Positions 1-64,000 of a stretch of DNA of 64,000 nt are shown here, piece after piece. The stretch is from an uncultured bacterium. GTDB taxonomy: Bacteria; Patescibacteriota; Minisyncoccia; Phycocordibacterales; PALSA-1337. Both the position numbers and the translations under genes were made by a program. How positions within the stretch are numbered: the first letter of the stretch is position 1; each line of letters opens with the position of its first letter. The stretch covers positions 352,585-416,584 of the forward strand of contig CAWKEA010000005.1 in assembly GCA_963848635.1 (NCBI GenBank), written 5' to 3'. The notes below the pieces were generated by a model that did not search any database, was not told the DNA's origin, and saw nothing but the letters and a program-made list of their open reading frames with translations.

Positions 1-17
1 CCACTTCAGGCTCGACT

Positions 18-539
18 ATGTATTCCTTCAAGAAAGACGAATGGATCAAGGAATACGCGCACGACCTTTCTTCCGCCGAAAAAGAAAAAATATATGCCTC
101 ATTCAAGGAAGCCGTGAACGAATCAGGCGAGAAGATGCCGATAGAGACATACGGACCAGTCGCAGAGGATCGCGGCGGACAGATCACGTTCTCGGCCGAT
201 GGCCAGGAGGCACCCGTCACGGTGAAAGCAGAATGGGACCCCACTGAAAAGAAGCGCCTGCATATCGTCTCGTTCCTTTCGCCGCTTTTGCCTGAATTCT
301 CCATCGGCATCGGCGGCATGACTTCGATCGACGTGACGAAAAAAGGCATCGATAAGGCTTTCGGCGTTCGCATGATCTGCGAATATACAAAGATCCCTAT
401 CGAACGGGCGCTCTATGTCGGCGACGCGCTCTTTCCCGGAGGCAATGATTATGCCGCGCGAGCGAGCGGCGTAGAATGCTTTGAGGTAAAAAGCGTAGAC
501 GATACGAAGCGGCTCATCGAAAAGATAGTCGGCGTATAA
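18..539 (+). CDS. HAD-IIB family hydrolase, eukaryotic-type phosphomannomutase-like C-terminal region (possibly 5' truncated at window edge)
   Basis: C-terminal YVGDALFPGGNDYAA resembles PMM/HAD-IIB GDxxxPGGNDxE motif; ORF begins 17 nt from window start. Confidence 0.45.
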   Translation: MYSFKKDEWIKEYAHDLSSAEKEKIYASFKEAVNESGEKMPIETYGPVAEDRGGQITFSADGQEAPVTVKAEWDPTEKKRLHIVSFLSPLLPEFSIGIGGMTSIDVTKKGIDKAFGVRMICEYTKIPIERALYVGDALFPGGNDYAARASGVECFEVKSVDDTKRLIEKIVGV

Positions 540-592
540 TTCATCGACACGAGCCACGCCGCTGATACAACGTCTCTCCCGGTATAGGATTT

Positions 593-898
593 TTACGCAG
601 AATGCGTATGATCGTGCGCGTGTTCGCGATGCGAGGCATCAGCTTTGCCCGGCCACTTCTTCAAGAAGAAGACTATGTAGACGAGCTCGAGGATGCCGAG
701 CGTATTAAAGACGAGCAAAGCGATGAACCACCATACCTTGCCGAGCTTAGCGGCATTCCACAAAGCATAGCCTTTGAGGACGACGGTAAAGACAAGCCAC
801 AGCGCCGCGATGAGAAAAAAGACCGAGCCGAATATGCCGAATCCGAAAGGGCTCCACACTTGAGGACCGAACATCGAATATGAATGGTAATACATCAT
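593..898 (-). CDS. small hydrophobic membrane protein, unknown function
   Basis: 101 aa ORF with two predicted TM helices and His-rich C-terminal tail. Confidence 0.35.
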   Translation of the reverse strand: MMYYHSYSMFGPQVWSPFGFGIFGSVFFLIAALWLVFTVVLKGYALWNAAKLGKVWWFIALLVFNTLGILELVYIVFFLKKWPGKADASHREHAHDHTHSA

Positions 899-986
899 GT
901 TTTTGATTGATTATTTGTATAGGTAATTGACTGACGCTATTAGTGTAGCATAGAAAAATGCTTCCCTGCCGATGGTGTTGGTTGGG

Positions 987-1487
987 TCACACGAGCTTCT
1001 GAATGCATTTGATATAAGCATCGGTCATCCTATGTTTAGTCTTGGGAACAAGAAAATCAGCAGGCATATGTTTCTCGAATTCTCCTGCCAGACTTACATA
1101 AGGGACTTTTAGGCCTTCCAGAGAAACCTTTATCTTTTTGATATCGGCGGCGATCTCTTCCGCAAGACTTTTTGGCATATGCTCCGAATAATCTTCAACA
1201 AGACTCTTGAAAGAAAACTCGTGGAGGGGTGAAATCGAAGCAAAAATCGCCTTTTTACAAGGATATTTTTTGGCGACGAGATAGGCCAAAATAGCTCCAA
1301 AAGAAAAACCGCACACGACAGCATTTTTCCCAACCGCAAAAACCTGCGACGAGAGAGGTTTGTACCAGTCCGGATTTACGCAGTTGACTTTATACCCTTT
1401 GGCTCTCAAGGAGGCTGCAAGTTTCTTGTATCGCGCTTCCGTGCATGTTTCTCCAAGACCGGGAATTATGTAAATTATTTTTTTCAT
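987..1487 (-). CDS. alpha/beta hydrolase fold protein
   Basis: GFSFGA nucleophile elbow (GxSxG); compact 166 aa serine-hydrolase-like ORF. Confidence 0.5.
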   Translation of the reverse strand: MKKIIYIIPGLGETCTEARYKKLAASLRAKGYKVNCVNPDWYKPLSSQVFAVGKNAVVCGFSFGAILAYLVAKKYPCKKAIFASISPLHEFSFKSLVEDYSEHMPKSLAEEIAADIKKIKVSLEGLKVPYVSLAGEFEKHMPADFLVPKTKHRMTDAYIKCIQKLV

Positions 1488-1571
1488 GTGATTCTGCTCT
1501 AAATAAACTACCTCACAGCAACATCCTCTAACAATTCATCGAACCATTTCTGTTTGATATCTGCCATCGTT

Positions 1572-1880
1572 TTATAGTTTTTCTATCTTGCCAGTGTCGC
1601 CGTCGACTAAAACGAGATCGCCGTCTTTTAAACGATCAAGAAGCTCTTTCACCCCGACAACACAGGTCTTTTTTATTTCCCTGCAAAATATCGCCGCATG
1701 TGACAATAAGCCGCCGTTCTCTGTGACCACCCCTCCTGCGCTCAGGATCTCCACACACATTTCAGGACTCGTGCTCTTTGAGATCAGAATGTCTTCGTTG
1801 GAATACGAAAGGCCTTTTGAGTAGACCTTGACTCTGCCCCTTACCGAACCGCCTGAAGCCGCAATGCCTTGTAACGTCAT
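1572..1880 (-). CDS. PEP-utilizing enzyme mobile (phosphohistidine swivel) domain protein
   Basis: GGLLSHAAI matches the GG(R/L)xSHAAI phospho-His motif of PEP synthase/PPDK swivel domain. Confidence 0.6.
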   Translation of the reverse strand: MTLQGIAASGGSVRGRVKVYSKGLSYSNEDILISKSTSPEMCVEILSAGGVVTENGGLLSHAAIFCREIKKTCVVGVKELLDRLKDGDLVLVDGDTGKIEKL

Positions 1881-1885
1881 ACGAG

Positions 1886-2779
1886 TTATTTTATTAGATT
1901 AAGTATGCCCTTTTCTAATTGACCAACAGGTATCGAACAAGTCTTGATATACATTTCCTTTACCGCGTCAGGAAACGGATAGCTGAGAAACAACGATTGC
2001 TCATTCGGTATCTCGAACCCGAAAGAGCTGTAAATCTGCTGAATCACATACGCTCTATCAAAGACGCTCGAATCCTTTACGTCGCCGATTTTATGTATCA
2101 ATTTTTTGTTTAAATCGCCTACATCGATACCGCTCAGTATGCCACCTTTCTCCACATACACTTTCGAGGAATCAAGATCCTCTGGATTCATTATATGCTC
2201 AAAATAATCAACGGCCATGCCCTCTTTCAAAGATTTAACTACAACATTAAAATCTAAGCCTGTTCTATGGTAATAGCGATACACGTATGCGTCGTCAAAA
2301 AACAATTGGACGCCGAATGACCTGAAAATAGGGTTCACCATCTCGACCAAGTTATCAAGGAGGAAAACGGTCGGCCTTGCTGATACCTCATCCGCATCGT
2401 TATCGATCACCCATTGAGGCTTGACGGTTGGACCGTTTTTTCTCAACGAAGGATCGTCTTTTCGAGATGCTGATATTTTTTGAATTATCGAACTGAGCAA
2501 ATGTGAATAATTCTCAGCACCCATGATTTCCTTCGCTTTTTCATTGAGAAAGTAAAAAATGAGGTTTGAAAGCTTGCCAGGATACAATCCCTTTTTAAAG
2601 AGATCATCAGCCGAATCGCCGGACTCTAGAATGCTTTCAGGCAATAATTTCATGAAGAAAGGACCCGAATAATACATCGCCTCGACTGAGCTTATTGGCC
2701 ACTGTGACAATATATCAGAATTATGTTGTATTTTAGCGACATCCTCAGATATGCTGATTTTGACGTTTTTTATGTCCAT
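1886..2779 (-). CDS. PEP synthase/PPDK N-terminal nucleotide-binding (PPDK_N-like) domain protein
   Basis: 297 aa ORF ends 6 nt upstream of the swivel-domain ORF on the same strand; pairing matches the PEP-synthase/rifampin-phosphotransferase layout without a PEP-binding barrel. Confidence 0.45.
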   Translation of the reverse strand: MDIKNVKISISEDVAKIQHNSDILSQWPISSVEAMYYSGPFFMKLLPESILESGDSADDLFKKGLYPGKLSNLIFYFLNEKAKEIMGAENYSHLLSSIIQKISASRKDDPSLRKNGPTVKPQWVIDNDADEVSARPTVFLLDNLVEMVNPIFRSFGVQLFFDDAYVYRYYHRTGLDFNVVVKSLKEGMAVDYFEHIMNPEDLDSSKVYVEKGGILSGIDVGDLNKKLIHKIGDVKDSSVFDRAYVIQQIYSSFGFEIPNEQSLFLSYPFPDAVKEMYIKTCSIPVGQLEKGILNLIK

Positions 2780-2965
2780 ATTTGTTGCTTAGATCAGACA
2801 ACGCTAAGATAATAACACATCCATCGGAACTACTTAAAAGAAATGATCCGGCTTCTCCAGTATAATCCGAACAATATCGGGACGACGAGAATGATGACAT
2901 CAGAAGATAGCTGTCGGAAGTCAGAAAAAAGACTCATAAAGAAACTTGCCGGCTGGTTCGGAGAT

Positions 2966-3160
2966 TCAGACGCTGAAGATTGGCGTATTCGATTCTTGAT
3001 ATGCGAGTATTGTTGCACGGAAAGTGTTGTACAAGTCGTTCACTGTGTTCCGATTGAGTCCCGTTAGATGAGCCGCCTGCGTTGCGTTTACATCCTCGGC
3101 AAAACAGCTCAAAATCCGGCGCCGTTTCTTTTCTGAAATTCTTCTGAATTTGTAAGGCAT
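2966..3160 (-). mobile_element. IS1595 (ISXO2-like) family transposase N-terminal fragment (remnant)
   Basis: 64 aa ORF with helix-turn-helix region CFAEDVNATQAAHLTGLNRNTVNDLYNTFR typical of IS1595/IS1016 transposase N-termini; no full transposase follows. Confidence 0.4.
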
Positions 3161-3260
3161 TTCTAGAGTTTAGCATTGATTTGCTAGTCTAGAGCCTATA
3201 AATTACAGCATGCGACTGACATTTTTATTACCCAATACTGAACTTTATTTAATCCCAGAT

Positions 3261-3737
3261 TTATTGTTTATTATTCAGTTTTTCAATATTTTTCATTAAT
3301 TCTTTTAGCGGCGCTATATTATATATTTTCCTTTCCTCATCGGTAGTCCGTGAATCGACAGGCAATATTTTCCATTTACTCTGCGGATCTTTCTTCCGAT
3401 ACTGAGTGCCGAATTTTTGTCTCTTACCTCTCTTAATGAGTAATCTGTCCAAACATGTAGCATAAAATGCTAGGGCTTTTTTGTATCCAAGTTTATGGCT
3501 TTTTTCAGAAAGATTAACCGCTTTGATAGAATCATGAATACCAGAACCGTGATGAAATATCATTGCCGCAAGATAGTAATCTTTTGCCGAAAGAAGTTTA
3601 TTTTTACGAATAATATCCTGTACAATTTTCTTTCTAGCCTTATCATTTTTTGTAAGTAAGGTTCCGTCATTACGTATTACAGGATCGTGCCGGTCTTTCT
3701 GATCATCATCAAATATTTTTTGCAACTTCTTGTTCAT
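3261..3737 (-). CDS. hypothetical protein, paralog of 18650..19102
   Basis: shares the ...(K/E)GK(R/K)Q.(F/Y)GTQ(Y/F)...(I/V)LPV(D/K)..(T/S)...(R/K)R...(P/G)LKE... pattern with ORF 18650..19102. Confidence 0.4.
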   Translation of the reverse strand: MNKKLQKIFDDDQKDRHDPVIRNDGTLLTKNDKARKKIVQDIIRKNKLLSAKDYYLAAMIFHHGSGIHDSIKAVNLSEKSHKLGYKKALAFYATCLDRLLIKRGKRQKFGTQYRKKDPQSKWKILPVDSRTTDEERKIYNIAPLKELMKNIEKLNNKQ

Positions 3738-3804
3738 ATATGGATTCTAACATAAAAAAAGCCGCGCCAAGAAATTTGTTGTTTCAGGGTGCGGCTGTGT
3801 TATT

Positions 3805-4011
3805 TTATATCTTGCCAGCAATTAGAGTTTTTGCGATGGATACTGATATCGGCTGTTTTGTCATTGCCTCAATCCATGCCCATTGACCATTGCAATTGAT
3901 TTCCAAGAATACCAACTGGTTTTCTGGAGTAACAATTGCATCTATAGTTGCAAAATTCAGATTCATTTTTCTGGCGAGTCGAAGGCACTTTTTCTTAACT
4001 GATGGACTCAA
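3805..4011 (-). pseudogene. ATP-grasp enzyme C-terminal fragment
   Basis: 68 aa ORF LNFATIDAIVTPENQLVFLEINCNGQWAWIE resembles the C-terminal strand region of RimK/glutathione-synthetase-type ATP-grasp domains; no N-terminal part present. Confidence 0.35.
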
Positions 4012-4212
4012 CAGATGTTCTTCATGGTGAAGTTTTTTGAAATCCTCTTTTCTCCAATCAGTTTTCGCTCGCTTATTTGCCTGCGAATCTATTTTTGTCG
4101 CAAAAACTTTCTTTCCAACAACAGTAATTCGATTTCAAACAGTTTCGGTATGTGCGGTTGGAAATTCTCCCCTTGCCAAAAAATGAATAATGTTGTAGAT
4201 TCATAAATAGAA

Positions 4213-4245
4213 GCTCGTTCGTTGACATAATGTCGCGAAAAGTGA
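4213..4245 (+). promoter_or_regulatory. conserved upstream element shared by the tandem paralogs (AAGCTCGTTCGTTGACA...CGAAAAGTGAG)
   Basis: near-identical copy at 5557..5592 upstream of the intact paralog; contains TTGACA -35-like hexamer. Confidence 0.3.
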
Positions 4246-4282
4246 GATCTGAAAACCAACCAACAAAAAGAAAAGCTAGCGT

Positions 4283-5430
4283 ATGAAAATAACCAGTCTG
4301 ATGTCGGTAATCTTGGTCACCACGGTTTCGATCCTGGTGCAAGCAAAACCTATTGTCGTCCCGCCGCCACTGCCTCCGTCATACCTGATCCCGCCGACGA
4401 ATACGGTCAAGAGGACGGTGATTGCCGCCGCCGCAAACACAAAAACGGTTTCGGTAAAGCAGGATGGGACATCTCCTGAACCAGATATTCCTTCGCCTGT
4501 TCCAGACATTCCCGCCCCTGCTTATGTGTTCCCTGCGATCGGCACCTTGCAAAAGGTGTCGGATTCGGCAGCAAAGAGCGTGAACAGGATTTTCCTGTTC
4601 GGATGGGCGTACAGCACAATGGCTCATTCATTTCGATTGGCAGCATATCCTATTTGCCTTCGAATTATCCATTCACCAATAAAGTCGGGATGGATCAATT
4701 CATTGCTGCACAGATAATCTCAAATGCACTCTACTTTGTGGCAACGAATACAAGTGCTACTTTGGACAAGAGCAAAGGGGTACTCATAGAGATTGATTGC
4801 CTCATATCAGCAAACTAGGCAAGTCAGCCAAGATATATTCAGCTATAAGAGCACTATCACGCTGGCTCAATCGAACGGGATATACTCCGTTCCTGATCTA
4901 TCCTGGTTCTCGACGACCTTATCGAGTTCAATTCCCTTCAACGTCCCACTGCCTTTCCCATGGGCACACGTTGAAGTCGGTAACAAGGGCAATCAGTCCC
5001 GACTGAAATTGACGACCCTCATTGGACAAACAATCCAGTCGGTTCGGACGGTTTCCTGTACTTATCAACAAGCGACATAACTAATTCCGCCTCGTCTGGT
5101 GGAAGCTTGTGGATGAAGATCACTCTGTTCGATACGAACAGGTTCCAGATCTTCGATGGTGACGGCAACAGCGTTCCGGAACACCTTATGAAACTCGCCG
5201 TGAGTAAAAATGGCACCGGCGATCTCATCACCGTAACCAACGGCGATTCCGGCCGGGGATTCTACCTGCAAGGTTCGACAAATCTGGCAAACGCGAATTC
5301 ATGGATCAATTGCAGTCCCGTCACCTTTGTTTCCCCGACAAACGGGATGCCAAGCCTCTTCAATGTCTCAAGGACTAATGCCTACATGTTTTTCCGCACG
5401 GCTACGACAAATACACCGCCGACGTACTGA
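4283..5430 (+). pseudogene. secreted beta-rich protein, decayed tandem paralog of 5649..6728 (at least 3 frameshifts)
   Basis: four consecutive ORFs (4283-4717, 4603-4818, 4793-5080, 5107-5430) align colinearly with the 5589..6728 product, e.g. AIGTLQKVSDS, MDQFIAAQIISNALYFVATNTSATLDKSKGVL, SVPDLS.FST.L.SSIPF.VP.PF.WAHVEVG, SLWMKI.LFD..RFQ.F.GDG, and the end FRTATTNTPPTY. Confidence 0.6.
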
Positions 5431-5448
5431 ACAACACTAATAACACAA

Positions 5449-5478
5449 GGCCCGCAACGTAGTGCGGGCCTCTTTTTA
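5449..5478 (+). terminator. rho-independent terminator
   Basis: GGCCCGCAACGTAGTGCGGGCC hairpin followed by TCTTTTTAT. Confidence 0.7.
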
Positions 5479-5556
5479 TCCCCAGGTTACCCACAGAAAT
5501 CGATATTTACGCCCCCTTGCCAAAAACAGAGCAGTATGATATACTACTGGACAGTA

Positions 5557-5592
5557 AGCTCGTTCGTTGACAATGTGTCATACGAAAGTTGA
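5557..5592 (+). promoter_or_regulatory. conserved upstream element, second copy (AAGCTCGTTCGTTGACA...TCATACGAAAGTTGAG)
   Basis: duplicate of 4213..4245; the 15-mer TCATACGAAAGTTGA recurs at 51133..51147 upstream of ORF 51168. Confidence 0.3.
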
Positions 5593-5648
5593 GTCTTCCG
5601 GTTAACCTGCCGTGTTCTCGAACATGGCGCAAAAAAGAAAGGAGTCGT

Positions 5649-6728
5649 ATGAAAACGATTCGTAGTATTGCAGAGATTATTGCAGTGGCGACGACCATCT
5701 TCCTTGCGTCGTGCAAGGAAGCAAAGGCGGCTATCATAGTGCCGACATACTCAATGCCGGCAATCGGCACCTTGCAAAAGGTGTCGGATTCGGGTGCTGG
5801 AAGTATCACGCGAATTATTTATTTCGCGTGGGCATATGGAACAAATGGGCAAGCAATAGCTATCGGGAACATACCTGTAAGCTACATACCAACCACAAGT
5901 CCATTCGCCAGCAAAGCCTTGATGGATCAATTTATCGCAGTACAGACCATTTCTAATGTGCTGTATTTCATAGCGACAAACACAAGCACATCCCTGGACA
6001 AAAGTAAGGGAGTATTAGTTGAAGTTGACTGCCGCATGGTCCAAGACGGTCAAGACAGTCAGGACGTATTTAGCTATAGAAATGCGATCCAACTTACAGA
6101 AAATGTAAGCGGAACATATTCCGTTCCCGACCTTTCGGGATTCTCGACAAGCCTTGCGAGTTCAATCCCTTTCTACGTTCCGGCACCCTTCACATGGGCT
6201 CATGTCGAGGTTGGGTATAAAAACAACCCTTACCCGTTTGAACTTGACGACCTTCACTGGACAAATAATCCGATAGCTTCGGACGGCTATCTATACTTCA
6301 ATGCCGGTGATATAACAAATTCATCGTCATCAAACGGAAGTTTATGGATGAAGATATCCCTCTTCGACAACGGTAGGTTCCAAACCTTCAACGGCGACGG
6401 TGGCAAGCAAATCGCCCCGACGCCGATGGTCCTCGGGATCAGCAACGTGATATCTGGCAGTTACCAGGTCATCGTAAAAAAACGTATCGTTGTTATAGGA
6501 ACGAGCACAAACGTGCTTGTGTCGGTGACAAAGGGTGATGCCGGTATCGGCTTCATTCTGCAAAGCTCAACGAACCTATTGACATGGAGCAATGTCACAG
6601 GGACGAACTTCGTCTCTGCGACGAACGATGTCCAGGGCGCGATACCGTACTCACTCCCCTGGCCATTTACGAATACGAGTACATTCTTTAGGACATTGTT
6701 GGTGACGAATGCGCCGCCAACCTACTGA
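5649..6728 (+). CDS. secreted (possibly lipo-) protein, beta-rich, unknown function
   Basis: AAAGGAGTCGT-ATG Shine-Dalgarno; signal peptide MKTIRSIAEIIAVATTIFLASC; Asn/Ser/Thr/Gly-rich; ends ...VTNAPPTY as does its decayed paralog. Confidence 0.6.
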   Translation: MKTIRSIAEIIAVATTIFLASCKEAKAAIIVPTYSMPAIGTLQKVSDSGAGSITRIIYFAWAYGTNGQAIAIGNIPVSYIPTTSPFASKALMDQFIAVQTISNVLYFIATNTSTSLDKSKGVLVEVDCRMVQDGQDSQDVFSYRNAIQLTENVSGTYSVPDLSGFSTSLASSIPFYVPAPFTWAHVEVGYKNNPYPFELDDLHWTNNPIASDGYLYFNAGDITNSSSSNGSLWMKISLFDNGRFQTFNGDGGKQIAPTPMVLGISNVISGSYQVIVKKRIVVIGTSTNVLVSVTKGDAGIGFILQSSTNLLTWSNVTGTNFVSATNDVQGAIPYSLPWPFTNTSTFFRTLLVTNAPPTY

Positions 6729-6744
6729 AGTTTCCGAAAACCAA

Positions 6745-6777
6745 AAACCCGCAACGAAAGTTGCGGGTTCTTTTTTA
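6745..6777. terminator. bidirectional rho-independent terminator between convergent genes
   Basis: AACCCGCAACGAAAGTTGCGGGTT hairpin flanked by A-run upstream and T-run downstream. Confidence 0.7.
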
Positions 6778-6803
6778 TATGCACTCTCCTATTATCTATT
6801 TGT

Positions 6804-8111
6804 TTATTGCTCCTGAATAGATGAAGGAACCACATCTATCTCTACAGTATTACTGGTAATAGCTGAAGAAGCTTCTGCTGGTTTACCAATTAGATCATTA
6901 ACAAGCGACATAAAGAAACCTGCACGACTAGAAGAGTTTGAACATATCATATTAACCTTATAAATACCACTCGAAGTATAACTGAAATTTGTTAATCCGA
7001 TATTAGTAATCAAGACGAGAGATTGTGACCAACTTGATGGAGTCCAGTCAACTGGTGAAACAACTTTGCCACTGCAAGTCATACCACTCGGCCATGAGTA
7101 AGCGACAGTAGCACTGCCTCCAGTGTGAATAGTAGTCTTTGTAGTACAGCTCCCCAATGTCCCATTGGTATTAAAGCTCGATACACAATTAGCATCAGTC
7201 GCGGAAGACGTATGGACAAACAAGACCGGGGCGTTTGCGGCTGGGGCGACCGGAGTTAAGGCCGGGATGGTGACGCTACCGCAAGAGATGCCGCTGACGG
7301 TCGCATGAGTCGGGGTTGCGCTGTCTGTCACACTTCCCGTGACGGATATGGTCTGTTGATAAGAGCTTGCCGATTCCGCATATGGTCCGAGATTCTGCGA
7401 TTGAGCTGTGGAACCATTACTCCATGAATAGGTATATGGGCCAGTGCCGCCGTTAGGAGCGAGCAAGACATTGATATTGGCGTTGGTGCCCGAAGAACTG
7501 ACAGAGCTCAAACACGAGGCGGTCAAAGAAGTCGAGGTGCCCTGAGCTGGATTTGGTCCGACCGTGACGGCCGACGAAGAGCTCGTATTGAATTGCAACC
7601 AACCGACCACAGTGCTTCCCCAGGCATAGCCGATGAATTGGCCATTTGACGGCACGAATGTAACGCCGTTGTTTCCCTGAGTATCCCCTGTCAGATGGTT
7701 CGTTCCCGCAAGCTGGATCCAACCGTCCCAACCGTCAGTCCTTGCAGTAGAAGTCGAGCAATCCCCCGCCGCAGATCCAGCGCAGGCACGTGCCCAGCCA
7801 GAGACGGCACCTGTCGACATATTTACGGTCGCGGGACACGAGCCAGTTGGACAGCCCGTCGTGTCGGCGGCATTGAAGGAAACCCAGCCGATATTCGATG
7901 ACCAGGCATAGCCGGAAAGACAGGCGGCAGTCGTCGAACAAGGCGTCGACGTGGACAATTGAACAGTAGCGCCGTCAGCCGGATTGAAGCTCAGCCAACC
8001 GACATTTGGCGACCAAGCATAGCCCGAGAGAGAGGTGGCGGCAGAGGCCGAAGCCGCAGAGAGGAGCGCGACGGCGGAAACGGCCAGAGCGAACGATATT
8101 TTTTTGAGCAT
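6804..8111 (-). CDS. secreted repeat protein with four G-Y-A-W-(S/G)-x-N-(V/I)-G-W-(L/V)-(S/Q)-F-N repeats
   Basis: signal peptide MLKKISFALAVSAVALLSAASASA; repeats SGYAWSPNVGWLSFN, SGYAWSSNIGWVSFN, DGWDGWIQL, IGYAWGSTVVGWLQFN; Ser/Thr-rich C-terminal half. Confidence 0.55.
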   Translation of the reverse strand: MLKKISFALAVSAVALLSAASASAATSLSGYAWSPNVGWLSFNPADGATVQLSTSTPCSTTAACLSGYAWSSNIGWVSFNAADTTGCPTGSCPATVNMSTGAVSGWARACAGSAAGDCSTSTARTDGWDGWIQLAGTNHLTGDTQGNNGVTFVPSNGQFIGYAWGSTVVGWLQFNTSSSSAVTVGPNPAQGTSTSLTASCLSSVSSSGTNANINVLLAPNGGTGPYTYSWSNGSTAQSQNLGPYAESASSYQQTISVTGSVTDSATPTHATVSGISCGSVTIPALTPVAPAANAPVLFVHTSSATDANCVSSFNTNGTLGSCTTKTTIHTGGSATVAYSWPSGMTCSGKVVSPVDWTPSSWSQSLVLITNIGLTNFSYTSSGIYKVNMICSNSSSRAGFFMSLVNDLIGKPAEASSAITSNTVEIDVVPSSIQEQ

Positions 8112-8443
8112 GATTATGGTGTTGGCTTTATGTTATTAAAGTATGAAAAACCCGTGAGTCCATTGTATCAAGAATCGTCCCGGAATGCGCCTTGGAGTTA
8201 TCAACAAGGGGAAGGGAGCGCTTCATACTTGAAAGCTTACTTAAAAAGCCGCGTTCGATCTTTAAAACCTAATTATTTGTGTGCCACAACATCAATCACA
8301 TCATCCTCGATGTCATACATCAATATTTCTTCCACTTCAGGATCTCGGAGCGGCCTTTCTTGTGCAAGAGAAACGAGCCTATCTTCAGTGACTTTTTCCG
8401 AGTTTGGCTCCGCTTCATTTGAAGGAAATTTATCCATATTTTC

Positions 8444-9904
8444 TTATTTTCCCTTCCCTTTTTCCTTCTTTTCCTTTAACTGGAGGCCGAGCTCGTCGAG
8501 CTGTTTTGGAGATATCTCGGCTGGCGCTTTCATCATGAGGTCCTTGCCTTCGCCGTTCTTTGGGAAAGCGATGACTTCGCGGATGTTCGGCTCGTTCTCG
8601 AGGAGCATGACGGTGCGGTCGATGCCGGGAGCAAAGCCGCCGTGCGGAGGCGTGCCGTAGGTGAAGGCTTCGAGCATGTGGCCGAAGCGGGCCTTTTGGT
8701 CTTCGGACGAAATATTGAGATATTCGAAAACTTTTTGTTGCATCGCCGCCTGGTGGATACGGATCGAACCAGAGCTGAGCTCATAGCCGTTCAAAACAAG
8801 GTCATACGAGTTGGCGCGCACCGAAAAGATATCCTTGCCGGTCATGAATTTTTCGGTGTCTTCCTCCTTGATCGAGCAGAATGGATGATGCGCCGCCTGA
8901 ATGTTCCCTTCCTTATCCTTTTCAAACATCGGAAAATCAACGATCCACGCGAAGGCGAGCTCGTCCGGGTCTGCCTTGTCCTTGCGCAAATCAGGCTTGT
9001 CGGAGCCGTATTTTTCCATCGATTCCTTGTAGGTCAAGATAGGAAAAGGGGTCGAGGTGATCTTCTTGTTCGGATAGAGCTTTTGGACTAATTCGATGAA
9101 CATCGCCTCGGTATACGAAAGGACGTCCTCGCGCGTGACGAACGACATCTCGAAGTCGAGCTGGGTGAATTCAGGCTGGCGGTCGCCGCGGCTGTCCTCG
9201 TCGCGCATGCAACGAGCGATTTGGAAGTACTTCTCGAAGCCCGCAACCATGAGGAGCTGTTTGAATTGCTGAGGCGATTGCGGCAGAACATAGAATTTGC
9301 CGTTCTCGAGGCGGGACGGCACGACATATTCACGCGATCCCTCAGGTGTGCCTTTCATCAAAATAGGCGTCTCGATCTCGACGAAATCATGCTTGTGCAT
9401 GTATTCCCTGAAAAAAGTGATGATCTTGTCGCGATTGCGGATGTTTTTTTGCATCCTTGTGCGGCGCAGGTCGAGGTACCGGTATTGGAGGCGCAGTTCT
9501 TCATTGAAATCCACTCCGTCGCCTTTGATATCAATCGGTGGCGTAACAGCCGAGTTGAGGACTTTTATTTCGAGCATCTCGAGCTCAACAGCGCCATTCG
9601 CATCGTTTTTATTCACTGTTTTTGGAGGTCTCTCATTTACTTTTCCTTTTACCTCAACAACCCATTCGGATCTGAGGGACGAAGCGACAACCCCGACCTC
9701 CTTGTGATTCGGCAAAGCGACTGCCTGGACGCGGCCGGTCATGTCGCGAAGGTCCAAAAAGATGAGCTTGCCCATGTCGCGGCGCACGTCGACCCAGCCT
9801 TTGATAATGATCTCCTTGCCAATATTAGCAGGGATGTCTTTGATATATGTTCGGTTCATGGGACGTATCGTAGCATGAATAAACCTTAAATTAAAGTAAG
9901 ACAA
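8444..9904 (-). CDS. aspS: aspartate--tRNA ligase, short form lacking the bacterial GAD insertion
   Basis: N-terminal OB fold; FYVLPQSPQQFKQLLMVAGFEKYFQIARCMRDEDSRGDRQPEFTQLDFE class II motif 2 region; C-terminal GTPPHGGFAPGIDRTVM motif 3; 486 aa. Confidence 0.85.
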   Translation of the reverse strand: MSYFNLRFIHATIRPMNRTYIKDIPANIGKEIIIKGWVDVRRDMGKLIFLDLRDMTGRVQAVALPNHKEVGVVASSLRSEWVVEVKGKVNERPPKTVNKNDANGAVELEMLEIKVLNSAVTPPIDIKGDGVDFNEELRLQYRYLDLRRTRMQKNIRNRDKIITFFREYMHKHDFVEIETPILMKGTPEGSREYVVPSRLENGKFYVLPQSPQQFKQLLMVAGFEKYFQIARCMRDEDSRGDRQPEFTQLDFEMSFVTREDVLSYTEAMFIELVQKLYPNKKITSTPFPILTYKESMEKYGSDKPDLRKDKADPDELAFAWIVDFPMFEKDKEGNIQAAHHPFCSIKEEDTEKFMTGKDIFSVRANSYDLVLNGYELSSGSIRIHQAAMQQKVFEYLNISSEDQKARFGHMLEAFTYGTPPHGGFAPGIDRTVMLLENEPNIREVIAFPKNGEGKDLMMKAPAEISPKQLDELGLQLKEKKEKGKGK

Positions 9905-9947
9905 AAAAACCCTGCTGGTCCTGCTCGGTCATGGCTCCCTCGAGCGC

Positions 9948-11546
9948 TTATGCCGCAGGCAATTCGACGATGAATTTTGAGCCTTTGCCTTCGCCCGCTG
10001 ATTCGGCCCAGACGCGGCCATGGTGGGCGTTGACGATCTCGCGCACGATGAAAAGTCCGAGGCCAGTGCCGTGGATGTTCTGCTTGTTGGCATTATCGGC
10101 ACGGGAGAATTTCTGGAAAAGCTTCGGCATGACCAGGGGCGCGATGCCGATGCCGGTATCCGTGACGCTGAATCGTATAGGTATGGTGCCGTCCTTGTTC
10201 GGCACGCGCCCGAGAGCGACCGCAAGTGAGCCCGACGGCGTATATTTGACCGAATTGTCTATGATATTGGCAACGACTTGCTTTAGCTTGTCAGGATCGG
10301 CCGAGACCGTCCATGGGCCTTCGCCGATCGTTTTGAAATCGAATTTCAAGCCTGCTTTATCGATATTCGGCTTCAATTCTGCCACGACATCGCTGACGAG
10401 CGTCTTCATGTCGAGCGGCTCAAGTTCGTATTTCATACTGCCGAGCTCGATGCGGGAGACGTTCAAATAATCGTCGACGACCGACGTCATCGTTTTCGCC
10501 GATTCGAACATGCGCGACACTGCATCGCTCACTTTCCCGGAAACCTCTCCGAGGTCGCCTTCGACGATGAGCGAGGCGTAGCCTTTCATGGCTGTGAGCG
10601 GCGCGCGCAACTGGTGGCTGGCGAACGAGATGAACTCCGTCTTCTGGACATCGAGCTCGCGCAGGCGGTCGTTGGCTTTTTGGAAGTCGATAGTTAATTT
10701 TTCAGCTTTTTCTCGAGATTCTACTTCTTTGATGACACTCCTTATGAGAAAGATGCCGAGCAGGACTGACAAAAGGAAGATGCCTGTATCAAAGACTATC
10801 TCCAGCATATCGTTCGCAAAAAAGATCCTGATCACTAAAACGATCCAAATGAACAGTGTTAAGATCTGCGTTAGGATGTTCTTTGAATTGAGAAACTTTT
10901 GCCAAAATATGAGATAAAATATGGCAAGAATACAAGGAAATATCATTACATTCGCCAATGGCAAGACCTCGATCCCAAATACCGGAAGATACGACGAGCA
11001 ACCCCCGATGAATGCCACGGTAAAGATAACGAATAGATATCGGATCCTCATTCTCTCTGAAGGGTCGCTCGATGAGATGTATTTTTTGAACAGAAGATAT
11101 ATCGAATATGCCGACATGATCACGAACAGTACGATAAAGCTCGTAAAGATATCGGACCTGCCGATATAGTAAAAAGAATTGAATGCGTATCTCACATTGG
11201 TGACGTACAGATTGGTAAAGACATCGAAATACAGGTAGATCCCTCCCGAAAGATATACGAGCGCCAATATCGCTTTTTGGCGTATCTTGAGATACTCGAC
11301 GATGAAGTTGAAGAAAAATACCGGTATGAGGATCACGCCGATTTCTGCCACTTTCCACCAAAATAGCGCATCGGGTTCCAAGGTCGATGTCGCGATCTTG
11401 TAAATGCCAAAGCCCCAGAACGCGACGGCAAGCGAGAAAGCGCTCCAGATGTAATGCTCCAGCTTCTTGCCGCTGATGATGCCATACAGGCCGAGCATCG
11501 TCGAAGAGAATAATATTATCAATCCCACTATTGCGAAAGAGTTCAT
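9948..11546 (-). CDS. sensor histidine kinase (polytopic membrane sensor, HisKA, HATPase_c)
   Basis: six or more TM segments; H-box FASHQLRAPLTAMKGY; C-terminal G1/G2 boxes GTGLGLFIV; start overlaps stop of upstream ORF by 4 nt (ATGA). Confidence 0.8.
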   Translation of the reverse strand: MNSFAIVGLIILFSSTMLGLYGIISGKKLEHYIWSAFSLAVAFWGFGIYKIATSTLEPDALFWWKVAEIGVILIPVFFFNFIVEYLKIRQKAILALVYLSGGIYLYFDVFTNLYVTNVRYAFNSFYYIGRSDIFTSFIVLFVIMSAYSIYLLFKKYISSSDPSERMRIRYLFVIFTVAFIGGCSSYLPVFGIEVLPLANVMIFPCILAIFYLIFWQKFLNSKNILTQILTLFIWIVLVIRIFFANDMLEIVFDTGIFLLSVLLGIFLIRSVIKEVESREKAEKLTIDFQKANDRLRELDVQKTEFISFASHQLRAPLTAMKGYASLIVEGDLGEVSGKVSDAVSRMFESAKTMTSVVDDYLNVSRIELGSMKYELEPLDMKTLVSDVVAELKPNIDKAGLKFDFKTIGEGPWTVSADPDKLKQVVANIIDNSVKYTPSGSLAVALGRVPNKDGTIPIRFSVTDTGIGIAPLVMPKLFQKFSRADNANKQNIHGTGLGLFIVREIVNAHHGRVWAESAGEGKGSKFIVELPAA

Positions 11547-12706
11547 GTGGTGATATGGAAGCCGTCCTCGGGCACTTTGGTTATTATATTGCCTCTACCC
11601 TGCGATATCTTTGTGCCGTTCGGTATCTCCCGCCCAGGCGCGACAACACAGCCACCACCGAGATACACGTCGTCACCGAGACAGCAGCCTAGGAATGTAG
11701 AGCCGGTATCGATTTTTTTCCCTTTATCTATGACAGTAATATTTTTGTGATCAAACCGAAAATCGGTGAGAACTGCCCCTGACCCGACAAAACACCTCTC
11801 GCCAACAAGGCTCGCAGATAAAAAATGTGTCACTGAAAAAACCTCAGACATGAAGACCGACTGTAGGATGTGTCCGTTTAATATGACACATTTGTCGCCT
11901 ATCACTGATGATTCGACGGTAACCGAATTTCCTAAGATTGAATCATTTCCTATCACAGAGTGCCTTACGACGGTATTCGCTCCAATAATCACATTATCTC
12001 CAATGATTGATCCTTCGACGTACGCTGTATGGTGTATATCGCAATTCTTTCCAATCGTATTCATCGTGCTCAAAATTTTCCATTTGTTGCGCGACATTTT
12101 TGTGACGGCAGACAAGAACAAACGTATTTTCTTGTTCTCCTCGACTTCTTTGAGGTGCGACAAGATATTAATTAAATTTGCTGACCACAGATTTGACCAA
12201 TGATGCATCTCAACAATCATTCTCGTGTCATAAGGCGCAACATATTTACCATCGATACACATATGCTCAGGAAAGACGAGAGTTTGTGTCGAGACATCTA
12301 GATCAAACAAAATGGGCTGAACCTCCTGTCGAGATAATGGACGGACATATGAGAGACCGTATTGTATGTGCCCACCCACATCTCTTGAGTTTTGCGTCGC
12401 AACAATCGTTTTTGCAGTATAGTTCCCTTTTTTGACAGTGCATATGGTGCTTGTAGCCATATTTTTTGAACGATCAGTGAACTCTTTGAAAAGTGCTTTG
12501 GTTAAGAAAACACTGCCGTCAAGAATAATATGATCATTCAGATCATCGATCTGTGATATCGATTCCTTTCGCTCATATTGAAAACCAAGCGACATCGCAC
12601 AAGCAATTTGATGATCAAGGATTGACAGGTTTCCAACCATAACATCAGCTGCCGATCTTCCAAACGGGCTGATTTTGTTGCTGTTTGTGATAATGTAAAC
12701 TTTCAT
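11543..12706 (-). CDS. left-handed beta-helix (hexapeptide repeat) protein, putative sugar-nucleotide or acyl transferase
   Basis: C-terminal half rich in [LIV]-G-x-x-x-x hexapeptide repeats (IGDNVIIGANTVVRHSVIGNDSILGNSVTVESSVIGDKCVI); N-terminal domain not confidently assigned. Confidence 0.45.
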   Translation of the reverse strand: MKVYIITNSNKISPFGRSAADVMVGNLSILDHQIACAMSLGFQYERKESISQIDDLNDHIILDGSVFLTKALFKEFTDRSKNMATSTICTVKKGNYTAKTIVATQNSRDVGGHIQYGLSYVRPLSRQEVQPILFDLDVSTQTLVFPEHMCIDGKYVAPYDTRMIVEMHHWSNLWSANLINILSHLKEVEENKKIRLFLSAVTKMSRNKWKILSTMNTIGKNCDIHHTAYVEGSIIGDNVIIGANTVVRHSVIGNDSILGNSVTVESSVIGDKCVILNGHILQSVFMSEVFSVTHFLSASLVGERCFVGSGAVLTDFRFDHKNITVIDKGKKIDTGSTFLGCCLGDDVYLGGGCVVAPGREIPNGTKISQGRGNIITKVPEDGFHITT

Positions 12707-12796
12707 GATTGAAACTGAGCGTCATAATTTATTGATAACTCAATAATCGATCAAGGCGTTCCCCTCATATCAGTCCTCATTAGTATATCATTTATA

Positions 12797-13951
12797 TCAC
12801 AGATTGGTTGTGACTTTAGAATCGATTTCGAATCTTTTTTTAAATGAGTTAACCAATTCGTATATATAACTATCACTAAAATCAAAATATGTATCAGTAT
12901 CGACACCAATAACGCTCTTGACATTGCTTTGATCATACGACGCATGTTTGAGCATGTACCACTTGAAATATTTAATCTTTCTCGCCACAGATCTGAGAGG
13001 TTTTATGCATGAACCGCAAAAGATGAACAATGATAAATAAGGCAGTGCAAGAAATCTTGGAACACCAATAACTGGGATTTTTATGGCAAGTGCCTGAAAA
13101 GTCTGTTTGAGAATATCTCCTACAAAAAAGGGCTTCGGATTGGTTATGTGAAATATCTTTCGCGAAGATTTTTGACTTTTTGATATTTCAAGCATCAATC
13201 GTACTGCAATATCTATTGGCATAAGATTCAGTAAGGAATTTGAACAATAAATAACAGGAATGGGTAGTAAAATATTTTTTTTATCAGAAAGATTCATTGA
13301 CTTCCTCAAGTATATAAGACTTTGGACAAAAGAGTAGTACCCAAAATTGCTTATCCGTTCAACATTGTGATCTATTAATATACTCAATCTGAATATCACA
13401 GCGTCGACGTCTGCGGTATTTTGTACAAGCAATTCTGCGTCGTATTTACTTTCCTCATAGGGGTTGTTAAAGATAGCAGGTCTTTCTCCTATTTTTTCAA
13501 ATTCAAGCCCTGAACTTCGCCCGTGGACATATGCAGTGCTCATGTAATATAAGCGACATTTGAAATGTCGTGCTACAGCAAGCATCGATTTTGCTCCGCC
13601 GATATTAGTTTTGAAAACCCGTTCCTTATTTTCAGTTTTAAAACTCAAGTCAGCCGCCAGATGCCATATTCCATCGATATTACCGATCGGTATGACTGAT
13701 TTCAAAAGCTCTTCTGGATCAGACGATATATCAGCCTCAATATATTTTATACGTCCAGGAATATAGTCGCCAATATTTTTTGAAATTCTGTTTTCCAAAG
13801 AAACTCCATTTTTCGATCTGCCAAGAAAAATAATAGTATTCCCTTCCGCTAAAAGTTTTTTTGAAAGATATGATCCAAGAAAGCCTGTCCCCCCTGTTAA
13901 TAAATAAGTTTTCACTCTTAAATAATAACAAATACGAATGAATGCGGCCAT
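12797..13951 (-). CDS. SDR-family NAD(P)-binding protein, thioester-reductase/male-sterility (NAD_binding_4)-like, with hydrophobic C-terminal extension
   Basis: LLTGGTGFLGSYL Rossmann motif; YxxxK-type region (YEESKYDAE); likely start at Met7 of the listed ORF. Confidence 0.55.
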   Translation of the reverse strand: MAAFIRICYYLRVKTYLLTGGTGFLGSYLSKKLLAEGNTIIFLGRSKNGVSLENRISKNIGDYIPGRIKYIEADISSDPEELLKSVIPIGNIDGIWHLAADLSFKTENKERVFKTNIGGAKSMLAVARHFKCRLYYMSTAYVHGRSSGLEFEKIGERPAIFNNPYEESKYDAELLVQNTADVDAVIFRLSILIDHNVERISNFGYYSFVQSLIYLRKSMNLSDKKNILLPIPVIYCSNSLLNLMPIDIAVRLMLEISKSQKSSRKIFHITNPKPFFVGDILKQTFQALAIKIPVIGVPRFLALPYLSLFIFCGSCIKPLRSVARKIKYFKWYMLKHASYDQSNVKSVIGVDTDTYFDFSDSYIYELVNSFKKRFEIDSKVTTNL

Positions 13952-14088
13952 TGGTGTTTTGTGTTTCATCTTACAGATCGAAATAAGTAAAAACAGATGA
14001 GTCTTTTATCTAATTCTATACATAACTAAAAAACATTCTCATTTCGTTATTATTTATGACTCTGGAAAGTATTCAATAAGGTGTATAA

Positions 14089-15774
14089 TTGCAGATTATG
14101 GATATATCCATATATTCGACGATTATCTGGATAACAGCAATAACTATAGCTAGTCTTGATCTAGTTATAATTATAGGAAGTAAGAGTTTGTCATCTTGGA
14201 CATTTGCACTACTAAGTTTTATTACAGCAGTGTGGGTGACTTCTCAGGGATTTTTTGTCTCTATATCTGACCCTGCATTAGCAAATTTACTCATTCGTTT
14301 GCAATATGTTTTAGGTCTATCAATAGCTATTGGTTTCTACCAATTTTCAATTATCTACCCTCACAATAAAAAAATCCGTCTAATATCAATAATATTAACG
14401 TTAAGTATAATTGCCTGCTTTTCTTACTTATATATATTTACTGATCTATTTATTATAAGTATTTATCGAAATGGGAGTATCGCTCGTTGGGCATGGAATT
14501 TTGGAAATCTACATTTGCTTTTTGACTTAGTTTTTTGCTCGCTTTGGATCAATGCATTATGGCGACTATATTTTACTTATCGAGAATCAGAAGGTATTTT
14601 AAAAATAAATCTTAGAACCATGTTCTTTGGATTATTACTTGGAATAATTCCACCTACACTCGCAAATATAATATTGCCCACATTAGGATACTACGAATTC
14701 AATTGGATTGGTCCAATTACGAGCGCCATTTGGATTTTAATCATTGGTTATTCAGTTGTTCGTTATCGCCAAATGAATGTTCGCACAGTCATCACAGAAG
14801 TCTTAGCGATCGCTATAACATCGATATTCTTTATAAACATATTTATTGGAGTAAATCCAAATATAGCATTACGTATATTTATATTCTGTGTATTTATTAT
14901 ATTGGCCTATTACCTCATAAAAATATCCCTGCGCGAATCACGCCAAAAAGAGCAATTATCCGACCTCAACCTCCACCTCTCGCAAAAAGTGGCGGAGCAG
15001 ACAGCGGACATACAGCGCGCGTATGAAGCGGAAAAGAAAGCTCGTCGCGATCTGGAAAAGCTCAATGACAGCAAGAACCAATTCATCATGATCACCCAGC
15101 ATCACTTGCGCGCGCCGACGACGACCATCGACCGGGAGTTGGAAGCCATGCAGAGCGGCGCTTGCGGTGAGATCACACCGGAGCAAAGAACATCCATCCG
15201 GAATGCGCGCTCGGCTTCACAGCGGCTCTCGCACATCATCGACGACTTTCTCAAGATCGCCGCCTTGAAGCCTGGCGGGAGCATGTTGAACTTGTCGCGG
15301 CAGAGCCTCTTGCCGGCCATCGATGACATCCTCGACGAGCTCAAATTGGACCTTGCCAGACTGCACATCAGCGTGAATTATTCGCGCGACGCCACCGATT
15401 GGCTAGAGCTTTCCGTCGATTTCACCAAGATGCGCGAGATCCTCCTTATCGTCATGGAAAACGCCGTCAAATACAACTGCGACCGCGGATCGATCGACGT
15501 CACCACGCGCACGCACACAGGTATGTTCGAGATTTCGATAAAGAATTCCGGCATCGGCATCACCCGCGAAGAAGCCGAAAAGATCGGTTCCGCCGTCTGT
15601 TATCGCGGTAACTGCGCGCGCTCGCAGAACCCGACCGGCATGGGCATCGGCCTCTCGGTGGTAAAAGCGATCGTCCGCGCGCATCACGGAACATTTTCGA
15701 TCGCTTCTCGTGGCAAGGGAAAAGGCGCACTTGTGGTCATTTCCCTGCCCTTGAAACAGACGTTTGGGGAGTGA
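14089..15774 (+). CDS. sensor histidine kinase (multi-TM sensor, HisKA, HATPase_c)
   Basis: roughly 270 aa polytopic N-terminus; coiled coil; H-box ITQHHLRAPTTTIDRE; C-terminal GMGIGLSVVKAIVRAHHGTF. Confidence 0.75.
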   Translation: MQIMDISIYSTIIWITAITIASLDLVIIIGSKSLSSWTFALLSFITAVWVTSQGFFVSISDPALANLLIRLQYVLGLSIAIGFYQFSIIYPHNKKIRLISIILTLSIIACFSYLYIFTDLFIISIYRNGSIARWAWNFGNLHLLFDLVFCSLWINALWRLYFTYRESEGILKINLRTMFFGLLLGIIPPTLANIILPTLGYYEFNWIGPITSAIWILIIGYSVVRYRQMNVRTVITEVLAIAITSIFFINIFIGVNPNIALRIFIFCVFIILAYYLIKISLRESRQKEQLSDLNLHLSQKVAEQTADIQRAYEAEKKARRDLEKLNDSKNQFIMITQHHLRAPTTTIDRELEAMQSGACGEITPEQRTSIRNARSASQRLSHIIDDFLKIAALKPGGSMLNLSRQSLLPAIDDILDELKLDLARLHISVNYSRDATDWLELSVDFTKMREILLIVMENAVKYNCDRGSIDVTTRTHTGMFEISIKNSGIGITREEAEKIGSAVCYRGNCARSQNPTGMGIGLSVVKAIVRAHHGTFSIASRGKGKGALVVISLPLKQTFGE

Positions 15775-15779
15775 ACAAG
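15709..15779 (+). repeat. direct repeat copy A (histidine-kinase 3' terminus)
   Basis: about 85% identical to 18552..18622 (encodes RGKGKGALVVISLPLKQTFGE-stop). Confidence 0.7.
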
Positions 15780-15803
15780 TCGCGGCCATCCTCAATTTTT
15801 ATA

Positions 15804-16514
15804 TCATTTTAAAATCAATTCTAAATTTGACTCATTTATATCGTTCAATGAATGTGCCATCGGAAGTCTGTAAACTATTGGAGAATATTTTTTAACTAAA
15901 AAATCAATCTCAGTTGGCGGTATTACATTGTCTTGTAAACCAATAACAACAGTTAAATCACTACTTTCCGTCGGATATTTAACGCTTTTCAATTCCTTTA
16001 TTATTTTTGATACATTAAGTCGATAAACATTAGGATAGCCCCTATAGAGAAACTGAAATGTATGTTCCAAGTCTTCTCCACTGCCGCCAGCTGTATGATA
16101 TGCCATATTTACAAAAGGGCACACTAATATTTTCTTTGCATTGCTTTTAGACAGTAAAACTGGTAAAGCTCCAAAACTAAAACCAATTAAATAAACCGGT
16201 AAATTACTTTGCCACAACACTTCAGACGTATTAAAAGATTCGGTGGCTTTACCTAATTTAATTATTTCTAGTGTCTGATCAATTGTTTTGATGCAATTTT
16301 TAAGAGAAAAGTTACCATCACTCTCCCAACTACCAATATATCTTGGAGTAAAGATGTTATATCCCATTTCAGAGAACTTTTTTATAACAGAATGGTGCTT
16401 ATCAATATATTGTGGCAAACCAGGAGAAATGATGACATTCCCCTTATTGCCATTAAGCCATAGACCAATCAGTGTGTTTTTAAACTTAATCCTTAATTCC
16501 ATAATATTGACCAA
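15804..16514 (-). CDS. alpha/beta hydrolase fold protein
   Basis: GFSFGA nucleophile elbow; 236 aa; start overlaps the upstream ORF by 29 nt. Confidence 0.5.
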   Translation of the reverse strand: MVNIMELRIKFKNTLIGLWLNGNKGNVIISPGLPQYIDKHHSVIKKFSEMGYNIFTPRYIGSWESDGNFSLKNCIKTIDQTLEIIKLGKATESFNTSEVLWQSNLPVYLIGFSFGALPVLLSKSNAKKILVCPFVNMAYHTAGGSGEDLEHTFQFLYRGYPNVYRLNVSKIIKELKSVKYPTESSDLTVVIGLQDNVIPPTEIDFLVKKYSPIVYRLPMAHSLNDINESNLELILK

Positions 16515-17730
16515 AATATAAAAATCTTAACTCATTCAAAAAAGACTTCTCATTTGGATGAATAGATCTATTTGGTAATTTATTTTCTAATAATTTTATT
16601 ATCATAACCATTTTATCATAAGCTATACCATAATAAAAATTATTTATAGCTTCAAGTAATTCCTTTTTAAGCTCTACAAAGCTAGCGGATAAAGGCGAAA
16701 ATAGCTCATATTTTAAAATAGTATCTATTCTCTCTCTTAATATCTCCTGCTCCTTAAGACTATTTTTAATAGTTTCAAAATTAATAATGACATCTTTTGA
16801 AACATTTCTTTTAAGGAAAAAAGATCGCAGATAACTTGGGGACAGTTCATTGAATAAGTTTGTCACCTCTTCGATATTGTTTTGCCACTTAAATTTTCTA
16901 CCATATTTATCAAGAAGAACACCATGACACACAATGTTAGTAGGAAGAAATTTGCTTGGCAAATGACATAAAGAATAATAGCTGAATTTCTTTATTATAT
17001 CACCATGAAAATATATTCTTTTAGAATACGTGCCTTGAACAAGGGCCGGAGTAAGCATAACTATGAAGCGAGGATCCAAACTATAACCATCATACGTAAT
17101 CGTATATTCTCTATTCTTAGTAAGACAGATATTATATTTTTCAGGCATCAGGTTACAAAATGTGACCAATTCTTTTTTAGCTCCAATTGGATAGATTTTT
17201 ATTCTTGATATTGTTTCCAGAATTTCATTTTTTGATATTTTTTGGTAGATAACGTTTTGATCTTTCATATCAACACTTCCGCCACATATTTTACACAAGG
17301 TAATCGTTACGTCTGTACCAAAATCAGAATTACATTTATTGCAAGTCGCAATTGGGATTGATCCTTTTATAATATTTGACTTGCAATGCATATTAACGAA
17401 ATCGGAAAGAATTGTGCTTATTTTATCATCTCTGATTTGTTCGTCAAAATCTATACAATATTTTTTTAATGCTTTAACGCCTTCTTGTATGCATTTATCA
17501 ACGAATTCTTCTCTCGTAGTTTTCGAGACAATTATGTTTTCCCTTTGCATCATTTTCAAAACTGGTAACCCATTTACATTCCAAAGCAATGGGAGACAAA
17601 CTTTTATATCCTGGAAGCGTCGTGATTTTACATAAAAATCCATCAGGATTAAATCGTAAATATTGCCCGGACTCAGTACTTTTTTCACTTGTACTGGAGC
17701 CATTATGACTATTTCATTTTCTAGTTCCAT
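16486..17730 (-). CDS. methionyl-tRNA synthetase catalytic-core paralog with degenerate HIGH and KMSKS motifs (predicted pseudo-aaRS)
   Basis: colinear with the MetRS core: N-terminal block IVIMAPVQVKKVLSPGNIYDLILMDFYVKSRRFQDIKVCLPLLWNVNGLP versus [51 protein letters not shown] (HIGH replaced by PGNIY); zinc knuckle CNKCNS...CKICGG; YFHGDIIKKFSYYSLCHLP versus HFIGKDIVYFHSLFWPAML; KMSKS replaced by KFKWQ; C-terminal anticodon-binding region truncated. Confidence 0.55.
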   Translation of the reverse strand: MELENEIVIMAPVQVKKVLSPGNIYDLILMDFYVKSRRFQDIKVCLPLLWNVNGLPVLKMMQRENIIVSKTTREEFVDKCIQEGVKALKKYCIDFDEQIRDDKISTILSDFVNMHCKSNIIKGSIPIATCNKCNSDFGTDVTITLCKICGGSVDMKDQNVIYQKISKNEILETISRIKIYPIGAKKELVTFCNLMPEKYNICLTKNREYTITYDGYSLDPRFIVMLTPALVQGTYSKRIYFHGDIIKKFSYYSLCHLPSKFLPTNIVCHGVLLDKYGRKFKWQNNIEEVTNLFNELSPSYLRSFFLKRNVSKDVIINFETIKNSLKEQEILRERIDTILKYELFSPLSASFVELKKELLEAINNFYYGIAYDKMVMIIKLLENKLPNRSIHPNEKSFLNELRFLYFGQYYGIKD

Positions 17731-18547
17731 ATATTTTTCTGTATTCTTTAGTTATGGACAACTGCAATTCAGAAAGAAAATTATATGCCATACTAAGACC
17801 TGACATTGTAATGTCATTAGTATGTTCAGATTTGTATTCCAAAAATATGCTTGGATCAATTTTCTGAGGAAACATCTTATGAAAAGTCTGCGAAGCTTCT
17901 TTTCTTGTTTCTGGATATATCTTCCAAAATGCTAGATAATACATGACACCATAAATGCACCATTTCATCATTGTGATTCGTTTTTTTGCATTCAGATCAC
18001 TGTTTACGAGCAGCTTCCGAGCTTGATACGTCAAGGAGCTAATAACTCTTACCACTTCAAGACGCAGATCATCGAGATTAATGTTTTTATTTTCAAATGA
18101 ATTTTTTCCAATCAATTGTCTACCATACATAGACAACTCAATCTGCATGTATAAAGATCTGTTGTTATGCCAAAAAGTTTCTTTTCTTCTCTTGGGCGTT
18201 TCATTATACGTATGAACATTAAAATCTAAATCAAAACCACTCGAATCGTATTTTTCTTTGATTTTCCTTAATATTTTTAATGATTCATTGTCAGCGATTT
18301 TGAGAACTATTAGTATGTCTATATCACTTAGAAAGCAATAATCATCAGACAATGAGCTTCCGTAAACAACAGCGCTTACAATATTTTCTTTCAACAACTT
18401 TTTAAGATGAATTTTTATCGGCAATAATATATTCTCCCTCTCTTCTAAACTATGCATATTAGTATTATACATATAAAAATCTAACTTGCTATTTGCACAA
18501 TCAACAAGCACATTTTCAATTTTTAAGACATTTCCTTTTTTGATCAT
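17714..18547 (-). CDS. Pol-beta superfamily nucleotidyltransferase with C-terminal helical domain (AadA/ANT-like architecture)
   Basis: VVYGSSLSDDYCFLSDIDILIV matches the hG[GS]x9-13Dh[DE]h NTase motif; likely start at MIKKGN (18547), since the listed ORF start overlaps the kinase 3' remnant. Confidence 0.55.
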   Translation of the reverse strand: MIKKGNVLKIENVLVDCANSKLDFYMYNTNMHSLEERENILLPIKIHLKKLLKENIVSAVVYGSSLSDDYCFLSDIDILIVLKIADNESLKILRKIKEKYDSSGFDLDFNVHTYNETPKRRKETFWHNNRSLYMQIELSMYGRQLIGKNSFENKNINLDDLRLEVVRVISSLTYQARKLLVNSDLNAKKRITMMKWCIYGVMYYLAFWKIYPETRKEASQTFHKMFPQKIDPSIFLEYKSEHTNDITMSGLSMAYNFLSELQLSITKEYRKIYGTRK

Positions 18548-18551
18548 GTCA

Positions 18552-18617
18552 CGTGGCAAGAAAAAAGGCGCGCTCACGACCATTTCCCTGCCCTTGAAAC
18601 AGGCGTTTGAGGAGTGA
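18552..18617 (+). pseudogene. histidine kinase 3' terminal remnant (direct repeat copy B)
   Basis: encodes RGKKKGALTTISLPLKQAFEE-stop, about 85% nt identity to the 3' end of the kinase gene at 15709..15779; no upstream kinase ORF. Confidence 0.6.
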
Positions 18618-18649
18618 GGACAAGAGAAAAGATACTCAAAACCGATTCC

Positions 18650-19102
18650 TTATAGGATCTCTTTTAACCCCGCCCTCTTCCTCCTCTTGTTGAGCTGAGA
18701 CGGGTCTTTTACTGGCCGAAGAACAGGTTTATTGTTTTTACCAAGTTTACCAGTGAACTGCGTGCCGTATAATTGTTTTTTGCCTTCATTCAGCAAAATC
18801 CTGTCTTCCAAATGTGCGGCATTCGATGGAGAGAAAACACACTTCTTGAAGCACTGCTTTTGAAGCGCCACATCTTGATCTTGGTGCTGTATAAGCAGCC
18901 AGAATTTATGCATATCCTTCACGCCTACATTCTTTGTGGTGGGGTATCCATGCTCACGTATCAACTCCTTTATTCTGTAGTTATGATAGCCGTCACAGAG
19001 ATACACCATATAGTTGAAAATACCGGCGCTTCCCTTCTGGGATTCTTGCATCTTTTTTTTCAGCGTGAAATCGCAAGGCTTGGTCGACCTGGTACATTTC
19101 AC
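18650..19102 (-). CDS. hypothetical protein, paralog of 3261..3737
   Basis: shares GTQ(F/Y) and (L/I)(R/L)PV(K/D) and RR...GLKE blocks with ORF 3261..3737. Confidence 0.4.
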   Translation of the reverse strand: MKCTRSTKPCDFTLKKKMQESQKGSAGIFNYMVYLCDGYHNYRIKELIREHGYPTTKNVGVKDMHKFWLLIQHQDQDVALQKQCFKKCVFSPSNAAHLEDRILLNEGKKQLYGTQFTGKLGKNNKPVLRPVKDPSQLNKRRKRAGLKEIL

Positions 19103-19237
19103 TGATTATATTCGATATGATTTTTGATTTCATGATATTAAAGTTAATTTGTCGATATTACCTTACCCCCCCATTTCATTTTAATAAAAATTATGCTATC
19201 AATTCACCAGACAATAAAGTAAATCTATCTAAATACT

Positions 19238-19630
19238 ATGACACATCGACAATTCGCCCTATTCCTATGCGGCCTGGTCGCGCCATCGCTCTACCAGCGC
19301 ATCAAATTCGCCCTTCATCGCAGATCATTCTATACCACACGACTTCGCGATATAAGCGGCCTCAATCTCCATCACGGCCATTGGGGGCTCCTATTCGTGT
19401 TCGTTTCGACATGGATGCTCGCCTTTGGCCTACACAGCATCGTCTCGATTGGCCTCGCGGGATTTGGCTGGGGGCTCATCCTCGACGAGATCGTGCCCCT
19501 CCTCAAGATGCCTTCTCCCGGCCGGGACATCGAGCTCGACGTCTATGCGCGATCGAGGAATGCGACTTTCGTCTTTATTTCGATAGTCATCATTCTTTCG
19601 ATCGTCATATTTGCTAACTTCTGCCGATAG
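19238..19630 (+). CDS. integral membrane protein, unknown function
   Basis: 130 aa with 3-4 hydrophobic helices; followed by a terminator. Confidence 0.4.
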   Translation: MTHRQFALFLCGLVAPSLYQRIKFALHRRSFYTTRLRDISGLNLHHGHWGLLFVFVSTWMLAFGLHSIVSIGLAGFGWGLILDEIVPLLKMPSPGRDIELDVYARSRNATFVFISIVIILSIVIFANFCR

Positions 19631-19649
19631 CACTTGCTTTCAATTCAAA

Positions 19650-19674
19650 GCACCGGAATGCCGGTGCTTTTTCT
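19650..19674 (+). terminator. rho-independent terminator
   Basis: GCACCGGAATGCCGGTGC hairpin followed by TTTTTC. Confidence 0.65.
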
Positions 19675-19684
19675 TATCCCTTTC

Positions 19685-20311
19685 TTATCCCTTGTCGCAT
19701 AATCCGACGATAGTATCGTAGAACAATGTCGTGGTCGCTTCTGGTAGCGCATCATAGCTCACATGGATTGGCTCCCCGACATGTATGGTTAGCCTCCTGC
19801 GCAAAAGACCCCTTTGACCGAGATGCACCGAAATTGGCAAAACTGGAGCGCCAGTTTGCGAAGCCAGCACTGCCGCACCAAGCTTGAAAGGAGCGACTTC
19901 GTGCTCGGACACGATCTTGCCTTCAGGATAGATGACGATGTTCTCGCCCTCGCTGATGAGCCGCTTTGCTTCCTCGAGATTCTTTTGCAGGCCTTGGCCG
20001 GGCACGACGATAAAAACGCCAAAAAGGCTATAAATAAAGGATATCACACCGATTTCAGAGAGAAAATTGAGCCACTTCCAATCAAACCTGTTTACGGCCA
20101 TGAATCGCAGGGGCAAGTGAGGCGTAGAAAAGCCGAGTATGAGGCGAAAGATGAAGCTGTCCGCAAAGCTGAAATGATTGGCGATGATGATGAACGGCCT
20201 GTTTACTTTTTTCAGATTCTCCCGATCGTTGATTTTGAGGCGAAAAAAGATATTAAAGTATGCATACGAGATGGGCCATGTCAGAAATTGCGAAACTTTC
20301 AATAGTTTCAT
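19685..20311 (-). CDS. plsC: 1-acyl-sn-glycerol-3-phosphate acyltransferase family protein
   Basis: HxxxxD acyltransferase motif IIIANHFSFADSF and IVIYPEGK motif. Confidence 0.75.
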   Translation of the reverse strand: MKLLKVSQFLTWPISYAYFNIFFRLKINDRENLKKVNRPFIIIANHFSFADSFIFRLILGFSTPHLPLRFMAVNRFDWKWLNFLSEIGVISFIYSLFGVFIVVPGQGLQKNLEEAKRLISEGENIVIYPEGKIVSEHEVAPFKLGAAVLASQTGAPVLPISVHLGQRGLLRRRLTIHVGEPIHVSYDALPEATTTLFYDTIVGLCDKG

Positions 20312-20368
20312 GATATTTTAGCGTATATCGAATGATACACCCGAATTTGTCCTGCGTACAGAGCGATT

Positions 20369-20959
20369 TTACTGCTTCTTTGCTTTTTCTACCGGAGCAT
20401 CGATGACTGCATTTTCTTTCTTGAGAGGAAAACCGAGGTATTCGAGAAGAGCGAGAGTATGATTCTTGTCTTTTGACGTCGTGACGATAGTAGCGGCAAG
20501 ACCAAAGACGTCTTTGAGGTCTTCATCTGCCGTCTCCGGGAAAATAGTGTGCTCTTTTATGCCGAGAGTATAATTGCCCATTTCATCGACAGTGCGAGTA
20601 AGCCCACGGAAGTCCTTGGTGCGCGGCAGTGCGATATGCACGAGGCGATCGAGAAAATCATACATCCTGGTTCCTCGCAATGTGATCTGATAGGCCAGAG
20701 GGTCTCCGGTGCGCGTCTTGTAGGTGGCGATCGATTTTTTGGCAGTGCGGGTGGCAGGCTTTTGGCCGGTTATGCGCGAAAGGCGCTCGGCAATGAGCTC
20801 TATCTTTCTCTTGTCTTTGGTCGAGCCGAAGCCGACGTTGACGACCACTTTTTCTATGCGCGGAGTCTGCATGGCGTTCTTGATATGCAAAGATTCCTTC
20901 AGGCTCGTGAAGGCATGGCCGGCTTTTTCTTTCATTGTTTCAAAAGTTTCTTTTTTCAT
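20369..20959 (-). CDS. rplE: 50S ribosomal protein L5
   Basis: MQTPRIEKVVVNVGFG and overall colinearity with uL5. Confidence 0.85.
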   Translation of the reverse strand: MKKETFETMKEKAGHAFTSLKESLHIKNAMQTPRIEKVVVNVGFGSTKDKRKIELIAERLSRITGQKPATRTAKKSIATYKTRTGDPLAYQITLRGTRMYDFLDRLVHIALPRTKDFRGLTRTVDEMGNYTLGIKEHTIFPETADEDLKDVFGLAATIVTTSKDKNHTLALLEYLGFPLKKENAVIDAPVEKAKKQ

Positions 20960-20960
20960 G

Positions 20961-21040
20961 GATTTAAGATTGAAGATTGTAAGGTTTAAAGATTGTCGTT
21001 TTTGTCATTTTTTCAATCTTACAATTTTTCAATTCATTTA
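20961..21040. repeat. AT-rich intergenic spacer with short inverted repeat (ATTGTAAG / CTTACAAT)
   Basis: between rplE start and rplX stop. Confidence 0.4.
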
Positions 21041-21271
21041 TTTTTTCTTTAAATTCTCGACATTGGCGACATTCGACGCCTGGAGCGGCATGGCCCGCTC
21101 GACTACCTGGCCCTTCTGGCCCTCTTTCCTTGCGCGTTCGTGCTTTTTGTACATGTTTACGCCTTCAACAAGGACTTTATTCTCTCTTGGGTATGCCTTC
21201 AAGACTTTTCCTGTCTTGCCCTTGTCCTTGCCGGTCAATATTTTTACGGTGTCTCCTTTTTTGATATGCAT
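21038..21271 (-). CDS. rplX: 50S ribosomal protein L24
   Basis: MHIKKGDTVKILTGKDKGKTGKVL KOW motif. Confidence 0.85.
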   Translation of the reverse strand: MHIKKGDTVKILTGKDKGKTGKVLKAYPRENKVLVEGVNMYKKHERARKEGQKGQVVERAMPLQASNVANVENLKKK

Positions 21272-21275
21272 GGTA

Positions 21276-21379
21276 TTAATTTAACTCAAAATGCAAAACG
21301 CAAAACCGAAATGCGGCGATATTTGTATTTGCTTTTGAATTTAAGTTTTGCATTTTGATTTTTGAGTTTTGCATTTGAT
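21276..21379. repeat. family-1 intergenic hairpin repeat (arms ACTCAAAATGCAAAACGCAAAAC / GTTTTGCATTTTGATTTTTGAGTTTTGCATTT; conserved loop GAAATGC...TATTTGT.TTTGAATT)
   Basis: long imperfect inverted repeat filling the rplX-rplN spacer; homologous copies at 22768..22870 and 23527..23640. Confidence 0.8.
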
Positions 21380-21751
21380 TTACACTATTTCAGACGCCTT
21401 CGACGCGATTGTCTGAAAGCCCTTTTCCTGGAGCTCTCGCGGTATCGGGCCAAAGATACGTCCGGCGATCGGCTCTTTTTTGCCTTTTTCGATGATGACA
21501 ACCGCATTCTCGTCAAAGCGTATATATGATCCGTCCAAGCGGCGGAACGCCTTTGTCTGGCGGACGACGACTGCCTGGAGGACGTCTTTCTTTTTGACGG
21601 CTTTGCGCGGCTCGGCCTTTTGGACCGATAGGACGACCATCTCGCCGATCTCGGCATAGCGCTTCTTTGACGAGCCGAGCACCTTGAAGACGCGGCCTAT
21701 CTTTGCGCCACAGTTGTCGGTTATTTTTACAATTGTGCGTGGTTGGATCAT
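21380..21751 (-). CDS. rplN: 50S ribosomal protein L14
   Basis: MIQPRTIVKITDNCGAKIGRVFKVLGSSKKRYAEIGEMVVLSV. Confidence 0.9.
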   Translation of the reverse strand: MIQPRTIVKITDNCGAKIGRVFKVLGSSKKRYAEIGEMVVLSVQKAEPRKAVKKKDVLQAVVVRQTKAFRRLDGSYIRFDENAVVIIEKGKKEPIAGRIFGPIPRELQEKGFQTIASKASEIV

Positions 21752-21755
21752 GTTT

Positions 21756-22064
21756 TTATGCTATGACTTTGAACGCCTTATGCTTCGACATCGGTCGGCA
21801 CGACTCGATCGTCACTTTATCGCCGATCTTTTTCGTGTTTCCAGCGTCGTGGGCTTTGAGACGCAAAGTCTTCTTCATGAATTTGTGATATTTCGGATGC
21901 TTGACATAGCGCTCAACTGTCACGACGACAGTGTCTTTCATTTTGTCGGAAGCGACGATGCCCGAAAGCTGCATACGGCGAGGCTCGTGCGTAGCTTGAG
22001 CCGCGGCAAGATTGGCTGCTTGCGCTTTGTCTTTTGTATTCTTTTGTACAGTTTCTTTTGCCAT
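21756..22064 (-). CDS. rpsQ: 30S ribosomal protein S17
   Basis: VVTVERYVKHPKYHKFMKKTLRLKAHD. Confidence 0.85.
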   Translation of the reverse strand: MAKETVQKNTKDKAQAANLAAAQATHEPRRMQLSGIVASDKMKDTVVVTVERYVKHPKYHKFMKKTLRLKAHDAGNTKKIGDKVTIESCRPMSKHKAFKVIA

Positions 22065-22081
22065 GCTATATGTTTCTTTTG

Positions 22082-22300
22082 TTATTTCGTGCGCTTGTTC
22101 TTTTCAGCCTTTGCCGCTTCGTTCTTTTGCGCGGAAAGTGTGGTCATGATGCGAGCGATCTCGGTGCGATGGCTCCTGCCCTCCTTGACGTTCTTTGCCT
22201 TGCCGCCCGTCGAACCGAAACGGAAACTGCGCAGAGCCGTACGCTTCTCCACAAGGAGGTTCGCGAGGTCTGGTGCGGTTTTATTGAGGTAATCTTTCAT
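22082..22300 (-). CDS. rpmC: 50S ribosomal protein L29
   Basis: 72 aa helical protein in the conserved position between rplP and rpsQ. Confidence 0.75.
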
Positions 22301-22330
22301 AGGAGTCTTTATACTACGGATATCTGGAGA

Positions 22331-22762
22331 TTATGCAAGCTCTCTCGATACGATCTTTGTTTTGACCGAGATCTTCGTCCCAGCCTTGCGGAGGGCTTCA
22401 ACCGATTCTTTGTCGCCGACTCCGTCGATCTCAAAAAGGATGCGCCCCGGCTTGATCTCCGCCACGAAGCCGACCGGCTCACCTTTTCCCTTGCCGAGCT
22501 TCACTTCAGGAGGCTTTTGGGTGTACGGCCTGTCTGGGAAAATACGGACCCATACTTTGCCCGCTTTGGTCGCGTAACGGCTCATGACTTTCCTGGCGGC
22601 CTCGATCTCGTTCGACGTGATGCGGCCGAATTTAGTAGCCTTCAATCCATACGAACCGAAAGCGAGCGCGATACCGCGAGTCTCGACGCACGTGTCGAGC
22701 TTTTTCTGGTTCCTGCGACCAGTGTGCCACTTTCTGAATTTTACTTTTTTAGGGAATAGCAT
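22331..22762 (-). CDS. rplP: 50S ribosomal protein L16
   Basis: [16 protein letters not shown]; start taken at MLFPKK rather than the upstream in-frame Met. Confidence 0.9.
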
Positions 22763-22767
22763 GGTAG

Positions 22768-22870
22768 TAAATTTAAAATGCAAAACTCAAAACGCAAAAC
22801 TGAAATGCTGCAATGCACGTATTTGTCTTTGAATTATGCTTTTGCATTTTGAGTTTTGACTTTTGAGTTA
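22768..22870. repeat. family-1 intergenic hairpin repeat; right arm encodes the C-terminal tail of rpsC
   Basis: AAAATGCAAAACTCAAAACGCAAAAC ... GCTTTTGCATTTTGAGTTTTGACTTTTGAG; rpsC stop codon lies inside the element (gaaTTAtgc) and 22837..22866 encode ...VKTQNAKA. Confidence 0.8.
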
Positions 22871-23523
22871 TTAAATATATCTCCCTTGTAGATCCAGACC
22901 TTTATGCCGATGTCGCCATAGGTCATGTGCGCGCGCTCGCGGGCAAAATCGATGTCGGCACGCAAGGTCTGGAGAGGGATGCGGCCTTTCTTGAGCTCCT
23001 CGGAGCGGGCGATATCCGTGCCGCCGAGGCGTCCTGACAGACGAATGCGGGCGCCGCCGACATCGCGGTTCGCCGTGATCTTCTCGATCGATTGCTTCAA
23101 GACGCGGCGGAACGGAAGGCGCTTTTCGAGGCTTTCGGCGATCATCATTGCGGCGATCGCGGCGTTTGACTCCGGGCTACGGACTTCTTCGATGTCTATC
23201 TTGAGCTCCTGCCCTGCTAGGTCTATCTTGTTCTTTTTGAAGAGCTTGAGGATCTTGTCTCGAAGCGCTACCATCCCTTCGCCCTGACGGCCGATGATCG
23301 TGCCTGGGCGCGAAGTGCGAATGGTGACTTTGACTGATTTCTGGTTGCGCTCGATTGCGACGTCGGAAAGGTAATTCGCTCGCAATTCCTCGACCAAAAA
23401 TTCTCGCAAAATGAGATCGGCTTTCAAGGAACTGCGATAATTCTTGCCCGTGCCGAACCAGCGGCTCTTCCAGTCGCGGATGATCCCAAGGCGGTGTGAA
23501 TATGGATGTACGGAGTGTGACAT
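22834..23523 (-). CDS. rpsC: 30S ribosomal protein S3
   Basis: KH domain and S3 C-terminal domain; C-terminal tail SKVKTQNAKA encoded by the repeat arm. Confidence 0.9.
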   Translation of the reverse strand: MSHSVHPYSHRLGIIRDWKSRWFGTGKNYRSSLKADLILREFLVEELRANYLSDVAIERNQKSVKVTIRTSRPGTIIGRQGEGMVALRDKILKLFKKNKIDLAGQELKIDIEEVRSPESNAAIAAMMIAESLEKRLPFRRVLKQSIEKITANRDVGGARIRLSGRLGGTDIARSEELKKGRIPLQTLRADIDFARERAHMTYGDIGIKVWIYKGDIFNNSKVKTQNAKA

Positions 23524-23526
23524 GTT

Positions 23527-23640
23527 AATTAAAGTTAAAACTCAAAACGCAAAGTTCAAAACTAAATGCGCTATCAGAATTATTGTATTTTGAATTAAAG
23601 TTTTGCATTTTGAGTTTTGAGCTTTGAGTTTGCTTTCTCG
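23527..23640. repeat. family-1 intergenic hairpin repeat; right arm encodes the C-terminal tail of rplV
   Basis: AAAACTCAAAACGCAAAGTTCAAAAC ... AGTTTTGCATTTTGAGTTTTGAGCTTTGAGTTTGC; rplV stop at 23595 inside the element; tail ...KANSKLKTQNAKL. Confidence 0.8.
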
Positions 23641-23969
23641 ACGCGTGGCGCGAGGACAAGGCTGATATTGCTCGTGCGCTTCTTTATCGGGTTGGCCATG
23701 CCGCGAGAACGAGGCATGCTACGCTTGAGCACTTGGCCGCCATCGACGCGCAATTCCTTGACCATCAATGTCTCGCGCTCTATTTGAAAATTATTCTTTG
23801 CATTGGCGATAGCGCTCTCGATAAGGGTAACGAGAGGATCGGCGCCTTTTTTCGCCGTGTGCGAAAGTATCAAAATCGCCTGATCGGCTGATTTTCCCCT
23901 GACGAGATTGGCCGCTACGCGGATTTTGCGGGGAGAGATGCGATGATTTTTAAGCGATGCGGTGATCAT
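23595..23969 (-). CDS. rplV: 50S ribosomal protein L22
   Basis: MITASLKNHRISPRKIRVAANLVRGKSADQAI. Confidence 0.85.
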   Translation of the reverse strand: MITASLKNHRISPRKIRVAANLVRGKSADQAILILSHTAKKGADPLVTLIESAIANAKNNFQIERETLMVKELRVDGGQVLKRSMPRSRGMANPIKKRTSNISLVLAPRVEKANSKLKTQNAKL

Positions 23970-23974
23970 GGAAA

Positions 23975-24328
23975 TTATTTCTTGTCGGCTGAAGCGGTCG
24001 TGGCGGCCTCTTTGGCGGATTTTGCGGCATTGACTTCAGCCTCCTTTGCCTTGAGCTCGATCTCCTTTTGCATCTTGCCTCCATGGCGGAGGAATTTCTT
24101 TGTAGGCGAAAATTCACCGAGGCGGTGTCCAACCATGTCCTCGGTGACCAAAACGTCGATATGCTGTTTGCCGTTGTATACGCCAAAAGTAAATCCGACC
24201 ATTTCAGGAGAAATGGCCGAGCGACGATACCACGTCTTGATTGACGCTGTCGTGGCGGCTTTTTTGCCGGCTATCTTCTTGAGAAGCCGTTCTTCGACGA
24301 ATATGCCTTTTTTGAGCGATCGTGCCAT
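23975..24328 (-). CDS. rpsS: 30S ribosomal protein S19
   Basis: [16 protein letters not shown]...[27 protein letters not shown]. Confidence 0.9.
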
Positions 24329-24437
24329 GAATTATAGATATTCTAGATAAAAAACGAGCTCGGACGAGCTTGCTTGCATCTTAACAGAGCCTTGATTTGA
24401 AGTCAATACATCGTGCTATACTGATGGTTAAACATCA

Positions 24438-25220
24438 ATGTCATCGATCACCCCAGAAGTCATGCAGGCTTTCCTTATCGCCCTCCTCATACTGCTCATA
24501 GGCTTTTCATTGTGGCGCAAACTGCACGAGAACGAATCCCTCAAATACGAGTTCATAACCATCATCACCCATAAATTCCGCACGCCGATGACGCATATCA
24601 AATGGATCCTGGCGGACTTGATCCAAAGCGAGACTGATCCATACCGCAAAGAGAGCCTGACAAAGCTCGAGAGGTCGAACGACGACTTGGTCCAGCTCGT
24701 CAGCGCCCTCATCGAGGTCACCGATACTCCAAAAAAAGGAAAGGCATCATACCAATTCGAACGCGTTAACCTCGTCGATCTGACCAGGGGCGTCTTCAAT
24801 CTTTTCGACCATTCTTTCAAAGAAAAGAACATATCGATCACGCTCGACTTCCGTACCGCGGACATATTCGTCAAAGTTGACCGTTCTCGATTGGAATTCG
24901 TCCTTTCGACCATCATCGAAAACGCCTCTATGTATACGTCCACAGGGCAGAAAGTATTGATCTCAGTCGGATCAAAATGGAGAAAGGCAATTGTAACAGT
25001 CGCGGATGAAGGCATAGGCATGAGCTCGCTCGACATGCACAATGTCGGCACGAAATTCTTTCGGGCAAAGACTGCGCGGGCAATGGACACCAGCGGGTTC
25101 GGGATCAATCTATATCTGGCCAGATCCATAATCAGGCGCCTCCATGGCAAGCTCGAGATCTATTCTGCGGGATTAAAGACTGGCTCGACATTCAAAGTTA
25201 TATTATCAAAAGTCACGTGA
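24438..25220 (+). CDS. sensor histidine kinase (single TM, HisKA, HATPase_c)
   Basis: H-box ITHKFRTPMTHIKW; C-terminal GFGINLYLARSIIRRLHG. Confidence 0.7.
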   Translation: MSSITPEVMQAFLIALLILLIGFSLWRKLHENESLKYEFITIITHKFRTPMTHIKWILADLIQSETDPYRKESLTKLERSNDDLVQLVSALIEVTDTPKKGKASYQFERVNLVDLTRGVFNLFDHSFKEKNISITLDFRTADIFVKVDRSRLEFVLSTIIENASMYTSTGQKVLISVGSKWRKAIVTVADEGIGMSSLDMHNVGTKFFRAKTARAMDTSGFGINLYLARSIIRRLHGKLEIYSAGLKTGSTFKVILSKVT

Positions 25221-25280
25221 AGGCACATTGACAAGAGCAAGCGGAAAAATAAAAATTAAATCGTTCAGTGATCGCGCCTC

Positions 25281-26580
25281 CTATTCATATCTCAAAGCCT
25301 CGATCGGGCTCTTTTTGCTCGCCTGCCGCGCGGGATAGCCGCCAAAGACGAGGCCAATGACTGCAGAGACAGTGATGCCGAGGATAGCGCCTGACCACGG
25401 AAAGACGAATTGCCAATTGATCGCAAGAGCATGCGAAAGGATAAAGGCGATCAGAAACGCGAGACCAGAGCCGAGCAGAATGCCGACGACACCGCCGATA
25501 ACAGTCAACAAAACCGCTTCGAGGAGGAATTGCGATAGAATGTCGCGATTTTTCGCACCGAGCGCCTTGCGCAAACCGATCTCGCGCGTGCGCTCGGTCA
25601 CGGAGACGAGCATGATATTCATGATGCCGACGCCGCCGACGAACAATGCGATAGAGGCGACTGCAACGAGGAACCATGTGAGCGCCGAGGTGATCGTGCC
25701 GAGAGTATTGGCCAAACTTTGCTGCGTCTCGACAGTGAAGTCATCCTTTGTCGGATCGGTTATGCCGTGCGACTCCTCGAGAGTCAATTTTATATTAGCG
25801 GCAGTGACCGGGACAGTCTGGTCGGATGATGCTTGGGTTATGACGCGATTGTAATACTTTTGGCCCGTGACGTACGTCATGGCTGTCGTGTATGGCATGA
25901 TGACCATCGAGTCAAAGTCGAACAATGTGCCCCCGCCTGATTTCGGCAGCACAGCGACGACGCGAAAATTTCGTCCCTTTATCGTTATGTTCTGATTATA
26001 CGGATCCTGATTCTCAAACAGATAATTCGCTACATCAGCTCCAATGACGACGACGCTCGACATAGAATCGACATCGCTCTGGTCAAAGAACTGCCCTTCC
26101 GAAGGAGTGATGTTGAAAATGCTGGCCATGAGGTCAGTGCCGCCGAATATTGTGACCTGGTAAGTGTTCGGGCCATATGAAGCGGCGTCAGAGCCGATGA
26201 CCACAGGCATGATGGATATGAGGTCGGGCACATTTGCTTTGCTCATGAGAGCGGTCACATCCTTTGGCTTCAGCGAGTCGCTGTAGAGCGCAGAGGCGCC
26301 TGCTCGACGGGCTCGTGGATACTTGGCCCGGAATGATGGCGATAGTGTTCGTGCCGAGGCCCTGGACCTCGCCAAGAATAAGGTTCTGCGCGCCCGCCCC
26401 GAGCGACACGACCAACATGATGGCCGTGATGCCGATGACGATGCCGAGGATGGTCAAAATCGACCGCGAACGGTTCGTGCGCAGGCCGGTGAATGAGGTT
26501 TTAAATAAATGGCGGATGGTCATGGTTTTATTGTGTAAGCAACTTGAAAGCAGTATTAAATGCTTCATCGGCAGTTTCAA
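25281..26580 (-). CDS. ABC transporter permease, FtsX/MacB family (frameshifted near 26330)
   Basis: N-terminal TM plus periplasmic domain in ORF 26188..26580 continues in ORF 25281..26375 after IIPG; C-terminal four-helix FtsX domain. Confidence 0.7.
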
Positions 26581-26600
26581 ATGTTTGATATCCGTACTTA

Positions 26601-27098
26601 TCAGCTCTCTTCTTTATAACGCGGCCGTTCGACATTAAAGAAAGAGTTTGCTTCCATTTCTTGCAAATGACGGGTGTTGCCCCATCGTGGATCTTCAATA
26701 TTGCGCTTTAGTATGTCTTCGTACGACTTACCAAGAAGCACAATGCCCGGAAAATCTAAATCTTTCTTGGCAAGATGAGGTAACAGGTTAACGCATTCAA
26801 AAATTACTGGCATTTTCTCTTCTTTAAATGAATTTATTTTTTCAAGGAAAACCGGCCACAAACCTTCTGATTGCAAGACGATATTATTCCATTGCTTGTC
26901 CTTGCTGGTTTCAGTGTAGTATTTTTCCTCATTCTTATCCAAGAAAAAGTTGACCCATTTCCCGTACCTACCATCTGAAGCCAACGATTCTCTGAAATCA
27001 TCGAGAGAAACGATAATGCCGCCTGTCTTTTTAGCAAGTTTTTTTGCGAGATATGATTTGCCCGAAGCTGGAATTCCTGTGATAAATAGTTTATTCAT
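26601..27098 (-). CDS. P-loop NTPase/kinase-like protein
   Basis: Walker A GIPASGKSYLA at N-terminus; 165 aa. Confidence 0.5.
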   Translation of the reverse strand: MNKLFITGIPASGKSYLAKKLAKKTGGIIVSLDDFRESLASDGRYGKWVNFFLDKNEEKYYTETSKDKQWNNIVLQSEGLWPVFLEKINSFKEEKMPVIFECVNLLPHLAKKDLDFPGIVLLGKSYEDILKRNIEDPRWGNTRHLQEMEANSFFNVERPRYKEES

Positions 27099-27146
27099 AA
27101 TATTAAATTTGAGTTATACACAATGTCGTCTTGAATCATGCTATAC

Positions 27147-28091
27147 TTAATCCATCTGGGCTCCCGCAGATGCGGGACTCAGAGAGTTGCCCAGCAAAGA
27201 CGGTTGCTTCTCGTGATAATGCTGAGCTATTCTCTTGGTCCTACCCGATAAACCTGGTATGTACTTTTTGACAGCGACTATGTTGATTTCATTATAGTGC
27301 CTTCTGTTCAAGGTTTTGTGAATGCCTTTAAACGATATCGAGTTCTTTAGCTGTGCGCTAATTTGCTTCGTACCTTTCTTGTTTTGAAGAAAATATAGAT
27401 TACAAGTATAGGCAATTATATCAGCCAATTCCAATCCAGCAGATAGGACCTCTTTGTTGGCAAAAGATATAGATACTACAGATTTCTTTAAAGACTTAGC
27501 CAAGCTTACTAAATGTTTATTCTTGAAAGAATTTCTATCTGCAACCAAGTTATAGTTCCTAATAGTAAAAGGGTCGCCTGCCCTGCTTTCAAAAACAATT
27601 TTTAATCTTCCATTATTTTTTAATTCCCTCACAGCCCAGTGATAAAGGGCATTAACACCAACATCCAAAGGAAGTTGGTTATCGACTCGGGAATAAAATC
27701 TCTTTGTAGCAATCCAACTGTCTCCTTTATCAGGATATTTTTTGAAAGACAAACATCTTCTGACTAAATCTTTTGGCACACAAACCGCAAGATAGGTGAC
27801 GTTGTATCCTTTTATCAAATCCCATATTTCCTCTTGAAACTTTTTTCTTAAATCTTTTTTACTTCTTTTACGTGTAGTGCCTAAATAGCTTTCTGTATAA
27901 TCATTCTCAAATATATCTACCGCATGTATATGTTCATCCGGAGATAAATTATACTTTTCTTTCAATCTTTTGATCAAAAAAAGGAAATTCCCTTCATTAA
28001 CTTCGTCAATCAAAACACCACAAACAATGGTAAATTTGTCCTTCGAAGAAAGTTCTGGCGTTCCTGATTCATCTATATACAATATTTTCAT
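27147..28091 (-). CDS. DUF3800 domain protein
   Basis: N-terminal MKILYIDESG signature typical of DUF3800; 314 aa. Confidence 0.5.
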   Translation of the reverse strand: MKILYIDESGTPELSSKDKFTIVCGVLIDEVNEGNFLFLIKRLKEKYNLSPDEHIHAVDIFENDYTESYLGTTRKRSKKDLRKKFQEEIWDLIKGYNVTYLAVCVPKDLVRRCLSFKKYPDKGDSWIATKRFYSRVDNQLPLDVGVNALYHWAVRELKNNGRLKIVFESRAGDPFTIRNYNLVADRNSFKNKHLVSLAKSLKKSVVSISFANKEVLSAGLELADIIAYTCNLYFLQNKKGTKQISAQLKNSISFKGIHKTLNRRHYNEINIVAVKKYIPGLSGRTKRIAQHYHEKQPSLLGNSLSPASAGAQMD

Positions 28092-28147
28092 AAATTTTTA
28101 TTTCACCCAGTAGGCGACTCAATAGAGTCGTGTTCTGGACTAAATTG

Positions 28148-28876
28148 CTATTTCACATATTCCGCATCCGCGGAAAGCCTATTTTTTACCTTCACATCGC
28201 TGTCGATCGCGCCGTCCATAAGGCGGATGATGCGCTCGGAATGCTCGGCTGTGGCCGTTTCGTGCGTGATGAGAACGATCGTCTTGCCCTCTTTTTCATT
28301 TAATTTTTGAAGGATGGACATGATATTCTTGCCGGATTTACTATCGAGATTACCCGTCGGCTCGTCAGCGAAAATCACGTCCGGGTCAGTGACGAGGGCA
28401 CGCGCGATTGCCACGCGCTGCCGTTCGCCGCCGGAGAGCTCGCTCTGGTCATGGTTGAGTCGGTTGCCGAGGCCGACCGATTCGATCGCCTTCGTGGCTC
28501 GCTCGTTCCATTCATGTTCGGGAATATTGTCAGAATAGACGAGCGGCAATTTTACGTTCTCGAGCACGCTCGTGCGGGCGAGGAGATTGAAAGCCTGAAA
28601 GACAAAGCCGAGCTTTTGGTTGCGCAGATACGCCAATTCGTTCGAGTCATACGAAGTGATATTCTTGCCGTCAAAATGATATGTGCCAGACGTCGGCGTA
28701 TCGAGGAGGCCAAGGAGGTGGAGCAATGTCGATTTGCCAGAGCCTGACGGCCCCATGATGGCCATGAATTCGCCTTTGCGCACATTAAAGGTCACTCCGG
28801 CCAATGCGACTGTCGCCTCGCTGCCGTCGCTGTACGACTTCCTCAGATTTTTAACTTCTATTATGTTTTCTGCCAT
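28148..28876 (-). CDS. ABC transporter ATP-binding protein (MacB/LolD-type)
   Basis: Walker [10 protein letters not shown], signature [15 protein letters not shown], Walker [13 protein letters not shown]. Confidence 0.85.
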
Positions 28877-28885
28877 TGAAAAATG

Positions 28886-30431
28886 TTAGGAACCAATATA
28901 CGTCACCACTTTGTCTCCAGGCTTCAAGCCAGAGAGGATCTGCACTGAGCCATCGGAGCCTTTGAGGCCTGTCGTGACGGGAACGCTTGAATACATCAGA
29001 CCATTCGTGGAGACGAGCCGTACATCGGTTGATGTTGAAGTGATCAAGAGCGCACGATACGGGATCTCGAGGACATTATCTGTCTCGTGGGTCAATATCT
29101 CGATATTCGAGGTCATGCCGCTCTTTATACGGCTGTCCGGAGAGATGAATTGGAGGGTGACCTTGTATGTCGGTACGCCCTCGAGAACGGTTTCGGCAGG
29201 ATCGATCATGACCACCTTCTCTGGGAAGTTAACGTATGCGCCGTATGCATCGAGCGTGCTCGACGCTAGGTCTCCGACAGCCACCTTGGCGATGTCAGCC
29301 TCGGCGACGTATGCCTCGACTTTGAATCCGCTATTCTGCACTGCAAAGCCGCTCTGCCCCGGCGCCACATATTCGCCGACATTAGGGTCTTCTTGCGTGA
29401 CGATGCCGTCGATAGGCGAAACGAGAGTATCTTCCGCGAGGACAGCTTGCACCTGCGCGACTTTTGCAGCCTGGGCGGCGATCGCATTTGGAGTCGATCC
29501 GGATTGCTGGAGCGTGAAGGTGTTTTCCGCCTGTGCATATCCAGATTCAGCGCTCTTTAATTCCGTATCAGCCGCAGAGATCGTACCGATCGCCTGGTTC
29601 AAAGGTAGAAAGAGATGTATTCATGGTCGCCACGGCAGAATCGATAGCGGATTGCGGTAGACCAGAGTTGCCAGGGCTCAGATTGTTCACAATGACAGAA
29701 AGATCGGTCAAGTAGCTCTTGATAGTCGATAGATATCCTTTCGCATTAGAGATGAGCTGGCTCGTATTGGTCGCATCTGCGTTGCTTGAATCGATCTGCC
29801 AGTCATCGAGCACGGTTGCGATCTGCAAACGTTCGTTATTTATGGAAAGCGAGATAGTGTTCGATTGTGTGCGCACATTTATCGTCGGATTTGCAGTCTG
29901 TGGATTGGTAAAGAAGGTATCGCCATAGTTCACGACAGCACTTTGTGCCTGCACATAGCCGGTATGTATGGCATTTACCGCATCAGATAGGGCGTTTGCA
30001 AGGCTTGTGGAAGCTGAACCGACGGCAGATTGATCTGCGGCGTATTGTGCCGACGTAAGGCCGCTCGACATATCGGCGAGAGTCGCTTGTGCCGATGCGA
30101 CCGCCGCTTGGTCGTCGGCGCTGTCGAGAGATGCGATGGGATCGCCTGCCTTGACTGTATCGCCGACATTGACGTAGATCTTTGAGATGACGCCCCCTTT
30201 TTCAAAGGCGAGCGCGGCAGACGAGACCGGCGAGACAGTGCCAGTGACGCTGACCTGCTCAACCACGTTGCCGATCTGTGCAGTCGCATACTGGAAATTC
30301 GGCTTCTTCGGCTTTTCTTTTTCATAGACGATACCAGCGATGATGAGAACGATGACGATGCTCATGATGACCCATTTGTTTTTCAAGTGACGGAAGTGCG
30401 ATTTTTTCATATGCAAAATTATAACATACAA
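28886..30431 (-). CDS. HlyD/MacA-like periplasmic adaptor (membrane fusion protein), frameshifted near 29570-29600
   Basis: N-terminal TM and coiled-coil in ORF 29568..30431; beta-barrel/lipoyl-like C-terminal half in ORF 28886..29602; ORFs overlap 35 nt. Confidence 0.65.
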
Positions 30432-30517
30432 GCCGTTAGCCGACTATTTTTATTTCACTTTTTTAGGCAAAGAAAAAGCCGGGCTGGATCGCGCCAGCGC
30501 GGCTGTGACTGATAATT

Positions 30518-31804
30518 TTAGAACTTGAGGACGTGCTCCGGACCGGAGAGCTCGGTATAGCGATGCGCGAGATCCTCCTGCGTCTCGCCATGACCGATAC
30601 GAATGACACTGCCGTCTTCGCAAAGCATCAACTCTTGCGGCCGTAGGCGGCCATTATAGTTGAAACCCATAGCTATCCCGTGCGCGCCAGTATCATGCGT
30701 GACGACGAAGTCTCCTCTGTAAGCAGTCGGCAGTGGCATGTTGCGCGCCAATACGTCGCATCCTTCGCAGATAGGCCCAGCGACAGTTTGCGGCTTGATG
30801 TCAGCGGTCCGTTCGACGCCCGAGGGATCGAGTATCGTGCAATGGTGGTATGCGCTCGGATAGATTCCTACTCGCATGAGACCTGGCATCGCAGTCGGCA
30901 CACCGATGAAATCGCCATATTTGCGATAGATATTGATAACGGGATTCACGAATACGCCGTGAGGACCCGTTATGTACCTGCCGCTTTCGGCGAATAGCTT
31001 TGGCGTGTAGCCATACGTGCGGGCGAACTGATCCAATATCGACCTGCATCCGATCGCATAGCTATCAAGATCGAACTCAGATTCATTCAAACGATATGGG
31101 ATGCCGAAACCGCCGCCGACGTCGATGAATTCGAGGGAAATCTTGAGACGATTACTGATTCCACCTCCAACCTCAGCCAAGAGGTTTAAGCTCTTCAACA
31201 GATTCAAGTAGTCCAGATCGTTAGAAAAGAACATACCGTGGATACCGAACCTCTTTACGCCGCGATCCTTTGCCCGGCTGACGAGTGCCATCATCTGCTC
31301 GAGAGGCACGCCATATTTCGAGCTCGTGTCGATCTTGCCGCCGCCCTGGGACGGATTCCTGTCGCCTGAGTTAAGCCGGAAACAAAGAAGCTCGGGAAGC
31401 GGACCAGAAAGTTCGCCCAGAAAGATCTCGTCATCGAGATTGATGATCGATCCACCCTCGGAAAGCGCTTCTTGGAATTCCTCAGACGACGTGTCGTTCG
31501 ATGTAAAGATGATGTATTCAGGCCGAGCGCCCGCGTCACGCGCTAAGTCCAATTCACGGATCGAGCTACAGTCAAAACCACAGCCTTCGCTCTTGATTAT
31601 GTCCATGATGGCCGGATTCGGAAGGGCCTTGACCGCAAAGAACTCCTGAAAAAGGATTTCCCTTTGCGAAAATGCATGCTTAAACCGTCGTATGGTCTCC
31701 CGTATCCCTCTTTCATCATATATATGGAAGGTCGGCCCGAATCTTTCGGCTATTGCCGGCAGTTTCGGAAAAAGACGCTGTTTGAAGCTTTCTGACATCG
31801 GCAT
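30518..31804 (-). CDS. PLP-dependent Orn/DAP/Arg decarboxylase family protein (putative diaminopimelate decarboxylase)
   Basis: FIDVGGGFGIPY, ESGRYITG and GPICEGCDV motifs of fold-III decarboxylases. Confidence 0.65.
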   Translation of the reverse strand: MPMSESFKQRLFPKLPAIAERFGPTFHIYDERGIRETIRRFKHAFSQREILFQEFFAVKALPNPAIMDIIKSEGCGFDCSSIRELDLARDAGARPEYIIFTSNDTSSEEFQEALSEGGSIINLDDEIFLGELSGPLPELLCFRLNSGDRNPSQGGGKIDTSSKYGVPLEQMMALVSRAKDRGVKRFGIHGMFFSNDLDYLNLLKSLNLLAEVGGGISNRLKISLEFIDVGGGFGIPYRLNESEFDLDSYAIGCRSILDQFARTYGYTPKLFAESGRYITGPHGVFVNPVINIYRKYGDFIGVPTAMPGLMRVGIYPSAYHHCTILDPSGVERTADIKPQTVAGPICEGCDVLARNMPLPTAYRGDFVVTHDTGAHGIAMGFNYNGRLRPQELMLCEDGSVIRIGHGETQEDLAHRYTELSGPEHVLKF

Positions 31805-32063
31805 ACTATCTCCTTCGTTGTTTGTTGTTGTGCAGTATTGGTTGTAAAAGACCGACTCAAAGACTGCTTTTTTGCTTTGTGTCTGAATCGAACATTACTC
31901 GTAAGTATCAATGATGTCAAGGTGAACGAGTTGACAGAACTACTTTTACGCGCTAAAAAGGACTTAGAATTATCGCACAATCGCCGTTCCGAAAGGAATG
32001 GCTTTTTATTTCAAGAAAAAACCGCCGAGCTTGTGAAAGCCCGGCGATATGAGATTACGTAAT

Positions 32064-33437
32064 TCAGAATTCCAATTTGGTTTCCTTGAGCCTGCGAACG
32101 ACTTCGGCGATGACCGACCCATGGTCCGGCAGACCATATTCCGGCTGAGGAAATATCGTCACAGCCCAACGCAACCACGCATTGCCCGAGATCGTCACTG
32201 GCATGAGCGAGATACGCTTGTGCTGTCGGAGCCAAATAGTGCACTCGGTCGCATTCGAAAAGACGACGCCATCGGCCGATACGGGTGCTTTGGTCAGAAG
32301 GCACAGCCCTGCCTCAGGCATAGAGGCTCCAAATCCAGTTTCCGCAAGCCCCGCGATCAAGCCGCCGTGCAACTCATAATAATGGTTGCGCATGCTCACC
32401 GCAAACTCGGGATTCTTGAGGCACCAGAGCATTGAAGCGATGCTCGGTCCAAAGCCGCCGGAATCCTTTACATCAGTGATCTTGCGGATGGCCTTGATGA
32501 GGGTCGGGTGAGCGATCATCCATCCCATGCGCAATCCCGTGGCATTCCAACCCTTGCTCACGCTCTGCAAAACGATGCAACAGTGCTCCCAACCGGCAAT
32601 ATCGAGAACGCTCACGCTATCGTTATAGCGCAGATGGGTATATGCCTCGTCGACGACGACGATGACGTCGTTTTTCGTCGCCCACGCGATGAGGTTATCC
32701 CAGTCCGATAACGAGAACGTCGTACCAGTCGGGTTATGCGGGATGTTGAGATACAGCACTGTTCTCCTTAACCCGGCCGACGCCGATGCTTCAACGAGGT
32801 AGGTCATCCTACCGTAGTCGATATAGTAACGTCCACCAGACAAGACGAGAGGTATGTCCTCTATCTTCGCTTGCAAGCTATTTATATCGCTCTTCACGAC
32901 GGCGTAGCTCGGATTCGGGAAGAGCAGGAGCGTTTCGCCATCGAGCAGTAATGATGGTATGTATTCAGCCAGCGCCCGTTTGATCGAACCGGGAGAATAT
33001 TGGACCCAGTCTGGGGTGAATACCACATCTGAATAAGGGTGCATCATGTTCAAGAAATCAGCGATGGCTTCATGCGTGCCAGGGATGCCGTTATTGTCGG
33101 TATAGCGCGTCGCCTGAGGGTTCGAGCTATAATATTCCATCGCCGCTTCCATCGCCTCGAGAGGCATCTTTACCGTAGGATCGGCGACTGACAGGCAACA
33201 AAGCGCAGAAGAGGGATTACTAGGGATGCTTTGCATGGCCAACTCCCGCTCTGCGCTAAGAACCGCACTGAATGAATATCCCGTGCCTGGCTTGTCGAAT
33301 TCGGCGCCACCATAACGAGAAAGCATGTGCCGCCGCCAGAATGTATCAAGATCTGACATAATATGTTTAAGTTTTAAGTCAATGAACTGCATGGGTTCTG
33401 AGACCGATATGCGCCGGAAGAACCCGTTCCGAAGCAC
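32064..33437 (-). CDS. class I/II PLP-dependent aminotransferase (possibly LL-diaminopimelate aminotransferase-like)
   Basis: NPTG and SKGWNATGLRMGW lysine-motif region; true start probably an internal Met. Confidence 0.6.
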   Translation of the reverse strand: MLRNGFFRRISVSEPMQFIDLKLKHIMSDLDTFWRRHMLSRYGGAEFDKPGTGYSFSAVLSAERELAMQSIPSNPSSALCCLSVADPTVKMPLEAMEAAMEYYSSNPQATRYTDNNGIPGTHEAIADFLNMMHPYSDVVFTPDWVQYSPGSIKRALAEYIPSLLLDGETLLLFPNPSYAVVKSDINSLQAKIEDIPLVLSGGRYYIDYGRMTYLVEASASAGLRRTVLYLNIPHNPTGTTFSLSDWDNLIAWATKNDVIVVVDEAYTHLRYNDSVSVLDIAGWEHCCIVLQSVSKGWNATGLRMGWMIAHPTLIKAIRKITDVKDSGGFGPSIASMLWCLKNPEFAVSMRNHYYELHGGLIAGLAETGFGASMPEAGLCLLTKAPVSADGVVFSNATECTIWLRQHKRISLMPVTISGNAWLRWAVTIFPQPEYGLPDHGSVIAEVVRRLKETKLEF

Positions 33438-33551
33438 TTTCTGAACATCACCCTACAAAATATCCGATATAATGTCAAGAAAAACACGGGTCTTTGCCCG
33501 TGCCGTTCTTTTGTAAAAAATTTTGAATCGTTCAAACCGGCCTCCCTCTTC

Positions 33552-34400
33552 CTACTCTGCCTTCTTCTTGCCGACTTGTCTGCGCGAGACGATGAAGATG
33601 TTCGAGTATTTCTTTGGGGTGCGGGTCTTTTGACCCTTGCCGGCAGGCTTGCCCCAACGGGTCTTCAGACGGCGTAGACCGCGTCCGGTGCGTTGCTCGC
33701 CTCCGCCATACGGATGGTCCACAGGATTTTGAGCCGAGCCGCGGACTGTCGGACGGATGCCCATCCAGCGCGACCGTCCCGCTTTGCCGATAGTGACCAA
33801 ACGATTTTCGTCATTCGACACAGCGCCGATAGAAGCCCATGCAGTATCGATGATCTTGCGGATCTCGGTCGAGGGCATTTTTATGTGCGTATAGCCGGCG
33901 TCATTGGCGATGACTTGGGCAAAAGAACCAGCAGAACGGACGAGACGTGCACCCCCTTTTGGCTTTATTTCTATGTTGTATATAAAAGAGCCGACGGGAA
34001 TATTGCGGAGAGGCAGGCGATTTCCCGAAGAGATCTCCGCTTTTTCCGAGACGAGGAGCTGTGAGCCGACTTTGACGTCTTTTGGAAGGAGCACGTAGCG
34101 CCTTTCACCGTCAGTGAACTGAACAAGACCGATAAAGCCTGTGCGGAAGGGGTCATATTCGACAGTCTTCACGATAGCAGGCATGTCTTTTTTATCATAT
34201 TTGAAATCGACGAGGCGATAGAGCTTCTTATGACCGCCGCCCTGGTGGCGCACCGTGATACGGCCTTGGTTGTTTCGAGCGGCATCGCGCTTGAATCCGA
34301 CGGTCAACGGCTTGTAAGGCTTCCGAAACCGTCACATGATCCTTGAACGAGATCGTGGTCATATGCCGGCGCGATTTTGTGAATGGTGGGTAGTGTTTCA
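33552..34400 (-). CDS. rplB: 50S ribosomal protein L2 (frameshift near 34310 separates the first ~28 codons)
   Basis: N-terminus MKHYPPFTKSRRHMTTISFKDHVTVSEA read from 34400; remainder YKPLTVGFKRDAARNNQGRITVRHQGGGHK... in ORF 33552..34307. Confidence 0.85.
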
Positions 34401-34411
34401 TGTTAATTAAT

Positions 34412-34837
34412 TTAAACGAATTCGATCTTCTCTCCCTTCTTGAGATATACCATCGCCTTTTTCACGGCATTCGATGTACCGCGCTTGCCTCTGACAAAAA
34501 CACGTTTGGCTGGAAGGTTCACTATCCTGACTTTGACCGGCGTAACTTTGTACAAAGCTTTGATAGCGTGTGCGATCATCGGCTTATTGGCATTCTCGCG
34601 CACCTCAAAAGTATAGACGCCCGAGCTCTCGCTCATGATGCCTGATTTTTCGGTGATGCGCGGACGGAGGATGATATCGTGGTGTTGGCCGCGATGAATA
34701 GCCAGCGCATCTGAGACCTTTTCGGCGCCAGGAATAGTGGCGACCTTGGCTTTCTTGGCCACGACTTTCTTTTCCTTCTTGACTGAAGTGTCCTTGATGG
34801 CGACCTCCTTATTCTTTTTTGATCCAAATAGCGCCAT
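34412..34837 (-). CDS. rplW: 50S ribosomal protein L23 (with Lys-rich N-terminal extension)
   Basis: ILRPRITEKSGIMSESSGVYTFEV. Confidence 0.8.
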   Translation of the reverse strand: MALFGSKKNKEVAIKDTSVKKEKKVVAKKAKVATIPGAEKVSDALAIHRGQHHDIILRPRITEKSGIMSESSGVYTFEVRENANKPMIAHAIKALYKVTPVKVRIVNLPAKRVFVRGKRGTSNAVKKAMVYLKKGEKIEFV

Positions 34838-34843
34838 GGTGGT

Positions 34844-35632
34844 TTATTTTTTAGTTACGGGCTTCTTTGCAGTCATGTGCGCATGAGCCATCGTTGAAGA
34901 TTTTACAGGAGCGGGCTTTTTTGCGATGGCAGGCTTTTCAGTATCGGCTTTCGCTTCTTTCTTCGCCTCTGCTTTTGCTTCGGCTTTGACTCCAGCAAAG
35001 ATCTTCCCTGCCCCAGCGATCACGATATATTTGCAATTCAAGGCCATCAGAGGATTCATGTTGCGGTATTCCTCGATCGATATGTTTCCGAAATTATTGA
35101 AGCCTTTGACCGCGTTATCGCCCTTTTCGTTCATAGCGATGACGGCGGCGTTCTTTGGTTTGGTAGCGAGCTTCTCGAAGCCTTTTATCGTAGCGAGGTC
35201 GAGGACGACTTCTTTGGCTTCCTTTGTCTTTGGGTTCTCCAGAGCCAAGCTGTCGAGGAAAAGGATCTCATTATCGCGGAACTTCTTTGAGAGGATGACA
35301 TTGAGCGCCTTTGACTTTGCCTGCTTGTTGACCTTGCGGTCGTAGTTCTTGTCGTTGCGCGGGCCATGAGTGACGCCGCCGCCTACCCATATAGGAGATC
35401 TGATGGAACCGTGACGGGCCTTGCCGAGGCCCTTCTGTTGCCACGGCTTCCTTCCACCGCCTCTCACCTCGCCTCGCGTCTTTGTGTGCGCTATTGGGTC
35501 GCGTGCTGACGAGCGGAGAGAATTGACGACTTGGTAAACGAGGTCGGCGTTCCACGGCAAACCGAAGATGGCTTCCGGCAGAGCGATCGTCCCAGCTTCC
35601 TTACCCTTTTGATTGTAGATTTTTGTTTCCAT
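34844..35632 (-). CDS. rplD: 50S ribosomal protein L4 (with Ala/Lys-rich C-terminal extension)
   Basis: TRGEVRGGGRKPWQQKGLGKARHGSIRSPIWVGGGVTHGP. Confidence 0.85.
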   Translation of the reverse strand: METKIYNQKGKEAGTIALPEAIFGLPWNADLVYQVVNSLRSSARDPIAHTKTRGEVRGGGRKPWQQKGLGKARHGSIRSPIWVGGGVTHGPRNDKNYDRKVNKQAKSKALNVILSKKFRDNEILFLDSLALENPKTKEAKEVVLDLATIKGFEKLATKPKNAAVIAMNEKGDNAVKGFNNFGNISIEEYRNMNPLMALNCKYIVIAGAGKIFAGVKAEAKAEAKKEAKADTEKPAIAKKPAPVKSSTMAHAHMTAKKPVTKK

Positions 35633-35650
35633 GATGATGCTATGCGTTGC

Positions 35651-36262
35651 TTATTTGGCCATGATCTCGAGCAGAGTGCCACGATGACCTGGAACAGCTC
35701 CCGAAAGATACAGTATGTTGGCTGCTTCGTCAATGTGAACGACCTTCAAATTCTTGACTGTGACGCGATCGCCGCCCATGCGGCCGGCCATGCGCATCTT
35801 CTTAGGCACTTTGTTGCGCAGACCTCCGCCGATGCTCCCTGGCTCGCGCTCGCTGTGCTTTTGGCCGTGGGTGCGAGGGCCCCCATGGAAGCCGTGCCTC
35901 TTGACCACGCCTTGGAATCCCTTGCCCTTTGAGATGCCGGATACCGAGACCTCATCGCCTTCCTTGAATTGAGCGAGCTCGATCTTGTCCCCGACCTTGA
36001 AAGGAGTGACATCGCCGACTCGGAACTCCTTTACCGCCTTGAACGATCCAAGATCCTTCCATTCGTCCTTTTGAGGCTTGTTGATGTTCTTTGTTTTGCG
36101 CGTGCCAGCGCCGATCTGGATGGCGGTATAGCCGTCAGAGTCCTTTGATTTGACACGGGTTATGACGTTCGGCGATACGAGGACTGCCGTGGCAGGATGA
36201 ACGATCCCGTCTTTATCGAAGAGTTGTGTCATATTCAGTTTTGTGGCAAGAATGAATTTCAT
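35651..36262 (-). CDS. rplC: 50S ribosomal protein L3
   Basis: GKGFQGVVKRHGFHGGPRTHGQKHSEREPGSIGG. Confidence 0.9.
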   Translation of the reverse strand: MKFILATKLNMTQLFDKDGIVHPATAVLVSPNVITRVKSKDSDGYTAIQIGAGTRKTKNINKPQKDEWKDLGSFKAVKEFRVGDVTPFKVGDKIELAQFKEGDEVSVSGISKGKGFQGVVKRHGFHGGPRTHGQKHSEREPGSIGGGLRNKVPKKMRMAGRMGGDRVTVKNLKVVHIDEAANILYLSGAVPGHRGTLLEIMAK

Positions 36263-36265
36263 GTT

Positions 36266-36273
36266 GGGGGGGG
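36266..36273. repeat. G8/C8 homopolymer 3 nt upstream of the rplC start codon
   Basis: minus strand reads CCCCCCCCAAC-ATG; occupies the expected Shine-Dalgarno position. Confidence 0.8.
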
Positions 36274-36356
36274 TAGAAGTAGAAAATAGAAGTAGAAATC
36301 AGAACGGATGCAAGCATGCTCGCATTATTCTGTTTTCTATTTCTATTTTCTCTGAT
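36274..36356. repeat. family-2 intergenic hairpin repeat (arms GAAGTAGAAAATAGAAG / CTTCTATTTTCTACTTC-like; loop with GCAAGCATGCTCGCAT)
   Basis: imperfect inverted repeat in the rpsJ-rplC spacer; homologous copies at 46318..46389 and 46826..46902. Confidence 0.75.
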
Positions 36357-36365
36357 CTGTATTTC

Positions 36366-36767
36366 TTACATCATCTTCACATCAATGTTCACGCCGGACG
36401 GGAGGCTCAGATTCGTTAACGCATCGATCACCTTTGGATTCGGGTTGATGATGTCGACAAGCCTTTTGTGGACACGCATCTCGAATTGTTCTCGAGCGTT
36501 TTTATGGACGAACGAGGAGCGGTTGACGGTGTACTTCTTTATCTCCGTCGGCAATGGGACTGGACCAAAGAATTCTGCGTCATACCTGGCCGCCGTGTCC
36601 ATTATCTGCTTCAGGCTGGCATCGAGGATCTTGTGCTCATAAGCGCGGATCCGGATCCGAAGCTTTGGCAATTCTGCCGCTTCGGCCGCTGCTTTCTTTG
36701 CGCGCGGCGCTTTGGTGACCGCCGACTTGGCAGGAGCCTCATTTTTAATTGTGTGTGTGGTTGGCAT
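36366..36767 (-). CDS. rpsJ: 30S ribosomal protein S10 (N-terminal Ala/Lys-rich extension)
   Basis: KLRIRIRAYEHKILDASLKQIMDTAARYDAEFFGPVPLPTE. Confidence 0.85.
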   Translation of the reverse strand: MPTTHTIKNEAPAKSAVTKAPRAKKAAAEAAELPKLRIRIRAYEHKILDASLKQIMDTAARYDAEFFGPVPLPTEIKKYTVNRSSFVHKNAREQFEMRVHKRLVDIINPNPKVIDALTNLSLPSGVNIDVKMM

Positions 36768-36777
36768 GGATTGCGGT

Positions 36778-37965
36778 TTACGCGACGACTTTCGTTACGA
36801 CTCCAGCGCCGACTGTCTTGCCTCCTTCACGGACTGCAAAGCGTTGCTTGTCCTCGAGGGCGACTGGTGCGACGAGTTTGACCTTGAAGGTGACTGTGTC
36901 GCCTGGCATGACCATCTCTACCTTTTCAGGCAATGTGACCTCGCCAGTGACGTCTGTCGTGCGGATATAGAACTGAGGCTTGTAACCGGTGAAGAATGGG
37001 GTGTGACGGCCTCCCTCTTCCTTTTTCAAAACGTAGATCTCTGCTTCGAATTCTGTGTGAGGCTTGACTGCGCCGGTCTTTGAGAGGACCATGCCGCGTG
37101 TGACGTCATCCTTGCCTGTTCCACGGAGCAGAAGCCCAGCATTGTCGCCAGCGAGGCCTTCCTTGAGCGATTTATTGAACATTTCGATGCCGGTGATGGT
37201 CGTCTTTGCGGTATCGCGGAAGCCGATGATCTCGACTTCCTCGCCTACTGAGATTTTTCCTCGTTCGATGCGTCCTGTGACGACGGTTCCGCGGCCTTCG
37301 ATCGAGAAGATGTCTTCGATCGGCATGAGGAACGGCTTGTCGACTTCACGGACAGGCTCTGGGATATAGGTATCGAGTGCGTTCATGAGATCGTCGATCT
37401 TTGAAACCCATTCCGCGTTGCCTTCGATAGCGCCGGTAGCTGAGCCGCGGATGACTGGGACACCCTTGCCGTCAAAGCCATTCTTTGTCAAAAGCTCGCG
37501 GACTTCCTCCTCGACGAGATCGAGAAGGTCTTTTTCTGGGACGAGGTCGCACTTGTTGAGGAAAACGAGGATCTTTGGAACACCGACTTGGCGAGCGAGG
37601 AGAACGTGCTCGCGAGTCTGTGGCATGACGCCGTCCATGGCTGAGACGACGAGAATGGCCCCGTCCATTTGGGCGGCGCCGGTGATCATGTTCTTGACAA
37701 AGTCAGCGTGGCCTGGGCAGTCGATGTGAGCATAGTGGCGCAGAGGTGTCTCATATTCGACGTGAGAGAGGGCGATAGTGACGGTCTTTGTCGCGTCACG
37801 AACTGTTCCGCCCTTTGTGATATCAGAATAAGCTTTGACTTCTGCAAGGCCTTTCTTTGATTGTACGACCAAAATAGACGCGGTGAGCGTAGATTTGCCG
37901 TGGTCGATGTGTCCGATAGTACCGACATTGACATGCGGCTTTGTGCGATTGAATTCTTTTGCCAT
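36778..37965 (-). CDS. tuf: translation elongation factor Tu
   Basis: [11 protein letters not shown]1 motif, [12 protein letters not shown]; 395 aa. Confidence 0.95.
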
Positions 37966-38113
37966 GATATTTTTGTTAGTGCTTTTTTATCATATTTCAG
38001 GCCAGACGGCCAAAAAATAGAACAAAAAAGATAATCGTGTAAAAAATTACTTGTTAAAGGTAGGCCTCTTTTGAGCAAAGGCATACTTAGCCAACGCAAA
38101 ATGCGTACTGGGC

Positions 38114-38142
38114 ATACTAGCAAATGGGCGTTCAGGTGTCAA
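38114..38142 (-). promoter_or_regulatory. candidate sigma70-type promoter for the tuf/S10 operon
   Basis: minus strand TTGACA-17nt-TAGTAT about 140 nt upstream of tuf. Confidence 0.4.
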
Positions 38143-38248
38143 ATTTTACAGCCATTTAATATTTTAGTAATAAAATAGCTACATCAAGTCCAAATTATGT
38201 TGATTGACAAGTTAATACATTTAAACCATCATTTGTATATCTAATAAT

Positions 38249-39287
38249 ATGTCGTTCAAGATATCATACCAAATAAAAGATAAAGACATCAGAAATCTAG
38301 AACTTATATCTAAAACTGATGGGTATTTACAAGTATTAAGAATGAACCCCGTATGGTCAACTTTGCTCGAAAAAGAAGCTAGGATAACGGAAGCGGTAAG
38401 TTCCATCGGAATAGAAGGAACGATAATTTCCATTGAGCAAGCAAACGCAATCACTGTTGGTGAAGAAAACGTACATGTTGGGGAAAAGGAAAAGAGAGAA
38501 TTTCTCGGCTATTATGAGTCATTAAACTATATTAGAGGTGAAATCGATAGCCCACTAACACTGCAATTACTCCTTAAAATCCATGGAAAGATTACAGCTG
38601 GTGATCCAAAAGCTTCTCCTGGCAAAATAAGAACTGATTTGAGGGCTGTCGCAAAAGATGGAAAAGTCATATACAAAGCACCTCCACCAGAACACCTCAG
38701 TTTTCTTTTAAGAAGCTTCATTGAATGGTTCAATAATACCGCTTCAGACAAGGCTATTTCACCAGTTATAGCGGCTGCAATATGTCATTTTTGGTTTGTA
38801 TGGATACATCCATTCTGTGATGGTAACGGGAAGAGTTGGAAGATTACTTACAACGTTTCTACTATTGAAAAAGAAGTCTGAGGGAGTTAAATATTTTGCT
38901 CTCTCAAATGATTACAATAAGGAAAAAGATGGATATTATGACTCTTTAAAAAAGACTAACGTATGCGATCCAGAGGTTCCATCAATGAATTTTGACAACG
39001 ACTTATCACTCTGGATAACTTATTTTATATATTCATACTTAGTTCAGATGGAAGATATAAAAGAGGTTACAAATCGGATATTACAATTGAATATAAAAAT
39101 TGAACATCTCAGAGAGGATGGCTTAATTACTTCAACTCACAACAAAGCACTCGCATTTTTATCATCAAGAAAAAAGACATCTTACCAAGAATTTGAAGGG
39201 GCACTTAAAATTTTCTGCTCCGAGAGTAAATCAAATATTAAAACCCCTCCGCTCAGCACGTATACTTGTCGAGGAACAGATAGGTAA
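38249..39287 (+). CDS. Fic/Doc family protein (frameshift inside the Fic motif near 38845)
   Basis: HPFCDGNG in ORF 38249..38881 continues as RVGRLLTTFLLLKKK in ORF 38796..39287, together forming HPFxDGNGRxxR. Confidence 0.65.
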
Positions 39288-41260
39288 AACCGTATGGTTT
39301 AAGTTAGGATCCCCAGAAGACGAATAACCTGCAGGACATTGGCTAGGATTAGTGTACGTAGTTGTTGGGTAAGGATAATTAGTAGGACTCATAACAGTAA
39401 AGTAATTGTCGCTGTAGTCGTAGGCTTGAAGCACTGGTTCCGGAACACAACCAACATAACCAGCAGGACAAGTCGTACCGGCAGGAAGCGAAGTTTGCAA
39501 GGTAGCATATATCTTGTCTTGTCCAAGATAATTCGTAGGCAGAACTACTTGGAACGACTTCAACCCTGTGGTGCCGTTTATCGAACCGCCCCCAAGCGAA
39601 TATCCATTGCTTAGATCGCCGTTACCATTTGAATTTTCCAAGTAAAGAGCAACGCCGCTAGTGGTGACTTTCGTCGGGTCTCCGGTGACATTAACTGTAA
39701 CTGTTTGGGTTGTTCCTGCTTGCCACACCTCTCCTCCATTCGGCGAGACGATGTTTATGTCAGGCAAGTTTGAAGTCTGGCTTGAAGTTATCGTGAACGT
39801 ATTGTCGCTCGAATCGCAATTGCTCGTGCCTGATTAGGCAGATTTGAACAGTGTACTGGCCGTCTGGAATCGATTGAGATGTGCCAGAATAATTCGTCGC
39901 TGTGCCCACATTCCAATTATATGAATTCTGATTGATCGGAATATTCGTGGCGATGGTATAAGGGGCATACGCGATCGCCGGACAAACCTGCGTCGTGCAG
40001 ACATACTTTTGAGTGATCTTCAGATCTGCATACGCTGCCGCGAAATAATACGGCGACGTCCATGTTATCTGTTGGTTCATGCCGCGAGCCCATACTTCTC
40101 CGCCATTCGGTGAGATGATACGGAGCGAGCCTGCAGTATTGCTGCTGCCAACAACGACCGTCGAGCTTGTCTGCGCCTGCAAACCAGAACTATTTCTCAC
40201 GGTAAAAGTGACTGTATAGGTACCAGCGCTCGAGTATGAATGGGTAAAGGTCGTGCTCTGATTGAACTGAGGCGAAGCAATGCCTGACACATATGCTGCA
40301 GTCGGATTAACCACATCTCCCCAATCCACAGAATAATTTAGGGTTCCATTCAAAGGATCAGTAGCATGCACCGTCCATGTCCCCGTTTGATTTACAGTGA
40401 GCGACGTCGGCGCATCTATGCCGCTTATGACGGGAGTTTGGCTGTTCGAAACGCTCGATGAAGAGATGGTAAAGTTGTTGTCGCTCTCGGCACACTGCGT
40501 GCTGTTGTTTACATTTGTCGGACATATTTGGATTTTGTATTGACCAGTAGTCGCTGTACCGCTGCAATATGAAGTTCCGTTAGAATTCGTGTACATGGTA
40601 GCAAGCGCTGGGCATCCGAAAGATTGAATATTTCCGACATTCCATACATACGAACCTGAATTCAGGCTTACTCCGCTCGCAATAGTTTGTGGTGCGAGGA
40701 CCGCTATCATGCAGCGCGGATTTGCTCCCGGCAACGCACACGCAGGCAGCGCATGCTCGAGCTTGATGTCTCCTGTTTGGTTGAGAATGTTTGAAAGATC
40801 CTGTCCAAGTAATATTTTGCGTCGTCCCCAAAGCCCACGCCTCGCCCCCATTCGGCGAAATCACGCGAAATGAAGTTCCAGAATTACCACCCTGGTTGCC
40901 TCCGTTACCATAATGACTGCTCCAATAGGCGCGAGTGATCGGTCCAAAAAACCCGTACGCCGGGAGACCCGCTGCGGTCTGATATGCTTCTACGGCAGCC
41001 ATCGTCTGAAAACCATAATATCCCTTTGTATTTGCACCGGAACTTATGGACGGTATGTTGTAGCCATTGGCGATGAGCCAAGTCTGTAAATTAGCAACAT
41101 CCTGACCTGTGTTGCCAAGGCGGAGATCGTTGTTGAAGGTGTAGGTTTGGGCCTCTGTTGTAGTGCCAACAACGCAAACGATTGCAAAAAAGAAACAAGC
41201 GAATATAAGCGATTTTTTCATGTTTGTATATTGGGTTATGCTTGATGACGAATGATTCAA
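39231..41260 (-). CDS. secreted protein with peptidoglycan-binding domain and repeated Kre9/KNH-like Ser/Thr-rich modules (two frameshifts, near 39815 and 40845)
   Basis: signal peptide; PG_binding_1-like LRLGNTGQDVANLQTWLIANGY...YYGFQTMAAVEAYQTAAGL; repeats (R/I)ISPNGGE(V/A)W..G..Q.ITW and GQY.(V/I)QIC across three overlapping ORFs. Confidence 0.55.
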
Positions 41261-41352
41261 GCAATTATTTCAGCCAAGCAAAGCTTAGCACTACCGAACA
41301 ATAAAGAAAAGCCCTAGTATAGGGCTTTTCAAAATGATATACCATTAGGTTC

Positions 41353-43521
41353 CTACTTCCCCCTTTCCGCGACGATCTCTTTTTCTATATTCGGCGGAAC
41401 GACGTCGTAGTGATCGAATTCCATAGTGGCAGAGCCTTGACCGGATGTCATTGAGCGGAGCGCTGTCGTATAGCCGAACATCTCTGACAGAGGGACTTTT
41501 GCGTGGAGGACCTTTGCCTGGCCGCGCTCAGTCATTTCTTCGATGGTACCGCGTTTTGACGAGATCGATCCTGTTATATCGCCCATGTATTTGTCCGGGA
41601 AGAGGACCTCGATCTTCATGATAGGTTCGAGGATGACAGGTCGAGCGCGCTTCGCGGCTTCTTGGAAAGCTTGCGATGCGGCGATCTTGTAAGCGATTTC
41701 AGATGAGTCGACATCGTGATATGAACCGTAGGTCAGCTCACATGAGATATTGACCATTGGGAAACCTGCGACAATGCCGCGAGCCATGGCTTCGTGCACG
41801 CCTTTTTCGACGGCTGGAATGAATTCCTGCGGAATGACGCCGCCTTTGATCGAGTTGACGAATTCAAAGTCGTCATAACGAGAGATATTCTTCGGAATCT
41901 TTGCGTCTTTTTCAAGAGGCTCCATCGGCTTGATGTTCAGTTTGACGTGACCGTACTGGCCCTTGCCTCCTGTCTGCTTGATATATTTGTGCTCCGCCTC
42001 TGCTGTGCCCATGATAGTCTCGCGATATGCCACCTGTGGCTCGCCTGTATTGGCTTCGACGCCGAATTCGCGCTTCATGCGGTCGACCATGATCTCGAGC
42101 TGGAGCTCACCGACGCCAGCGATGATAGTCTCGCCTGTTTCCTGATTGGATAGGACATGGAATGTTGGATCCTCAATCGTAAGTTTACGCAGAGCCAGGC
42201 CCATTTTCTCCTGGTCTGCCTTTGTCTTCGGCTCGATGCGGAGCGACACGACAGGTTCCATGAATTTGATGGCTTCGAGTGTGATCGGATTGTTCTCGTC
42301 GCAGAACGTGTCTGACGTGCGGGCGTCTTTCAAGCCGACTGCGGCGGCGATCTCGCCTGCAAAGACTTTCTTGACCTCTTCACGCTTGTCAGCCTGGAGA
42401 CGGACGATGCGGCCGAGACGCTCTTTCTTGCCCGTTCTGGAATTATAGATGTATGTTCCTGCCTCTATCGTTCCTGAATAGACTCGAAAGAACGTAAGCG
42501 CTCCGACGAACGGGTCGTTTTGCAATTTAAAGGCAAGCGCGCAGAAAGGATCGGAATCAGAAGGATGGCGTTCGATTTCTTCTCCCGTGTCAGTATTCTT
42601 GCCTTTTGTGGCGGGCATATCCAATGGCGATGGCAAATAGTCGACGACAGCATCCAAAATGAGCTGAACGCCGCAGTTTTTGAGTGCTGAACCGGTGAAG
42701 ACCGGGAAGATCTTGTTGTCGATGACTGCTTTTCTCGCTGTAGCCTTGAATTCTTCGATGCTGACTTCCTTGCCCTCGAGGAATTTCTGCATGACTGCAT
42801 CGTCATATTCGACGACTTTTTCGAACATCTCCGTGCGATATTTCTTTGCGTCAGCGAGCATATTCTCCGGGATCTCCTTTTCGACGATCTTGCTTCCCAT
42901 TTCCCCTTCAAAATAATATGCTTTCATCTGGAGAAGATCGACAACGCCCTTATGCTCGCCTTCGAGACCGATAGGCAACTGGAAACGCACTGCGTTCTTG
43001 TTGAGGCGTTCAAGGATGGATTTATATGAATTCTCAAAAGAAGCGCCCATGCGGTCGAGCTTGTTGATGAAGCAGAGGCGTGGCACTTTTGCCTCGTCGG
43101 CATAGCGCCAGTTGGTCTCGGATTGAGGTTCGACGCCTGCGACTCCGTCAAAGACGACGACAGCGCCGTCCAAAACGCGCAACGACCTCTTGACCTCGAC
43201 GGTAAAGTCGATGTGTCCTGGGGTGTCGATGATATTGAAACGGACTTTCTTTGAAAAATCGGGCTGCCCTTCCTTCGTCAGGGTCTTCGACATGTACGTC
43301 GGATTCCAGAAACAAGTGATAGCTGCGGCGGTGATCGTGATGCCGCGCTCGCGCTCCTGTTCCATCCAGTCCGTCGTCGTATTCCCGTCATGGACCTCGC
43401 CGATCTTGTGGGTCATGCCGGTGTAATACAAAATGCGCTCCGATGTGGTCGTCTTGCCAGCGTCGATGTGAGCGATGATGCCGAAATTTCGTACTTTGTC
43501 GAGTGAATAGTCGCGGTTCAT
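41353..43521 (-). CDS. fusA: translation elongation factor G
   Basis: [16 protein letters not shown]1, [13 protein letters not shown]; 722 aa. Confidence 0.95.
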
Positions 43522-43893
43522 GATAAGTTAATGATTAATCAAGCTTTTCAGGGCTATTTTTCTTAATAAATTAAAGAATACTTTCTTTCGTCTTCGCTCG
43601 GACGATATATCCGCTAGCGGCTACATCGATCCTCGCTAGCCGAAATAAAAAAGCGTCGAGGCTTTTAGGTAAGGCGATTGTACAGGAAATGAGCGGAAAA
43701 TGCAAAAATCACCTCGGCAATCGCTTTGATTCTTTTTTCTTGCCCTTGTATTTAGCTAAAATCCTTTCTGAGACAAGATTAAAAGATTTCTATCAGTTCT
43801 TCATGCAAATGATCGAACTTATCAATATTCGATTCATCGGACCATTTATTGCCTTTGGCAAATTCTTTGACCAAAATCTGTGCTTGCGATATT

Positions 43894-44337
43894 TTAATTA
43901 CTTTTTTCATAAAAATGGTTTAGAAAATCAGTGAAACTTTTTACTAGATCATCTGGCTTACTGAAAAGTGCGACTGTATAATTGTCTTTTGAGACACCTC
44001 TCAACAATTTTGATACGTTGCTAAGGTCCATAACACCGACCATGGTCGGTGTTTTACGAAGCTCTGTCATATAACCGATCTCATAACCTAGACCTGTTCC
44101 TGGATAATCGCCTAACGCTAGCAAGCAATCCGCAGACTTTAAACATTCAATGTCGTAACCATAGACCTCTTTCGGTTCTGGATTCTCCTTGATTGCAGAA
44201 AGAAAATCTATTACATTATACCCTTTTCTTTTGAGTTCCTCTTTCACATTATCCAGTAACGAAGCAAAGGCTTGTTTTTGCTCGCTTGGAACATGTGTGA
44301 GCGCGCAAGCGACATATACTTTAATAGAGGCTTTCAT
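43894..44337 (-). CDS. nucleoside 2-deoxyribosyltransferase-like protein
   Basis: KVYVACALT and LGDYPGTGLGYEIGYM resemble the NDT-family Rossmann-like fold motifs (D..GTafE.G.a). Confidence 0.5.
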   Translation of the reverse strand: MKASIKVYVACALTHVPSEQKQAFASLLDNVKEELKRKGYNVIDFLSAIKENPEPKEVYGYDIECLKSADCLLALGDYPGTGLGYEIGYMTELRKTPTMVGVMDLSNVSKLLRGVSKDNYTVALFSKPDDLVKSFTDFLNHFYEKSN

Positions 44338-44397
44338 GACGTCATGGTATCACTTCTTTAATTCAGCGCAATTATTTTGAAATCCGACCTCTGTAGA

Positions 44398-44943
44398 TCA
44401 CTTTTCGACATTAAACCCCATCTTCCCTTCTTCTTTGACTGGCTCAGCCGTCAATTTCTTGAGCGCGCCGTAGATGTTGACCAGATGTTGGCTGTGCTTT
44501 CTCTGCTCACGCTCGAGCTCGGCAATTTTTTGAGCAAGATCTTTGTTTGTGGCAAGCAATTCACGTATTCTGATAAATGCACGGATGATTGATATATTCA
44601 TTTCCACTGCATGCCTGTTTTTCAGAACCGATGATAGCATTGCTACGCCATGCTCAGTAAAAGCATAAGGTTTAAAACGAGGATCTCTGTGTTTTTGGGA
44701 ACCGGTCACAAATTGTGACCGGTTGATTTGCTCAAATTCATCACCCGAAAGCTGAAACATGAAATCTGTAGGGAAACGATCCATATTCCTTTTAACTGCC
44801 TGATTCAAGACTTTCGTCGATACGCCGTAGAGTTCTGCCAAGTCTTTGTCGAGTATTACTTTTACCCCTCGAACGATAAAAATCCGTTGGACTATCCGCT
44901 CAACAGGAATTTCAATTTTTACAAGAGATTTTTCTTCTTTCAT
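44398..44943 (-). CDS. ORF6N (KilA-N-like) domain DNA-binding protein
   Basis: RGVKVILDKDLAELYGVSTKVLNQAVKRNMDRFPTDFMFQL matches the ORF6N domain; C-terminal coiled coil. Confidence 0.6.
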   Translation of the reverse strand: MKEEKSLVKIEIPVERIVQRIFIVRGVKVILDKDLAELYGVSTKVLNQAVKRNMDRFPTDFMFQLSGDEFEQINRSQFVTGSQKHRDPRFKPYAFTEHGVAMLSSVLKNRHAVEMNISIIRAFIRIRELLATNKDLAQKIAELEREQRKHSQHLVNIYGALKKLTAEPVKEEGKMGFNVEK

Positions 44944-45074
44944 TCCTTAATTATATCAAGCAATAATAGTTTTAGATTGCAATTTTCAACCTCAAAAGTG
45001 CACATTATGTGGAAAATCTTGATGTTTCAATTTGCGATATCAGAACCTATCACAATCTGCGATAGGTTCAAATT

Positions 45075-45620
45075 TCAATTCCCCATCCAAATCGCCCAGT
45101 TCAGGTATCCGGCAAAAGTGACCCAGATGATATAGGGCAAGAGAAGCCACGCGGCGGCTTTCGAGACGCGATAGAAATTTATGATGAGGTAGAGAATGGA
45201 GAACCATAGGGCAAGCAGTTCAAAGAAAGCAAGCCCGGGCTGGTGCAGGCCAAAAAATATGTACGACCACAAAACATTCAAGACAAGCTGGACCGCAAAT
45301 ATCGCGATGATGTTCTGCCTCTGCCAATCGCCGCTCCAAAATCGGCGCGTCCAAGGATTCCAGCCGCGATCGCGATCGGTGAGCATTTGGTTCTGCACTT
45401 TCCAATCCTTTTTCCAAACAACATAAAGCGCGATGCCCATAAGGATAAAAAGCATCGTCCACACCGGACCAAAGACCCATGCTGGCGGATTTAAAGACGG
45501 CTTTGCGAGAGTCGCGTACCAAGAGCCGATCGAAGGCAAAGTGACGAGCGAACCGACCCAGCCAGCGAAGAGAGGGACGAAAAGCGAAACGATGAGCTTT
45601 AACCAATCAGATTTCTTCAT
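45075..45620 (-). CDS. tspO: TspO/MBR family tryptophan-rich sensory protein
   Basis: five TM helices, Trp-rich (PAWVFGPVWTMLF, NVLWSYIFF); start taken at MKKSDWLK rather than the listed upstream extension. Confidence 0.7.
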   Translation of the reverse strand: MKKSDWLKLIVSLFVPLFAGWVGSLVTLPSIGSWYATLAKPSLNPPAWVFGPVWTMLFILMGIALYVVWKKDWKVQNQMLTDRDRGWNPWTRRFWSGDWQRQNIIAIFAVQLVLNVLWSYIFFGLHQPGLAFFELLALWFSILYLIINFYRVSKAAAWLLLPYIIWVTFAGYLNWAIWMGN

Positions 45621-45750
45621 GGAAAAAGTATAGCACATACTACTAGCCTTTCTTGAGGCAGGCGGAGATACAAAAGCAGATCTTATACAAGAAAAACCCT
45701 TTCGGGACCTTTTCTTTTCTGAAATTTTGGCGATATGAGGCTTACCAGGA

Positions 45751-45847
45751 CTTACCAGGCAAAATGGGCGCACCCATGCGGGCATGCTCCATTTTGCAGC
45801 TGGAATTGCTTCGCTATCGCTCGCAATTACCAGGCAAAATGGGCAAA
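45751..45847. repeat. short direct duplication of the rpsG 3' end (TTACCAGGCAAAATGGGC x2, about 80 bp apart) plus inverted partial copy
   Basis: 45751..45767 and 45831..45847 identical 17-mers; CCATTTTGCAGCTGG at about 45798 is a reverse-complement-like copy. Confidence 0.6.
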
Positions 45848-46297
45848 TGCCTTGTTGGCTTCGGCCATCTTGTGCATGGTCTCGCGCTTCTTGACGGCTT
45901 CGCCTTCGTTCTTTGACGCGGCAATGATCTCGTCTGCGAGCTTTTCGTGCATCGGCTTGCCTTTCTTGTTGCGAGCGGCTTCGACGATCCATTTCATCGA
46001 GAGAGCGCTCGAGCGCGCCGGGCGCACTTCGCGCGGAACCTGGTAGTTCGCACCGCCGACGCGGCGTGAGCGGACTTCCATGGCAGGAGTCGTGTTCTTG
46101 AGGGCCGCCTCGAAGAGCTCGACTGGATTCTCTACTTTTGCCTTTTCTTTCAAAAGGTCGAACGTGCTATAGACGATCTCGCGGGCCGTGCTCTTCTTGC
46201 CTGAATCCATGCAGTAATTGATGAACTTGCTTATTTTGACTGATTCATAGCGCGAGTCAGGGCGGATGATCGGTTTATTCTTTATTTTGCGTCTCAT
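45827..46297 (-). CDS. rpsG: 30S ribosomal protein S7
   Basis: [17 protein letters not shown]...[13 protein letters not shown]. Confidence 0.9.
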
Positions 46298-46317
46298 GAT
46301 TTTGTTTAGAATTAGAT

Positions 46318-46389
46318 ACTAGAAGTAGAAAATAGAAGGAATTCAAGCAGTTTTGGAAAATTCTGATTCTATTTTCTATTTCTACTTTC
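46318..46389. repeat. family-2 intergenic hairpin repeat (rpsL-rpsG spacer)
   Basis: GAAGTAGAAAATAGAAGG ... TTCTATTTTCTATTTCTACTTTC. Confidence 0.75.
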
Positions 46390-46393
46390 TTTA

Positions 46394-46810
46394 TTATTTA
46401 GCCGCTTTCGGCTTCTTGTTGCCGTACTGACTGCGACCTTTTCTGCGGGCTTCGACGCCTGCGCAGTCGAGAACTCCGCGAACGACTGAATAGCGCAGAC
46501 CGACGTCCTTGACGCGGCCTCCGCGAAGGAGGACGACTGAGTGTTCCTGGAGGTTGTGGCCCATGCCGGGAACGTAGGCTGTGACTTCCATGCCGTTCGA
46601 AAGGCGCACGCGGGCGATCTTGCGGATGGCGGAGTTAGGCTTTTTCGGAGTCTTTGTCGTGACTTTGATGCAAACACCGCGTTTGAAAGGCGCTGGGAAG
46701 AAGCTCGGACGGTTCTCGATCGAGTTGAATGTGCGGGTGAGGGCGACAGACTTCGACTTTCTCTTGAAGCTGACGCGGCTCTTCTTTGTGAGCTGGTTTA
46801 TTGTTGGCAT
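46394..46810 (-). CDS. rpsL: 30S ribosomal protein S12
   Basis: [10 protein letters not shown]...[18 protein letters not shown]. Confidence 0.9.
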
Positions 46811-46825
46811 TGATTAAAGGATTAA

Positions 46826-46902
46826 GAGAATAGAAGTAGAAAATAGAAGGGGTGCAAGAATGCTCGCATCCTCCTTATTCCATTTTCTATTTCTACTTTC
46901 TG
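46826..46902. repeat. family-2 hairpin repeat (upstream of rpsL)
   Basis: GAATAGAAGTAGAAAATAGAAGG-GGTGCAAGAATGCTCGCATCC-...CCATTTTCTATTTCTACTTTC. Confidence 0.75.
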
Positions 46903-47045
46903 TTGGTTCCGCCTGACTTTTTCACTCGATCTCCCCTTGAGATGTGAGGAGATGAATTACTCATGCGAAACCGTTATTAATTACGTGCTTCTTTCTAAAG
47001 AAGCAGTGGGGGCAGTCTACTTTATTTTAGGGGAAATGGCAAATT

Positions 47046-48152
47046 TTACCTCAGTTCCTGGACAAGCGCCGCGATGCTCTTTGAATACATATCGAAATAA
47101 TCTTGTTCCGTCCTTTTATCTTTCTCCAGCGTATTGACGACGTCCATATGATACCTGCTCATCATAAGAGATGAACGGATCACTCCCAGCCTCATGCCGG
47201 CTTTTATCATTTCAACCGAATCCGGATACATGTTTGAGCCGACTTCCAACATCGCTTTGTCCAAGATATTTTGGAAAGAGGTCGAAGACCACGCGCGAGC
47301 GCGCAGATTTCCGTAATCATACATAATCGCTACGACTGGATCGTCGACTCTGCCGACCCATTCAAAATCCAAAAGCTCAAAATCTCCGTTCTGATGCTTG
47401 TAGACATTGTCTATCTGCATATCGGCGTGGACAAGATAAAAGCCTTTATTGGTCCTTGAATTTATCACTTGAATAAAATCATCTTCAAGAATCTGCATGA
47501 GCCTGGCGCGTACATTCGGCATTCCAGCATAAAGAACGAGCAATTCTTCCACACTTTTTGTGGTTTCATTTCCGTCTTTCGATCTATGTATGATCTCTGT
47601 GCCGAGCAATTTGGAAAATTCTTTTTTGTAGAATCTGATGCTCGAATGGATCAACCTGGTCAGCTTCAGCGTGCTTTGCCGTATGCCGAATCCTGCCTGA
47701 TGGAATGAACAGATGACCTTTACGAGCTTTTGTATCTGCTCTTCAGTGCAGCTCCCATAAAAAGCCGGGTCATCATGCATGAATCCGAATCCGTTCCCGT
47801 CTTCGCGAGTCTCAAAGACAGCATAAGGGACCGGCGGCTTGAAAGAATGTTTTATCACCTCCAGAGTCGGCGAATGAAAATCTTTATCGTCATGGAGTGC
47901 GGACGCGATCTTCACTTGCCTTTCAAATAATTTGAAAGTCCTTTGGGTGCCGTCGAGCATGATTTTGATAAAGCGCTTCTGCCTTCCACCCGCCTCAACC
48001 CGTTCAAGGACCATATTCCCATACCTAACCCCTTTTTGATTGCCCTTTAACAGACTTTGTACATCTGCATCTTCAAAAATGAATCCTTCCGCCTTCAGGA
48101 TCAAAGAAATCCTGTCATAGTTTGCTTTTCGAATAAAAAATCTTTTGAACAT
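47046..48152 (-). CDS. aminoglycoside-phosphotransferase/protein-kinase-like fold protein
   Basis: catalytic-loop-like LVHADMQIDNV and DFEW (DFG-like) motifs. Confidence 0.5.
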   Translation of the reverse strand: MFKRFFIRKANYDRISLILKAEGFIFEDADVQSLLKGNQKGVRYGNMVLERVEAGGRQKRFIKIMLDGTQRTFKLFERQVKIASALHDDKDFHSPTLEVIKHSFKPPVPYAVFETREDGNGFGFMHDDPAFYGSCTEEQIQKLVKVICSFHQAGFGIRQSTLKLTRLIHSSIRFYKKEFSKLLGTEIIHRSKDGNETTKSVEELLVLYAGMPNVRARLMQILEDDFIQVINSRTNKGFYLVHADMQIDNVYKHQNGDFELLDFEWVGRVDDPVVAIMYDYGNLRARAWSSTSFQNILDKAMLEVGSNMYPDSVEMIKAGMRLGVIRSSLMMSRYHMDVVNTLEKDKRTEQDYFDMYSKSIAALVQELR

Positions 48153-48160
48153 ACAATTGA

Positions 48161-48760
48161 TTAAACCCCCGTCAGTGCATGAGTGATGATACCGATAAGC
48201 GGACTGACCAACGGCCAAATGACGAGGAGTGCAATGAGAAGAAAGAAGATCGAGTAGCGTTCAATGGCCATGCGGACGCTGACGAGGCGTGGCGGCAAGA
48301 GAGAAAAAAGGATGTGCGACCCGTCCAAAGGCGGCAGAGGCACGAGATTAAAAAGAGCAAGGACGACGTTGATCGTGACGACATAATAGGATATTTCGAT
48401 GAACGGCAAGGAAAATGGAGTAAAACGGACAAAAAGGCTAAAGACGAGGGCGATGAGAAGGTTACAAGCAGGACCCGCGGCGGCGATGAGAAGCTCGCCG
48501 GAACGCGGATTCTTCAGATTATATGGATTCCACTGGACCGGCTTTGCCCAGCCAAATGTAAAGCCGAACAGCGATGTGACGATCGGCACGACAACGGAGC
48601 CGATGGGATCAATGTGCTTCAATGGATTCAGCGTCAGTCTGCCCTGGATTCGCGGCGTCGGGTCGCCGAGGGCCACAGCGGCATAGCCATGCGACAGCTC
48701 GTGGAGCACCACGGACATGATGAGGATGATTATGGAAAAGATGAGGGAAATGGGGTCCAT
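48161..48760 (-). CDS. site-2 protease family (M50) metallopeptidase
   Basis: HELSHGYAA HExxH in TM helix; multiple TM segments; second metal-ligand region LDGSHI. Confidence 0.7.
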   Translation of the reverse strand: MDPISLIFSIIILIMSVVLHELSHGYAAVALGDPTPRIQGRLTLNPLKHIDPIGSVVVPIVTSLFGFTFGWAKPVQWNPYNLKNPRSGELLIAAAGPACNLLIALVFSLFVRFTPFSLPFIEISYYVVTINVVLALFNLVPLPPLDGSHILFSLLPPRLVSVRMAIERYSIFFLLIALLVIWPLVSPLIGIITHALTGV

Positions 48761-48807
48761 ATTTGCAAAAATACAATAGCATGATATCATCAATCCCACT
48801 AACAAAC

Positions 48808-49050
48808 ATGGCCAAAGTATGCGCGATAACAAAGAGGGGCTCGATGATGGGTGGCGGATATTCGAACCGCACCCGCGCCACACAGTTCAATCCGACCGGA
48901 TCTGTGCGCCGCTACCCCAACCTGCAAAAAAAGCGCATCTACATCCCTGAGCTCAAAAAGACCATGATCCTCACCATCTCGACCCGCGCTCTCAAAACTA
49001 TCCAAAAGAACGGCGCTTACAAGACTTTGAAGAAAGCGGGGTTGATATAA
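48808..49050 (+). CDS. rpmB: 50S ribosomal protein L28
   Basis: MAKVCAITKRG...RRYPNLQKKRIYIPE...RALKTIQKNG. Confidence 0.75.
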   Translation: MAKVCAITKRGSMMGGGYSNRTRATQFNPTGSVRRYPNLQKKRIYIPELKKTMILTISTRALKTIQKNGAYKTLKKAGLI

Positions 49051-49162
49051 TCAAGGTTAATTCTTTGATCTAAAAAAGAAGCTCTAAGGCTTCTTTTTGT
49101 TTTTACTTGCAAATAATAAACATGGCGCTACACTTGATTCAGCACTGAACAAAAGGAAAATT

Positions 49163-49522
49163 ATGCCGAAAGCAAAAGAAATATTTGATCCCAAGCCGGG
49201 ACAGCACAAATTGCGCGATATATGGACAGGATCTCTGACAAAAAACCTCGAATTCTTTCGAAAAACATATTCTGTCACGACAGCAGAAGAACTTGTTTCG
49301 TGTATCACCGCAGGCTTTGCCGGACCAAAGACGATTAGTGAAAAAGAGTGGAATAAACTTGTCGCTTTGGCCGAAAGAGCGCTCCCTCCAAAAACATTGG
49401 GGGCATGCAAAAAACTTCCGAAGCGGAGATTCCCTGCTTGTGGAGCGATGGTAGATCCAAACAGTTTCGCTGTTCGCGAAGCATCTTTCAAGAAATTTCA
49501 AAAAGGCACTCGAAAACTTTAG
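49163..49522 (+). CDS. hypothetical protein
   Basis: basic 120 aa ORF; start uncertain. Confidence 0.3.
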   Translation: MPKAKEIFDPKPGQHKLRDIWTGSLTKNLEFFRKTYSVTTAEELVSCITAGFAGPKTISEKEWNKLVALAERALPPKTLGACKKLPKRRFPACGAMVDPNSFAVREASFKKFQKGTRKL

Positions 49523-49595
49523 GGAGACCTATTTCCAGGATCCCCTTATCCTCGTTAGATTTCCCTGCAAACCAAGCGTCCAGACATATCTGGCG

Positions 49596-49640
49596 CTTTT
49601 TCTTTTTATGTACGAGATGTCATCTTGACATGCTATAATC
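49596..49640 (+). promoter_or_regulatory. candidate sod promoter (extended -10 TGCTATAAT) overlapped by palindrome GAGATGTCATCTTGACA
   Basis: TGCTATAAT at 49628..49636, about 40 nt upstream of the sod start; palindromic AGATG-T-CATCT immediately upstream. Confidence 0.3.
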
Positions 49641-49676
49641 ATTCAACCTCTTACTAACTAACATAAATAAGAAACT

Positions 49677-50273
49677 ATGACAAAATTTGAAGAAAAAAAG
49701 TTCGACATACCGGCGCTCAAAGGCATTTCAGCGAAAACGATCGAAGAGCATTTGAAGCTCTACGCAGGCTATGTAAAGAACTTGAACGGAATATATGATT
49801 CGTTGATAAAATACAACGCCGATCCAGTTGCAAATGCGTACAGTATAGACGAGCTATATCGACGTCTCAGCTTTGAATACAACGGCATGCGCAATCATGA
49901 GGCGTATTTTTCTTTGTTTGAAGGAGGACCAAAGCAATTGTCGGAAAAAAGCCCCCTCAAAAAAGCGATCGAAGCAGAGGCCGGCTCGCTCGACACATTT
50001 ATAAGTCATTTCAAAGCGATGGCCGCCACGACACGAGGCATCGGCTGGGCGGTTCTGTGGTACGACTGCAAAGCAAAATCTTTGATCGCCTCATGGGTCG
50101 ACGAACAGCATCTCGGCCAATTGCAGGACTGCGTCATGATCCTTGGCCTTGATATGTGGGAGCACTCATACGTTGCCGACTATCAGCCGTCTGGTAAAAA
50201 GCAATATATCGAAGATTTCTTCGCCAATTTGAACTGGGAAGTAGTTGAAAAAAGGTTCAAGGATGCGCAATAA
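49677..50273 (+). CDS. Fe/Mn superoxide dismutase family protein
   Basis: C-terminal DMWEHSYVADYQ matches D-x-W-E-H-[AS]-Y-Y; 198 aa. Confidence 0.75.
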   Translation: MTKFEEKKFDIPALKGISAKTIEEHLKLYAGYVKNLNGIYDSLIKYNADPVANAYSIDELYRRLSFEYNGMRNHEAYFSLFEGGPKQLSEKSPLKKAIEAEAGSLDTFISHFKAMAATTRGIGWAVLWYDCKAKSLIASWVDEQHLGQLQDCVMILGLDMWEHSYVADYQPSGKKQYIEDFFANLNWEVVEKRFKDAQ

Positions 50274-50405
50274 AAAGCCAACGGATAAACGGATACGATG
50301 CCGCATCGTCTGGCTTCGTCCTTGTTTTGAGGATATACACCCCAAGCAAAAATCGTCCCGATTGGATTTATACAGACTAGGGTTGGCTATATCTCAAAAC
50401 CTTCA

Positions 50406-50435
50406 TGTTTACAATGTATATACATTGTAAACATC
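50406..50435. repeat. 30-bp perfect palindrome ATGTTTACAATGTAT|ATACATTGTAAACAT (terminator-like or operator)
   Basis: exact reverse-complement symmetry; followed at 50463..50473 by a C11 homopolymer inside CTAGC...GCTAG. Confidence 0.6.
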
Positions 50436-50543
50436 GACAAAAAAAGAATACTCTAGCCTCCTCCCCCCCCCCGCTAGTTTTCGTGAATAATTTGTCTCGT
50501 TTTCCTTTTCTCTAAAGGTTTCCTGAACTGATTATTCAACAAA

Positions 50544-51044
50544 TTATTTTTGGCGAAGCTCAATCGGCGCATTGTCCGCAAAAGATGTCGCGATAACGTC
50601 TGCGCGCTCGTTGTATTCGACGCCGCTATGACCGAGGACGACTTTCCACTCGATATTTTTTCCATTGGCCGCCTTTAACAATTCCTGCCAAAGATCCTGA
50701 TTCAGAACGGGCTTTTTTGCCGCCGTGCGCCAATTTTTAGCCTGCCAGCCCTTTATCCATAAGGTCATCCCCTTGACCACATACTCCGAATCAGCGATGA
50801 GATCGATCTTTGAGCCGGCCGGCACTGCCTTCAGCCCTTCGATGGCCGCTTTCAATTCCATCCTATTATTCGTCGTATGGTCTTCCCTGCCCCCGATCTC
50901 CTTGACTGCATGACCGCTATTTTCTGCTCCCGTCCCTCCATTTTGATTTTTGATTTTTGAATTTTGAATTAGTATCGCCGCCCAGCCACCCGGTCCTGGA
51001 TTGCCTCGCGACGAACCGTCGGTATATATGGTGTATTCTTTCAT
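50544..51044 (-). CDS. rnhA: ribonuclease HI (with an in-frame low-complexity insertion QNSKIKNQN)
   Basis: TDGSSRGNPGPGGWAAIL ... TTNNRMEL ... IADSEYVV ... LGHSGVEYNERAD. Confidence 0.8.
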   Translation of the reverse strand: MKEYTIYTDGSSRGNPGPGGWAAILIQNSKIKNQNGGTGAENSGHAVKEIGGREDHTTNNRMELKAAIEGLKAVPAGSKIDLIADSEYVVKGMTLWIKGWQAKNWRTAAKKPVLNQDLWQELLKAANGKNIEWKVVLGHSGVEYNERADVIATSFADNAPIELRQK

Positions 51045-51167
51045 GAGAGATATAGTACCACATAAAAAAACGTGCCCCGCCGAGCTGGCCGTGAACTTGC
51101 TGTCACGCTTCCAAATAGCGGGTAAAAACTTTCATACGAAAGTTGATATACACAACTTCCGCTGAAA

Positions 51168-51659
51168 ATGCAGATAGAAAATGGTACGATATATGATATG
51201 GAACCCATCATAACTTGGGATACGCCGGAGCGGCATTATATGGAAAAGAATTCCGATTGGTATTGGGCCGTCGGCATCATATCGTTCACGGCGGCCGCAC
51301 TTGCTTTTATGTTCGGCCAAGTCATTTTCGGCGTGCTCATCATCGTCTCGGCGGTAGCGCTCACTCTCCATGCATCGACCGCCCCGCGCGTCATCCATGT
51401 GGAGATAAACGATCGCGGCCTCATCCTCGACAAGACCTTGTACCCGTTCCTCCACCTCGAATCGTTCTGGATCGATCCAAACAACTATCCCCCGAAAATA
51501 ATACTCAAATCGCAAAAGAATTTCATGCCGTATCTGCATGTCCACATAGCCGAAGACATCGATCCGGAAAGCGTGCGCCAATTGCTTTTGACGTATATCG
51601 CCGAAACAGAGCATGAAGAGCCTCTGACGATAAAGCTGATGGAGAGGCTCGGGTTCTAG
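51168..51659 (+). CDS. hypothetical membrane protein
   Basis: 163 aa with two adjacent TM helices; preceded by the TCATACGAAAGTTGA motif. Confidence 0.4.
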   Translation: MQIENGTIYDMEPIITWDTPERHYMEKNSDWYWAVGIISFTAAALAFMFGQVIFGVLIIVSAVALTLHASTAPRVIHVEINDRGLILDKTLYPFLHLESFWIDPNNYPPKIILKSQKNFMPYLHVHIAEDIDPESVRQLLLTYIAETEHEEPLTIKLMERLGF

Positions 51660-51700
51660 ATCTTGATTCAAAGCACCAGGCTTGCTTTGGCGCTTTATAA

Positions 51701-51775
51701 TGGTGCCCCCGAGAGGAATCGAACCTCTATTGCAAGATCCGCAATCTTGCGTCCTATCCGTTGAACGACGAGGGC
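51701..51775 (-). tRNA. tRNA-Arg (anticodon GCG), CCA encoded
   Basis: hand-folded cloverleaf: acceptor GCCCTCG/CGGGGGC, D arm GTTC-AACGGATA-GGAC, anticodon stem CAAGA/TCTTG with loop TTGCGGA, T arm AGAGG-TTCGATT-CCTCT, discriminator A plus CCA. Confidence 0.65.
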
Positions 51776-51833
51776 GTCGAATTTACGAAGACTTTTCCCG
51801 TGGCAAGACGGAAGCCAGTGCTAGCGGGCTAGC

Positions 51834-52097
51834 CTAGCCGAGCTTCTTGAGCGCTTTCATCAAGCGTGACTTTCTACGGGAGGCCGTGTTGGCCTTGATG
51901 GCGCCTGTTTTGGCGGCTTTGTCGAGAGCTTTGTAGAGAGCGGGGATCAGCAATTGGGCATCTTTTGCTTTTTTTGCGAGAACGAGCTTTTTAAATTGGC
52001 GGAGAGGCGTCTCGATGGCCGTCTGTCGGCGCAGGTTGAAGACATGCCTTCGCTTTCCTGCACGCAGAGCTTTTTTTGCCGATGAAGTTATTGCCAT
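51834..52097 (-). CDS. rpsT: 30S ribosomal protein S20
   Basis: MAITSSAKKALRAGKRRHVFNLRRQTAIETPLRQFKK; start taken at MAITSS. Confidence 0.75.
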   Translation of the reverse strand: MAITSSAKKALRAGKRRHVFNLRRQTAIETPLRQFKKLVLAKKAKDAQLLIPALYKALDKAAKTGAIKANTASRRKSRLMKALKKLG

Positions 52098-52266
52098 AAG
52101 TGTTGTGCGGGAAAGAATAGCATAGGGCAAAATAAAAGTAAAGAAATACTGCTCCGTACATAGCACATAGCAACTTTTCCTCGTGCCAAGTACGATTCTG
52201 CTGAATCGCCTGCGAAACTCGCGTCGTAAAATCGTAAGCCACAGTCTAATCTGTTATACTTTACAT

Positions 52267-52845
52267 ATGATCGCCAAACTCACCGGCATTGTTTCGGATA
52301 TCGGCAACCGGTTTGTCGTCTTGGGCGTTGGTGGCGTCGGCTACAAGGTATTTGTCACCGATGACACTCTCCATCGCCTAAAGATCGCTGACGAGGCTTC
52401 CCTCTTGACCTATCTAGCCGTTCGCGAGGACGCGCTCGACCTGTACGGTTTCCCTTCAAAAAAAGAAAGGGATTTTTTCGAGCTCTTGATCGGCATTTCG
52501 GGCATCGGCCCAAAGAGCGCTCTGAACATCCTTTCGCTCGTATCTGCTGACGCCCTCGCCTCTTCGATTCAGACCGGCTCTGTGGCGCATCTCGTAAAGG
52601 TGTCGGGCATCGGCAGAAAGACGGCAGAAAAGATCGTGCTGGAATTGAAAGACAAGCTCGGCGGCATTTCCGACGGGTCAGGAGCATTCTCGGCCGGCAT
52701 GTCGAGCGATATCGATGCCATCATGGCTTTGCAGGCTCTCGGCTATGATTCAGACGAAGCGAGAGAAGCCTTGAAGAAAGTCGGGAAAGACGTGCGGGAC
52801 ATAGGCGAAAAGGTGAAAGCGGCGTTAAAGGTATTGGGGAAATAG
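52267..52845 (+). CDS. ruvA: Holliday junction DNA helicase RuvA
   Basis: MIAKLTGIVSDIGNRFVVLGVGGVGYKVFV; HhH motifs ISGIGPKSALNIL and VSGIGRKTAEKIV. Confidence 0.8.
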   Translation: MIAKLTGIVSDIGNRFVVLGVGGVGYKVFVTDDTLHRLKIADEASLLTYLAVREDALDLYGFPSKKERDFFELLIGISGIGPKSALNILSLVSADALASSIQTGSVAHLVKVSGIGRKTAEKIVLELKDKLGGISDGSGAFSAGMSSDIDAIMALQALGYDSDEAREALKKVGKDVRDIGEKVKAALKVLGK

Positions 52846-52937
52846 TGGGGATAAGTGTCCATTGACAAAATAAGCTTTGAATGCTAAGCTTTCCGCAGAA
52901 CGTGCAGGTAGTGAACCAATAAATTTGAAAGGAAAAT

Positions 52938-53312
52938 ATGAAGATAATCGTAAAAATGAGGCCAGTTAAACTGACTCTATTTGTAACCCTGGCGGCAGTA
53001 TGCATCTCATGCATTTACGGAGCGACTGTCCTCTCCGTCCTCGTTTGGGGTCATCAGGCTGCGTTTTATAACGGGGCCGGACACATGAAAGACGGGACGG
53101 TGATCAAGGCCAGTTTCGAGTGGGGATGGTTTGGACGAGCCGTACTTGTTACGATCGTCAAACCAACCTTTGAATTCTTGGCGACATTTGCTATCGGGAT
53201 GTTTACCCTGAAAGTATTAAATGCGGCAAGCGAAAAAAAATCCCGCTTGCCGCAACAGCAGCCATCGTTCCGATGGTATCAATTCCGGTGGCATCACAAG
53301 CCACAGACCTAA
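52938..53312 (+). CDS. hypothetical membrane protein
   Basis: 124 aa with N-terminal TM segment; followed by a strong terminator. Confidence 0.35.
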   Translation: MKIIVKMRPVKLTLFVTLAAVCISCIYGATVLSVLVWGHQAAFYNGAGHMKDGTVIKASFEWGWFGRAVLVTIVKPTFEFLATFAIGMFTLKVLNAASEKKSRLPQQQPSFRWYQFRWHHKPQT

Positions 53313-53332
53313 AGCGGCACCAAGCCGCCCAG

Positions 53333-53365
53333 GACCCGACTGATTCGTCGGGTCTCTTTTTTTTA
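53333..53365 (+). terminator. rho-independent terminator
   Basis: GACCCGACTGATTCGTCGGGTC hairpin followed by TCTTTTTTTTT. Confidence 0.75.
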
Positions 53366-53448
53366 ATGAGAATGTATTTCACACATAAATACAGATTATG
53401 ATGTGTGTCAATATGTGATACAAAGTATTAATAAGGCATACTTTAGCC

Positions 53449-54771
53449 ATGTTTGAATCGTTTCTCTCAAAAATAAGGCTTTTCATTCCCAAATTTATCT
53501 TTAGTTTTTTTAATCCCCCGTATCATTATTTGCTCGCGTTTTTCGGCGCTCTCATCTATCGCTTCCCTTCCCGAAAGATCAAGGTGATCGCCGTCACCGG
53601 CACAAAAGGCAAAAGCTCGACCGTAGAGATATTGAATGCGATCCTCGAAAAGGCGGGCAAAAAGACCGCCCTGACGAACACCATCCGTTTCAAGATCGGC
53701 GATGAATCTCGGCCGAACCTGTACAAGATGTCCATGCCCGGCAGATTTTTCATGCAAAAATTCTTGCGGGATGCGGTCGATGCGCGATGCGACTGCGCTA
53801 TATTGGAGATGACATCGCAAGGCTCGCTCACCTATCGTCACAGATTCATCGACCAGGACGTTTTCGTCTTTACCAATATTTCACCGGAGCATATCGAGGC
53901 GCACGGCTCGTACGAAAAATATCTGAAAGCAAAGCTCAACATACTATGCGATGGTTTGGCAAAGTCAAAAAAAACGGGCCGATCGGCTATCGTGAACGGC
54001 GACGACAAAGAGAGCCAGCATTTTTTAGACTGCTTGTATGGAAAGGATATACGCAAGCAAGATATAGCCTGAGTGATGCCGAGCCTTATGATATAAAGAA
54101 GGAAGGCATAGATTTCACCTGGCATGGCAAGAAAGCAAGTTCGCCTCTTTCCGGTCTCTTTAACCTGTACAATATTTTGGCGGCGGCTACAGCGGCCAAA
54201 GGCTCTGGGTATTTCGGACGACGTCATCCTTGGTGCGATTAAAAGATTCGGCGATATTCCGGGTCGCGTTGAAAAGATAGAGGCGAAAGGCCCCGATGGC
54301 CGCGCGCAAGATTTTACGGTCGTCGTCGATTACGCGCACACGGCCGACTCGCTCGAAAAGCTGTACAAAGTCTTCCGGCCTGATCCGGAAGCGCCGCGCG
54401 GCAACAAAAGACTCATCGCGGTGATCGGAGGCACCGGAGGCGGTCGTGACCATTGGAAGCGCGTCGAAATGGGCAGGCTCGCGGATACGTATTGCGACGA
54501 GGTGATATTGACTGACGAGGATCCTTATGACGAAGATCCAAAAAAAATCGTAGACGATGTGGCCAAAGGGATTGTCTCGAAGAAACCAAAGGTCATCATG
54601 GACCGAAGGCTCGCCATCCGCGAGGCGATCGCCCTCGCAAAAAAAGGCGACACGGTCTTGATCACCGGCAAAGGAACCGACCCTTATATCATGGGGCCAT
54701 ATGGGACAAAGACGCCCTGGAGCGACGCGGATATCGCGCGCGAAGAGCTTGAAAAGGCCTGGGTAAAGTAA
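53449..54771 (+). CDS. murE: Mur ligase, MurE-like (two frameshifts, near 54065 and 54195)
   Basis: VIAVTGTKGKSST P-loop; ILEMTSQG; DYAHTADSLEKL and GGTGGGRD C-terminal domain; product spans ORFs 53449-54072, 53787-54242 and 54124-54771. Confidence 0.65.
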
Positions 54772-54799
54772 AGCGGCCGGCAAGCAGGGCTCCGAATCG

Positions 54800-54810
54800 T
54801 CCCCCCCCCC
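54800..54810. repeat. C10/C11 homopolymer about 35 nt upstream of the mutM start
   Basis: TCGTCCCCCCCCCCTTCATT. Confidence 0.8.
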
Positions 54811-54844
54811 TTCATTTTAATTTTTCAAATCCATATTTATCATC

Positions 54845-55747
54845 ATGCCCGAACTTCCCGAAGTGCAAACGACAGTCAACGGACTCAATAAACGGATACA
54901 AGGCTTGAAAATCAGCGACGTTTGGACAGATTATAATAGCCCGTTTCATACAGGAAAAGACTCGATAAAGGACCCTGCTTACTTCAACTATTTCAAGAAA
55001 GAAGTGACAGGCGCAAAAGTGCTCGGCGCGTCGAGGTTGGCAAAGAACGTCCTTGTAAACATACGGAAAAATAACAAGGATCTTGTTATTTTGATCCATA
55101 TGAAAATGACCGGGCACCTCATGTACGGCGATTACGACCGTGCAGATCCCTTTAACCGTTTCATTCATCTCGTCTTCACTTTCAACAATGGCAAAACTCT
55201 TGAGCTTTCCGACATGAGAAAATTCGCCAAGGTGACGCTCATTTCAAAAGATCATATCGCGGAAGGTTTGGAACAATCCCTTCACCTTGCACATATCGGT
55301 CCGGATCCGCTCGATAAAAGTTTTTCTTTTCCTTTATTTAAAGAAAGAACAAGCAAGAGACCAAACGGCCGCATCAAGACTGTCCTTATGGATCAGAGCA
55401 TCATAGCCGGCGTCGGCAATATCTACAGCGATGAGGCCTTGTGGCGGGCAGGCTTGAATCCGGAAGAACGGGTGAGAGACATCCCTGATCTATCTTTAAA
55501 AAAGCTGTATGCGGGTTTGAAAGATGTTCTAAAAAAAGGCATCGACTTCGGCGGCGATTCGATGTCCGACTACCGCAACATCGATGGCAAGCGAGGAAAA
55601 TTCCAAGGACAGCATAAGGTATATAGGAAGACCGGACAGACATGTTCAAAACCAGGTTGCAAAGGGATCATCTTGAGAAAAGTGGTCGGCGGACGGAGCG
55701 CGCATTTTTGTAGCGTGCATCAACGTTTGCTCAGATCAAGGGAATAG
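54845..55747 (+). CDS. mutM: formamidopyrimidine-DNA glycosylase
   Basis: N-terminal MPELPEV catalytic Pro2-Glu3; C-terminal zinc finger C..C...C..C. Confidence 0.85.
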   Translation: MPELPEVQTTVNGLNKRIQGLKISDVWTDYNSPFHTGKDSIKDPAYFNYFKKEVTGAKVLGASRLAKNVLVNIRKNNKDLVILIHMKMTGHLMYGDYDRADPFNRFIHLVFTFNNGKTLELSDMRKFAKVTLISKDHIAEGLEQSLHLAHIGPDPLDKSFSFPLFKERTSKRPNGRIKTVLMDQSIIAGVGNIYSDEALWRAGLNPEERVRDIPDLSLKKLYAGLKDVLKKGIDFGGDSMSDYRNIDGKRGKFQGQHKVYRKTGQTCSKPGCKGIILRKVVGGRSAHFCSVHQRLLRSRE

Positions 55748-56221
55748 ATCAAAGAGCCTGAAAAGGAACACTCCCGCGGCCACTCCGACATTCAACGATT
55801 CCTTCTTGCCCTTCATGGGTATCTCAGCGACGACATCAGCTAGTTTGAGCACATCTTTCGAGACGCCCTCAACCTCGTTGCCAAGGACGACTAACGTCTT
55901 TCTTTTAGCCTTGATCTTTCTATAATCAATGGAGTTCTTTGCCTGTTCGAGGGCTATGATAGCGAACCCTTCTTTCTTCAGATTTTTTATAAGAGGAACC
56001 ATCGATTCGACATGCTCCCAAGCGATCATATCCTCAGCGCCGAGAGAGACTTTCGCGAAATCTTTGCGTTTTCGGCCGAAGCGATCAATCGGAACCGGCG
56101 TTGTGCCGGCACAATATATCCTTGATATACCCAGCGTCTCGGCCGTGCGGAATATCGAGCCGACGTTATGGACGCTCCTGATATTGTCTAAGGCCACGCA
56201 TACGCGATGAGATGATTTCAT
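55736..56221 (-). CDS. SpoU-family RNA 2'-O-methyltransferase (TrmH/TrmL-like)
   Basis: ALDNIRSVHNVGSIFRTAETLG and LVLGNEVEGVS motifs; start taken at MKSSHRV. Confidence 0.7.
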   Translation of the reverse strand: MKSSHRVCVALDNIRSVHNVGSIFRTAETLGISRIYCAGTTPVPIDRFGRKRKDFAKVSLGAEDMIAWEHVESMVPLIKNLKKEGFAIIALEQAKNSIDYRKIKAKRKTLVVLGNEVEGVSKDVLKLADVVAEIPMKGKKESLNVGVAAGVFLFRLFDLFP

Positions 56222-56334
56222 GATTGGTGGAAATTGAAAAATGTAAAGACAGCAAGAGCCAAAAAAATGATACCGATGGTAAAAATGATCTTGCCGCCCA
56301 TAATCTTCCAATATTTCAATAAATACCATATACT

Positions 56335-56736
56335 ATGCCCATACCAATAACAAGCATCATTATGCATACCCTTTCGATCTTCCCGTATCTTCTGTCGTAT
56401 CAACAGCTATCGCCGTTCCTCATCCGCATCGTCCTCGGCGTGACTCTGGCGTATTTCGGCTATCACAAGACATTGGGCAACGGTCAAAGCTCTGGTTCGA
56501 ACAGCAAGATATATGGGGTGCTCGAGATAGTCGTCGCCGTCTTTCTCATCATCGGACTTTGGACCCAGCTTGCGGCCATGCTGAATGCCATCATTCTCGT
56601 CATCAAGCTCGGTTTCAAAGCAAAAGAAAAGAAATTCCTGACCGATGGAGTGAATTATTATATCCTGCTCCTCGTCATGGCGATTTCGCTCATATTCACC
56701 GGTCCAGGATTCTTGGCGATTGATTATCCGCTATAA
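56335..56736 (+). CDS. DoxX-family membrane protein
   Basis: 133 aa, four TM helices, LRIVLGVTLAYFGYHK. Confidence 0.5.
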   Translation: MPIPITSIIMHTLSIFPYLLSYQQLSPFLIRIVLGVTLAYFGYHKTLGNGQSSGSNSKIYGVLEIVVAVFLIIGLWTQLAAMLNAIILVIKLGFKAKEKKFLTDGVNYYILLLVMAISLIFTGPGFLAIDYPL

Positions 56737-56779
56737 AGTGCTATATTTTGCGGTATGCGTCCATATGCGGCGCATATAC

Positions 56780-56852
56780 GCGCCCGTAGCTCAGTCGGTA
56801 GAGCATCTCCCTTTTAAGGAGTGGGTCGTTGGTTCGATTCCAACCGGGCGCA
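56780..56852 (+). tRNA. tRNA-Lys (anticodon UUU)
   Basis: GCGCCCGTAGCTCAGTCGGTAGAGCATCTCCCTTTTAAGGAGTGGGTCGTTGGTTCGATTCCAACCGGGCGCA; anticodon loop CTTTTAA. Confidence 0.85.
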
Positions 56853-56853
56853 C

Positions 56854-57891
56854 ATGGAAAACAAAAAATTAGAGCTCGTCCTGTTCTCGGCGCTCATCGT
56901 CATCCTGACGGTCCTGATGTTCTTCGTATTCCGGCCGTTTATCAGCATCATCGTCCTCGCGGCGGTGCTGTCAGTCCTCTTCCATCCGCTCAATGAGCGG
57001 CTCGTAAAGGCCTTCAAAGGAAGAAGGAGCCTTGTCGCCTGCCTACTGGTCATCGTCGCGTTCGTCTTTCTGATCATACCGATCATGTTCTTTGGGCTCC
57101 AGATATTCGGACAGGCGCAAAGCTTCTTTTCCTTGACGCAAGTCGACCAGGGACAGTATATTCAGTCTTTCGAGCAGAACGTGGACACGCTCGTCCAACA
57201 TTTCATGCCGAGCTTCTCTCTGGATATATCAGGCACGGTCGACAACATCCTATCCTATGTATCCGCGAATATCGGCTCCCTTATTTCCCAGACCGCATAT
57301 GTGTTCTTTCAGATATTCTTCCTGCTGTTGGCTTTCTTTTTCTTCCTCCGAGACGGAACCGCAATGCTCAATTCGTTCATTTCATTGAGCCCTTTCGAAA
57401 AAGAGCAGAATAAAAAGGTCATCGACTCGACTTCGATGATGATCATCTCCGTAATCCGAGGAACGCTCTTTGTCGGATTGATACGGCTGATATTGATAAC
57501 GATCGTCTTCTACCTTCTCGGCATTCCCGACGCGCTTCTCTGGGGAAGCATCGGAGGGGTCATTGCCATGGTCCCTGGCCTCGGCACGTTTTTCGTCATC
57601 GTTCCAGCTTGTCTGTACCTTTTGCTGTACGGTAACATATTTCTCGTCATTGGCATGGCCGTCTTTGGCATCCTCATATTCTTCTTCGTGGATAATGTGC
57701 TTTCGACGCGCTTTTTCGGCAGAGGCTTGCATGTCCAACCGCCATTCATCCTCTTTTCCATCATCGGCGGCGTTATTTTCTTCGGCCCGCTCGGCTTCAT
57801 ATTCGGCCCTATAGTCTTGTCGCTCTTCATCTCGACAGTGAACGTCTACAGGATCCTCGTATTGCACAAGCCGTCGGATGCCGTCAAATAG
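56854..57891 (+). CDS. AI-2E family transporter (UPF0118/PerM-like permease)
   Basis: polytopic membrane protein; start taken at MENKKLELV immediately after the tRNA (the listed ORF start lies inside the tRNA). Confidence 0.65.
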   Translation: MENKKLELVLFSALIVILTVLMFFVFRPFISIIVLAAVLSVLFHPLNERLVKAFKGRRSLVACLLVIVAFVFLIIPIMFFGLQIFGQAQSFFSLTQVDQGQYIQSFEQNVDTLVQHFMPSFSLDISGTVDNILSYVSANIGSLISQTAYVFFQIFFLLLAFFFFLRDGTAMLNSFISLSPFEKEQNKKVIDSTSMMIISVIRGTLFVGLIRLILITIVFYLLGIPDALLWGSIGGVIAMVPGLGTFFVIVPACLYLLLYGNIFLVIGMAVFGILIFFFVDNVLSTRFFGRGLHVQPPFILFSIIGGVIFFGPLGFIFGPIVLSLFISTVNVYRILVLHKPSDAVK

Positions 57892-58618
57892 TCAACGCGA
57901 ATTCTTCTAGAGACAGCGAGATGTCTGAAAGCCCTCGGCGGGAATCGTGGGCCATGCATATGAGGCTTTCCAAAAGCTCGCCGCTTTCCTTTTCTGAAAA
58001 ATTATTCGCGTATGATTTCGCTCGCGAAAAGGGAAATTCTTTCATGCCGGCTTCTTTTGCGTTCTTTGCTTGTTTGGCCAGGGCTATTGATTTCGCTTGC
58101 CAAAAGAGAGTGCCATGGATCTCTTCGGGCGAAATATCCTCGAGAAGGGCGCGGCGATAGAGGACCCATAGGTTCTTGCGGTCTCGCTTGCCCATTGCTT
58201 CGGCGAGCGAAAACACATTGAATCGCTCCTTTGATTTCGCGGTCGCCATCTTTTGCGCGGTGGTTTCCTCGAACTCCTGGACTTTTTCCGCGTGCTTTTC
58301 GAATTTTTTCAAGGAATCCCCGTCGAGCTTGCCCTCAAGGACGACAAAAACGTTCGGCGATGCCGCTATTTTGTCTATTTGTTCAAGGAAAACAGGCGCA
58401 ATATCCTCATCATCCATCAAATGGTCGAGTACGATTATGAATTTATTCTCAAAAAGCCCCTGACCGCCGCAATATTCCTCCAATTCCGCCTGATCCCAAT
58501 GTTCCGCGTCCATTTTGAAATACGCAGCATCAGGCTTCTTTTTCTTTAACGAATCAGCCAGCTCGTGCATTTTGAGCCGTGATTTATCAGTATCCGCGCC
58601 GTGAAGGAGGTAGATCAT
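57884..58618 (-). CDS. holA: DNA polymerase III delta subunit-like (HolA) short form
   Basis: MIYLLHGADTDKSR N-terminus and overall helical clamp-loader delta architecture; weak assignment. Confidence 0.5.
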   Translation of the reverse strand: MIYLLHGADTDKSRLKMHELADSLKKKKPDAAYFKMDAEHWDQAELEEYCGGQGLFENKFIIVLDHLMDDEDIAPVFLEQIDKIAASPNVFVVLEGKLDGDSLKKFEKHAEKVQEFEETTAQKMATAKSKERFNVFSLAEAMGKRDRKNLWVLYRRALLEDISPEEIHGTLFWQAKSIALAKQAKNAKEAGMKEFPFSRAKSYANNFSEKESGELLESLICMAHDSRRGLSDISLSLEEFALTI

Positions 58619-58627
58619 GAACGTATT

Positions 58628-60270
58628 TTAACTCTTCCCCCAGTTCTTTCCAATGCTACAGCCGACGACGAGCGGCACGCCCTTTGTTTCATCGAGGGAG
58701 ACGACTGTCTCCATTATCTTCTGTATCTCCGGTACGACCTTGGTCAAGATGTCATCTCGTACTTCAAGCACAAGCTCGTCATGCACTTGGAGGAGCAAGT
58801 AAACCGAATTCTCAAACTTGTTCGTTCTTTATATATTCAAATATCTTGACCATGGCGAGCTTGACGATGTCGGCTTCGGTGCCTTGGATCGGCGCATTTA
58901 TTGCCATGCGCTCGGCGCTGGCACGGATAAATGGGATAGGTGAAGCGATGTCGCCAAAATAGCGCCGGCGGCCAAAGAGAGTCTCGGTGTATCCTTTCCT
59001 CTTTGCTTCTGCTTTGACCGAATCGAGGTAGCGCGCGAGGCCGCTGAATGCTTGAAAATAATGGTTGTAGAATTCTTGCGCTTCGGGACGCGTGCCGCCC
59101 AAATTCTGCGCGCAAAGCGTTCACCCCCATGCCGTACATGACGCCGAAATTGATGACTTTCGCCTTGCGGCGCATCTCGGGCGTGATCTGGTCAGCCGGC
59201 ACGCCGAAGACCTTTGCGGCAACCTCCCTATGCACATCGCGGCCGCCTTTAAAGATCTTCATGAATTCCTCGTCATTGGCCAAAAATGCTGCGATGCGCA
59301 ATTCGATCTGCGAATAGTCGAGCGATACGAGAGAGAAGCCTTTTTCTGCGATGAAAGCGTCGCGGATGCGGCGGCCCTCTTCTGTTTGGATCGGTATATT
59401 CTGCAGATTCGGATTATTGGATGACATGCGGCCGGTCACCGCGCCCGTCTGATCGAACGTCGCATGCAGACGATCGTTGTCATCGAGAAGCGGCGGGATC
59501 GCGTCGATATACGTGCCGACAAGCTTTGCCAACTGCCGATAGTCGAGGATCTTTTTTACGATAGCATGCTCGGACAGCTTTAAAAGCTCGGACTCTTTTG
59601 TCGATCGGGCGCCGCCTGCAGTCTTCTTCATCCTGGGCACGCTCAACTGCAGCTTGTCGAAGAGAATGTCGCCGAGCTGTTTCGGTGAATTGATGTTGAA
59701 TTCTTGGCCAGCGAGCTGATAAATACCTTTTTCAAGCTCGCGAATCTTGCCATTATATTCCTTTGACAATTTTTCCATATATGCGCGGTCGATCTTTATC
59801 CCGCGCTCTTTCATGGCGTCGAGGACAGGTATAAGAGGAAGCTCGACCTCGTCATAAACTCGCGACAAGTTGCGTTGCTTTATCCCTTCAAGCACTGCTT
59901 TTTTCGCATCATCCCAATCTTTTGCATTCGTTATCGCGAGGACGTCCTCGTAGGTTGGACCTGTGTAGTTCGAATCGAGAAGCCAAGCGCCGACAGCGAT
60001 CGGACGGAGCTCCTCAAGCGGCACTGGCGATTCGATGGCTTTCTTCTTCTCTTTTTTAGCTGGAAGATCCTCGTCATATTCGAGGGTTGCAGAATTTTCG
60101 GCTTTTCCTTTACTTTTATTTTTTATATTCCCTTCATCTTTGAGTTTTGAATTTTGAGTTTTGACATTCTCACCCCTTCCACCACCGCTTTCACCCTCGC
60201 TCCAAGCGTCCTGAACTCGAGCTCTTTGAACAAAGTTTCTATTTTGCCGAAGTCGAAATCCTCGCGCCAT
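58628..60270 (-). CDS. polA: DNA polymerase I polymerase domain, Taq-like without active 3'-5' exonuclease domain (frameshifts near 59100 and 58805)
   Basis: motif A SLDYSQIELR, motif B RRKAKVINFGVMYGMG, then out-of-frame continuation ...LFGRRRYF...INAPIQGTEADIVKLAM... and final LLQVHDELVLEV...GKNWGKS. Confidence 0.75.
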
Positions 60271-61112
60271 TTTTTCGCTGGCAATTGGAAATCGATCGGC
60301 GCATCGCGGCGTATCGTAGCAAGCATCTTTGAGAACATGGCCTCTTCCTTGCCATTCTTGAGAAGCTCGATGATGCGCGCCTTGATCCCGGCGTCCAGGA
60401 GTTTTTTGTCGCTGTTCTTATCTTTTTCCAAGACTTTGTAAATGTCTTCGACCGACCCAAAATTGGTCATGAGGTCTGTAGCCGTCTTTTCTCCGATGCC
60501 TGCGATGCCGATGATGTTGTCCGACGGATCGCCGCGGAGGCCCTTGTAGTCAGGAATGAGCTTTGGCCCAAAGCCGAATCGCGCCATGACCGCTTTTTCG
60601 TTGTAGATGATCGTGTCCTTGATGCCTTTTTTCAAGGTATACACGCGCACATGATCGTCATCGATGAGTTGCATCGTGTCCATGTCGCCGGATGCGATGA
60701 TGATGTCTGCTTTTATCTTTTTCACTTCGACTTGCTCGACGATCGTGCCGAGAATATCGTCTGCCTCGAAACCAGGCACCGAATATTCCGGAATATTAAA
60801 GGCAGAAATCAGATCGTGCGATCGTTTGATCTGCGCCACGAGTTCCGGCGCCGTCTTTGGTCTGCCGGCTTTGTATGCCTTGTAAGCCTCATGCCGATAT
60901 GTCGGTCCTGGCAAGTCATACGCCGCGACGATGTAATCGGGCTGAAGCTCGTTCGCAATGCCGATCAACATGAGGGCAAGCCCATACAATCCGCCCGTTG
61001 GCTCGCCTTTCGACGAAGCAAAGTCAGGTATTGCGTGATACGCGCGGTGCAATATCGCGTGTGTGTCGAGGAGGACGAGGGTCGGTGATTTGGCGGTTTC
61101 TTTCTTTTTCAT
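60123..61112 (-). CDS. polA: Pol I-type 5'-3' exonuclease (FEN) domain, separate ORF or frameshifted N-terminus of polA
   Basis: LVLLDTHAILHRAYHA, GIAGIGEKTA HhH2 region; ORF terminates inside a family-1-like repeat tract (SKLKIQNSKMKGI) and overlaps the polymerase ORF by 148 nt. Confidence 0.8.
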   Translation of the reverse strand: MKKKETAKSPTLVLLDTHAILHRAYHAIPDFASSKGEPTGGLYGLALMLIGIANELQPDYIVAAYDLPGPTYRHEAYKAYKAGRPKTAPELVAQIKRSHDLISAFNIPEYSVPGFEADDILGTIVEQVEVKKIKADIIIASGDMDTMQLIDDDHVRVYTLKKGIKDTIIYNEKAVMARFGFGPKLIPDYKGLRGDPSDNIIGIAGIGEKTATDLMTNFGSVEDIYKVLEKDKNSDKKLLDAGIKARIIELLKNGKEEAMFSKMLATIRRDAPIDFQLPAKKWREDFDFGKIETLFKELEFRTLGARVKAVVEGVRMSKLKIQNSKMKGI

Positions 61113-61179
61113 ATCTCCATTGTACCCTAAATAAAGGGAAACCCGTCACAATGGATATTTCCTGTTGTGACGGGCTGTT

Positions 61180-61386
61180 TCAACCGACATAGAAACCATG
61201 GCCGTTTTCTTTTTCGGCTTTTTTGATAAAGGCTTGCCTTTCTCGTTCGGGGAGCCGTGCTAGCTCTTGATCAAAGTTCTGCTGCCGAACAATAGCGGCG
61301 AATTGCCCCCAGGCTACTCTTTCATTAGCTCTGCGCTCGTGCCATTCCATTTCAAGGTCGGACTGTCTCTTGCTTTTTCTTGGCAT
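61180..61386 (-). CDS. hypothetical small protein
   Basis: 68 aa charged ORF. Confidence 0.3.
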   Translation of the reverse strand: MPRKSKRQSDLEMEWHERRANERVAWGQFAAIVRQQNFDQELARLPERERQAFIKKAEKENGHGFYVG

Positions 61387-61448
61387 ACAGAATCCTTTTG
61401 TTCGTTTTACGAAGATTACAACAAGTTCAGTAAACTAACAAGGAGGTT

Positions 61449-61886
61449 TTACTCAAACCCGTACTCCCTCTCCGTCTCGCTCACAAATTCGCATTTAATT
61501 GTATGTGCGCCTTCTGGCAAGATTTCTTTCACATTCTCCGGCCATTCGATCAATATCAAATTATTTGGATCTTCGACAAGCTCCTCGAAATTCAAAACTT
61601 CGAGCTCGCGCGCCGATTCGAGGCGATATGCGTCAATATGGACAAGCCGAGGAAAATCAGAGTTTTTGGTCTTATATATTTTTTCAATGACGAACGTCGG
61701 GCTTGTCACCATCTCGTCAACCCCGAGCGCCGCGGCGACAGCTTTCACGAAAGCCGTTTTGCCTGAGCCGAGATTGCCAGACAATCCGACGACGAGCGCT
61801 TCAGTTTCTTTCTTTTCAAGAGAGGCAAGCCAATCGTCTGCGACGCGCGCTGTAGCGTCAAGAGATTTAGACAAAATTTTCTTCAT
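61449..61886 (-). CDS. tsaE: tRNA threonylcarbamoyladenosine biosynthesis protein TsaE
   Basis: LSGNLGSGKTAFVKAVAAALG Walker A and SPTFVIEKIY motif. Confidence 0.75.
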   Translation of the reverse strand: MKKILSKSLDATARVADDWLASLEKKETEALVVGLSGNLGSGKTAFVKAVAAALGVDEMVTSPTFVIEKIYKTKNSDFPRLVHIDAYRLESARELEVLNFEELVEDPNNLILIEWPENVKEILPEGAHTIKCEFVSETEREYGFE

Positions 61887-61904
61887 ACAAAGACTATAGT
61901 ACAA

Positions 61905-61938
61905 GGTCGGACCTTGTACAAGATGTCATCTTGGCAAG
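61905..61938. promoter_or_regulatory. adjacent perfect palindromes TACAAGGTC-G-GACCTTGTA and CAAGATG-T-CATCTTG
   Basis: upstream of tsaE; the second palindrome recurs at the sod promoter (49611..49625) and at 58735. Confidence 0.4.
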
Positions 61939-62017
61939 ATTCGGCTTGACGACGCCCCTCATAACAAAAAACCGGCCTCGCTCGAAAGCAAGACCGGATG
62001 GGAAGCAAGACTCCTGA

Positions 62018-62458
62018 TCAACGTCGCCGACCGCCGCTATAACTATAACGATAGTTCACAGCAGGACCGGAGACGACCACCCCTTGGGTATATCCGCCGC
62101 AACCGCCATAGCTGTAATCGACACCGCCACCACCGTAGCACTCGGTGCCCGGAACGACTACCTCGTTATCGACATGGCCACAGCCGCCGAGGAAACCCCG
62201 TAGGCCTGATCCAATCCATACGAACGGATTGATGTCGTAAGATGAATGGTGTTCGTAACTTTCGGATCCATTGACAACCGGTTGCGAAGGGCTGTTTGTG
62301 GCACAACCTGTTCCAACAGGACCGTTGCCAGGAGGCATGAAGGCTAAGGGGTTCGTATAATGTTTCTCATAACTGCCCCCGAACGAGATACATCCCGTGC
62401 CAATAACCGCAAGCACCGCAAGCAGACAAGCCATTAGACAGACTTTCAATATTTTCAT
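62018..62458 (-). CDS. secreted Gly/Cys/Tyr-rich small protein
   Basis: signal peptide with possible lipobox (AVIGTGC); repetitive GG, CG, YSY composition. Confidence 0.4.
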   Translation of the reverse strand: MKILKVCLMACLLAVLAVIGTGCISFGGSYEKHYTNPLAFMPPGNGPVGTGCATNSPSQPVVNGSESYEHHSSYDINPFVWIGSGLRGFLGGCGHVDNEVVVPGTECYGGGGVDYSYGGCGGYTQGVVVSGPAVNYRYSYSGGRRR

Positions 62459-62646
62459 ATGTGTTTCCTTTCAATGTTCATGCCACTTATGCTCTATTGA
62501 GCGGGTTTAAAGGTGAAGTGACGCACCGTATATTCTCTGAGGGTATTATAGCACACCTGATTATATTGTCAAGCACTGCAAATTCGAGACCGGTCTGTGC
62601 AAAAAGGGCCGTTTTTGCACGCCAAAAGTGCGCTATACTCATAGCA

Positions 62647-64000
62647 ATGATCCAATTTGACGAGGAAAAGCAAAAACAGAAGATCAGCCTGCTTTTACAC
62701 AAAGAAGAAGAAGATCTCGTGCAAGTCTTGTCTGACAAATACAATCTTCCGTATGTTGACCTTTCTTCGATTGCTGTAAACACCGATGCATTGCGGTATA
62801 TAGAGGAGCACAGCGCTCGAGAGGCAAAGGCCGCGGCTTTCGCCATAGTCAACAAAAAATTGAGCATCGCCGTGCGCGATCCTTCCCTGCCAAAACTGGC
62901 AGAGGTTCTTGAGAATATAAAAGGCAAAGGCTATGAGCCGGAACTGTATCTCGCTTCCATGGCAAGCCTCGAAAAGGCATGGGATCTCTACAAGGAGCTG
63001 TCGTTCGCTTCCGAAACAAAATCAGGATCGCTCGAGATATCGAGCGATGAGATCGAAGCGATCGTAAAAGAGGCCAAGGACCTGGCTACAGTCATCTCGA
63101 TCCTGACTAATACTGTTTCCTTGAAAAAAAGCTACCGGGTCTCCCGGATACTGGAGACTTCTATCGCCGGTGCACTGTCAACCGGAGCATCGGATATCCA
63201 TATCGAACCCGAAGAAACCTATGTGCGACTTCGTTACCGATTGGATGGCGTTCTCGTCGAAATCATAAGATTCGATACTGAGACATACGACTTGCTCTTG
63301 TCCCGCATCAAGCTTCTTTCCGGCATGAAGCTCAATCTCAAAAAACAGTCACAGGATGGCCGATTCAGCATCCATGTGAATAATTCTGACATCGAGATGC
63401 GCGTATCAGTCCTGCCGGGAGCATACAATGAATCTATCGTCATGCGCATCCTCAATCCGAAAAGCATTTCCGTGCCGCTCGAAGAGCTCGGCATACCTCC
63501 AAAGCTTCTCGCGATACTCTTGAAAGAGCTGGACAAGCCGAACGGCATGATACTGACGACAGGGCCGACAGGCTCCGGCAAGACGACGACGCTGTACGCA
63601 TTTTTGAAGAAAGCATACAATCCGGGAGTCAAGATAATCACGATCGAAGATCCTGTGGAATATCACTTGCCCGGCATCACCCAGACTCAAGTCAACGATA
63701 AAGGCTACAACTTCCTCGAGGGACTGCGCGCGGCGGTCCGACAGGATCCGGATATCATCATGGTCGGCGAGATCCGCGACGACGAGACAGCTGACATCGC
63801 CATAAACTCTGCCTTGACCGGCCACCTGGTGTTCTCCACACTGCATACCAATTCCGCCGCCGGGGCATTCCCTCGCCTCATCGACCTGCATGTCAATCCA
63901 AAAGTCATCACCTCGGCCTTGACCATCAGCATGGCTCAACGCCTCCTGCGCCGCCTCTGCCCTTTTTGCAAGAAAGAAACAGTGATCGACGGCGAAGTAA
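62647..64000 (+). CDS. type II secretion/type IV pilus assembly ATPase (GspE/PilB family), 3' partial at window edge
   Basis: Walker A GPTGSGKTTT, Asp box, Walker B IIMVGEIRD, His box TGHLVFSTLHTN, tetracysteine start CPFC; not in the ORF table because no stop codon occurs within the window. Confidence 0.8.
   Translation, partial: MIQFDEEKQKQKISLLLHKEEEDLVQVLSDKYNLPYVDLSSIAVNTDALRYIEEHSAREAKAAAFAIVNKKLSIAVRDPSLPKLAEVLENIKGKGYEPELYLASMASLEKAWDLYKELSFASETKSGSLEISSDEIEAIVKEAKDLATVISILTNTVSLKKSYRVSRILETSIAGALSTGASDIHIEPEETYVRLRYRLDGVLVEIIRFDTETYDLLLSRIKLLSGMKLNLKKQSQDGRFSIHVNNSDIEMRVSVLPGAYNESIVMRILNPKSISVPLEELGIPPKLLAILLKELDKPNGMILTTGPTGSGKTTTLYAFLKKAYNPGVKIITIEDPVEYHLPGITQTQVNDKGYNFLEGLRAAVRQDPDIIMVGEIRDDETADIAINSALTGHLVFSTLHTNSAAGAFPRLIDLHVNPKVITSALTISMAQRLLRRLCPFCKKETVIDGEV

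Follow-up and report, generated by a model that had tools for sequence, protein, structure and literature searches.

Single-base frame breaks in conserved and accessory genes of a metagenome-assembled bacterial genome, very probably errors of the consensus sequence

Frame breaks in decaying genomes, recoded genes and assemblies

Decaying genomes such as those of Mycobacterium leprae and of recently host-restricted symbionts show nonsense mutations, deletions and drift after inactivation, and their essential genes are retained. Programmed +1 and -1 frameshifting, as in prfB and dnaX, and the rescue by poly(A) slippage in insect endosymbionts occur at a conserved slippery site or in long A/T tracts, and the shift itself is conserved. 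Residual indel errors of long-read assemblies reportedly fragment gene calls, a statement ascribed to Watson and Warr in 2019, and such indels are more frequent in low-coverage metagenome bins. Frameshifts caused by residual indels are a documented artefact of long-read metagenome-assembled genomes (Sereika et al. 2022, PMC9262707), where the IDEEL test is described as well, and the same artefact of long-read assemblies is treated in the proovframe preprint (10.1101/2021.08.23.457338).

In the window, by which the whole stretch of about 64 kb analysed here is meant, three-frame reading and alignment to intact homologues yielded 15 frameshifts of one nucleotide, spread over 8 of about 72 genes, the gene total being our own tally from the open reading frame map. 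One is located in rplB, three in polA, two in murE, one each in a macB permease and in macA, two in a Fic gene, two in the gene of a secreted repeat protein and three in a paralog at 4283-5430. Together with one intergenic length difference (C10 versus C11) there are 16 differences, all of 1 nt; in 11 of them the window has a base too many and in 5, the intergenic C-run included, a base too few. All frame breaks listed in the original prediction were recovered, within about 50 nt of where it had put them. This density is far above what a correct bacterial genome would give. The genes rplB, polA and murE are conserved housekeeping genes and were found unbroken in every relative examined. Their six sites could be positioned exactly by means of near-identical contigs, while the nine sites in the accessory genes were placed with homologues of about 50-96% amino acid identity only, near-identical sequence for them being absent from the searched collections.

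Like the residual indels of nanopore or PacBio CLR assemblies the breaks are 1 nt long and split or truncate open reading frames in conserved genes, comparison with accurate assemblies removes them, and edits of 1 nt restore full-length proteins. A large share of genes with frameshifts is also a feature of Mycobacterium leprae and host-restricted symbionts, but here essential genes are broken and the lesions are missing from 99.8% identical genomes. With prfB and dnaX frameshifting and with endosymbiont slippage the window shares a single-base frame change within a functional gene, yet neither a slippery site or long tract nor a conserved shift is present. Very probably the frameshifts are single-base errors that were left uncorrected in the consensus of the source assembly. 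This would most likely be a metagenome assembly of long-read type for a Paceibacteria (Patescibacteria/CPR) genome.

The genes rplB, polA and murE in independent near-identical contigs

Logan contigs from ERR10755936, which are 99.8-100% identical to the window, and contig L002 from ENA ERZ27248494 with 98.6% identity served as references. In these independent public contigs murE (440 amino acids), polA (827 amino acids) and the N-terminus of rplB are each read in one frame. The reference contigs do not come from the strain of the window and show 0.05-0.2% substitutions versus it (5 synonymous and 7 non-synonymous ones in contigs L001 and L004), and the strain of the window could in principle differ genuinely from them.

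The polA gene (58628..61112, minus strand), which contains a 5'-3' exonuclease and a DNA_pol_A domain, has three 1-nt frameshifts in comparison to Logan contig L004, which is 99.84% identical over window positions 58464-64000 and carries an intact polA of 827 amino acids (P0001). On the gene strand a C is missing at 60171 (GTG-AGA versus GTGCAGA), a G is added at 59109 (GCGC[G]CAG) and an A at 58826 (AAG[A]ACG), and there are no other indels between the two sequences. The latter two had been predicted at about 59100 and 58805, and the first, a junction at 60123..60270 which had been considered possible, is real as well. It is located near an A-rich linker. After correction polA encodes 827 amino acids, 824 of them identical to P0001, and the polA homologues among the matches listed are overwhelmingly full length with 780-860 amino acids.

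Two 1-nt frameshifts separate murE (Mur ligase; 53449..54771, plus strand) from its counterpart in Logan contig L001, which is 99.77% identical over window positions 52842-56748 and encodes an intact protein of 440 amino acids with Mur_ligase_M and Mur_ligase_C. In the window a C is absent at 54051 (ATATA-CGC versus ATATACCGC) and an A is added at 54198 (GCCAAAGG versus GCCAAGG), for which about 54065 and 54195 had been given before; the corrected product of 440 amino acids is identical to that of L001 in 439 of them. An intergenic C homopolymer (54801..54810, plus strand) comprises ten residues in the window versus eleven in L001, with the difference at 54800, and is an addition to the breaks originally listed.

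In rplB, the gene for ribosomal protein L2 (33552..34401, minus strand), one extra base is found at 34321/34322 (gene strand GG[A]AGCC), placed here at 34322 and formerly at about 34310. Contig L002 is without this base and reads MTTISFKDHVTVSEPYKPLTVGF...GRITVRHQGGGHKK in a single frame; versus L002 the only natural 1-nt indel falls between genes, at 35649. In 80 of 80 related GTDB species genomes a match to residues 1 to about 280 runs in one frame, and the corrected product of 282 amino acids contains Ribosomal_L2_N and Ribosomal_L2_C (Pfam). Logan contig L003 shows 100% identity to window positions 34322-35636 and terminates exactly at the indel, and the next Logan contig, L085, begins 131 nt beyond this end, at 34190. 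These two contig ends suggest that the assembly graph of the ERR10755936 reads branches exactly at the rplB indel, and because of this branch the allele of the window, or another variant, may occur in these reads.

Alignment of 15,064 nt to Logan contigs gave six indels, all of 1 nt, five of which are the frameshifts in polA and murE and one of which is intergenic, and L085 differs by no indel from the window across 4.3 kb of intact-looking genes; the reading of open reading frame structure thus missed none of the coding indels in the sequence compared. Six single-base edits, taken from the near-identical independent contigs, restore polA, murE and rplB, and the check suggested together with the original prediction, whether corrected frames yield full-length proteins, is thereby borne out. 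Its preference for consensus error over decay is supported by these edits and by the near-identical intact alleles. Consensus error is preferred here since the genes that could be tested are unbroken in independent assemblies of near-identical sequence.

Genuine decay, in which the strain would be gathering frameshift pseudogenes with housekeeping genes among them, might be brought forward on the grounds that CPR bacteria depend on hosts and their genomes are reduced, that 8 of about 72 genes are broken, and that the reference contigs come from a non-identical strain. It is very improbable nevertheless, as rplB, polA and murE each occur once here and are unbroken in all the examined relatives, which do not share the lesions, and as the three breaks in polA fall within only 0.16% nucleotide divergence. 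Downstream of the breaks the corrected products are 99.6-99.8% identical at the protein level, with no drift after inactivation, and natural indels versus L002 and L005 leave coding frames undisturbed. The open reading frame and homologue alignments, together with a noisy automated screen judged by eye, showed no conserved gene cut by an in-frame stop, and none of the disruptions is a larger deletion, every one being an indel of 1 nt.

Accessory genes and a tandem paralog

The gene of a MacB-type ABC permease (25281..26523, minus strand) contains a surplus base between 26295 and 26310 (gene strand CCGTCG[A]GCAGG), at about 26302 instead of the predicted 26330. The intact macB product of the closest species genome, the syntenic sister species L005 (440 amino acids, 91-96% amino acid identity), aligns in two segments, one in frame -2 and one in frame -3, which join at 26302, and the same two-segment alignment is obtained with the homologues P0122 and P0123. 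The merged product matches the MacB_PCD profile from 1 to 204 of 207 in one stretch across the junction (Pfam). In macA, which encodes a HlyD-family adaptor (28886..30431, minus strand), a surplus T between 29593 and 29609 (gene strand ACCTT[T]GAAC) extends TT to TTT at about 29601, where about 29580 had been given. This gene, too, is unbroken in L005, and residues 7-283 of its 520-amino-acid product align in frame -3 and residues 283-520 in frame -1, joining at about 29601, with NTSLSTLNQA over the break site. Merged macA consists of a lipoyl-like N-terminal part and a C-terminal part with HlyD_D23/HlyD_3 (Pfam).

Two extra bases are contained in the gene of a Fic-domain protein whose C-terminal tail is winged-helix-like (38249..39327, plus strand). 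The first (+1 within 38822-38842, about 38835, GGG[A]AGAG), previously given as about 38845, lies inside HPFxDGNGR and turns HPFCDGNGR into HPFCDGNGK with a change of frame, and the motif GNGRVGRLL is retained immediately after it. The second (+1 within 39201-39221, about 39210), which had escaped the original prediction, is located in an AAAA/TTTT run. The homologue P0124 (62% identical, 429 amino acids) aligns with residues 31-244, 226-347 and 325-390 in three successive frames, and the merged product covers the Fic domain profile from 1 to 93 of 93 in a single stretch (Pfam); a near-identical Fic reference was not found in the protein collection searched.

On the opposite strand follows the secreted repeat protein (39231..41221, minus strand) with two extra bases, both +1, within 39822-39840 (about 39833) and about 40785-40800 (about 40795), near the positions of about 39815 and 40845 proposed for them. 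The name 'Kre9-like' under which this protein had been listed calls for caution, since Pfam gives PG_binding_1 and PKD, and no Kre9 match at E<=0.01. An L041 homologue with 56-57% amino acid identity aligns with residues 37-182 in frame -1, 186-503 in frame -2 and 505-520 in frame -3. The island formed by the Fic and secreted-protein genes is missing from the sister species L005 and is thus dispensable.

At 4283..5430 (plus strand) a broken paralog of the secreted-protein gene at 5646-6728 was confirmed by three-frame reading and alignment to this intact neighbour, with three 1-nt frameshifts at 4613-4629 (about 4621, -1, AAA to AA), 4795-4829 (about 4805, +1) and 4988-5017 (about 5000, -1); the exact edits are inferred because a near-identical reference was not found. 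The frame-merged paralog of 378 amino acids is colinear in global alignment with the 360-amino-acid product of the tandem copy, and no Pfam family was found in it.

For these genes it could be argued that most breaks are errors while a minority are real, either as polymorphisms or as pseudogenes formed recently in some members of the population. Candidates would be the Fic gene, the paralog at 4283-5430, the secreted repeat protein or the rplB site at which Logan contig L003 ends. The searches gave no intact near-identical match for Fic, macB or the remaining accessory genes, absence from L005 marks the Fic and secreted-protein island as dispensable, the paralog is accompanied by an intact tandem copy, and the end of L003 at 34322 and the start of L085 at 34190 suggest heterogeneity in ERR10755936 at rplB. 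Such a partly real origin is unlikely all the same. The accessory breaks resemble the proven errors in being 1 nt long, mostly +1, in short runs and followed by open downstream frames, a conserved motif stands directly behind the Fic break, nonsense mutations and larger deletions were not seen, and two to three breaks per gene, without further signs of decay, are more readily explained by error patches than by inactivation in recent times. It is quite unlikely, too, that the breaks in rplB, the Fic gene, the secreted protein and the paralog represent standing frameshift polymorphism or a rapid switching-off of surface or effector genes in a natural CPR population.

Character of the indels and consequences for the organism's gene content

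Versus the 99.8% identical contigs the ratio of indels to substitutions is about 1:2, and five of the six indels versus Logan contigs are coding in a genome which we estimate to be about 90% coding; indels that are this frequent, and as common in coding sequence as its extent would predict, were not acted on by purifying selection. Essential genes are broken as often as accessory genes. The indels are clustered in patches (P ~0.002) and are closer to sites differing by substitution than expected under random placement (P ~0.014-0.024). Since the errors come in patches, error-free stretches tell little about neighbouring ones. The patches would represent low-quality consensus from low local coverage or collapsed strain heterogeneity and not classic homopolymer miscalls.

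Unlike classic long-read errors, for which long homopolymers are stressed, 27 of 28 homopolymers of at least 6 nt in the compared regions agree with the references, the sole mismatch being C10/C11, and this agreement speaks against phase variation and mutation by slippage. Mononucleotide runs at the coding sites are 4 nt long at most, where a tract of about 8 nt or more would be expected for transcriptional slippage or phase variation, and outside the C10 tract and the AAAATTTT stretch of the Fic gene the runs are of 3 nt or less. A further difference from classic long-read errors is the excess of insertions over deletions (11:5) in a patchy distribution. The pattern would fit a newer-chemistry or a low-coverage, strain-mixed consensus. 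With its insertion excess and few homopolymer errors the spectrum is unlike textbook nanopore R9.

Bypass of the breaks by programmed ribosomal frameshifting, transcriptional slippage or a non-standard code is extremely improbable. Nothing specific speaks for it apart from the location of the Fic site at about 39210 in the AAAATTTT stretch and of polA 60171 near the A-rich linker, whereas the frameshifts are conserved in no homologue, not even at 99.8% identity, neither an X-XXY-YYZ heptamer nor a prfB-like motif occurs at the seven exactly defined sites, and coding runs are short. Recoding is refuted at the six sites with near-identical references, and conservation of the shift in relatives was not seen at the remaining sites either. 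Stop-codon reassignment (code 4 or 25) was rejected, every interruption being a frame change and not an in-frame stop.

The main significance of consensus error as the origin of the breaks is one of data hygiene. Eight genes could enter protein databases split into about 23 fragments, and all pseudogene calls from this assembly should be disregarded until it has been polished, for which near-identical short-read contigs in public collections can be used as a surrogate reference. Taken at face value the record describes a CPR bacterium seemingly losing or without rplB, polA and murE, and it may give rise to false claims on reduced replication, translation or cell-wall capacity and to inflated pseudogene counts. 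Judging by the near-identical contigs, rplB, polA and murE are unbroken in the organism itself, and very probably its macA, macB, Fic, secreted repeat protein and paralog genes are intact as well.

Single-base frame breaks in eight genes

Every site at which the original prediction had placed a single-base frame break was translated in three frames, and in each case the break was present: following a short overlap, the conserved protein resumes in a different frame on that strand. The window contains 15 coding frameshifts in 8 of its about 72 genes. In rplB the pieces are MKHYPPFTKSRRHMTTISFKDHVTVSE and then, in the next frame, PYKPLTVGFKRDAARNNQGRITVRH. In polA a 5'-3' exonuclease piece is followed by the main polymerase piece and by pieces of 102 and 66 amino acids, murE and the secreted protein at 39231–41221 are in three pieces each, and the macB permease and macA in two. 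The Fic gene reads HPFCDGNG and then RVGRLLTTF in the next frame; a further shift, which precedes the helix-turn-helix-like tail at the C-terminus, slightly extends the predicted list. The gene at 4283–5430 is in four pieces, and the protein merged from them aligns colinearly with that of the intact neighbour (5646–6728). After merging of the frames, uninterrupted MacB_PCD (1–204/207), FtsX, Fic (1–93/93), and L2 domains are detected with Pfam.

A gene broken by an in-frame stop alone was not found in the open reading frame map and the homologue alignments. An automated screen for such stops was noisy, yielding mostly matches of off-frame or antisense reading frames, and when read by eye its recurrently supported true-frame stops fell at gene boundaries. 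Additional frameshift candidates at 1575–2788, 47049–48886, 48745–49519, and 15804–18583 were rejected, as these look like ordinary neighbouring genes, whose Pfam domains are complete wherever a family was detected.

The genes at 4283–5430 and 5646–6728 are tandem paralogs encoding a signal-peptide protein for which no Pfam family was detected. They have the blocks AIGTLQKVSDS, YFxATNTSxxLDKSKGVL, HWTNNP, and SLWMKIxLFD in common, and a C-terminal PPTY is present in both. For the secreted protein, named "Kre9-like" in the original prediction, no Kre9 match was obtained in Pfam at E<=0.01; the protein begins with a PG_binding_1 domain in its N-terminal part and also carries PKD domains and "ISPNGGExW...ITW" modules in repeated copies. 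The start of rplB is ambiguous (34362–34401): in L002, a contig from the ENA assembly ERZ27248494, the gene call begins with MTTISF, yet the upstream MKHYPPFTKSRRH, which is similar to the KPTxPGRR motif usual at the N-terminus of L2, is kept in relatives as seen by tblastn from residue 1.

Near-identical contigs and restored proteins

Contigs from other public assemblies were fetched by exact-protein look-up of intact neighbour genes. A Logan contig of run ERR10755936 (L001) is 99.77% identical to the window over 52842–56748 and encodes an uninterrupted murE of 440 amino acids. The two differ by three indels only: the window lacks a C at 54051, has one A too many at 54198, and has a spacer run of C10 at 54800 where the contig has C11. 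A second Logan contig of this run (L004), reached via its 99% identical polA protein P0001, is 99.84% identical over 58464–64000 and contains a polA of 827 amino acids; its indels against the window are limited to the three breaks in polA (60171, 59109, and 58826). L002, which has a MEGAHIT-style contig name and is 98.6% identical to the window, does not contain the extra base at 34322, and its rplB N-terminus runs in one frame into GRITVRHQGGGHKK. A further Logan contig (L085) is 99.95% identical over 29886–34190, where the genes look intact, and shows no indel. Across the 15,064 nt of the Logan comparison the coding indels thus all match frameshifts visible in the reading frames, and stretches which look intact are truly intact. 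A literature search on run ERR10755936 found no publication. The original prediction had also asked whether corrected frames restore full-length proteins, and this is the case: six corrections yield a polA of 827 amino acids (824/827 identical to P0001), a murE of 440 (439/440), and an rplB of 282.

For the macA, macB, Fic, secreted protein, and paralog sites no near-identical contig was obtained by exact-protein look-up of seven intact neighbours (the holA-like gene, the MacB ATPase, the kinase-like gene at 26601–27098, tuf, rpsS, fusA, and the intact paralog). A concatenated query of 2320 amino acids comprising all five products gave one weak match only, which is weak evidence because low-complexity candidates probably swamped the search. 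A concatenated query of Fic and macB returned only homologues of 62–65% identity, which served for frame placement and not for exact edits. As neither concatenated search found near-identical references, the evidence for the accessory genes is one step weaker. It comes from more distant proteins. The syntenic sister species L005 has an intact macA of 520 and an intact macB permease of 440 amino acids, each of which matches the window in two segments that abut but differ in frame; comparison at codon level suggests that macA has gained a T (TT to TTT) and macB an A. A Fic homologue of 429 amino acids (P0124, 62% identical) and the homologue of the secreted protein in the related genome L041 each align to the window in three successive frames.

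Source genome and the setting of the rplB site

The window is a gene-dense stretch of a Patescibacteria (CPR) genome of Paceibacteria/Taylorbacteria type. DNA polymerases labelled "Candidatus Pacebacteria / Patescibacteria / Parcubacteria" match the frame-merged polA at 84–90% identity, and one Logan protein does so at 99%; by rplB, the closest species-level GTDB genome is L005 (94% identical). An Rfam search of the window found two tRNAs and no other family. The G+C content is about 47% overall, with several islands of 0.31–0.42 at 2001–4000, 12001–18000, 26001–28000, and 38001–40000 against about 0.48–0.52 elsewhere. These islands, which carry accessory genes such as an epimerase/NAD_binding_4 protein, a nucleotidyltransferase, a 7TM histidine kinase, Fic, and others, were probably acquired horizontally. 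Three histidine kinases are encoded at 9948–11546 (−), 14089–15774 (+), and 24438–25220 (+), two of them with an N-terminal HisKA_7TM domain, and no response regulator was noticed beside any of the three.

Between rplB and rpsS, the S10 ribosomal operon is split by an insert of about 9 kb (24331–33555) containing an aminotransferase, a DAP-decarboxylase-like gene, macA, the MacB ATPase, two small genes, the MacB permease, and a histidine kinase. As the distance between rplB and rpsS varies from 17 nt to >8.5 kb across 80 related species genomes, this gap looks like an insertion hotspot; the macA-macB cassette occupies it in L005, L034, L055, and L075. Misassembly as a cause of the interruption was rejected: the same insertions are present in short-read genomes of relatives, so that the arrangement is real biology. 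The str operon is split too, by a 3.2-kb island with the secreted PG_binding/PKD protein and Fic between fusA and tuf (38147–41362). In the sister species L005 fusA and tuf are only about 250 nt apart, and among relatives this distance lies between 143 nt and 6.5 kb. The interval between rpsG and fusA is about 2.3 kb (43527–45830).

At the rplB break itself a Logan contig (L003), 100% identical to the window over 34322–35636, terminates on the last base common to the window and the intact rplB alleles. The next contig of the run, L085, starts at 34190, 131 nt beyond this end and downstream in rplB. The chance of a contig end falling within 1 nt of an indel site by coincidence is about 0.006 (a rough estimate from 8 contig ends and 16 sites), and therefore a branch or heterogeneity in the ERR10755936 read set is probable at this position. 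The other end of L003 adjoins a naturally hypervariable tract at 35637–35759, comprising the 3' end of rplC and a spacer, with about 24 substitutions and one indel against L002 in about 120 nt, compared with only about 7 differences in the other 2 kb; it looks like a recombination or strain-variable tract. Most simply, real strain variation would begin here, and the rplB error of the window would have arisen in such a mixed tract. The extra rplB base may also exist in some reads.

Consensus error versus decay and recoding

The 16 indels consist of 11 extra and 5 missing bases in the window. They are located mostly at runs of 1–3 nt, and 27 of the 28 runs of at least 6 nt agree with the references. 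Eight of the 15 gaps between successive sites are below 1 kb (P about 0.002 against uniform placement), and stretches of 21 kb and 13 kb between sites are free of errors. In the compared regions the indels lie nearer to substitution differences than random placement would put them (P about 0.014–0.024), with polA holding 5/6 substitutions and 3/3 indels of the 5.5-kb comparison with L004. The substitutions are 5 synonymous and 7 nonsynonymous, the latter mostly conservative. From this, patches of poor consensus are inferred, arising from low local coverage or from collapsed strain variation. CAGAAT beside two polA sites was rejected as a common motif, as chance alone would give about one shared 6-mer among the 21 site pairs.

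Genuine decay of the genome is disfavoured. Slippage mutations and phase variation, where genuine, occur mainly in mononucleotide tracts, whereas the indels here sit mostly at short runs. Other signs of decay are missing: no in-frame stops were seen in conserved genes, there are no larger deletions, and protein identity is still 99.6–99.8% downstream of the breaks. The lesions at the polA and murE sites are absent from genomes differing by only 0.05–0.2% in substitutions. Against these genomes the ratio of indels to substitutions is about 1:2 with nearly all indels destroying frames in coding sequence, the opposite of what selection allows; by comparison, the lone natural indel of 1 nt relative to L002, which is more diverged, is intergenic (35649). 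The conserved housekeeping genes rplB, polA, and murE are broken as readily as accessory genes. Programmed recoding is excluded because the seven exactly defined sites contain neither a slippery heptamer nor a prfB-like site and the shifts lack conservation: rplB is in one frame in 80/80 related species genomes, and the polA homologues listed are overwhelmingly full length. A change of the genetic code is likewise disfavoured.

The frame breaks are thus very probably errors of the assembly consensus, the reading which the original prediction had preferred. Residual indels that fragment gene calls are well documented in long-read metagenome-assembled genomes, especially below about 40x coverage (PMC9262707; proovframe preprint, 10.1101/2021.08.23.457338). 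In its good homopolymer performance, missed only at C10/C11, the assembly resembles, and would fit, the newer nanopore chemistry described in PMC9262707. As biology the frame breaks are not a real feature, and the value of the finding is a warning about this sequence record.

What the first reader, a model, noticed from the sequence alone, without database searches (positions are those of the whole stretch)
15709..18622. The cassette is bracketed by imperfect direct repeats of a histidine-kinase 3' terminus
The last about 65 nt of the kinase gene at 14089..15774 encode RGKGKGALVVISLPLKQTFGE-stop. A copy at about 85% identity recurs at 18552..18622, encoding RGKKKGALTTISLPLKQAFEE-stop, with no kinase body upstream of it.

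The 2.8 kb between the copies is exactly the three-gene cassette. This looks like the scar of an insertion into, or recombination between, paralogous kinase 3' ends. It marks the cassette as acquired or mobile.
Basis: seen in the sequence. Interest (0 to 1): 0.6.

Follow-up and report, generated by a model that had tools for sequence, protein, structure and literature searches.

The report
Kinase-tail repeats flank an inserted cassette
A three-gene block of foreign-looking DNA sits just behind a sensor-kinase gene in an ultra-small (Patescibacteria) bacterium, flanked by two copies of the kinase's last ~80 bases; the same block has the same kind of flanks at other sites in other genomes, and no insertion enzyme is in sight.

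Summary
Window 15694-15774, the last 81 nt of the kinase gene, recurs at 18537-18617. Both copies end in TGA, and there is no kinase body upstream of the second copy.

The 2.76 kb between the copies is 31% GC, against 47% for the window. It holds exactly three minus-strand genes: a Pol-beta nucleotidyltransferase, a MetRS-fold protein that has lost the HIGH and KMSKS motifs, and an alpha/beta-hydrolase-like protein.

The closest relative (kinase 71% identical, syntenic on both sides) has an empty site.

The trio is a rare conserved module. In all three other loci with enough flank (L005, L010, L011), the island that carries it is bracketed by 75-118-nt imperfect direct repeats of local sequence. 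Two of those repeats are the 3' end of a neighbouring gene. None of these islands encodes a recognisable recombinase.

In related loci the repeat copies differ mainly at synonymous sites. They therefore diverged as working genes in separate lineages, not by decay in place.

Best reading: a homology-guided (Campbell-type, att-like) insertion at a kinase/acyltransferase hot spot. The enzyme is unknown.

The parts
14098..15774 (+). Intact sensor histidine kinase (7TM sensor, HisKA, HATPase_c). This is the target gene whose 3' end is duplicated.
   Evidence: ORF; Pfam; the 558-aa product from ATG 14098 is on record in an independent assembly; 71% identical orthologue in syntenic L002.
14920..15774 (+). 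GC-rich (56%) cytoplasmic half of the kinase. It is a conserved, recombination-prone module that probably served as the homology anchor.
   Evidence: Sharp GC switch at about 14900. Third-codon identity to L002 is 0.69 here, against 0.41 in the N-terminal half and 0.47-0.56 in flanking genes. Kinase P0027 shares only this half, at 80-86% nt identity with a breakpoint near residue 275.
15694..15774 (+). Repeat copy R1: the last 26 codons plus the stop of the functional kinase.
15804..16514 (-). Cassette gene 3: alpha/beta-hydrolase-like protein. The conserved start is probably the ATG at 16502.
   Evidence: Only weak Pfam hydrolase hits, E about 0.05. The family alignment keeps GFSxG, an Asp and a C-terminal His. 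Homologues sit in L005, L006, L009 and L011.
16486..17730 (-). Cassette gene 2: MetRS-fold class-I aminoacyl-tRNA-synthetase paralogue with a CxxC...CxxC knuckle. The HIGH and KMSKS signatures are lost.
   Evidence: Weak ValRS, MetRS and IleRS profile hits. AlphaFold2 pLDDT 79.8. Foldseek against PDB puts MetRS on top, TM 0.66-0.72, E about 1e-15. HIGH aligns to SPGN and KMSKS to KFKWQ. Only 8 homologues among 5.8 billion proteins.
17714..18457 (-). Cassette gene 1: Pol-beta-superfamily nucleotidyltransferase, ANT/MNT-like. The ORF runs to 18583, but homologues start at its Met43.
   Evidence: Pfam Polbeta and NTP_transf_2; weak ANT(9) and MntA hits; PADLOC PDC-S09 at 2.8e-9; start inferred from the alignment with L005, L006 and L011 homologues.
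18537..18617 (+). Repeat copy R2: an orphan kinase 3' terminus, in frame, with a stop at the same position. It lies next to the upstream (promoter) side of the cassette.
18650..19102 (-). DUF6624 gene, a second variable gene of the same hot spot. It is absent from the empty-site relative and lies outside the repeat-bracketed unit.
   Evidence: Pfam DUF6624; no counterpart between the kinase and the 130-aa gene in L002; intermediate GC of 44%.
19238..20311 (.). Conserved right flank of the hot spot: a 130-aa gene (+, 19238-19630) and an acyltransferase (-, 19685-20311).
   Evidence: Syntenic with L002 11828-12997. The acyltransferase lies directly after the kinase in many Paceibacteria loci.

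Best explanation
The two copies are the left and right junctions (attL/attR-like) of a homology-dependent insertion of a horizontally acquired three-gene cassette, directly behind the kinase gene.

Proposed mechanism:
- The incoming DNA carried, next to the cassette, a roughly 80-nt copy of a kinase 3' terminus from a related Paceibacteria lineage.
- Recombination between that copy and the resident kinase tail placed the cassette after an intact kinase reading frame.
- The other copy was left as an orphan on the far side, still next to the old downstream DNA.
- The most likely form is a single Campbell-type crossover of a circular intermediate. A linear fragment with one homologous and one illegitimate join would give the same product.

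The cassette encodes no recombinase, so the exchange is done by host functions. RecA-type recombination after natural transformation is the leading candidate.

The interval between the kinase and the convergent acyltransferase is a hot spot for such insertions. The conserved GC-rich 3' half of the kinase provides the homology.

Recombination between R1 and R2 would loop out a 2,843-bp circle carrying one hybrid repeat, which could re-insert into any genome with a similar kinase tail.

What is shown and what is inferred:
- Shown: the repeat, the empty site, the cassette's conservation and its different contexts, the recurrence of the repeat architecture, and the synonymous-biased divergence of repeat copies in related loci.
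- Inferred: the circular intermediate, the recombination enzyme, and the route of transfer.
For: 1. Empty site. L002/L003 align with window 9958-15770 and 19237-20318 but have only 150 nt where the window has 15775-19236.

2. Foreign composition. The cassette is 31% GC, the window 47%, and the adjacent kinase half 56%.

3. The trio is a conserved unit in other contexts:
- after ndk in L005 and in L006/7/8 (=L010);
- between gatB and an M1 aminopeptidase in L011;
- before an acyltransferase gene in L009.

4. The repeat architecture recurs around the same module in all three other loci with enough flank:
- L005: 118 nt, 95% identity. This is the 3' end of an ABC-F gene.
- L010: 81 nt, 84% identity.
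- L011: 75 nt, 77% identity. This is the 3' end of the aminopeptidase gene, and the orphan keeps frame and stop.
The self-BLAST E-values run from 1e-48 to 2.5e-10.

5. Homology between the L005 and L010 islands ends at 7901, 4 nt into the L005 right repeat, which starts at 7897.

6. The repeat copies differ mostly at synonymous sites. Synonymous to non-synonymous codon differences are 6:0 for the L005 ABC-F pair, 8:6 for L011 and 19:13 for the second L005 pair. Against neutral decay of an orphan, P = 1e-4, 8e-4 and <5e-5. The two copies therefore evolved as functional genes in different lineages before being joined.

7. The repeats of the four loci share no common core motif. The bracketed unit varies from 3 to 5 genes. 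Both points argue against a site-specific recombinase with fixed ends.

8. No integrase or transposase was seen in the four cassette-bearing islands; the window's genes were scanned here, the other loci rest on precomputed Pfam listings or on homology to the window and L005 proteins. None turned up among 20 candidate ORFs elsewhere in the window either.

9. The kinase 3' half recombines:
- third-position identity to L002 is 0.69, against about 0.5 in the neighbouring genes;
- kinase P0027 shares only this half.

10. Hot spot. The kinase and acyltransferase are adjacent in many genomes, but 3.9 kb apart here and 6.3 kb apart in L017. L017 also carries an orphan copy of its own kinase tail, with a 26-nt exact match.

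11. Patescibacteria take up DNA naturally and integrate it by homologous recombination (PMC10633639).
Against: - In the window's own repeat pair the synonymous test is uninformative: 3 synonymous to 7 non-synonymous, P=0.44. In-place duplication followed by decay is not excluded for this particular locus.
- The repeat is only 81-85% identical, and its longest exact tract is 23 nt. That is a poor RecA substrate.
- The empty-site relative is distant (about 74% nt identity) and also lacks DUF6624. The inserted unit is therefore not delimited exactly by comparison.
- No circular form, empty allele or hybrid junction was observed in any assembly.
- How a cassette acquires a new gene tail when it changes target is unexplained. 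I saw four different flanking sequences in four loci.
- A conservative null that also allows synonymous change in the functional copy weakens the P values for L011 and the second L005 pair.
- Only size-selected ORFs of the window were scanned for recombinases, not all of them.
Confidence: 0.55

Rival explanations
1. The cassette is a decayed or non-autonomous integrative element (CIME-like). A tyrosine or serine integrase encoded elsewhere, on a helper element, phage or plasmid, recognises the kinase tail as attB. The element's attP carries a kinase-tail mimic that keeps the gene intact.
For: - The architecture is the classic one for integrase-borne islands: the target gene's 3' end is reconstituted and an orphan copy lies at the distal end.
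- Synonymous-biased differences between the copies fit an attP copy derived from another host.
- Each repeat pair contains an exact tract of 15-26 nt that could be a crossover core.
- The microcin H47 island shows that an island without its own recombinase can be moved in trans (PMC3191183).
Against: - No integrase in any of the four cassette-bearing islands, nor among 20 candidate ORFs of the 64-kb window.
- The four loci have four unrelated repeat sequences with no shared core.
- The bracketed gene content varies from 3 to 5 genes.
- The cassette is absent from IMG/VR viral contigs, PLSDB plasmids and INPHARED phages.
Confidence: 0.2
2. The repeat is a target duplication made in place at insertion, by staggered breaks about 80 nt apart followed by fill-in, or by replication template switching. 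It was identical at first and has since diverged, the orphan by neutral decay.
For: - In the window the orphan's derived changes are mostly non-synonymous: 3 synonymous to 7 non-synonymous, compatible with neutral decay, P=0.44.
- R1 and R2 share about 11 derived states relative to the L002 orthologue, so they are each other's closest relatives (read by eye).
- The repeats match local sequence at every locus.
Against: - Three related repeat pairs differ mainly at synonymous sites, which in-place decay does not predict.
- By general knowledge of mobile elements, no known transposition system makes 65-140-bp target duplications.
- There are no terminal inverted repeats and no transposase.
- There are no indels in four of the five pairs despite 5-23% substitution.
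Confidence: 0.12
3. Copy 2 is the last remnant of a second, tandem paralogous kinase whose body was deleted or overwritten. It has nothing to do with how the cassette arrived.
For: - Tandem kinase paralogues exist in this clade. L023 has a 136-nt, 76% match to an upstream paralogue's tail.
- Kinases of this family share near-identical 3' halves.
Against: - The syntenic relative has no second kinase downstream.
- R1 and R2 are sisters relative to L002: 81% to each other, against 76% and 73% to L002. The split is therefore younger than that lineage split.
- The same repeat-cassette-repeat layout recurs with unrelated genes (ABC-F, aminopeptidase) that have no tandem paralogues.
Confidence: 0.05
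4. The pair is a template repeat and variable repeat of a diversity-generating retroelement. These are common in Patescibacteria and also place a near-copy of a gene's 3' end nearby.
For: The only support is the superficial layout: an imperfect copy of a gene's 3' terminus a few kb away.
Against: - No reverse transcriptase or Avd in or near the interval.
- The mismatches are not adenine-specific. In the 66-nt core all 10 differences are transitions in both directions (A/G and C/T). In the 81-nt repeat 13 of 15 are transitions.
- The kinase tail is not a C-type-lectin or Ig-like variable domain.
Confidence: 0.01

Closest known systems
Microcin H47 genomic island of E. coli (PMC3191183; follow-up PMC5426353)
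   Same: It is a small island flanked by extensive, imperfect direct repeats and encodes no integrase or excisionase. Exchange occurs in segments of identity between the repeats, and mobility depends on functions supplied by the host ('parasitic strategy').
   Different: - That island is 13 kb, in a proteobacterium, and its excision and integration were shown experimentally and are RecA-independent.
- Here the unit is 2.8-4 kb, in Patescibacteria, and nothing has been shown experimentally.
- Here the repeats are the 3' ends of different host genes at different loci.
Integrase-borne genomic islands, prophages and ICE/IME that integrate into the 3' end of tRNA or protein genes; CIMEs (cis-mobilisable elements lacking recombination genes)
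   Same: The target gene stays intact because the element supplies a replacement 3' end. An orphan copy marks the distal junction. The repeats are imperfect outside a core. An empty site exists in relatives.
   Different: - No integrase is present in any of the four cassette-bearing islands seen.
- The four loci have unrelated repeats with no shared core.
- No helper element was identified.
Campbell-type insertion-duplication, and homology-facilitated illegitimate recombination during natural transformation (PMC3240628; merodiploids in PMC3784515)
   Same: A short stretch of homology on incoming DNA directs its integration. A single crossover duplicates that stretch on both sides of the insert. 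No element-encoded enzyme is needed. Patescibacteria are naturally competent (PMC10633639).
   Different: These are laboratory phenomena. To my knowledge they have not been described as the recurrent natural route for one conserved cassette. The homology here is short (65-142 nt) and diverged (77-95%).
Chromosomal hot spots of gene turnover between conserved core genes
   Same: A variable interval lies between two conserved convergent genes, kinase and acyltransferase. The cargo differs between lineages, and there are signs of recombination in a flanking gene.
   Different: Classic hot spots exchange by double crossover in both flanks and leave no duplicated gene tail.

Membership tests
Integrase-type integrative island (att-flanked) | Direct repeats at both ends that overlap the 3' end of an intact target gene | tested here: met
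   15694-15774 vs 18537-18617, and the kinase ORF is intact.
Integrase-type integrative island (att-flanked) | A tyrosine or serine recombinase gene inside the island, next to an att site | tested here: not met
   The three genes are an NTase, a MetRS-like protein and a hydrolase-like protein. The same holds for L005, L010 and L011.
Integrase-type integrative island (att-flanked) | An empty site in related genomes | tested here: met
   L002/L003: kinase stop, then 150 nt, then the 130-aa gene. The relative is distant and also lacks DUF6624.
Integrase-type integrative island (att-flanked) | Excision to a circle carrying a hybrid att site | not testable with these tools
   This needs read-level data or PCR. 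No circular contig was seen.
CIME / trans-mobilised island (H47-island type) | att-like repeats present and no recombination genes in the element | tested here: met
CIME / trans-mobilised island (H47-island type) | A helper element or host recombinase that acts on the same repeat | tested here: inconclusive
   No integrase Pfam hit in 20 candidate ORFs of the window. The rest of the genome (a 516-kb contig) was not available.
DDE or other transposon with target-site duplication | Transposase, terminal inverted repeats and a short (2-15 bp) duplication | tested here: not met
   No transposase. No terminal inverted repeats among the inverted repeats of 13000-20000. The duplication is 81 nt.
Diversity-generating retroelement (TR/VR) | Reverse transcriptase nearby and adenine-specific TR-to-VR mismatches | tested here: not met
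   No reverse transcriptase. 13 of 15 differences are transitions in both directions.
Class I aminoacyl-tRNA synthetase (MetRS) - the 414-aa cassette protein | MetRS-type fold: Rossmann core, zinc knuckle and helical domain | tested here: met
   Foldseek top hits are all MetRS, TM 0.66-0.72, E about 1e-15, on a model of pLDDT 79.8.
Class I aminoacyl-tRNA synthetase (MetRS) - the 414-aa cassette protein | HIGH and KMSKS catalytic signatures | tested here: not met
   In the HMMER alignment to IleRS, HIGH aligns to S-P-G-N and KMSKS to K-F-K-W-Q. The Trp is invariant in the family.
Pol-beta nucleotidyltransferase - the cassette NTase | NTase domain with a G-S ... D-x-D motif | tested here: met
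   Pfam Polbeta 1.1e-7 and NTP_transf_2 9e-7. YGS...SDIDIL is conserved.

The most novel reading that the evidence does not exclude
Patescibacteria of the Paceibacteria group move small accessory gene cassettes by a recombinase-free, homology-guided cycle. A cassette carries a 65-140-nt 'address tag' copied from the 3' end of a host gene. It loops out through its flanking repeats, travels as naked DNA, and re-inserts by a single crossover behind the orthologous gene of the next host without damaging it. This would be a general class of mobile unit in these genomes. It is seen here for the NTase/MetRS-like/hydrolase module at four sites, for a GmrSD+methyltransferase pair in L005, and for a HisRS block behind the L017 kinase. 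A still bolder version holds that the cassette's own proteins catalyse the insertion. Nothing supports that version; I put it at about 3%.
Probability: 0.3. Interest if true: 0.75.

Novelty: new variant of a known kind. Interest (0 to 1): 0.55.

Why it matters
Patescibacteria have tiny genomes with few recognisable mobile elements, yet they show much horizontal transfer, and how accessory genes get in is poorly understood. This locus and its relatives give a concrete, testable picture: short duplicated tails of host genes act as the insertion and excision sites for small cassettes that carry no recombinase, at hot spots next to conserved, recombining gene segments. If this is general, orphan gene tails could be used as a computational signature to map recently acquired DNA in these genomes. 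The size range of the repeats (65-142 nt) would report the minimal homology their recombination system accepts. The cargo is also unusual: a MetRS-fold protein stripped of its catalytic motifs, always paired with a nucleotidyltransferase and a hydrolase. It is a rare module of unknown, possibly tRNA- or nucleotide-directed, function that nobody has studied.

Tried and rejected
- **AT-rich kinase half as part of one large island.** Rejected. L002 shows the same composition pattern at the orthologous genes.
- **Assembly chimera.** Rejected. An independent Logan assembly is identical over 11.2 kb, and the copies differ at 15 positions.
- **DGR.** Rejected on the mismatch spectrum and the absence of a reverse transcriptase.
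- **Third, older repeat copy beyond DUF6624.** Local alignment against 18618-20380 gave nothing above the highest shuffled score.
- **Shared core motif among the repeats of the four loci.** Only one 7-mer is shared by two loci; no 8-mers are shared.
- **Other AT-rich islets of the window** (DUF3800, Fic, ORF6N/NDT-like). They have no flanking repeats and no integrase.
- **The 414-aa gene in L002 downstream of the acyltransferase.** Unrelated to the cassette's 414-aa protein.
- **tRNA fragments as att sites in L006/L010.** ARAGORN finds no tRNA, so the T-arm-like repeats stay unexplained.
- **Near-identical empty allele for the youngest insertion (L005).** The only other contig with the same ABC-F protein is also filled.
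- **Vector for the cassette.** No hit in IMG/VR, PLSDB or INPHARED.
- **L019 as an empty site for L017.** Rejected. The acyltransferase lies upstream of the kinase there.
- **Short repeats near both inner ends of the cassette** (15787-15809 and 18511-18533, 78%). By a rough hand estimate this is only marginally above chance. I did not pursue it.


Full report
**Observation**

- The repeat finder reports window 15694-15774 and 18537-18617 as an 81-nt direct repeat, 81% identical, 2,843 nt apart. MAFFT gives the same register.
- Copy 2 ends with its TGA at 18617, not 18622.
- In a self-BLAST of the whole window the pair scores E=2e-15. It is the only repeat of a gene's 3' end in the window. The next-best ungapped match of the 81-mer is 42/81.
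- Both copies are in frame and stop at the same codon: FSIASRGKGKGALVVISLPLKQTFGE* and FLIMSRGKKKGALTTISLPLKQAFEE*.
- tblastn of the kinase finds nothing kinase-like between 15775 and 18536, so copy 2 is an orphan tail.
- A Logan assembly of run ERR10755936 (L001) is identical to window 9782-20953.

**What lies between the copies**

The interval 15775-18536 is 31% GC. The window is 47% GC and the adjacent kinase half 56%. It holds three overlapping minus-strand genes.

1. A Pol-beta-type nucleotidyltransferase.
   - Pfam Polbeta and NTP_transf_2; weak ANT/MntA resemblance; PADLOC candidate family PDC-S09 at 2.8e-9.
   - Homologues start at Met43 of the ORF, so the coding region is about 17714-18457 and does not overlap copy 2.
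2. A 414-aa protein with only weak profile hits to ValRS, MetRS and IleRS.
   - An AlphaFold2 model (pLDDT 79.8) matches MetRS structures over the whole chain, TM 0.66-0.72, E about 1e-15.
   - The HIGH motif aligns to S-P-G-N and KMSKS to K-F-K-W-Q.
   - It has the fold of a class I synthetase but fails the catalytic-signature test.
3. A 232-236-aa protein that keeps GFSxG, an Asp and a C-terminal His, as alpha/beta hydrolases do.

There is no integrase, transposase or reverse transcriptase.

**Organism and empty site**

Kinase homologues carry Patescibacteria, Paceibacterota and Taylorbacteria names. The closest is P0001, 71% identical. It lies on two assemblies of what appears to be one sample (L002, L003).
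- Window 9958-15770 aligns with L002 5945-11673.
- Window 19237-20318 aligns with L002 11828-12997.
- Between these, L002 has 150 nt where the window has 3.46 kb.

The relative therefore lacks the cassette, copy 2 and the DUF6624 gene (18650-19102). The AT-rich N-terminal half of the kinase and the AT-rich genes upstream show the same composition in L002, so they are not part of the acquisition.

Across Paceibacteria the kinase is usually followed directly by a convergent acyltransferase (L004, L021, L026, L032, L033, L035, L037, L054). Some genomes have a 0.5-0.7-kb gap. The window has 3.9 kb and L017 has 6.3 kb. This interval is a hot spot.

**The cassette elsewhere**

The MetRS-like protein has only eight homologues among 5.8 billion proteins. 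Wherever there is context, the NTase, MetRS-like protein and hydrolase occur together in the same order. The neighbourhoods differ:
- after ndk in L005 and in L006/7/8 (=L010);
- between gatB and an M1 aminopeptidase in the 30%-GC contig L011;
- before the start of an acyltransferase gene in L009, the closest relative at 77% DNA identity.

It was not found in IMG/VR viral contigs, PLSDB plasmids or INPHARED phages.

**The repeat architecture recurs**

In all three other loci with enough flank, the island that carries the module is bracketed by a long imperfect direct repeat of local sequence.

| Locus | Repeat coordinates | Length | Identity | What the repeat is |
|---|---|---|---|---|
| L005 | 4069-4186 and 7897-8014 | 118 nt | 95% | Last 39 codons of an ABC-F ATPase gene |
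| L010 | 1802-1882 and 5827-5907 | 81 nt | 84% | Non-coding |
| L011 | 6053-6127 and 9617-9691 | 75 nt | 77% | Last 24 codons of the aminopeptidase gene |

- In L011 the orphan keeps frame and stop. It sits 74 nt upstream of gatB, where the gene's tail would lie in an empty site.
- L011 has the same geometry as the window. The orphan is upstream of the NTase, and the intact target gene is convergent with the cassette.
- The bracketed unit varies:
  - three genes in the window;
  - four in L011, which adds an aldolase;
  - five in L005 and L010, which add ndk and a NUDIX gene.
- DNA homology between the L005 and L010 islands ends at 7901, 4 nt into the right repeat of L005, which starts at 7897.
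- The four repeat sequences share no core motif.

In 527 kb of Paceibacteria loci, short direct repeats 0.4-12 kb apart at this significance (E <= 1e-4) number about one pair per 30 kb, and those bracketing 2-4-kb segments about one per 60-70 kb. All four cassette loci being bracketed is therefore not chance.

The same layout also occurs with other cargo:
- In L005 a GmrSD plus methyltransferase pair lies between two copies of a 173-aa gene's tail: 142 nt, 76% identity, orphan frameshifted.
- In L017 a block of an M42-type peptidase, a HisZ-like gene and HisRS lies between that genome's orthologous kinase and an orphan kinase tail. The match is 26 nt exact with weaker similarity around it, and the orphan reads GEGKGARVRVRLRFA*.

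**How the copies diverged**

I compared each coding repeat pair codon by codon. I then simulated neutral decay of an orphan with the same numbers of transitions and transversions.

| Pair | Synonymous : non-synonymous codon differences | P under neutral decay |
|---|---|---|
| L005 ABC-F | 6 : 0 (stop also changed TAA to TGA) | 1e-4 |
| L011 | 8 : 6 | 8e-4 |
| Second L005 pair | 19 : 13 | <5e-5 |
| Window | 3 : 7 | 0.44 |

- A more conservative null allows silent change in the working copy, giving an expected synonymous fraction of about 0.4.
  - The first L005 pair stays clearly significant, at about 0.004.
  - The second L005 pair becomes marginal.
  - L011 is no longer significant.
- So at least in the related loci, the two copies diverged while both were parts of working genes. 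One copy came from another lineage together with the cargo.
- For the window itself this test says nothing either way.
- Using L002 as outgroup (read by eye), R1 and R2 share about eleven derived states.
  - They are 81% identical to each other, against 76% and 73% to L002.
  - They are therefore sisters, and their split is younger than the split from the L002 lineage.
  - This argues against an old paralogue remnant.

**The kinase tail as a recombination substrate**

Third-codon-position identity between the window and L002:
- 0.47-0.56 in the five flanking genes;
- 0.41 in the kinase's N-terminal half;
- 0.69 in its C-terminal half.

A third kinase, P0027, from the same sample as P0001, has an unrelated sensor half (15-37% aa identity). 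Its cytoplasmic half is 80-86% identical at the DNA level to both P0001 and the window kinase. The breakpoint is near residue 275, where GC content switches. The GC-rich 3' half is therefore exchanged between genes or genomes by homologous recombination.

**Mechanism**

The following features fit recombination between a resident gene tail and a homologous tail on incoming DNA:
- local origin of the repeats;
- an intact target gene;
- an orphan that stays with the old downstream DNA;
- homology that ends at the stop codon;
- a narrow repeat size (65-142 nt);
- variable cargo limits;
- no shared core;
- no recombinase;
- synonymous-biased divergence.

A single crossover of a circle duplicates exactly the stretch used. 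Repeat-by-repeat excision regenerates such a circle, so the arrangement can perpetuate itself among relatives. Natural competence and homologous integration are documented in Patescibacteria (PMC10633639).

I cannot separate host RecA-type recombination from a site-specific recombinase acting in trans. The latter is the case for the microcin H47 island, which also has long imperfect repeats and no recombinase of its own (PMC3191183, PMC5426353). For this locus alone I also cannot exclude in-place duplication followed by decay. How a cassette picks up a new tail when it changes target is unexplained.

**Comparison with known systems and novelty**

The layout is that of att-flanked islands in gene 3' ends. 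The defining integrase was looked for and not found, so I do not file this as an integrase island. It works most like the H47 island or a Campbell-type insertion-duplication. It is not a DGR, because the mismatches are not adenine-specific and there is no reverse transcriptase. It is not a transposon, because there are no inverted ends and no transposase and the duplication is 81 nt.

I rate it a new variant of a known kind. The repeat scar itself is ordinary for islands. The notable points are its recurrence around one rare recombinase-free cassette at four unrelated sites, its recurrence around other cargo in the same clade, and the evidence that one copy is imported.

**Verdict**

- Observation: confirmed.
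- Best explanation: confidence 0.55.
- Interest: 0.55.

Noticed in passing
window 14098-15774; L012 3581-5287; L002 10001-11677: The kinase family is mosaic. The GC-rich cytoplasmic half (from about residue 275) is 80-86% identical in DNA among three kinases whose AT-rich 7TM sensor halves are unrelated or much more diverged. The breakpoint coincides with the GC switch at about window 14920. This looks like domain shuffling by recombination.
   Followed up: partly
L017 2898-2923 and 6566-6591: A different species has an orphan copy of its own orthologous kinase tail 3.67 kb downstream. In between lie an M42-type peptidase, a HisZ-like gene and HisRS. The current kinase tail overlaps the convergent peptidase gene.
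   Followed up: partly
L005 10627-10768 and 13282-13424: A GmrSD (type IV restriction) plus N6/N4 methyltransferase pair is bracketed by two 76%-identical copies of the 3' end of a 173-aa gene. The orphan is frameshifted, and 19 of the 32 codons that differ are synonymous changes.
   Followed up: partly
L010 1864-1882, 5889-5907, 7052-7070: Three copies of ATAAAGTNNGGATAGTGAC bound two consecutive segments, the 5-gene island and a 2-gene block, like cassette boundaries. 0.07 copies are expected by chance.
   Followed up: partly
L006 1976-2114 and 289-308 (= L010 about 1925-2065): Repeated 20-22-nt motifs containing GGAATTGAACTT, which resemble the reverse complement of a tRNA T-arm, lie upstream of ndk. 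ARAGORN finds no tRNA there.
   Followed up: partly
window 21268-21384, 22759-22869, 23530-23636: About 100-nt intergenic repeats (CAAAAYGCAAAAC...TTTTGCATTTTGAGTTTTG, 77-80% identical) lie between genes of the ribosomal-protein operon. Related short copies occur near 50939 and 60129.
   Followed up: no
window 36274-36357, 46307-46390, 46820-46901: A family of about 80-nt palindromic intergenic elements (GAAGTAGAAAATAGAAG ... CTATTTTCTATTTCTAC). One of them is an 83% self-complementary hairpin.
   Followed up: no
window 4532-5165 vs 5757-6400: Two adjacent plus-strand genes without Pfam hits (4283-4717 and 5589-6728) share a 648-nt stretch at 66% identity, including a 37-nt stretch at 95%. This is a tandem paralogue or partial duplication.
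   Followed up: no
window 27147-28091; 38249-38881; 43894-44943: Other small AT-rich islets carry DUF3800, a Fic/DOC protein, and an ORF6N protein plus a nucleoside-deoxyribosyltransferase-like protein. None has flanking direct repeats or an integrase.
   Followed up: partly
window 44032-44053, 44700-44724, 50405-50434: Near-perfect palindromes of 22, 25 and 30 nt (two exact, one 96% identical). Two of them are inside the ORF6N/NDT-like islet.
   Followed up: no
window 16486-17730: The MetRS-fold protein with lost HIGH/KMSKS motifs and a CxxC...CxxC knuckle is always paired with an NTase and a hydrolase, and often with ndk and a NUDIX gene. Only 8 homologues are known. The function is unknown, possibly tRNA- or nucleotide-directed.
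   Followed up: partly
L009 2534-2562: This public contig ends in Illumina adapter sequence (AGATCGGAAGAGCACACGTCTGAACTCCA), so its last bases are not genomic.
   Followed up: no
window 15787-15809 and 18511-18533: A 23-nt direct repeat (78% identical, CATYYTCAATTTTTA...CATTT) lies just inside each end of the cassette, 13 nt after R1 and 4 nt before R2. By a rough estimate it is only marginally above chance.
   Followed up: no

Follow-up and report, generated by a model that had tools for sequence, protein, structure and literature searches.

Results

Three homologous hairpins in a ribosomal protein gene cluster

The window, by which we mean the whole analyzed stretch of 64,000 nucleotides, derives from an uncultured Paceibacterota (CPR) bacterium and carries ribosomal protein (r-protein) genes that are all encoded on the minus strand. 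Three related hairpins, referred to as Family-1, are located between these genes. Their positions, together with the associated coding features and two further tracts, are as follows:

21272..21385, minus strand: Family-1 copy A, rplN-rplX spacer (nhmmer 98 bits, arms, fold)
21334..21357, minus strand: core of copy A, CAAAATGCAAAACTTAAATTCAAA (alignment, metagenome matches)
22763..22880, minus strand: Family-1 copy B, rpsC-rplP junction (arms, fold, nhmmer)
22828..22851, minus strand: core of copy B, CAAAATGCAAAAGCATAATTCAAA, enclosing the rpsC stop codon TAA (22834-22836)
22834..22872, minus strand: C-terminal tail of S3, ...NNSKVKTQNAKA plus stop, encoded by the arm of copy B
23524..23640, minus strand: Family-1 copy C, rplV-rpsC junction (arms, fold, nhmmer)
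23589..23612, minus strand: core of copy C, CAAAATGCAAAACTTTAATTCAAA, enclosing the rplV stop codon TAA (23595-23597)
23595..23630, minus strand: C-terminal tail of L22, ...ANSKLKTQNAKL (NSKLKTQNAKL plus stop), encoded by the arm of copy C
50940..50970, minus strand: A-rich heptamer tract IQNSKIKNQN in rnhA, in frame, no partner arm
60139..60164, minus strand: A-rich heptamer tract in polA, at the overlap of two ORFs, no partner arm

A preliminary description of this DNA had recognized three homologous hairpin elements in the rplX-rplN, rplP-rpsC and rpsC-rplV spacers, each an imperfect inverted repeat of short A-rich units. Both observations hold. The copies are ~105 nt long with a mean column identity of 82% in the alignment of all three, while their inverted arms of 30–33 nt show 82–83% complementarity and consist of tandem 7-nt units (CAAAAYK on the plus strand, TRF period 7). 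The window holds 21 occurrences of this unit motif where 0.5 would be expected, and none of 100 shuffles reached 21. The arms span 21283-21312 / 21339-21368 in copy A, 22770-22799 / 22840-22869 in copy B and 23531-23563 / 23599-23631 in copy C. The predicted RNAs form stems of 23–27 bp, rich in A-U and G-U pairs, with folding energies of -23 to -26 kcal/mol and z-scores of -2.9 to -4.1 (copy A: -25.5 kcal/mol, z -3.8; copy B: -26.3 kcal/mol, z -4.1; copy C: -23.0 kcal/mol, z -2.9). The window copies thereby possess the long terminal-inverted-repeat stem (about 20–30 bp) expected of an element of the intervening sequence (IVS) type. Within each of them the 3' arm ends 10–15 nt ahead of the next ATG, behind it the native TTAATTAAC-ATG context of the downstream gene is intact, and the window genes are without obvious Shine-Dalgarno (SD) sequences. 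An exact-protein look-up with L14 recovered two independent assemblies with an identical copy A spacer (L201 and L202), and contig L201 begins inside copy B, again with identical sequence. As to population polymorphism, this look-up gave only the same population.

Arm-encoded protein tails

The rplN stop codon (21380-21382) lies just beyond the 5' arm of copy A, outside the element. The 5' arm of copy B holds the rpsC stop together with the final 12 codons of the gene, and that of copy C the rplV stop together with the final ~11 codons. Thus, as had been proposed, the stop codons of the upstream genes fall inside the element in two copies, and the translations confirm that S3 and L22 end in repeat-encoded tails. 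The S3 proteins of 45 relatives are without this tail and show short K-rich endings instead (e.g., KKDQKNG), while tblastn matches of S3 to relatives end at residue 217–221 of 229.

Related tracts had also been pointed out in frame inside rnhA and at the junction of the polA exonuclease and polymerase ORFs, the latter in two frames. Both turned out to be single A-rich arms, which match the three-hairpin profile weakly (E about 0.016–0.017). The rnhA tract is situated within a 16-residue insertion relative to the RNase HI of E. coli and Thermus, in the beta2-beta3 region, and is possibly a half-element remnant. At the polA tract, the 5'-nuclease ORF (ending in ..SKLKIQNSKMKGI and a stop) overlaps the polymerase ORF (..VKTQNSKLK..) in two frames.

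Filled and empty sites in relatives

The orthologous r-protein spacers of 80 relatives mostly measure 2–40 nt, and only 2 of the 80 clusters contain Family-1. One of the two, L001, carries a copy behind the rplN stop, where four relatives (L002, L005, L009 and L011) read GTTTAAA|TAAC. The boundaries between filled and empty site (L001 vs. L002) are discrete, and such a patchy distribution is what an IVS-type element is expected to show. The rplV-rpsC spacer was colonized in two other lineages, once in opposite orientation; this junction and rplN-rplX were struck repeatedly. No target-site duplication is visible in the L001/L002 alignment. TAAAT flanks copy A on both sides, and at the rpsQ stop TAG...TAA brackets a second element of L001; since these junctions are AT-rich, chance repeats are likely. 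The pattern in the r-protein spacers is that of insertion and not of conserved regulation.

In total the window contains seven long hairpins of three sequence families, all in r-protein operons: seven in about 24 r-protein or EF-adjacent spacers and none in about 55 others (Fisher p about 1e-4). In many relatives, too, this operon holds hairpin families of its own that are specific to the genome. A search for Families 2 and 3 across 200 loci gave chance matches only, and the Family-2 hairpin pattern found no match among viral contigs. The Family-1 core had a single match in IMG/VR, by chance, in an AT-rich phage.

A conserved core and ORF-bearing relatives

The copies share a core with the pattern CAAA-ATG-CAA-AAY-NNN-AAT-TCA-AA, and CAAAATGCAAAANNNNAATTCAAA is common to the three window copies and L001. 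The preliminary description took this conserved motif for the loop; it is, however, the innermost part of the 5' arm and comprises, in full-length relatives, the start codon and first eight codons of an ORF. This became apparent from metagenomes, in which the core has at least 120 exact matches. Of the 118 non-redundant ones among those listed, about 100 lie inside heptamer tracts.

Among the matches listed, 17 of 118 are of an ORF-bearing type. At least 14 of these cassettes have a complementary arm 367–401 nt (~380 nt) downstream, with one ORF between the arms. This ORF of ~124 aa starts at the ATG in the core, which continues as CAA AAY NNN AAT TCA AAA (M-Q-N-x-N-S-K), and ends with TGA in the first TTTTGA unit of the 3' arm. 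The 5' arm is built of CAAAAnn heptamers, its inner end providing the start codon and first codons (MQNxNSKFK), while the 3' arm consists of complementary TTTTGnn units, the first of which includes the stop codon. The encoded protein belongs to PF05635, the S23p/four-helix-bundle family (E 7e-25; 88 bits, cutoff 33.8), and also matches TIGR02436 (E 7e-27). Through these at least 14 homologous members, Family-1 is linked to the ORF that characterizes IVS-type elements. The window copies retain the ATG and 7–8 codons of the PF05635 ORF without its body. A tblastn search with the IVS protein recovered a full-length PF05635 gene neither from the window nor from the r-protein loci L001–L080. A profile of the window hairpins (nhmmer) matches the 5' ends of the cassettes over hairpin positions ~9–64, i.e., the arm plus the first codons of the ORF, with E-values of 1e-8 to 1e-5, while the 3' arms match weakly (E 0.01–4). 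Arm homology leans partly on low-complexity heptamers.

Could such repeats simply be AT-rich low-complexity spacer that expanded on the spot through slipped replication and template switching? The tandem 7-mer arms vary in copy number and register between copies, rnhA and polA contain single-arm tracts, and heptamer number is known to vary among Coxiella strains (PMC4990558). However, the 24-nt core, which is partly non-repetitive, is identical in the three copies, in L001 and in about 100 metagenome contigs, filled and empty sites have discrete boundaries, and the arms are tied to a specific protein family. Conserved core and cassette architecture largely refute this explanation already, and we regard it as barely credible. 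The copies are clearly more than the plain low-complexity spacer that the preliminary description had named in one of its refuting cases.

In 20 listed metagenome copies that consist of a single arm, an ORF of 80 aa or more starts at the core ATG, and ~15 of these 20 ORFs run into non-IVS proteins, L1, Fmt, an MGMT-like protein, ThrRS and prepilin among them. One might thus think of a device for translation coupling or initiation, in which the hairpin joins stop and start codon or the A-rich arm serves as unstructured leader and start module for SD-poor CPR genes such as those of the window. Yet the arm in the window lies 5' of a stop and not 5' of a start codon, the downstream genes keep their native start context, and the sites in relatives are normally empty, so that we consider this idea very improbable.

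Copies in 23S rRNA genes

Short ORF-less copies with heptamer arms of the same kind were also found within 23S rRNA genes of CPR contigs. In L188, the copy occupies the loop of the LSU-model hairpin 573–594 (helix 25), while hairpin 1205–1227 has a 17-nt loop only. In L175 and L172, the copies are placed in the loop of hairpin 1205–1227 (helix 45), and at helix 25 both genes have a further hairpin with heptamer arms. Helices 25 and 45 are the classical IVS sites. Of the location typical for IVSs, 23S helix 9, 25 or 45, nothing applies to the window copies, which reside in mRNA spacers, whereas it does apply to L188, L172 and L175; neither the window nor the r-protein loci of the relatives contain rRNA genes.

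These copies bear on the question whether Family-1 is a classical DNA-transposon MITE, mobilized in trans by some transposase, with the PF05635 ORF as mere passenger and the rRNA copies as coincidence. The basic features of a MITE are indeed present: the elements are small, non-coding, flanked by terminal inverted repeats and numerous, occur in both orientations with filled and empty sites, and the flanking TAAAT of copy A and TAG...TAA of the second L001 element might be read as target duplications. However, among the matches listed none of the 118 copies comes with a transposase; the sole ORF enclosed by matching arms is PF05635, fitting exactly with start and stop inside the arms, and to our knowledge PF05635 proteins are not known transposases. 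The L001/L002 junction without duplication and the copies at two canonical IVS helices of 23S rRNA point away from a MITE as well, which we thus hold to be improbable.

Tests at the RNA level

If the hairpins were selected for their RNA structure, compensatory changes would be expected, as the preliminary description had assumed. RNAalifold revealed none among 13 consensus pairs in the three copies and L001, since the copies are not in one heptamer register. Pairing with the own arm is a little stronger than cross-copy pairing (-17.5 vs. -16.0 kcal/mol, permutation p = 0.002). A sense-strand stability bias was absent from the spacers of 49 relatives and from 22 listed metagenome copies, while in the window 7 of 7 hairpins fold better as antisense than as sense RNA. 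These results lend no support to a structured RNA under selection.

Several other classes were considered. An attenuation site, as had been suggested, or an intrinsic terminator finds no support: the stems are rich in A-U and G-U pairs, a scan of 20300–24400 for promoters and terminators found nothing at the elements, and 0 of 14 terminator-like sites coincide with them. An Rfam scan of the whole window yielded two tRNAs only at gathering score and hence no known structured RNA family or r-protein leader at the elements. REP/BIME elements are G+C-rich palindromes of 20–40 bp with a GTAG/CGTC tag, usually clustered and mobilized by RAYT, and the A+T-rich, heptamer-built, untagged elements of ~105 nt are not of this kind. 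A CRISPR reading was ruled out on anatomy.

REP, Correia and ERIC elements act as intercistronic processing or stabilizing elements in other bacteria. Family-1 might accordingly have been exapted, i.e., selected to segment the mRNA, to protect 3' ends or to tune the translation of individual cistrons. All seven window hairpins are confined to r-protein operons, a restriction not expected under pure neutrality, the same operon hosts genome-specific hairpins in many relatives, and two of its junctions were struck repeatedly. In addition, the 3' arm stops 10–15 nt before the ATG and spares the native context, and RNase III binds the RNA hairpins of Correia elements, which it either cleaves or protects (PMC2649163). 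Against such exaptation stand the element-free orthologous spacers of most relatives, the missing covariation, the missing sense-strand bias and the occurrence of both orientations (hairpin copies relative to flanking genes are 17:16 among the matches listed). Moreover, r-protein or rRNA contexts make up about 5% of the listed metagenome matches, a proportion close to that of such genes in a genome; enrichment near r-protein genes beyond the window was thus not seen among listed metagenome Family-1 matches. Taken together, we judge exaptation unlikely.

Discussion

Cassettes, 23S rRNA copies and the filled/empty pair lead us to interpret the window elements as miniature IVS-type selfish palindromes in mRNA. 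We consider it likely that Family-1 represents ORF-less miniature copies of a selfish palindrome of the IVS type, which occurs widely across CPR/Patescibacteria. The preliminary description had pictured a miniature element that proliferates and is tolerated in coding ends; this view is substantiated, given more than 100 metagenome contigs, empty spacers in relatives, ORF-bearing versions and both orientations.

The miniature form would have retained the two arms together with the first eight codons and lost the body of the ORF. In the present genome, its copies presumably inserted between adjoining genes of the r-protein operon, and two insertions would have displaced the native stops of rpsC and rplV, so that S3 and L22 read through the 5' arm to the stop in the core. 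Insertion may have been tolerated because translated heptamers give hydrophilic K/Q/N/S peptides and because the native tails of S3 and L22 are short, variable and Lys-rich. Presumably co-transcribed with the operon, the element would fold into an A-U/G-U-rich stem of 23–27 bp and, as in characterized rRNA IVSs, serve as RNase III substrate, so that the polycistronic mRNA would be cut between cistrons, while ribosomes translating into the arm would melt the stem. An RNA processing site is plausible only by homology with the RNase III-cut 23S IVSs (PMC4990558); the signature motif of RNase III (rnc) itself is absent from the 64-kb window. Most likely, the Family-1 copies are near-neutral passengers rather than regulators.

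Which known elements come closest? The IVS of Coxiella has a 28-bp terminal stem and an S23p ORF, its excision by RNase III was demonstrated, and tandem heptameric repeats, whose number varies among strains, precede the ATG (PMC4990558). The ORF-containing IVSs of Coxiella and Leptospira share with Family-1 a stem of ~25–30 bp from terminal inverted repeats, a PF05635 ORF as enclosed in the cassettes, and the occupation of 23S helices 45 and 25; variable tandem heptamers just 5' of the ATG are a further likeness to Coxiella. In contrast to these IVSs, the window copies are ORF-less, reside in spacers of protein operons and overlap the 3' ends of coding sequences. Furthermore, the arm units differ (CAAAAnn vs. 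GACAGAT), and excision by RNase III without religation, demonstrated in the IVSs of Coxiella and others (PMC4990558), may by homology also apply to Family-1. Short ORF-less insertions at known IVS sites, such as the uncharacterized 23IS2 and 23IS4, and 23S_rRNA_IVP ORFs were described for CPR 23S genes (PMC11270868). Along with the short IVSs of Salmonella and Yersinia, 23IS2 and 23IS4 resemble Family-1 as ORF-less hairpins of ~100–200 nt; however, all these short IVSs and insertions appear in the searchable literature from rRNA only, while Family-1 is found in mRNA spacers and coding ends too.

By analogy, Correia elements (CREE, nemis) of Neisseria would be the best functional counterpart of an IVS-like hairpin in mRNA, as palindromic repeats of ~100–150 bp that are co-transcribed with their neighbors (PMC2649163). 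They differ in their unrelated sequence, in the duplication of a TA target and in carrying IHF as well as promoter motifs, and have no tie to PF05635 or rRNA IVS sites. The RPE of Rickettsia and QMITE1 of Coxiella are likewise palindromic miniature elements tolerated inside ORFs, adding peptide segments or new termini to conserved proteins (PMC10969869, PMC5896051). RPE, however, insert in frame in mid-gene and no ORF-bearing relative of them is known, while the coding overlap of Family-1 mostly concerns C-termini, besides the RnhA loop and PolA linker as single arms. Finally, the cassette protein shares its four-helix-bundle superfamily fold with the DGR accessory protein Avd, though it matches NF033474 only weakly (E 1.3e-3, 19 bits vs. 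a cutoff of 80) and neither a reverse transcriptase nor template/variable repeats are found near the cassettes. A route to RNA-mediated mobility based on this likeness is speculative.

IVSs have been known since about 1990. The searchable literature discusses them as rRNA insertions (PMC4990558, PMC11270868) and describes none outside rRNA. New, as far as that literature goes, is an IVS-type element, with and without ORF, in mRNA spacers and coding ends of CPR genomes. The mRNA copies separate the element from the ribosome, and the many independent filled and empty sites allow its target preference to be worked out. Mapping of RNase III ends on mRNAs and binding of the protein to the heptamer arms would put the nature of IVSs to a direct test. 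The element furthermore explains odd C-terminal tails and insertions in conserved CPR proteins, as well as assembly breaks in r-protein operons of CPR MAGs, whose r-protein genes are widely used phylogenomic markers.

One might go further and suppose, still tentatively and with considerable doubt, that IVSs are general transcript-resident selfish palindromes in CPR, which settle in any transcribed junction and remodel proteins on a large scale. If so, their survival would rest either on trimming of the stem by RNase III or on ribosomes passing through arms that code for harmless K/Q/N/S peptides. Arms would supply C-terminal tails, as in S3 and L22, while half-elements would give a start codon and the MQNxNSKFK N-terminus to many unrelated genes, those of L1, Fmt, ThrRS and a prepilin among them. 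Confinement of the elements to r-protein operons in this genome would then mean that the polycistronic r-protein mRNA is cut into cistron-sized pieces, much like IVS-bearing 23S rRNA.

Family-1 hairpins and protein tails

All seven long hairpins of the window lie in spacers of ribosomal protein operons and none elsewhere (~24 ribosomal protein against ~55 other spacers, Fisher p ~1e-4). They belong to three sequence families; the genes at 20.3-24.3 kb, which harbor the three copies of Family 1, are all encoded by the minus strand (order: rpsS-rplV-rpsC-rplP-rpmC-rpsQ-rplN-rplX-rplE).

Long hairpins of the window
23524-23640, minus-strand genes: Family-1 copy at the rplV-rpsC junction
22763-22880, minus-strand genes: Family-1 copy at the rpsC-rplP junction
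21272-21385, minus-strand genes: Family-1 copy at the rplN-rplX junction
36262-36362: Family 2 (TAGAAGTAGAAAA-type units), rpsJ-rplC
46297-46400: Family 2, rpsL-rpsG
46812-46910: Family 2, upstream of rpsL
20960-21040: Family 3 (GATTGAA / GATTGTAAGG units), one copy that fills rplX-rplE

The preliminary description had proposed three homologous hairpin repeats in these spacers, and this was borne out. The ~105-nt Family-1 elements share 82% mean column identity and are imperfect palindromes with arms of 30-33 nt (complementarity 82-83%). These arms consist of tandem 7-nt units, in mRNA sense CAAAAnn in the 5' arm and nnUUUUG in the 3' arm, and the window contains 21 occurrences of the unit motif, where 0.5 would be expected. 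Each copy is predicted to fold into a 23-27-bp RNA stem (-23 to -26 kcal/mol, z = -2.9 to -4.1). An independently made short-read assembly of this population (L201, 1-110) is interrupted precisely inside the rpsC-rplP element, and Family-1 repeats fragment CPR assemblies inside the ribosomal protein marker operon.

Family 2, with the arm sequence TAGAAGTAGAAAATAGAAG, has 24-nt arms of 83-92% complementarity and folds of -23 to -34 kcal/mol (z -5 to -9); two of its copies carry the small GC hairpin GCGAGCAUGCUUGC in the loop. Family 3 folds better as plus strand, thus antisense, than as mRNA (-21.5 versus -8.9 kcal/mol), and all seven hairpins (20.9-23.7, 36.3 and 46.3-46.9 kb) are more stable as plus strand, antisense to the genes. 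Such antisense-favored folding suggests either a strand-asymmetric mutation pattern or antisense expression.

Since the stop codons of rpsC and rplV fall within Family-1 elements, S3 (...NNSKVKTQNAKA) and L22 (...NSKLKTQNAKL) end in arm-encoded tails, as had been claimed; wherever the host stop is displaced, the arms are read as a K/Q/N/S-rich peptide. In the suggested comparison, the S3 proteins of 45 relatives have short K-rich tails, e.g., KKDQKNG; L22 tails are Lys-rich and variable. Related tracts had also been pointed out in rnhA and polA. Their placement holds, in frame within an insertion of 16 residues that solved RNase HI structures lack and at the meeting point of two overlapping ORFs, respectively. 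Each is one arm that lacks a partner and matches the hairpin profile weakly. The polA gene (58837-61112) is divided between two ORFs in different frames, one for the 5'-nuclease and one for the polymerase, which share ~150 nt at the heptamer tract; in the polymerase ORF, the last ~90 residues seem to be out of frame. This split polA could be a pseudogene or the result of assembly indels or slippage at the repeat.

Filled and empty sites in relatives

A search with S3 led to MAGs of Paceibacterota/Parcubacteria (CPR) with identities up to 76%. Orthologous ribosomal protein spacers of 80 relatives are mostly 2-40 nt long. Long ones (60-270 nt) are sporadic and vary in position; the majority form long hairpins, with arms again made of short tandem units of genome-specific sequence. 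Family 1 itself was found in the clusters of two of the 80, once in L001 (JAGOQK01; rplN-rplX) and four times in L059 (LCOC01), and CAAAATGCAAAANNNNAATTCAAA is the stretch best conserved among the three window copies and L001. The empty rplN-rplX site of four near relatives of L001 (L002, L005, L009, L011) reads GTT-TAA-A|TAACTAC-ATG, and in L001 ~109 nt are inserted at the bar. Because of this filled/empty pair and the mostly short orthologous spacers, Family-1 copies are insertions and not a conserved operon feature. No target duplication was consistent across the junctions compared.

Other hairpin families occur at such sites as well. At 5966-6052 of L001, the closest relative, the rpsQ-rplN spacer (~22 nt in sisters) holds one built of GAGGTATGAGCTAAGAG units, bordered by TAG on its left side and by TAA on its right as if inserted at a stop codon. 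Tandem units containing ACGAAT, a motif recurring across genomes, fill ribosomal protein spacers of L009, L029, L030, L031, L041, and L059; they form hairpins in L030, L041, and L059 and one-armed arrays with almost no predicted structure in L029, L031, and L009.

Metagenome copies and the PF05635 cassette

In metagenome contigs, exact matches to the Family-1 core pattern number at least 120; ~100 of 118 non-redundant ones among the matches listed lie within heptamer tracts. In the whole of IMG/VR the pattern matched once, by chance, in the sequence of an AT-rich phage. Together with the filled/empty pair and the sporadic presence in relatives, these many copies support the earlier proposal of a proliferating element.

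Among the matches listed, 37 are short hairpins like those of the window, 61 are single 5' arms and 17 were classed as ORF-type, in which the complementary arm follows 300-480 nt downstream (367-401 nt in at least 14) and the space between the arms is taken up exactly by a single ORF. This ORF starts at the core ATG (ATG CAA AAT TAC AAT TCA AAA = MQNYNSK) and stops at a TGA within the first TTTTGA unit of the 3' arm. Its product is a 23S_rRNA_IVP protein (PF05635; E 7e-25, 88 bits; cutoff 33.8), also recognized as TIGR02436 'four helix bundle protein' (E 7e-27), and resembles DGR Avd faintly. Contig L108 encodes a more distant IVP (32% identity), likewise flanked by heptamer arms.

The window-hairpin profile matches these cassettes at hairpin positions ~9-64, i.e., the arm and first codons. 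Judged by sequence, the window hairpins are thus the ORF-less form of the PF05635 cassette. What had been described as a conserved loop is indeed conserved, yet it is no loop-specific motif: given this profile match and the ATG shared by core and cassette ORF, it forms the innermost part of the terminal repeat, where the ORF begins.

Short copies occur in both orientations relative to host genes (17:16), and ORF-bearing ones are co-oriented with their neighbors (17/17 upstream, 12/15 downstream). Flanking ORFs typically abut or overlap the element edges. In 20 single-arm copies (e.g., L098, L099, L110, L158, L171, L176, L194) an ORF of 80 aa or more begins at the element ATG, and ~15 of these ORFs read in frame into non-IVS proteins (ribosomal protein L1, Fmt, MGMT-like, ThrRS, prepilin leader, glycosyltransferases); all proteins started this way begin MQNxNSK(F/L)K. 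Half-elements seem to donate start codons and N-termini to other genes.

That all seven window hairpins sit in ribosomal protein spacers might point to their co-option as intercistronic processing or stabilizer elements. The metagenome Family-1 matches do not show this enrichment (~5% in ribosomal protein or rRNA contexts among the matches listed), and we consider co-option improbable. At the rplV-rpsC junction, two further distant lineages (L128, L139) carry a Family-1 copy, in L128 in opposite orientation and with a nested GC hairpin. Insertion may instead favor highly transcribed DNA or TAA-rich junctions.

Copies in 23S rRNA genes and classification

Three metagenome contigs contain 23S rRNA genes with elements inside them. 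In L188, a Family-1 hairpin occupies the terminal loop of LSU-model hairpin 573-594, i.e., helix 25; in L175 and L172, a copy lies in the loop of hairpin 1205-1227, i.e., helix 45, where L188 has only 17 nt, and the helix-25 site holds a related heptamer-arm hairpin. Both helices are classical insertion points of IVSs. The 23S rRNA gene of L175 (677-4918; likewise L172) measures 4242 nt against a 2925-position model; insertions totaling ~1.3 kb are spread over several sites in addition to the two heptamer-arm hairpins, and small GC hairpins directly flank its helix-45 element.

In Coxiella, the IVS (428 nt, helix 45) has a 28-bp terminal stem and contains an S23p ORF; tandem heptameric repeats, variable in number, immediately precede the ATG of this ORF, and RNase III excises the element in vitro (PMC4990558). 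For CPR bacteria, a survey of insertions in rRNA genes reported short ORF-less ones at known IVS sites as well as 23S_rRNA_IVP ORFs within insertions of 16S and 23S genes; copies outside rRNA are not mentioned there (PMC11270868). Our literature searches found nothing on such elements in CPR mRNA spacers.

From the architecture of the Family-1 element, the protein family that it encloses, its heptameric repeats and the members present in helices 25 and 45, we infer that it belongs with the IVSs. Since the window copies possess no ORF and are not in 23S rRNA, they are best described separately, as miniature IVS-type palindromes that reside in mRNA spacers and at the ends of coding sequences. 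They resemble Neisseria Correia elements, by analogy, as putative RNase III hairpins in mRNA (PMC2649163), and Rickettsia palindromic elements and QMITE1 in being tolerated inside ORFs (PMC10969869, PMC5896051), but are members of none of these. REP/BIME, intrinsic terminators and known Rfam families were excluded by element sequence, terminator scan and Rfam scan.

Other features of the window

The S10 operon is split at 24400-33550: the rplB end near 33.55 kb and the rpsS start at 24.33 kb are separated by ~9 kb, in which unrelated genes lie, partly on the opposite strand and including histidine-kinase-like and ABC-transporter/permease-like ORFs. At 34300-34402, rplB seems frameshifted, with the N-terminus MKHYPPFTKSRRHMTTISFKDHVTVSE in one frame and the remainder KPYKPLTVGFKRDAARNNQGRITV... 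in another; the shift lies close to GGAAGCC at about 34320 and reflects either an indel of the assembly or a genuine frameshift. The stretch 12000-18000 is low in GC (0.31-0.42 versus ~0.48-0.52 elsewhere), contains AT-rich palindromes (15794-15827, 16690-16739) and may be foreign DNA.

Mechanism and significance

No promoter- or terminator-like sites were found at the window elements, and Family-1 copies are therefore presumably co-transcribed with the ribosomal protein operon. The modeled 23-27-bp stem could, in analogy to characterized IVSs and to Correia elements in mRNA, serve as RNase III substrate, and a cut there would divide the polycistronic message at the gene junction. Where a coding sequence runs into the 5' arm, translating ribosomes would have to melt the stem. 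The covariation that the preliminary description had asked for was absent, and the Family-1 copies show no compensatory changes. For this reason, and because orthologous sites are usually empty, own-arm complementarity is marginally above cross-copy complementarity and the sense RNA is no more stable than the antisense, we regard Family-1 copies as near-neutral passengers. The only protein enclosed by the arms is not a known transposase.

Taken together, these copies take IVSs beyond the ribosome and offer many natural filled and empty sites, by which RNase III processing of CPR ribosomal protein mRNAs and the role of the four-helix-bundle protein become directly testable.
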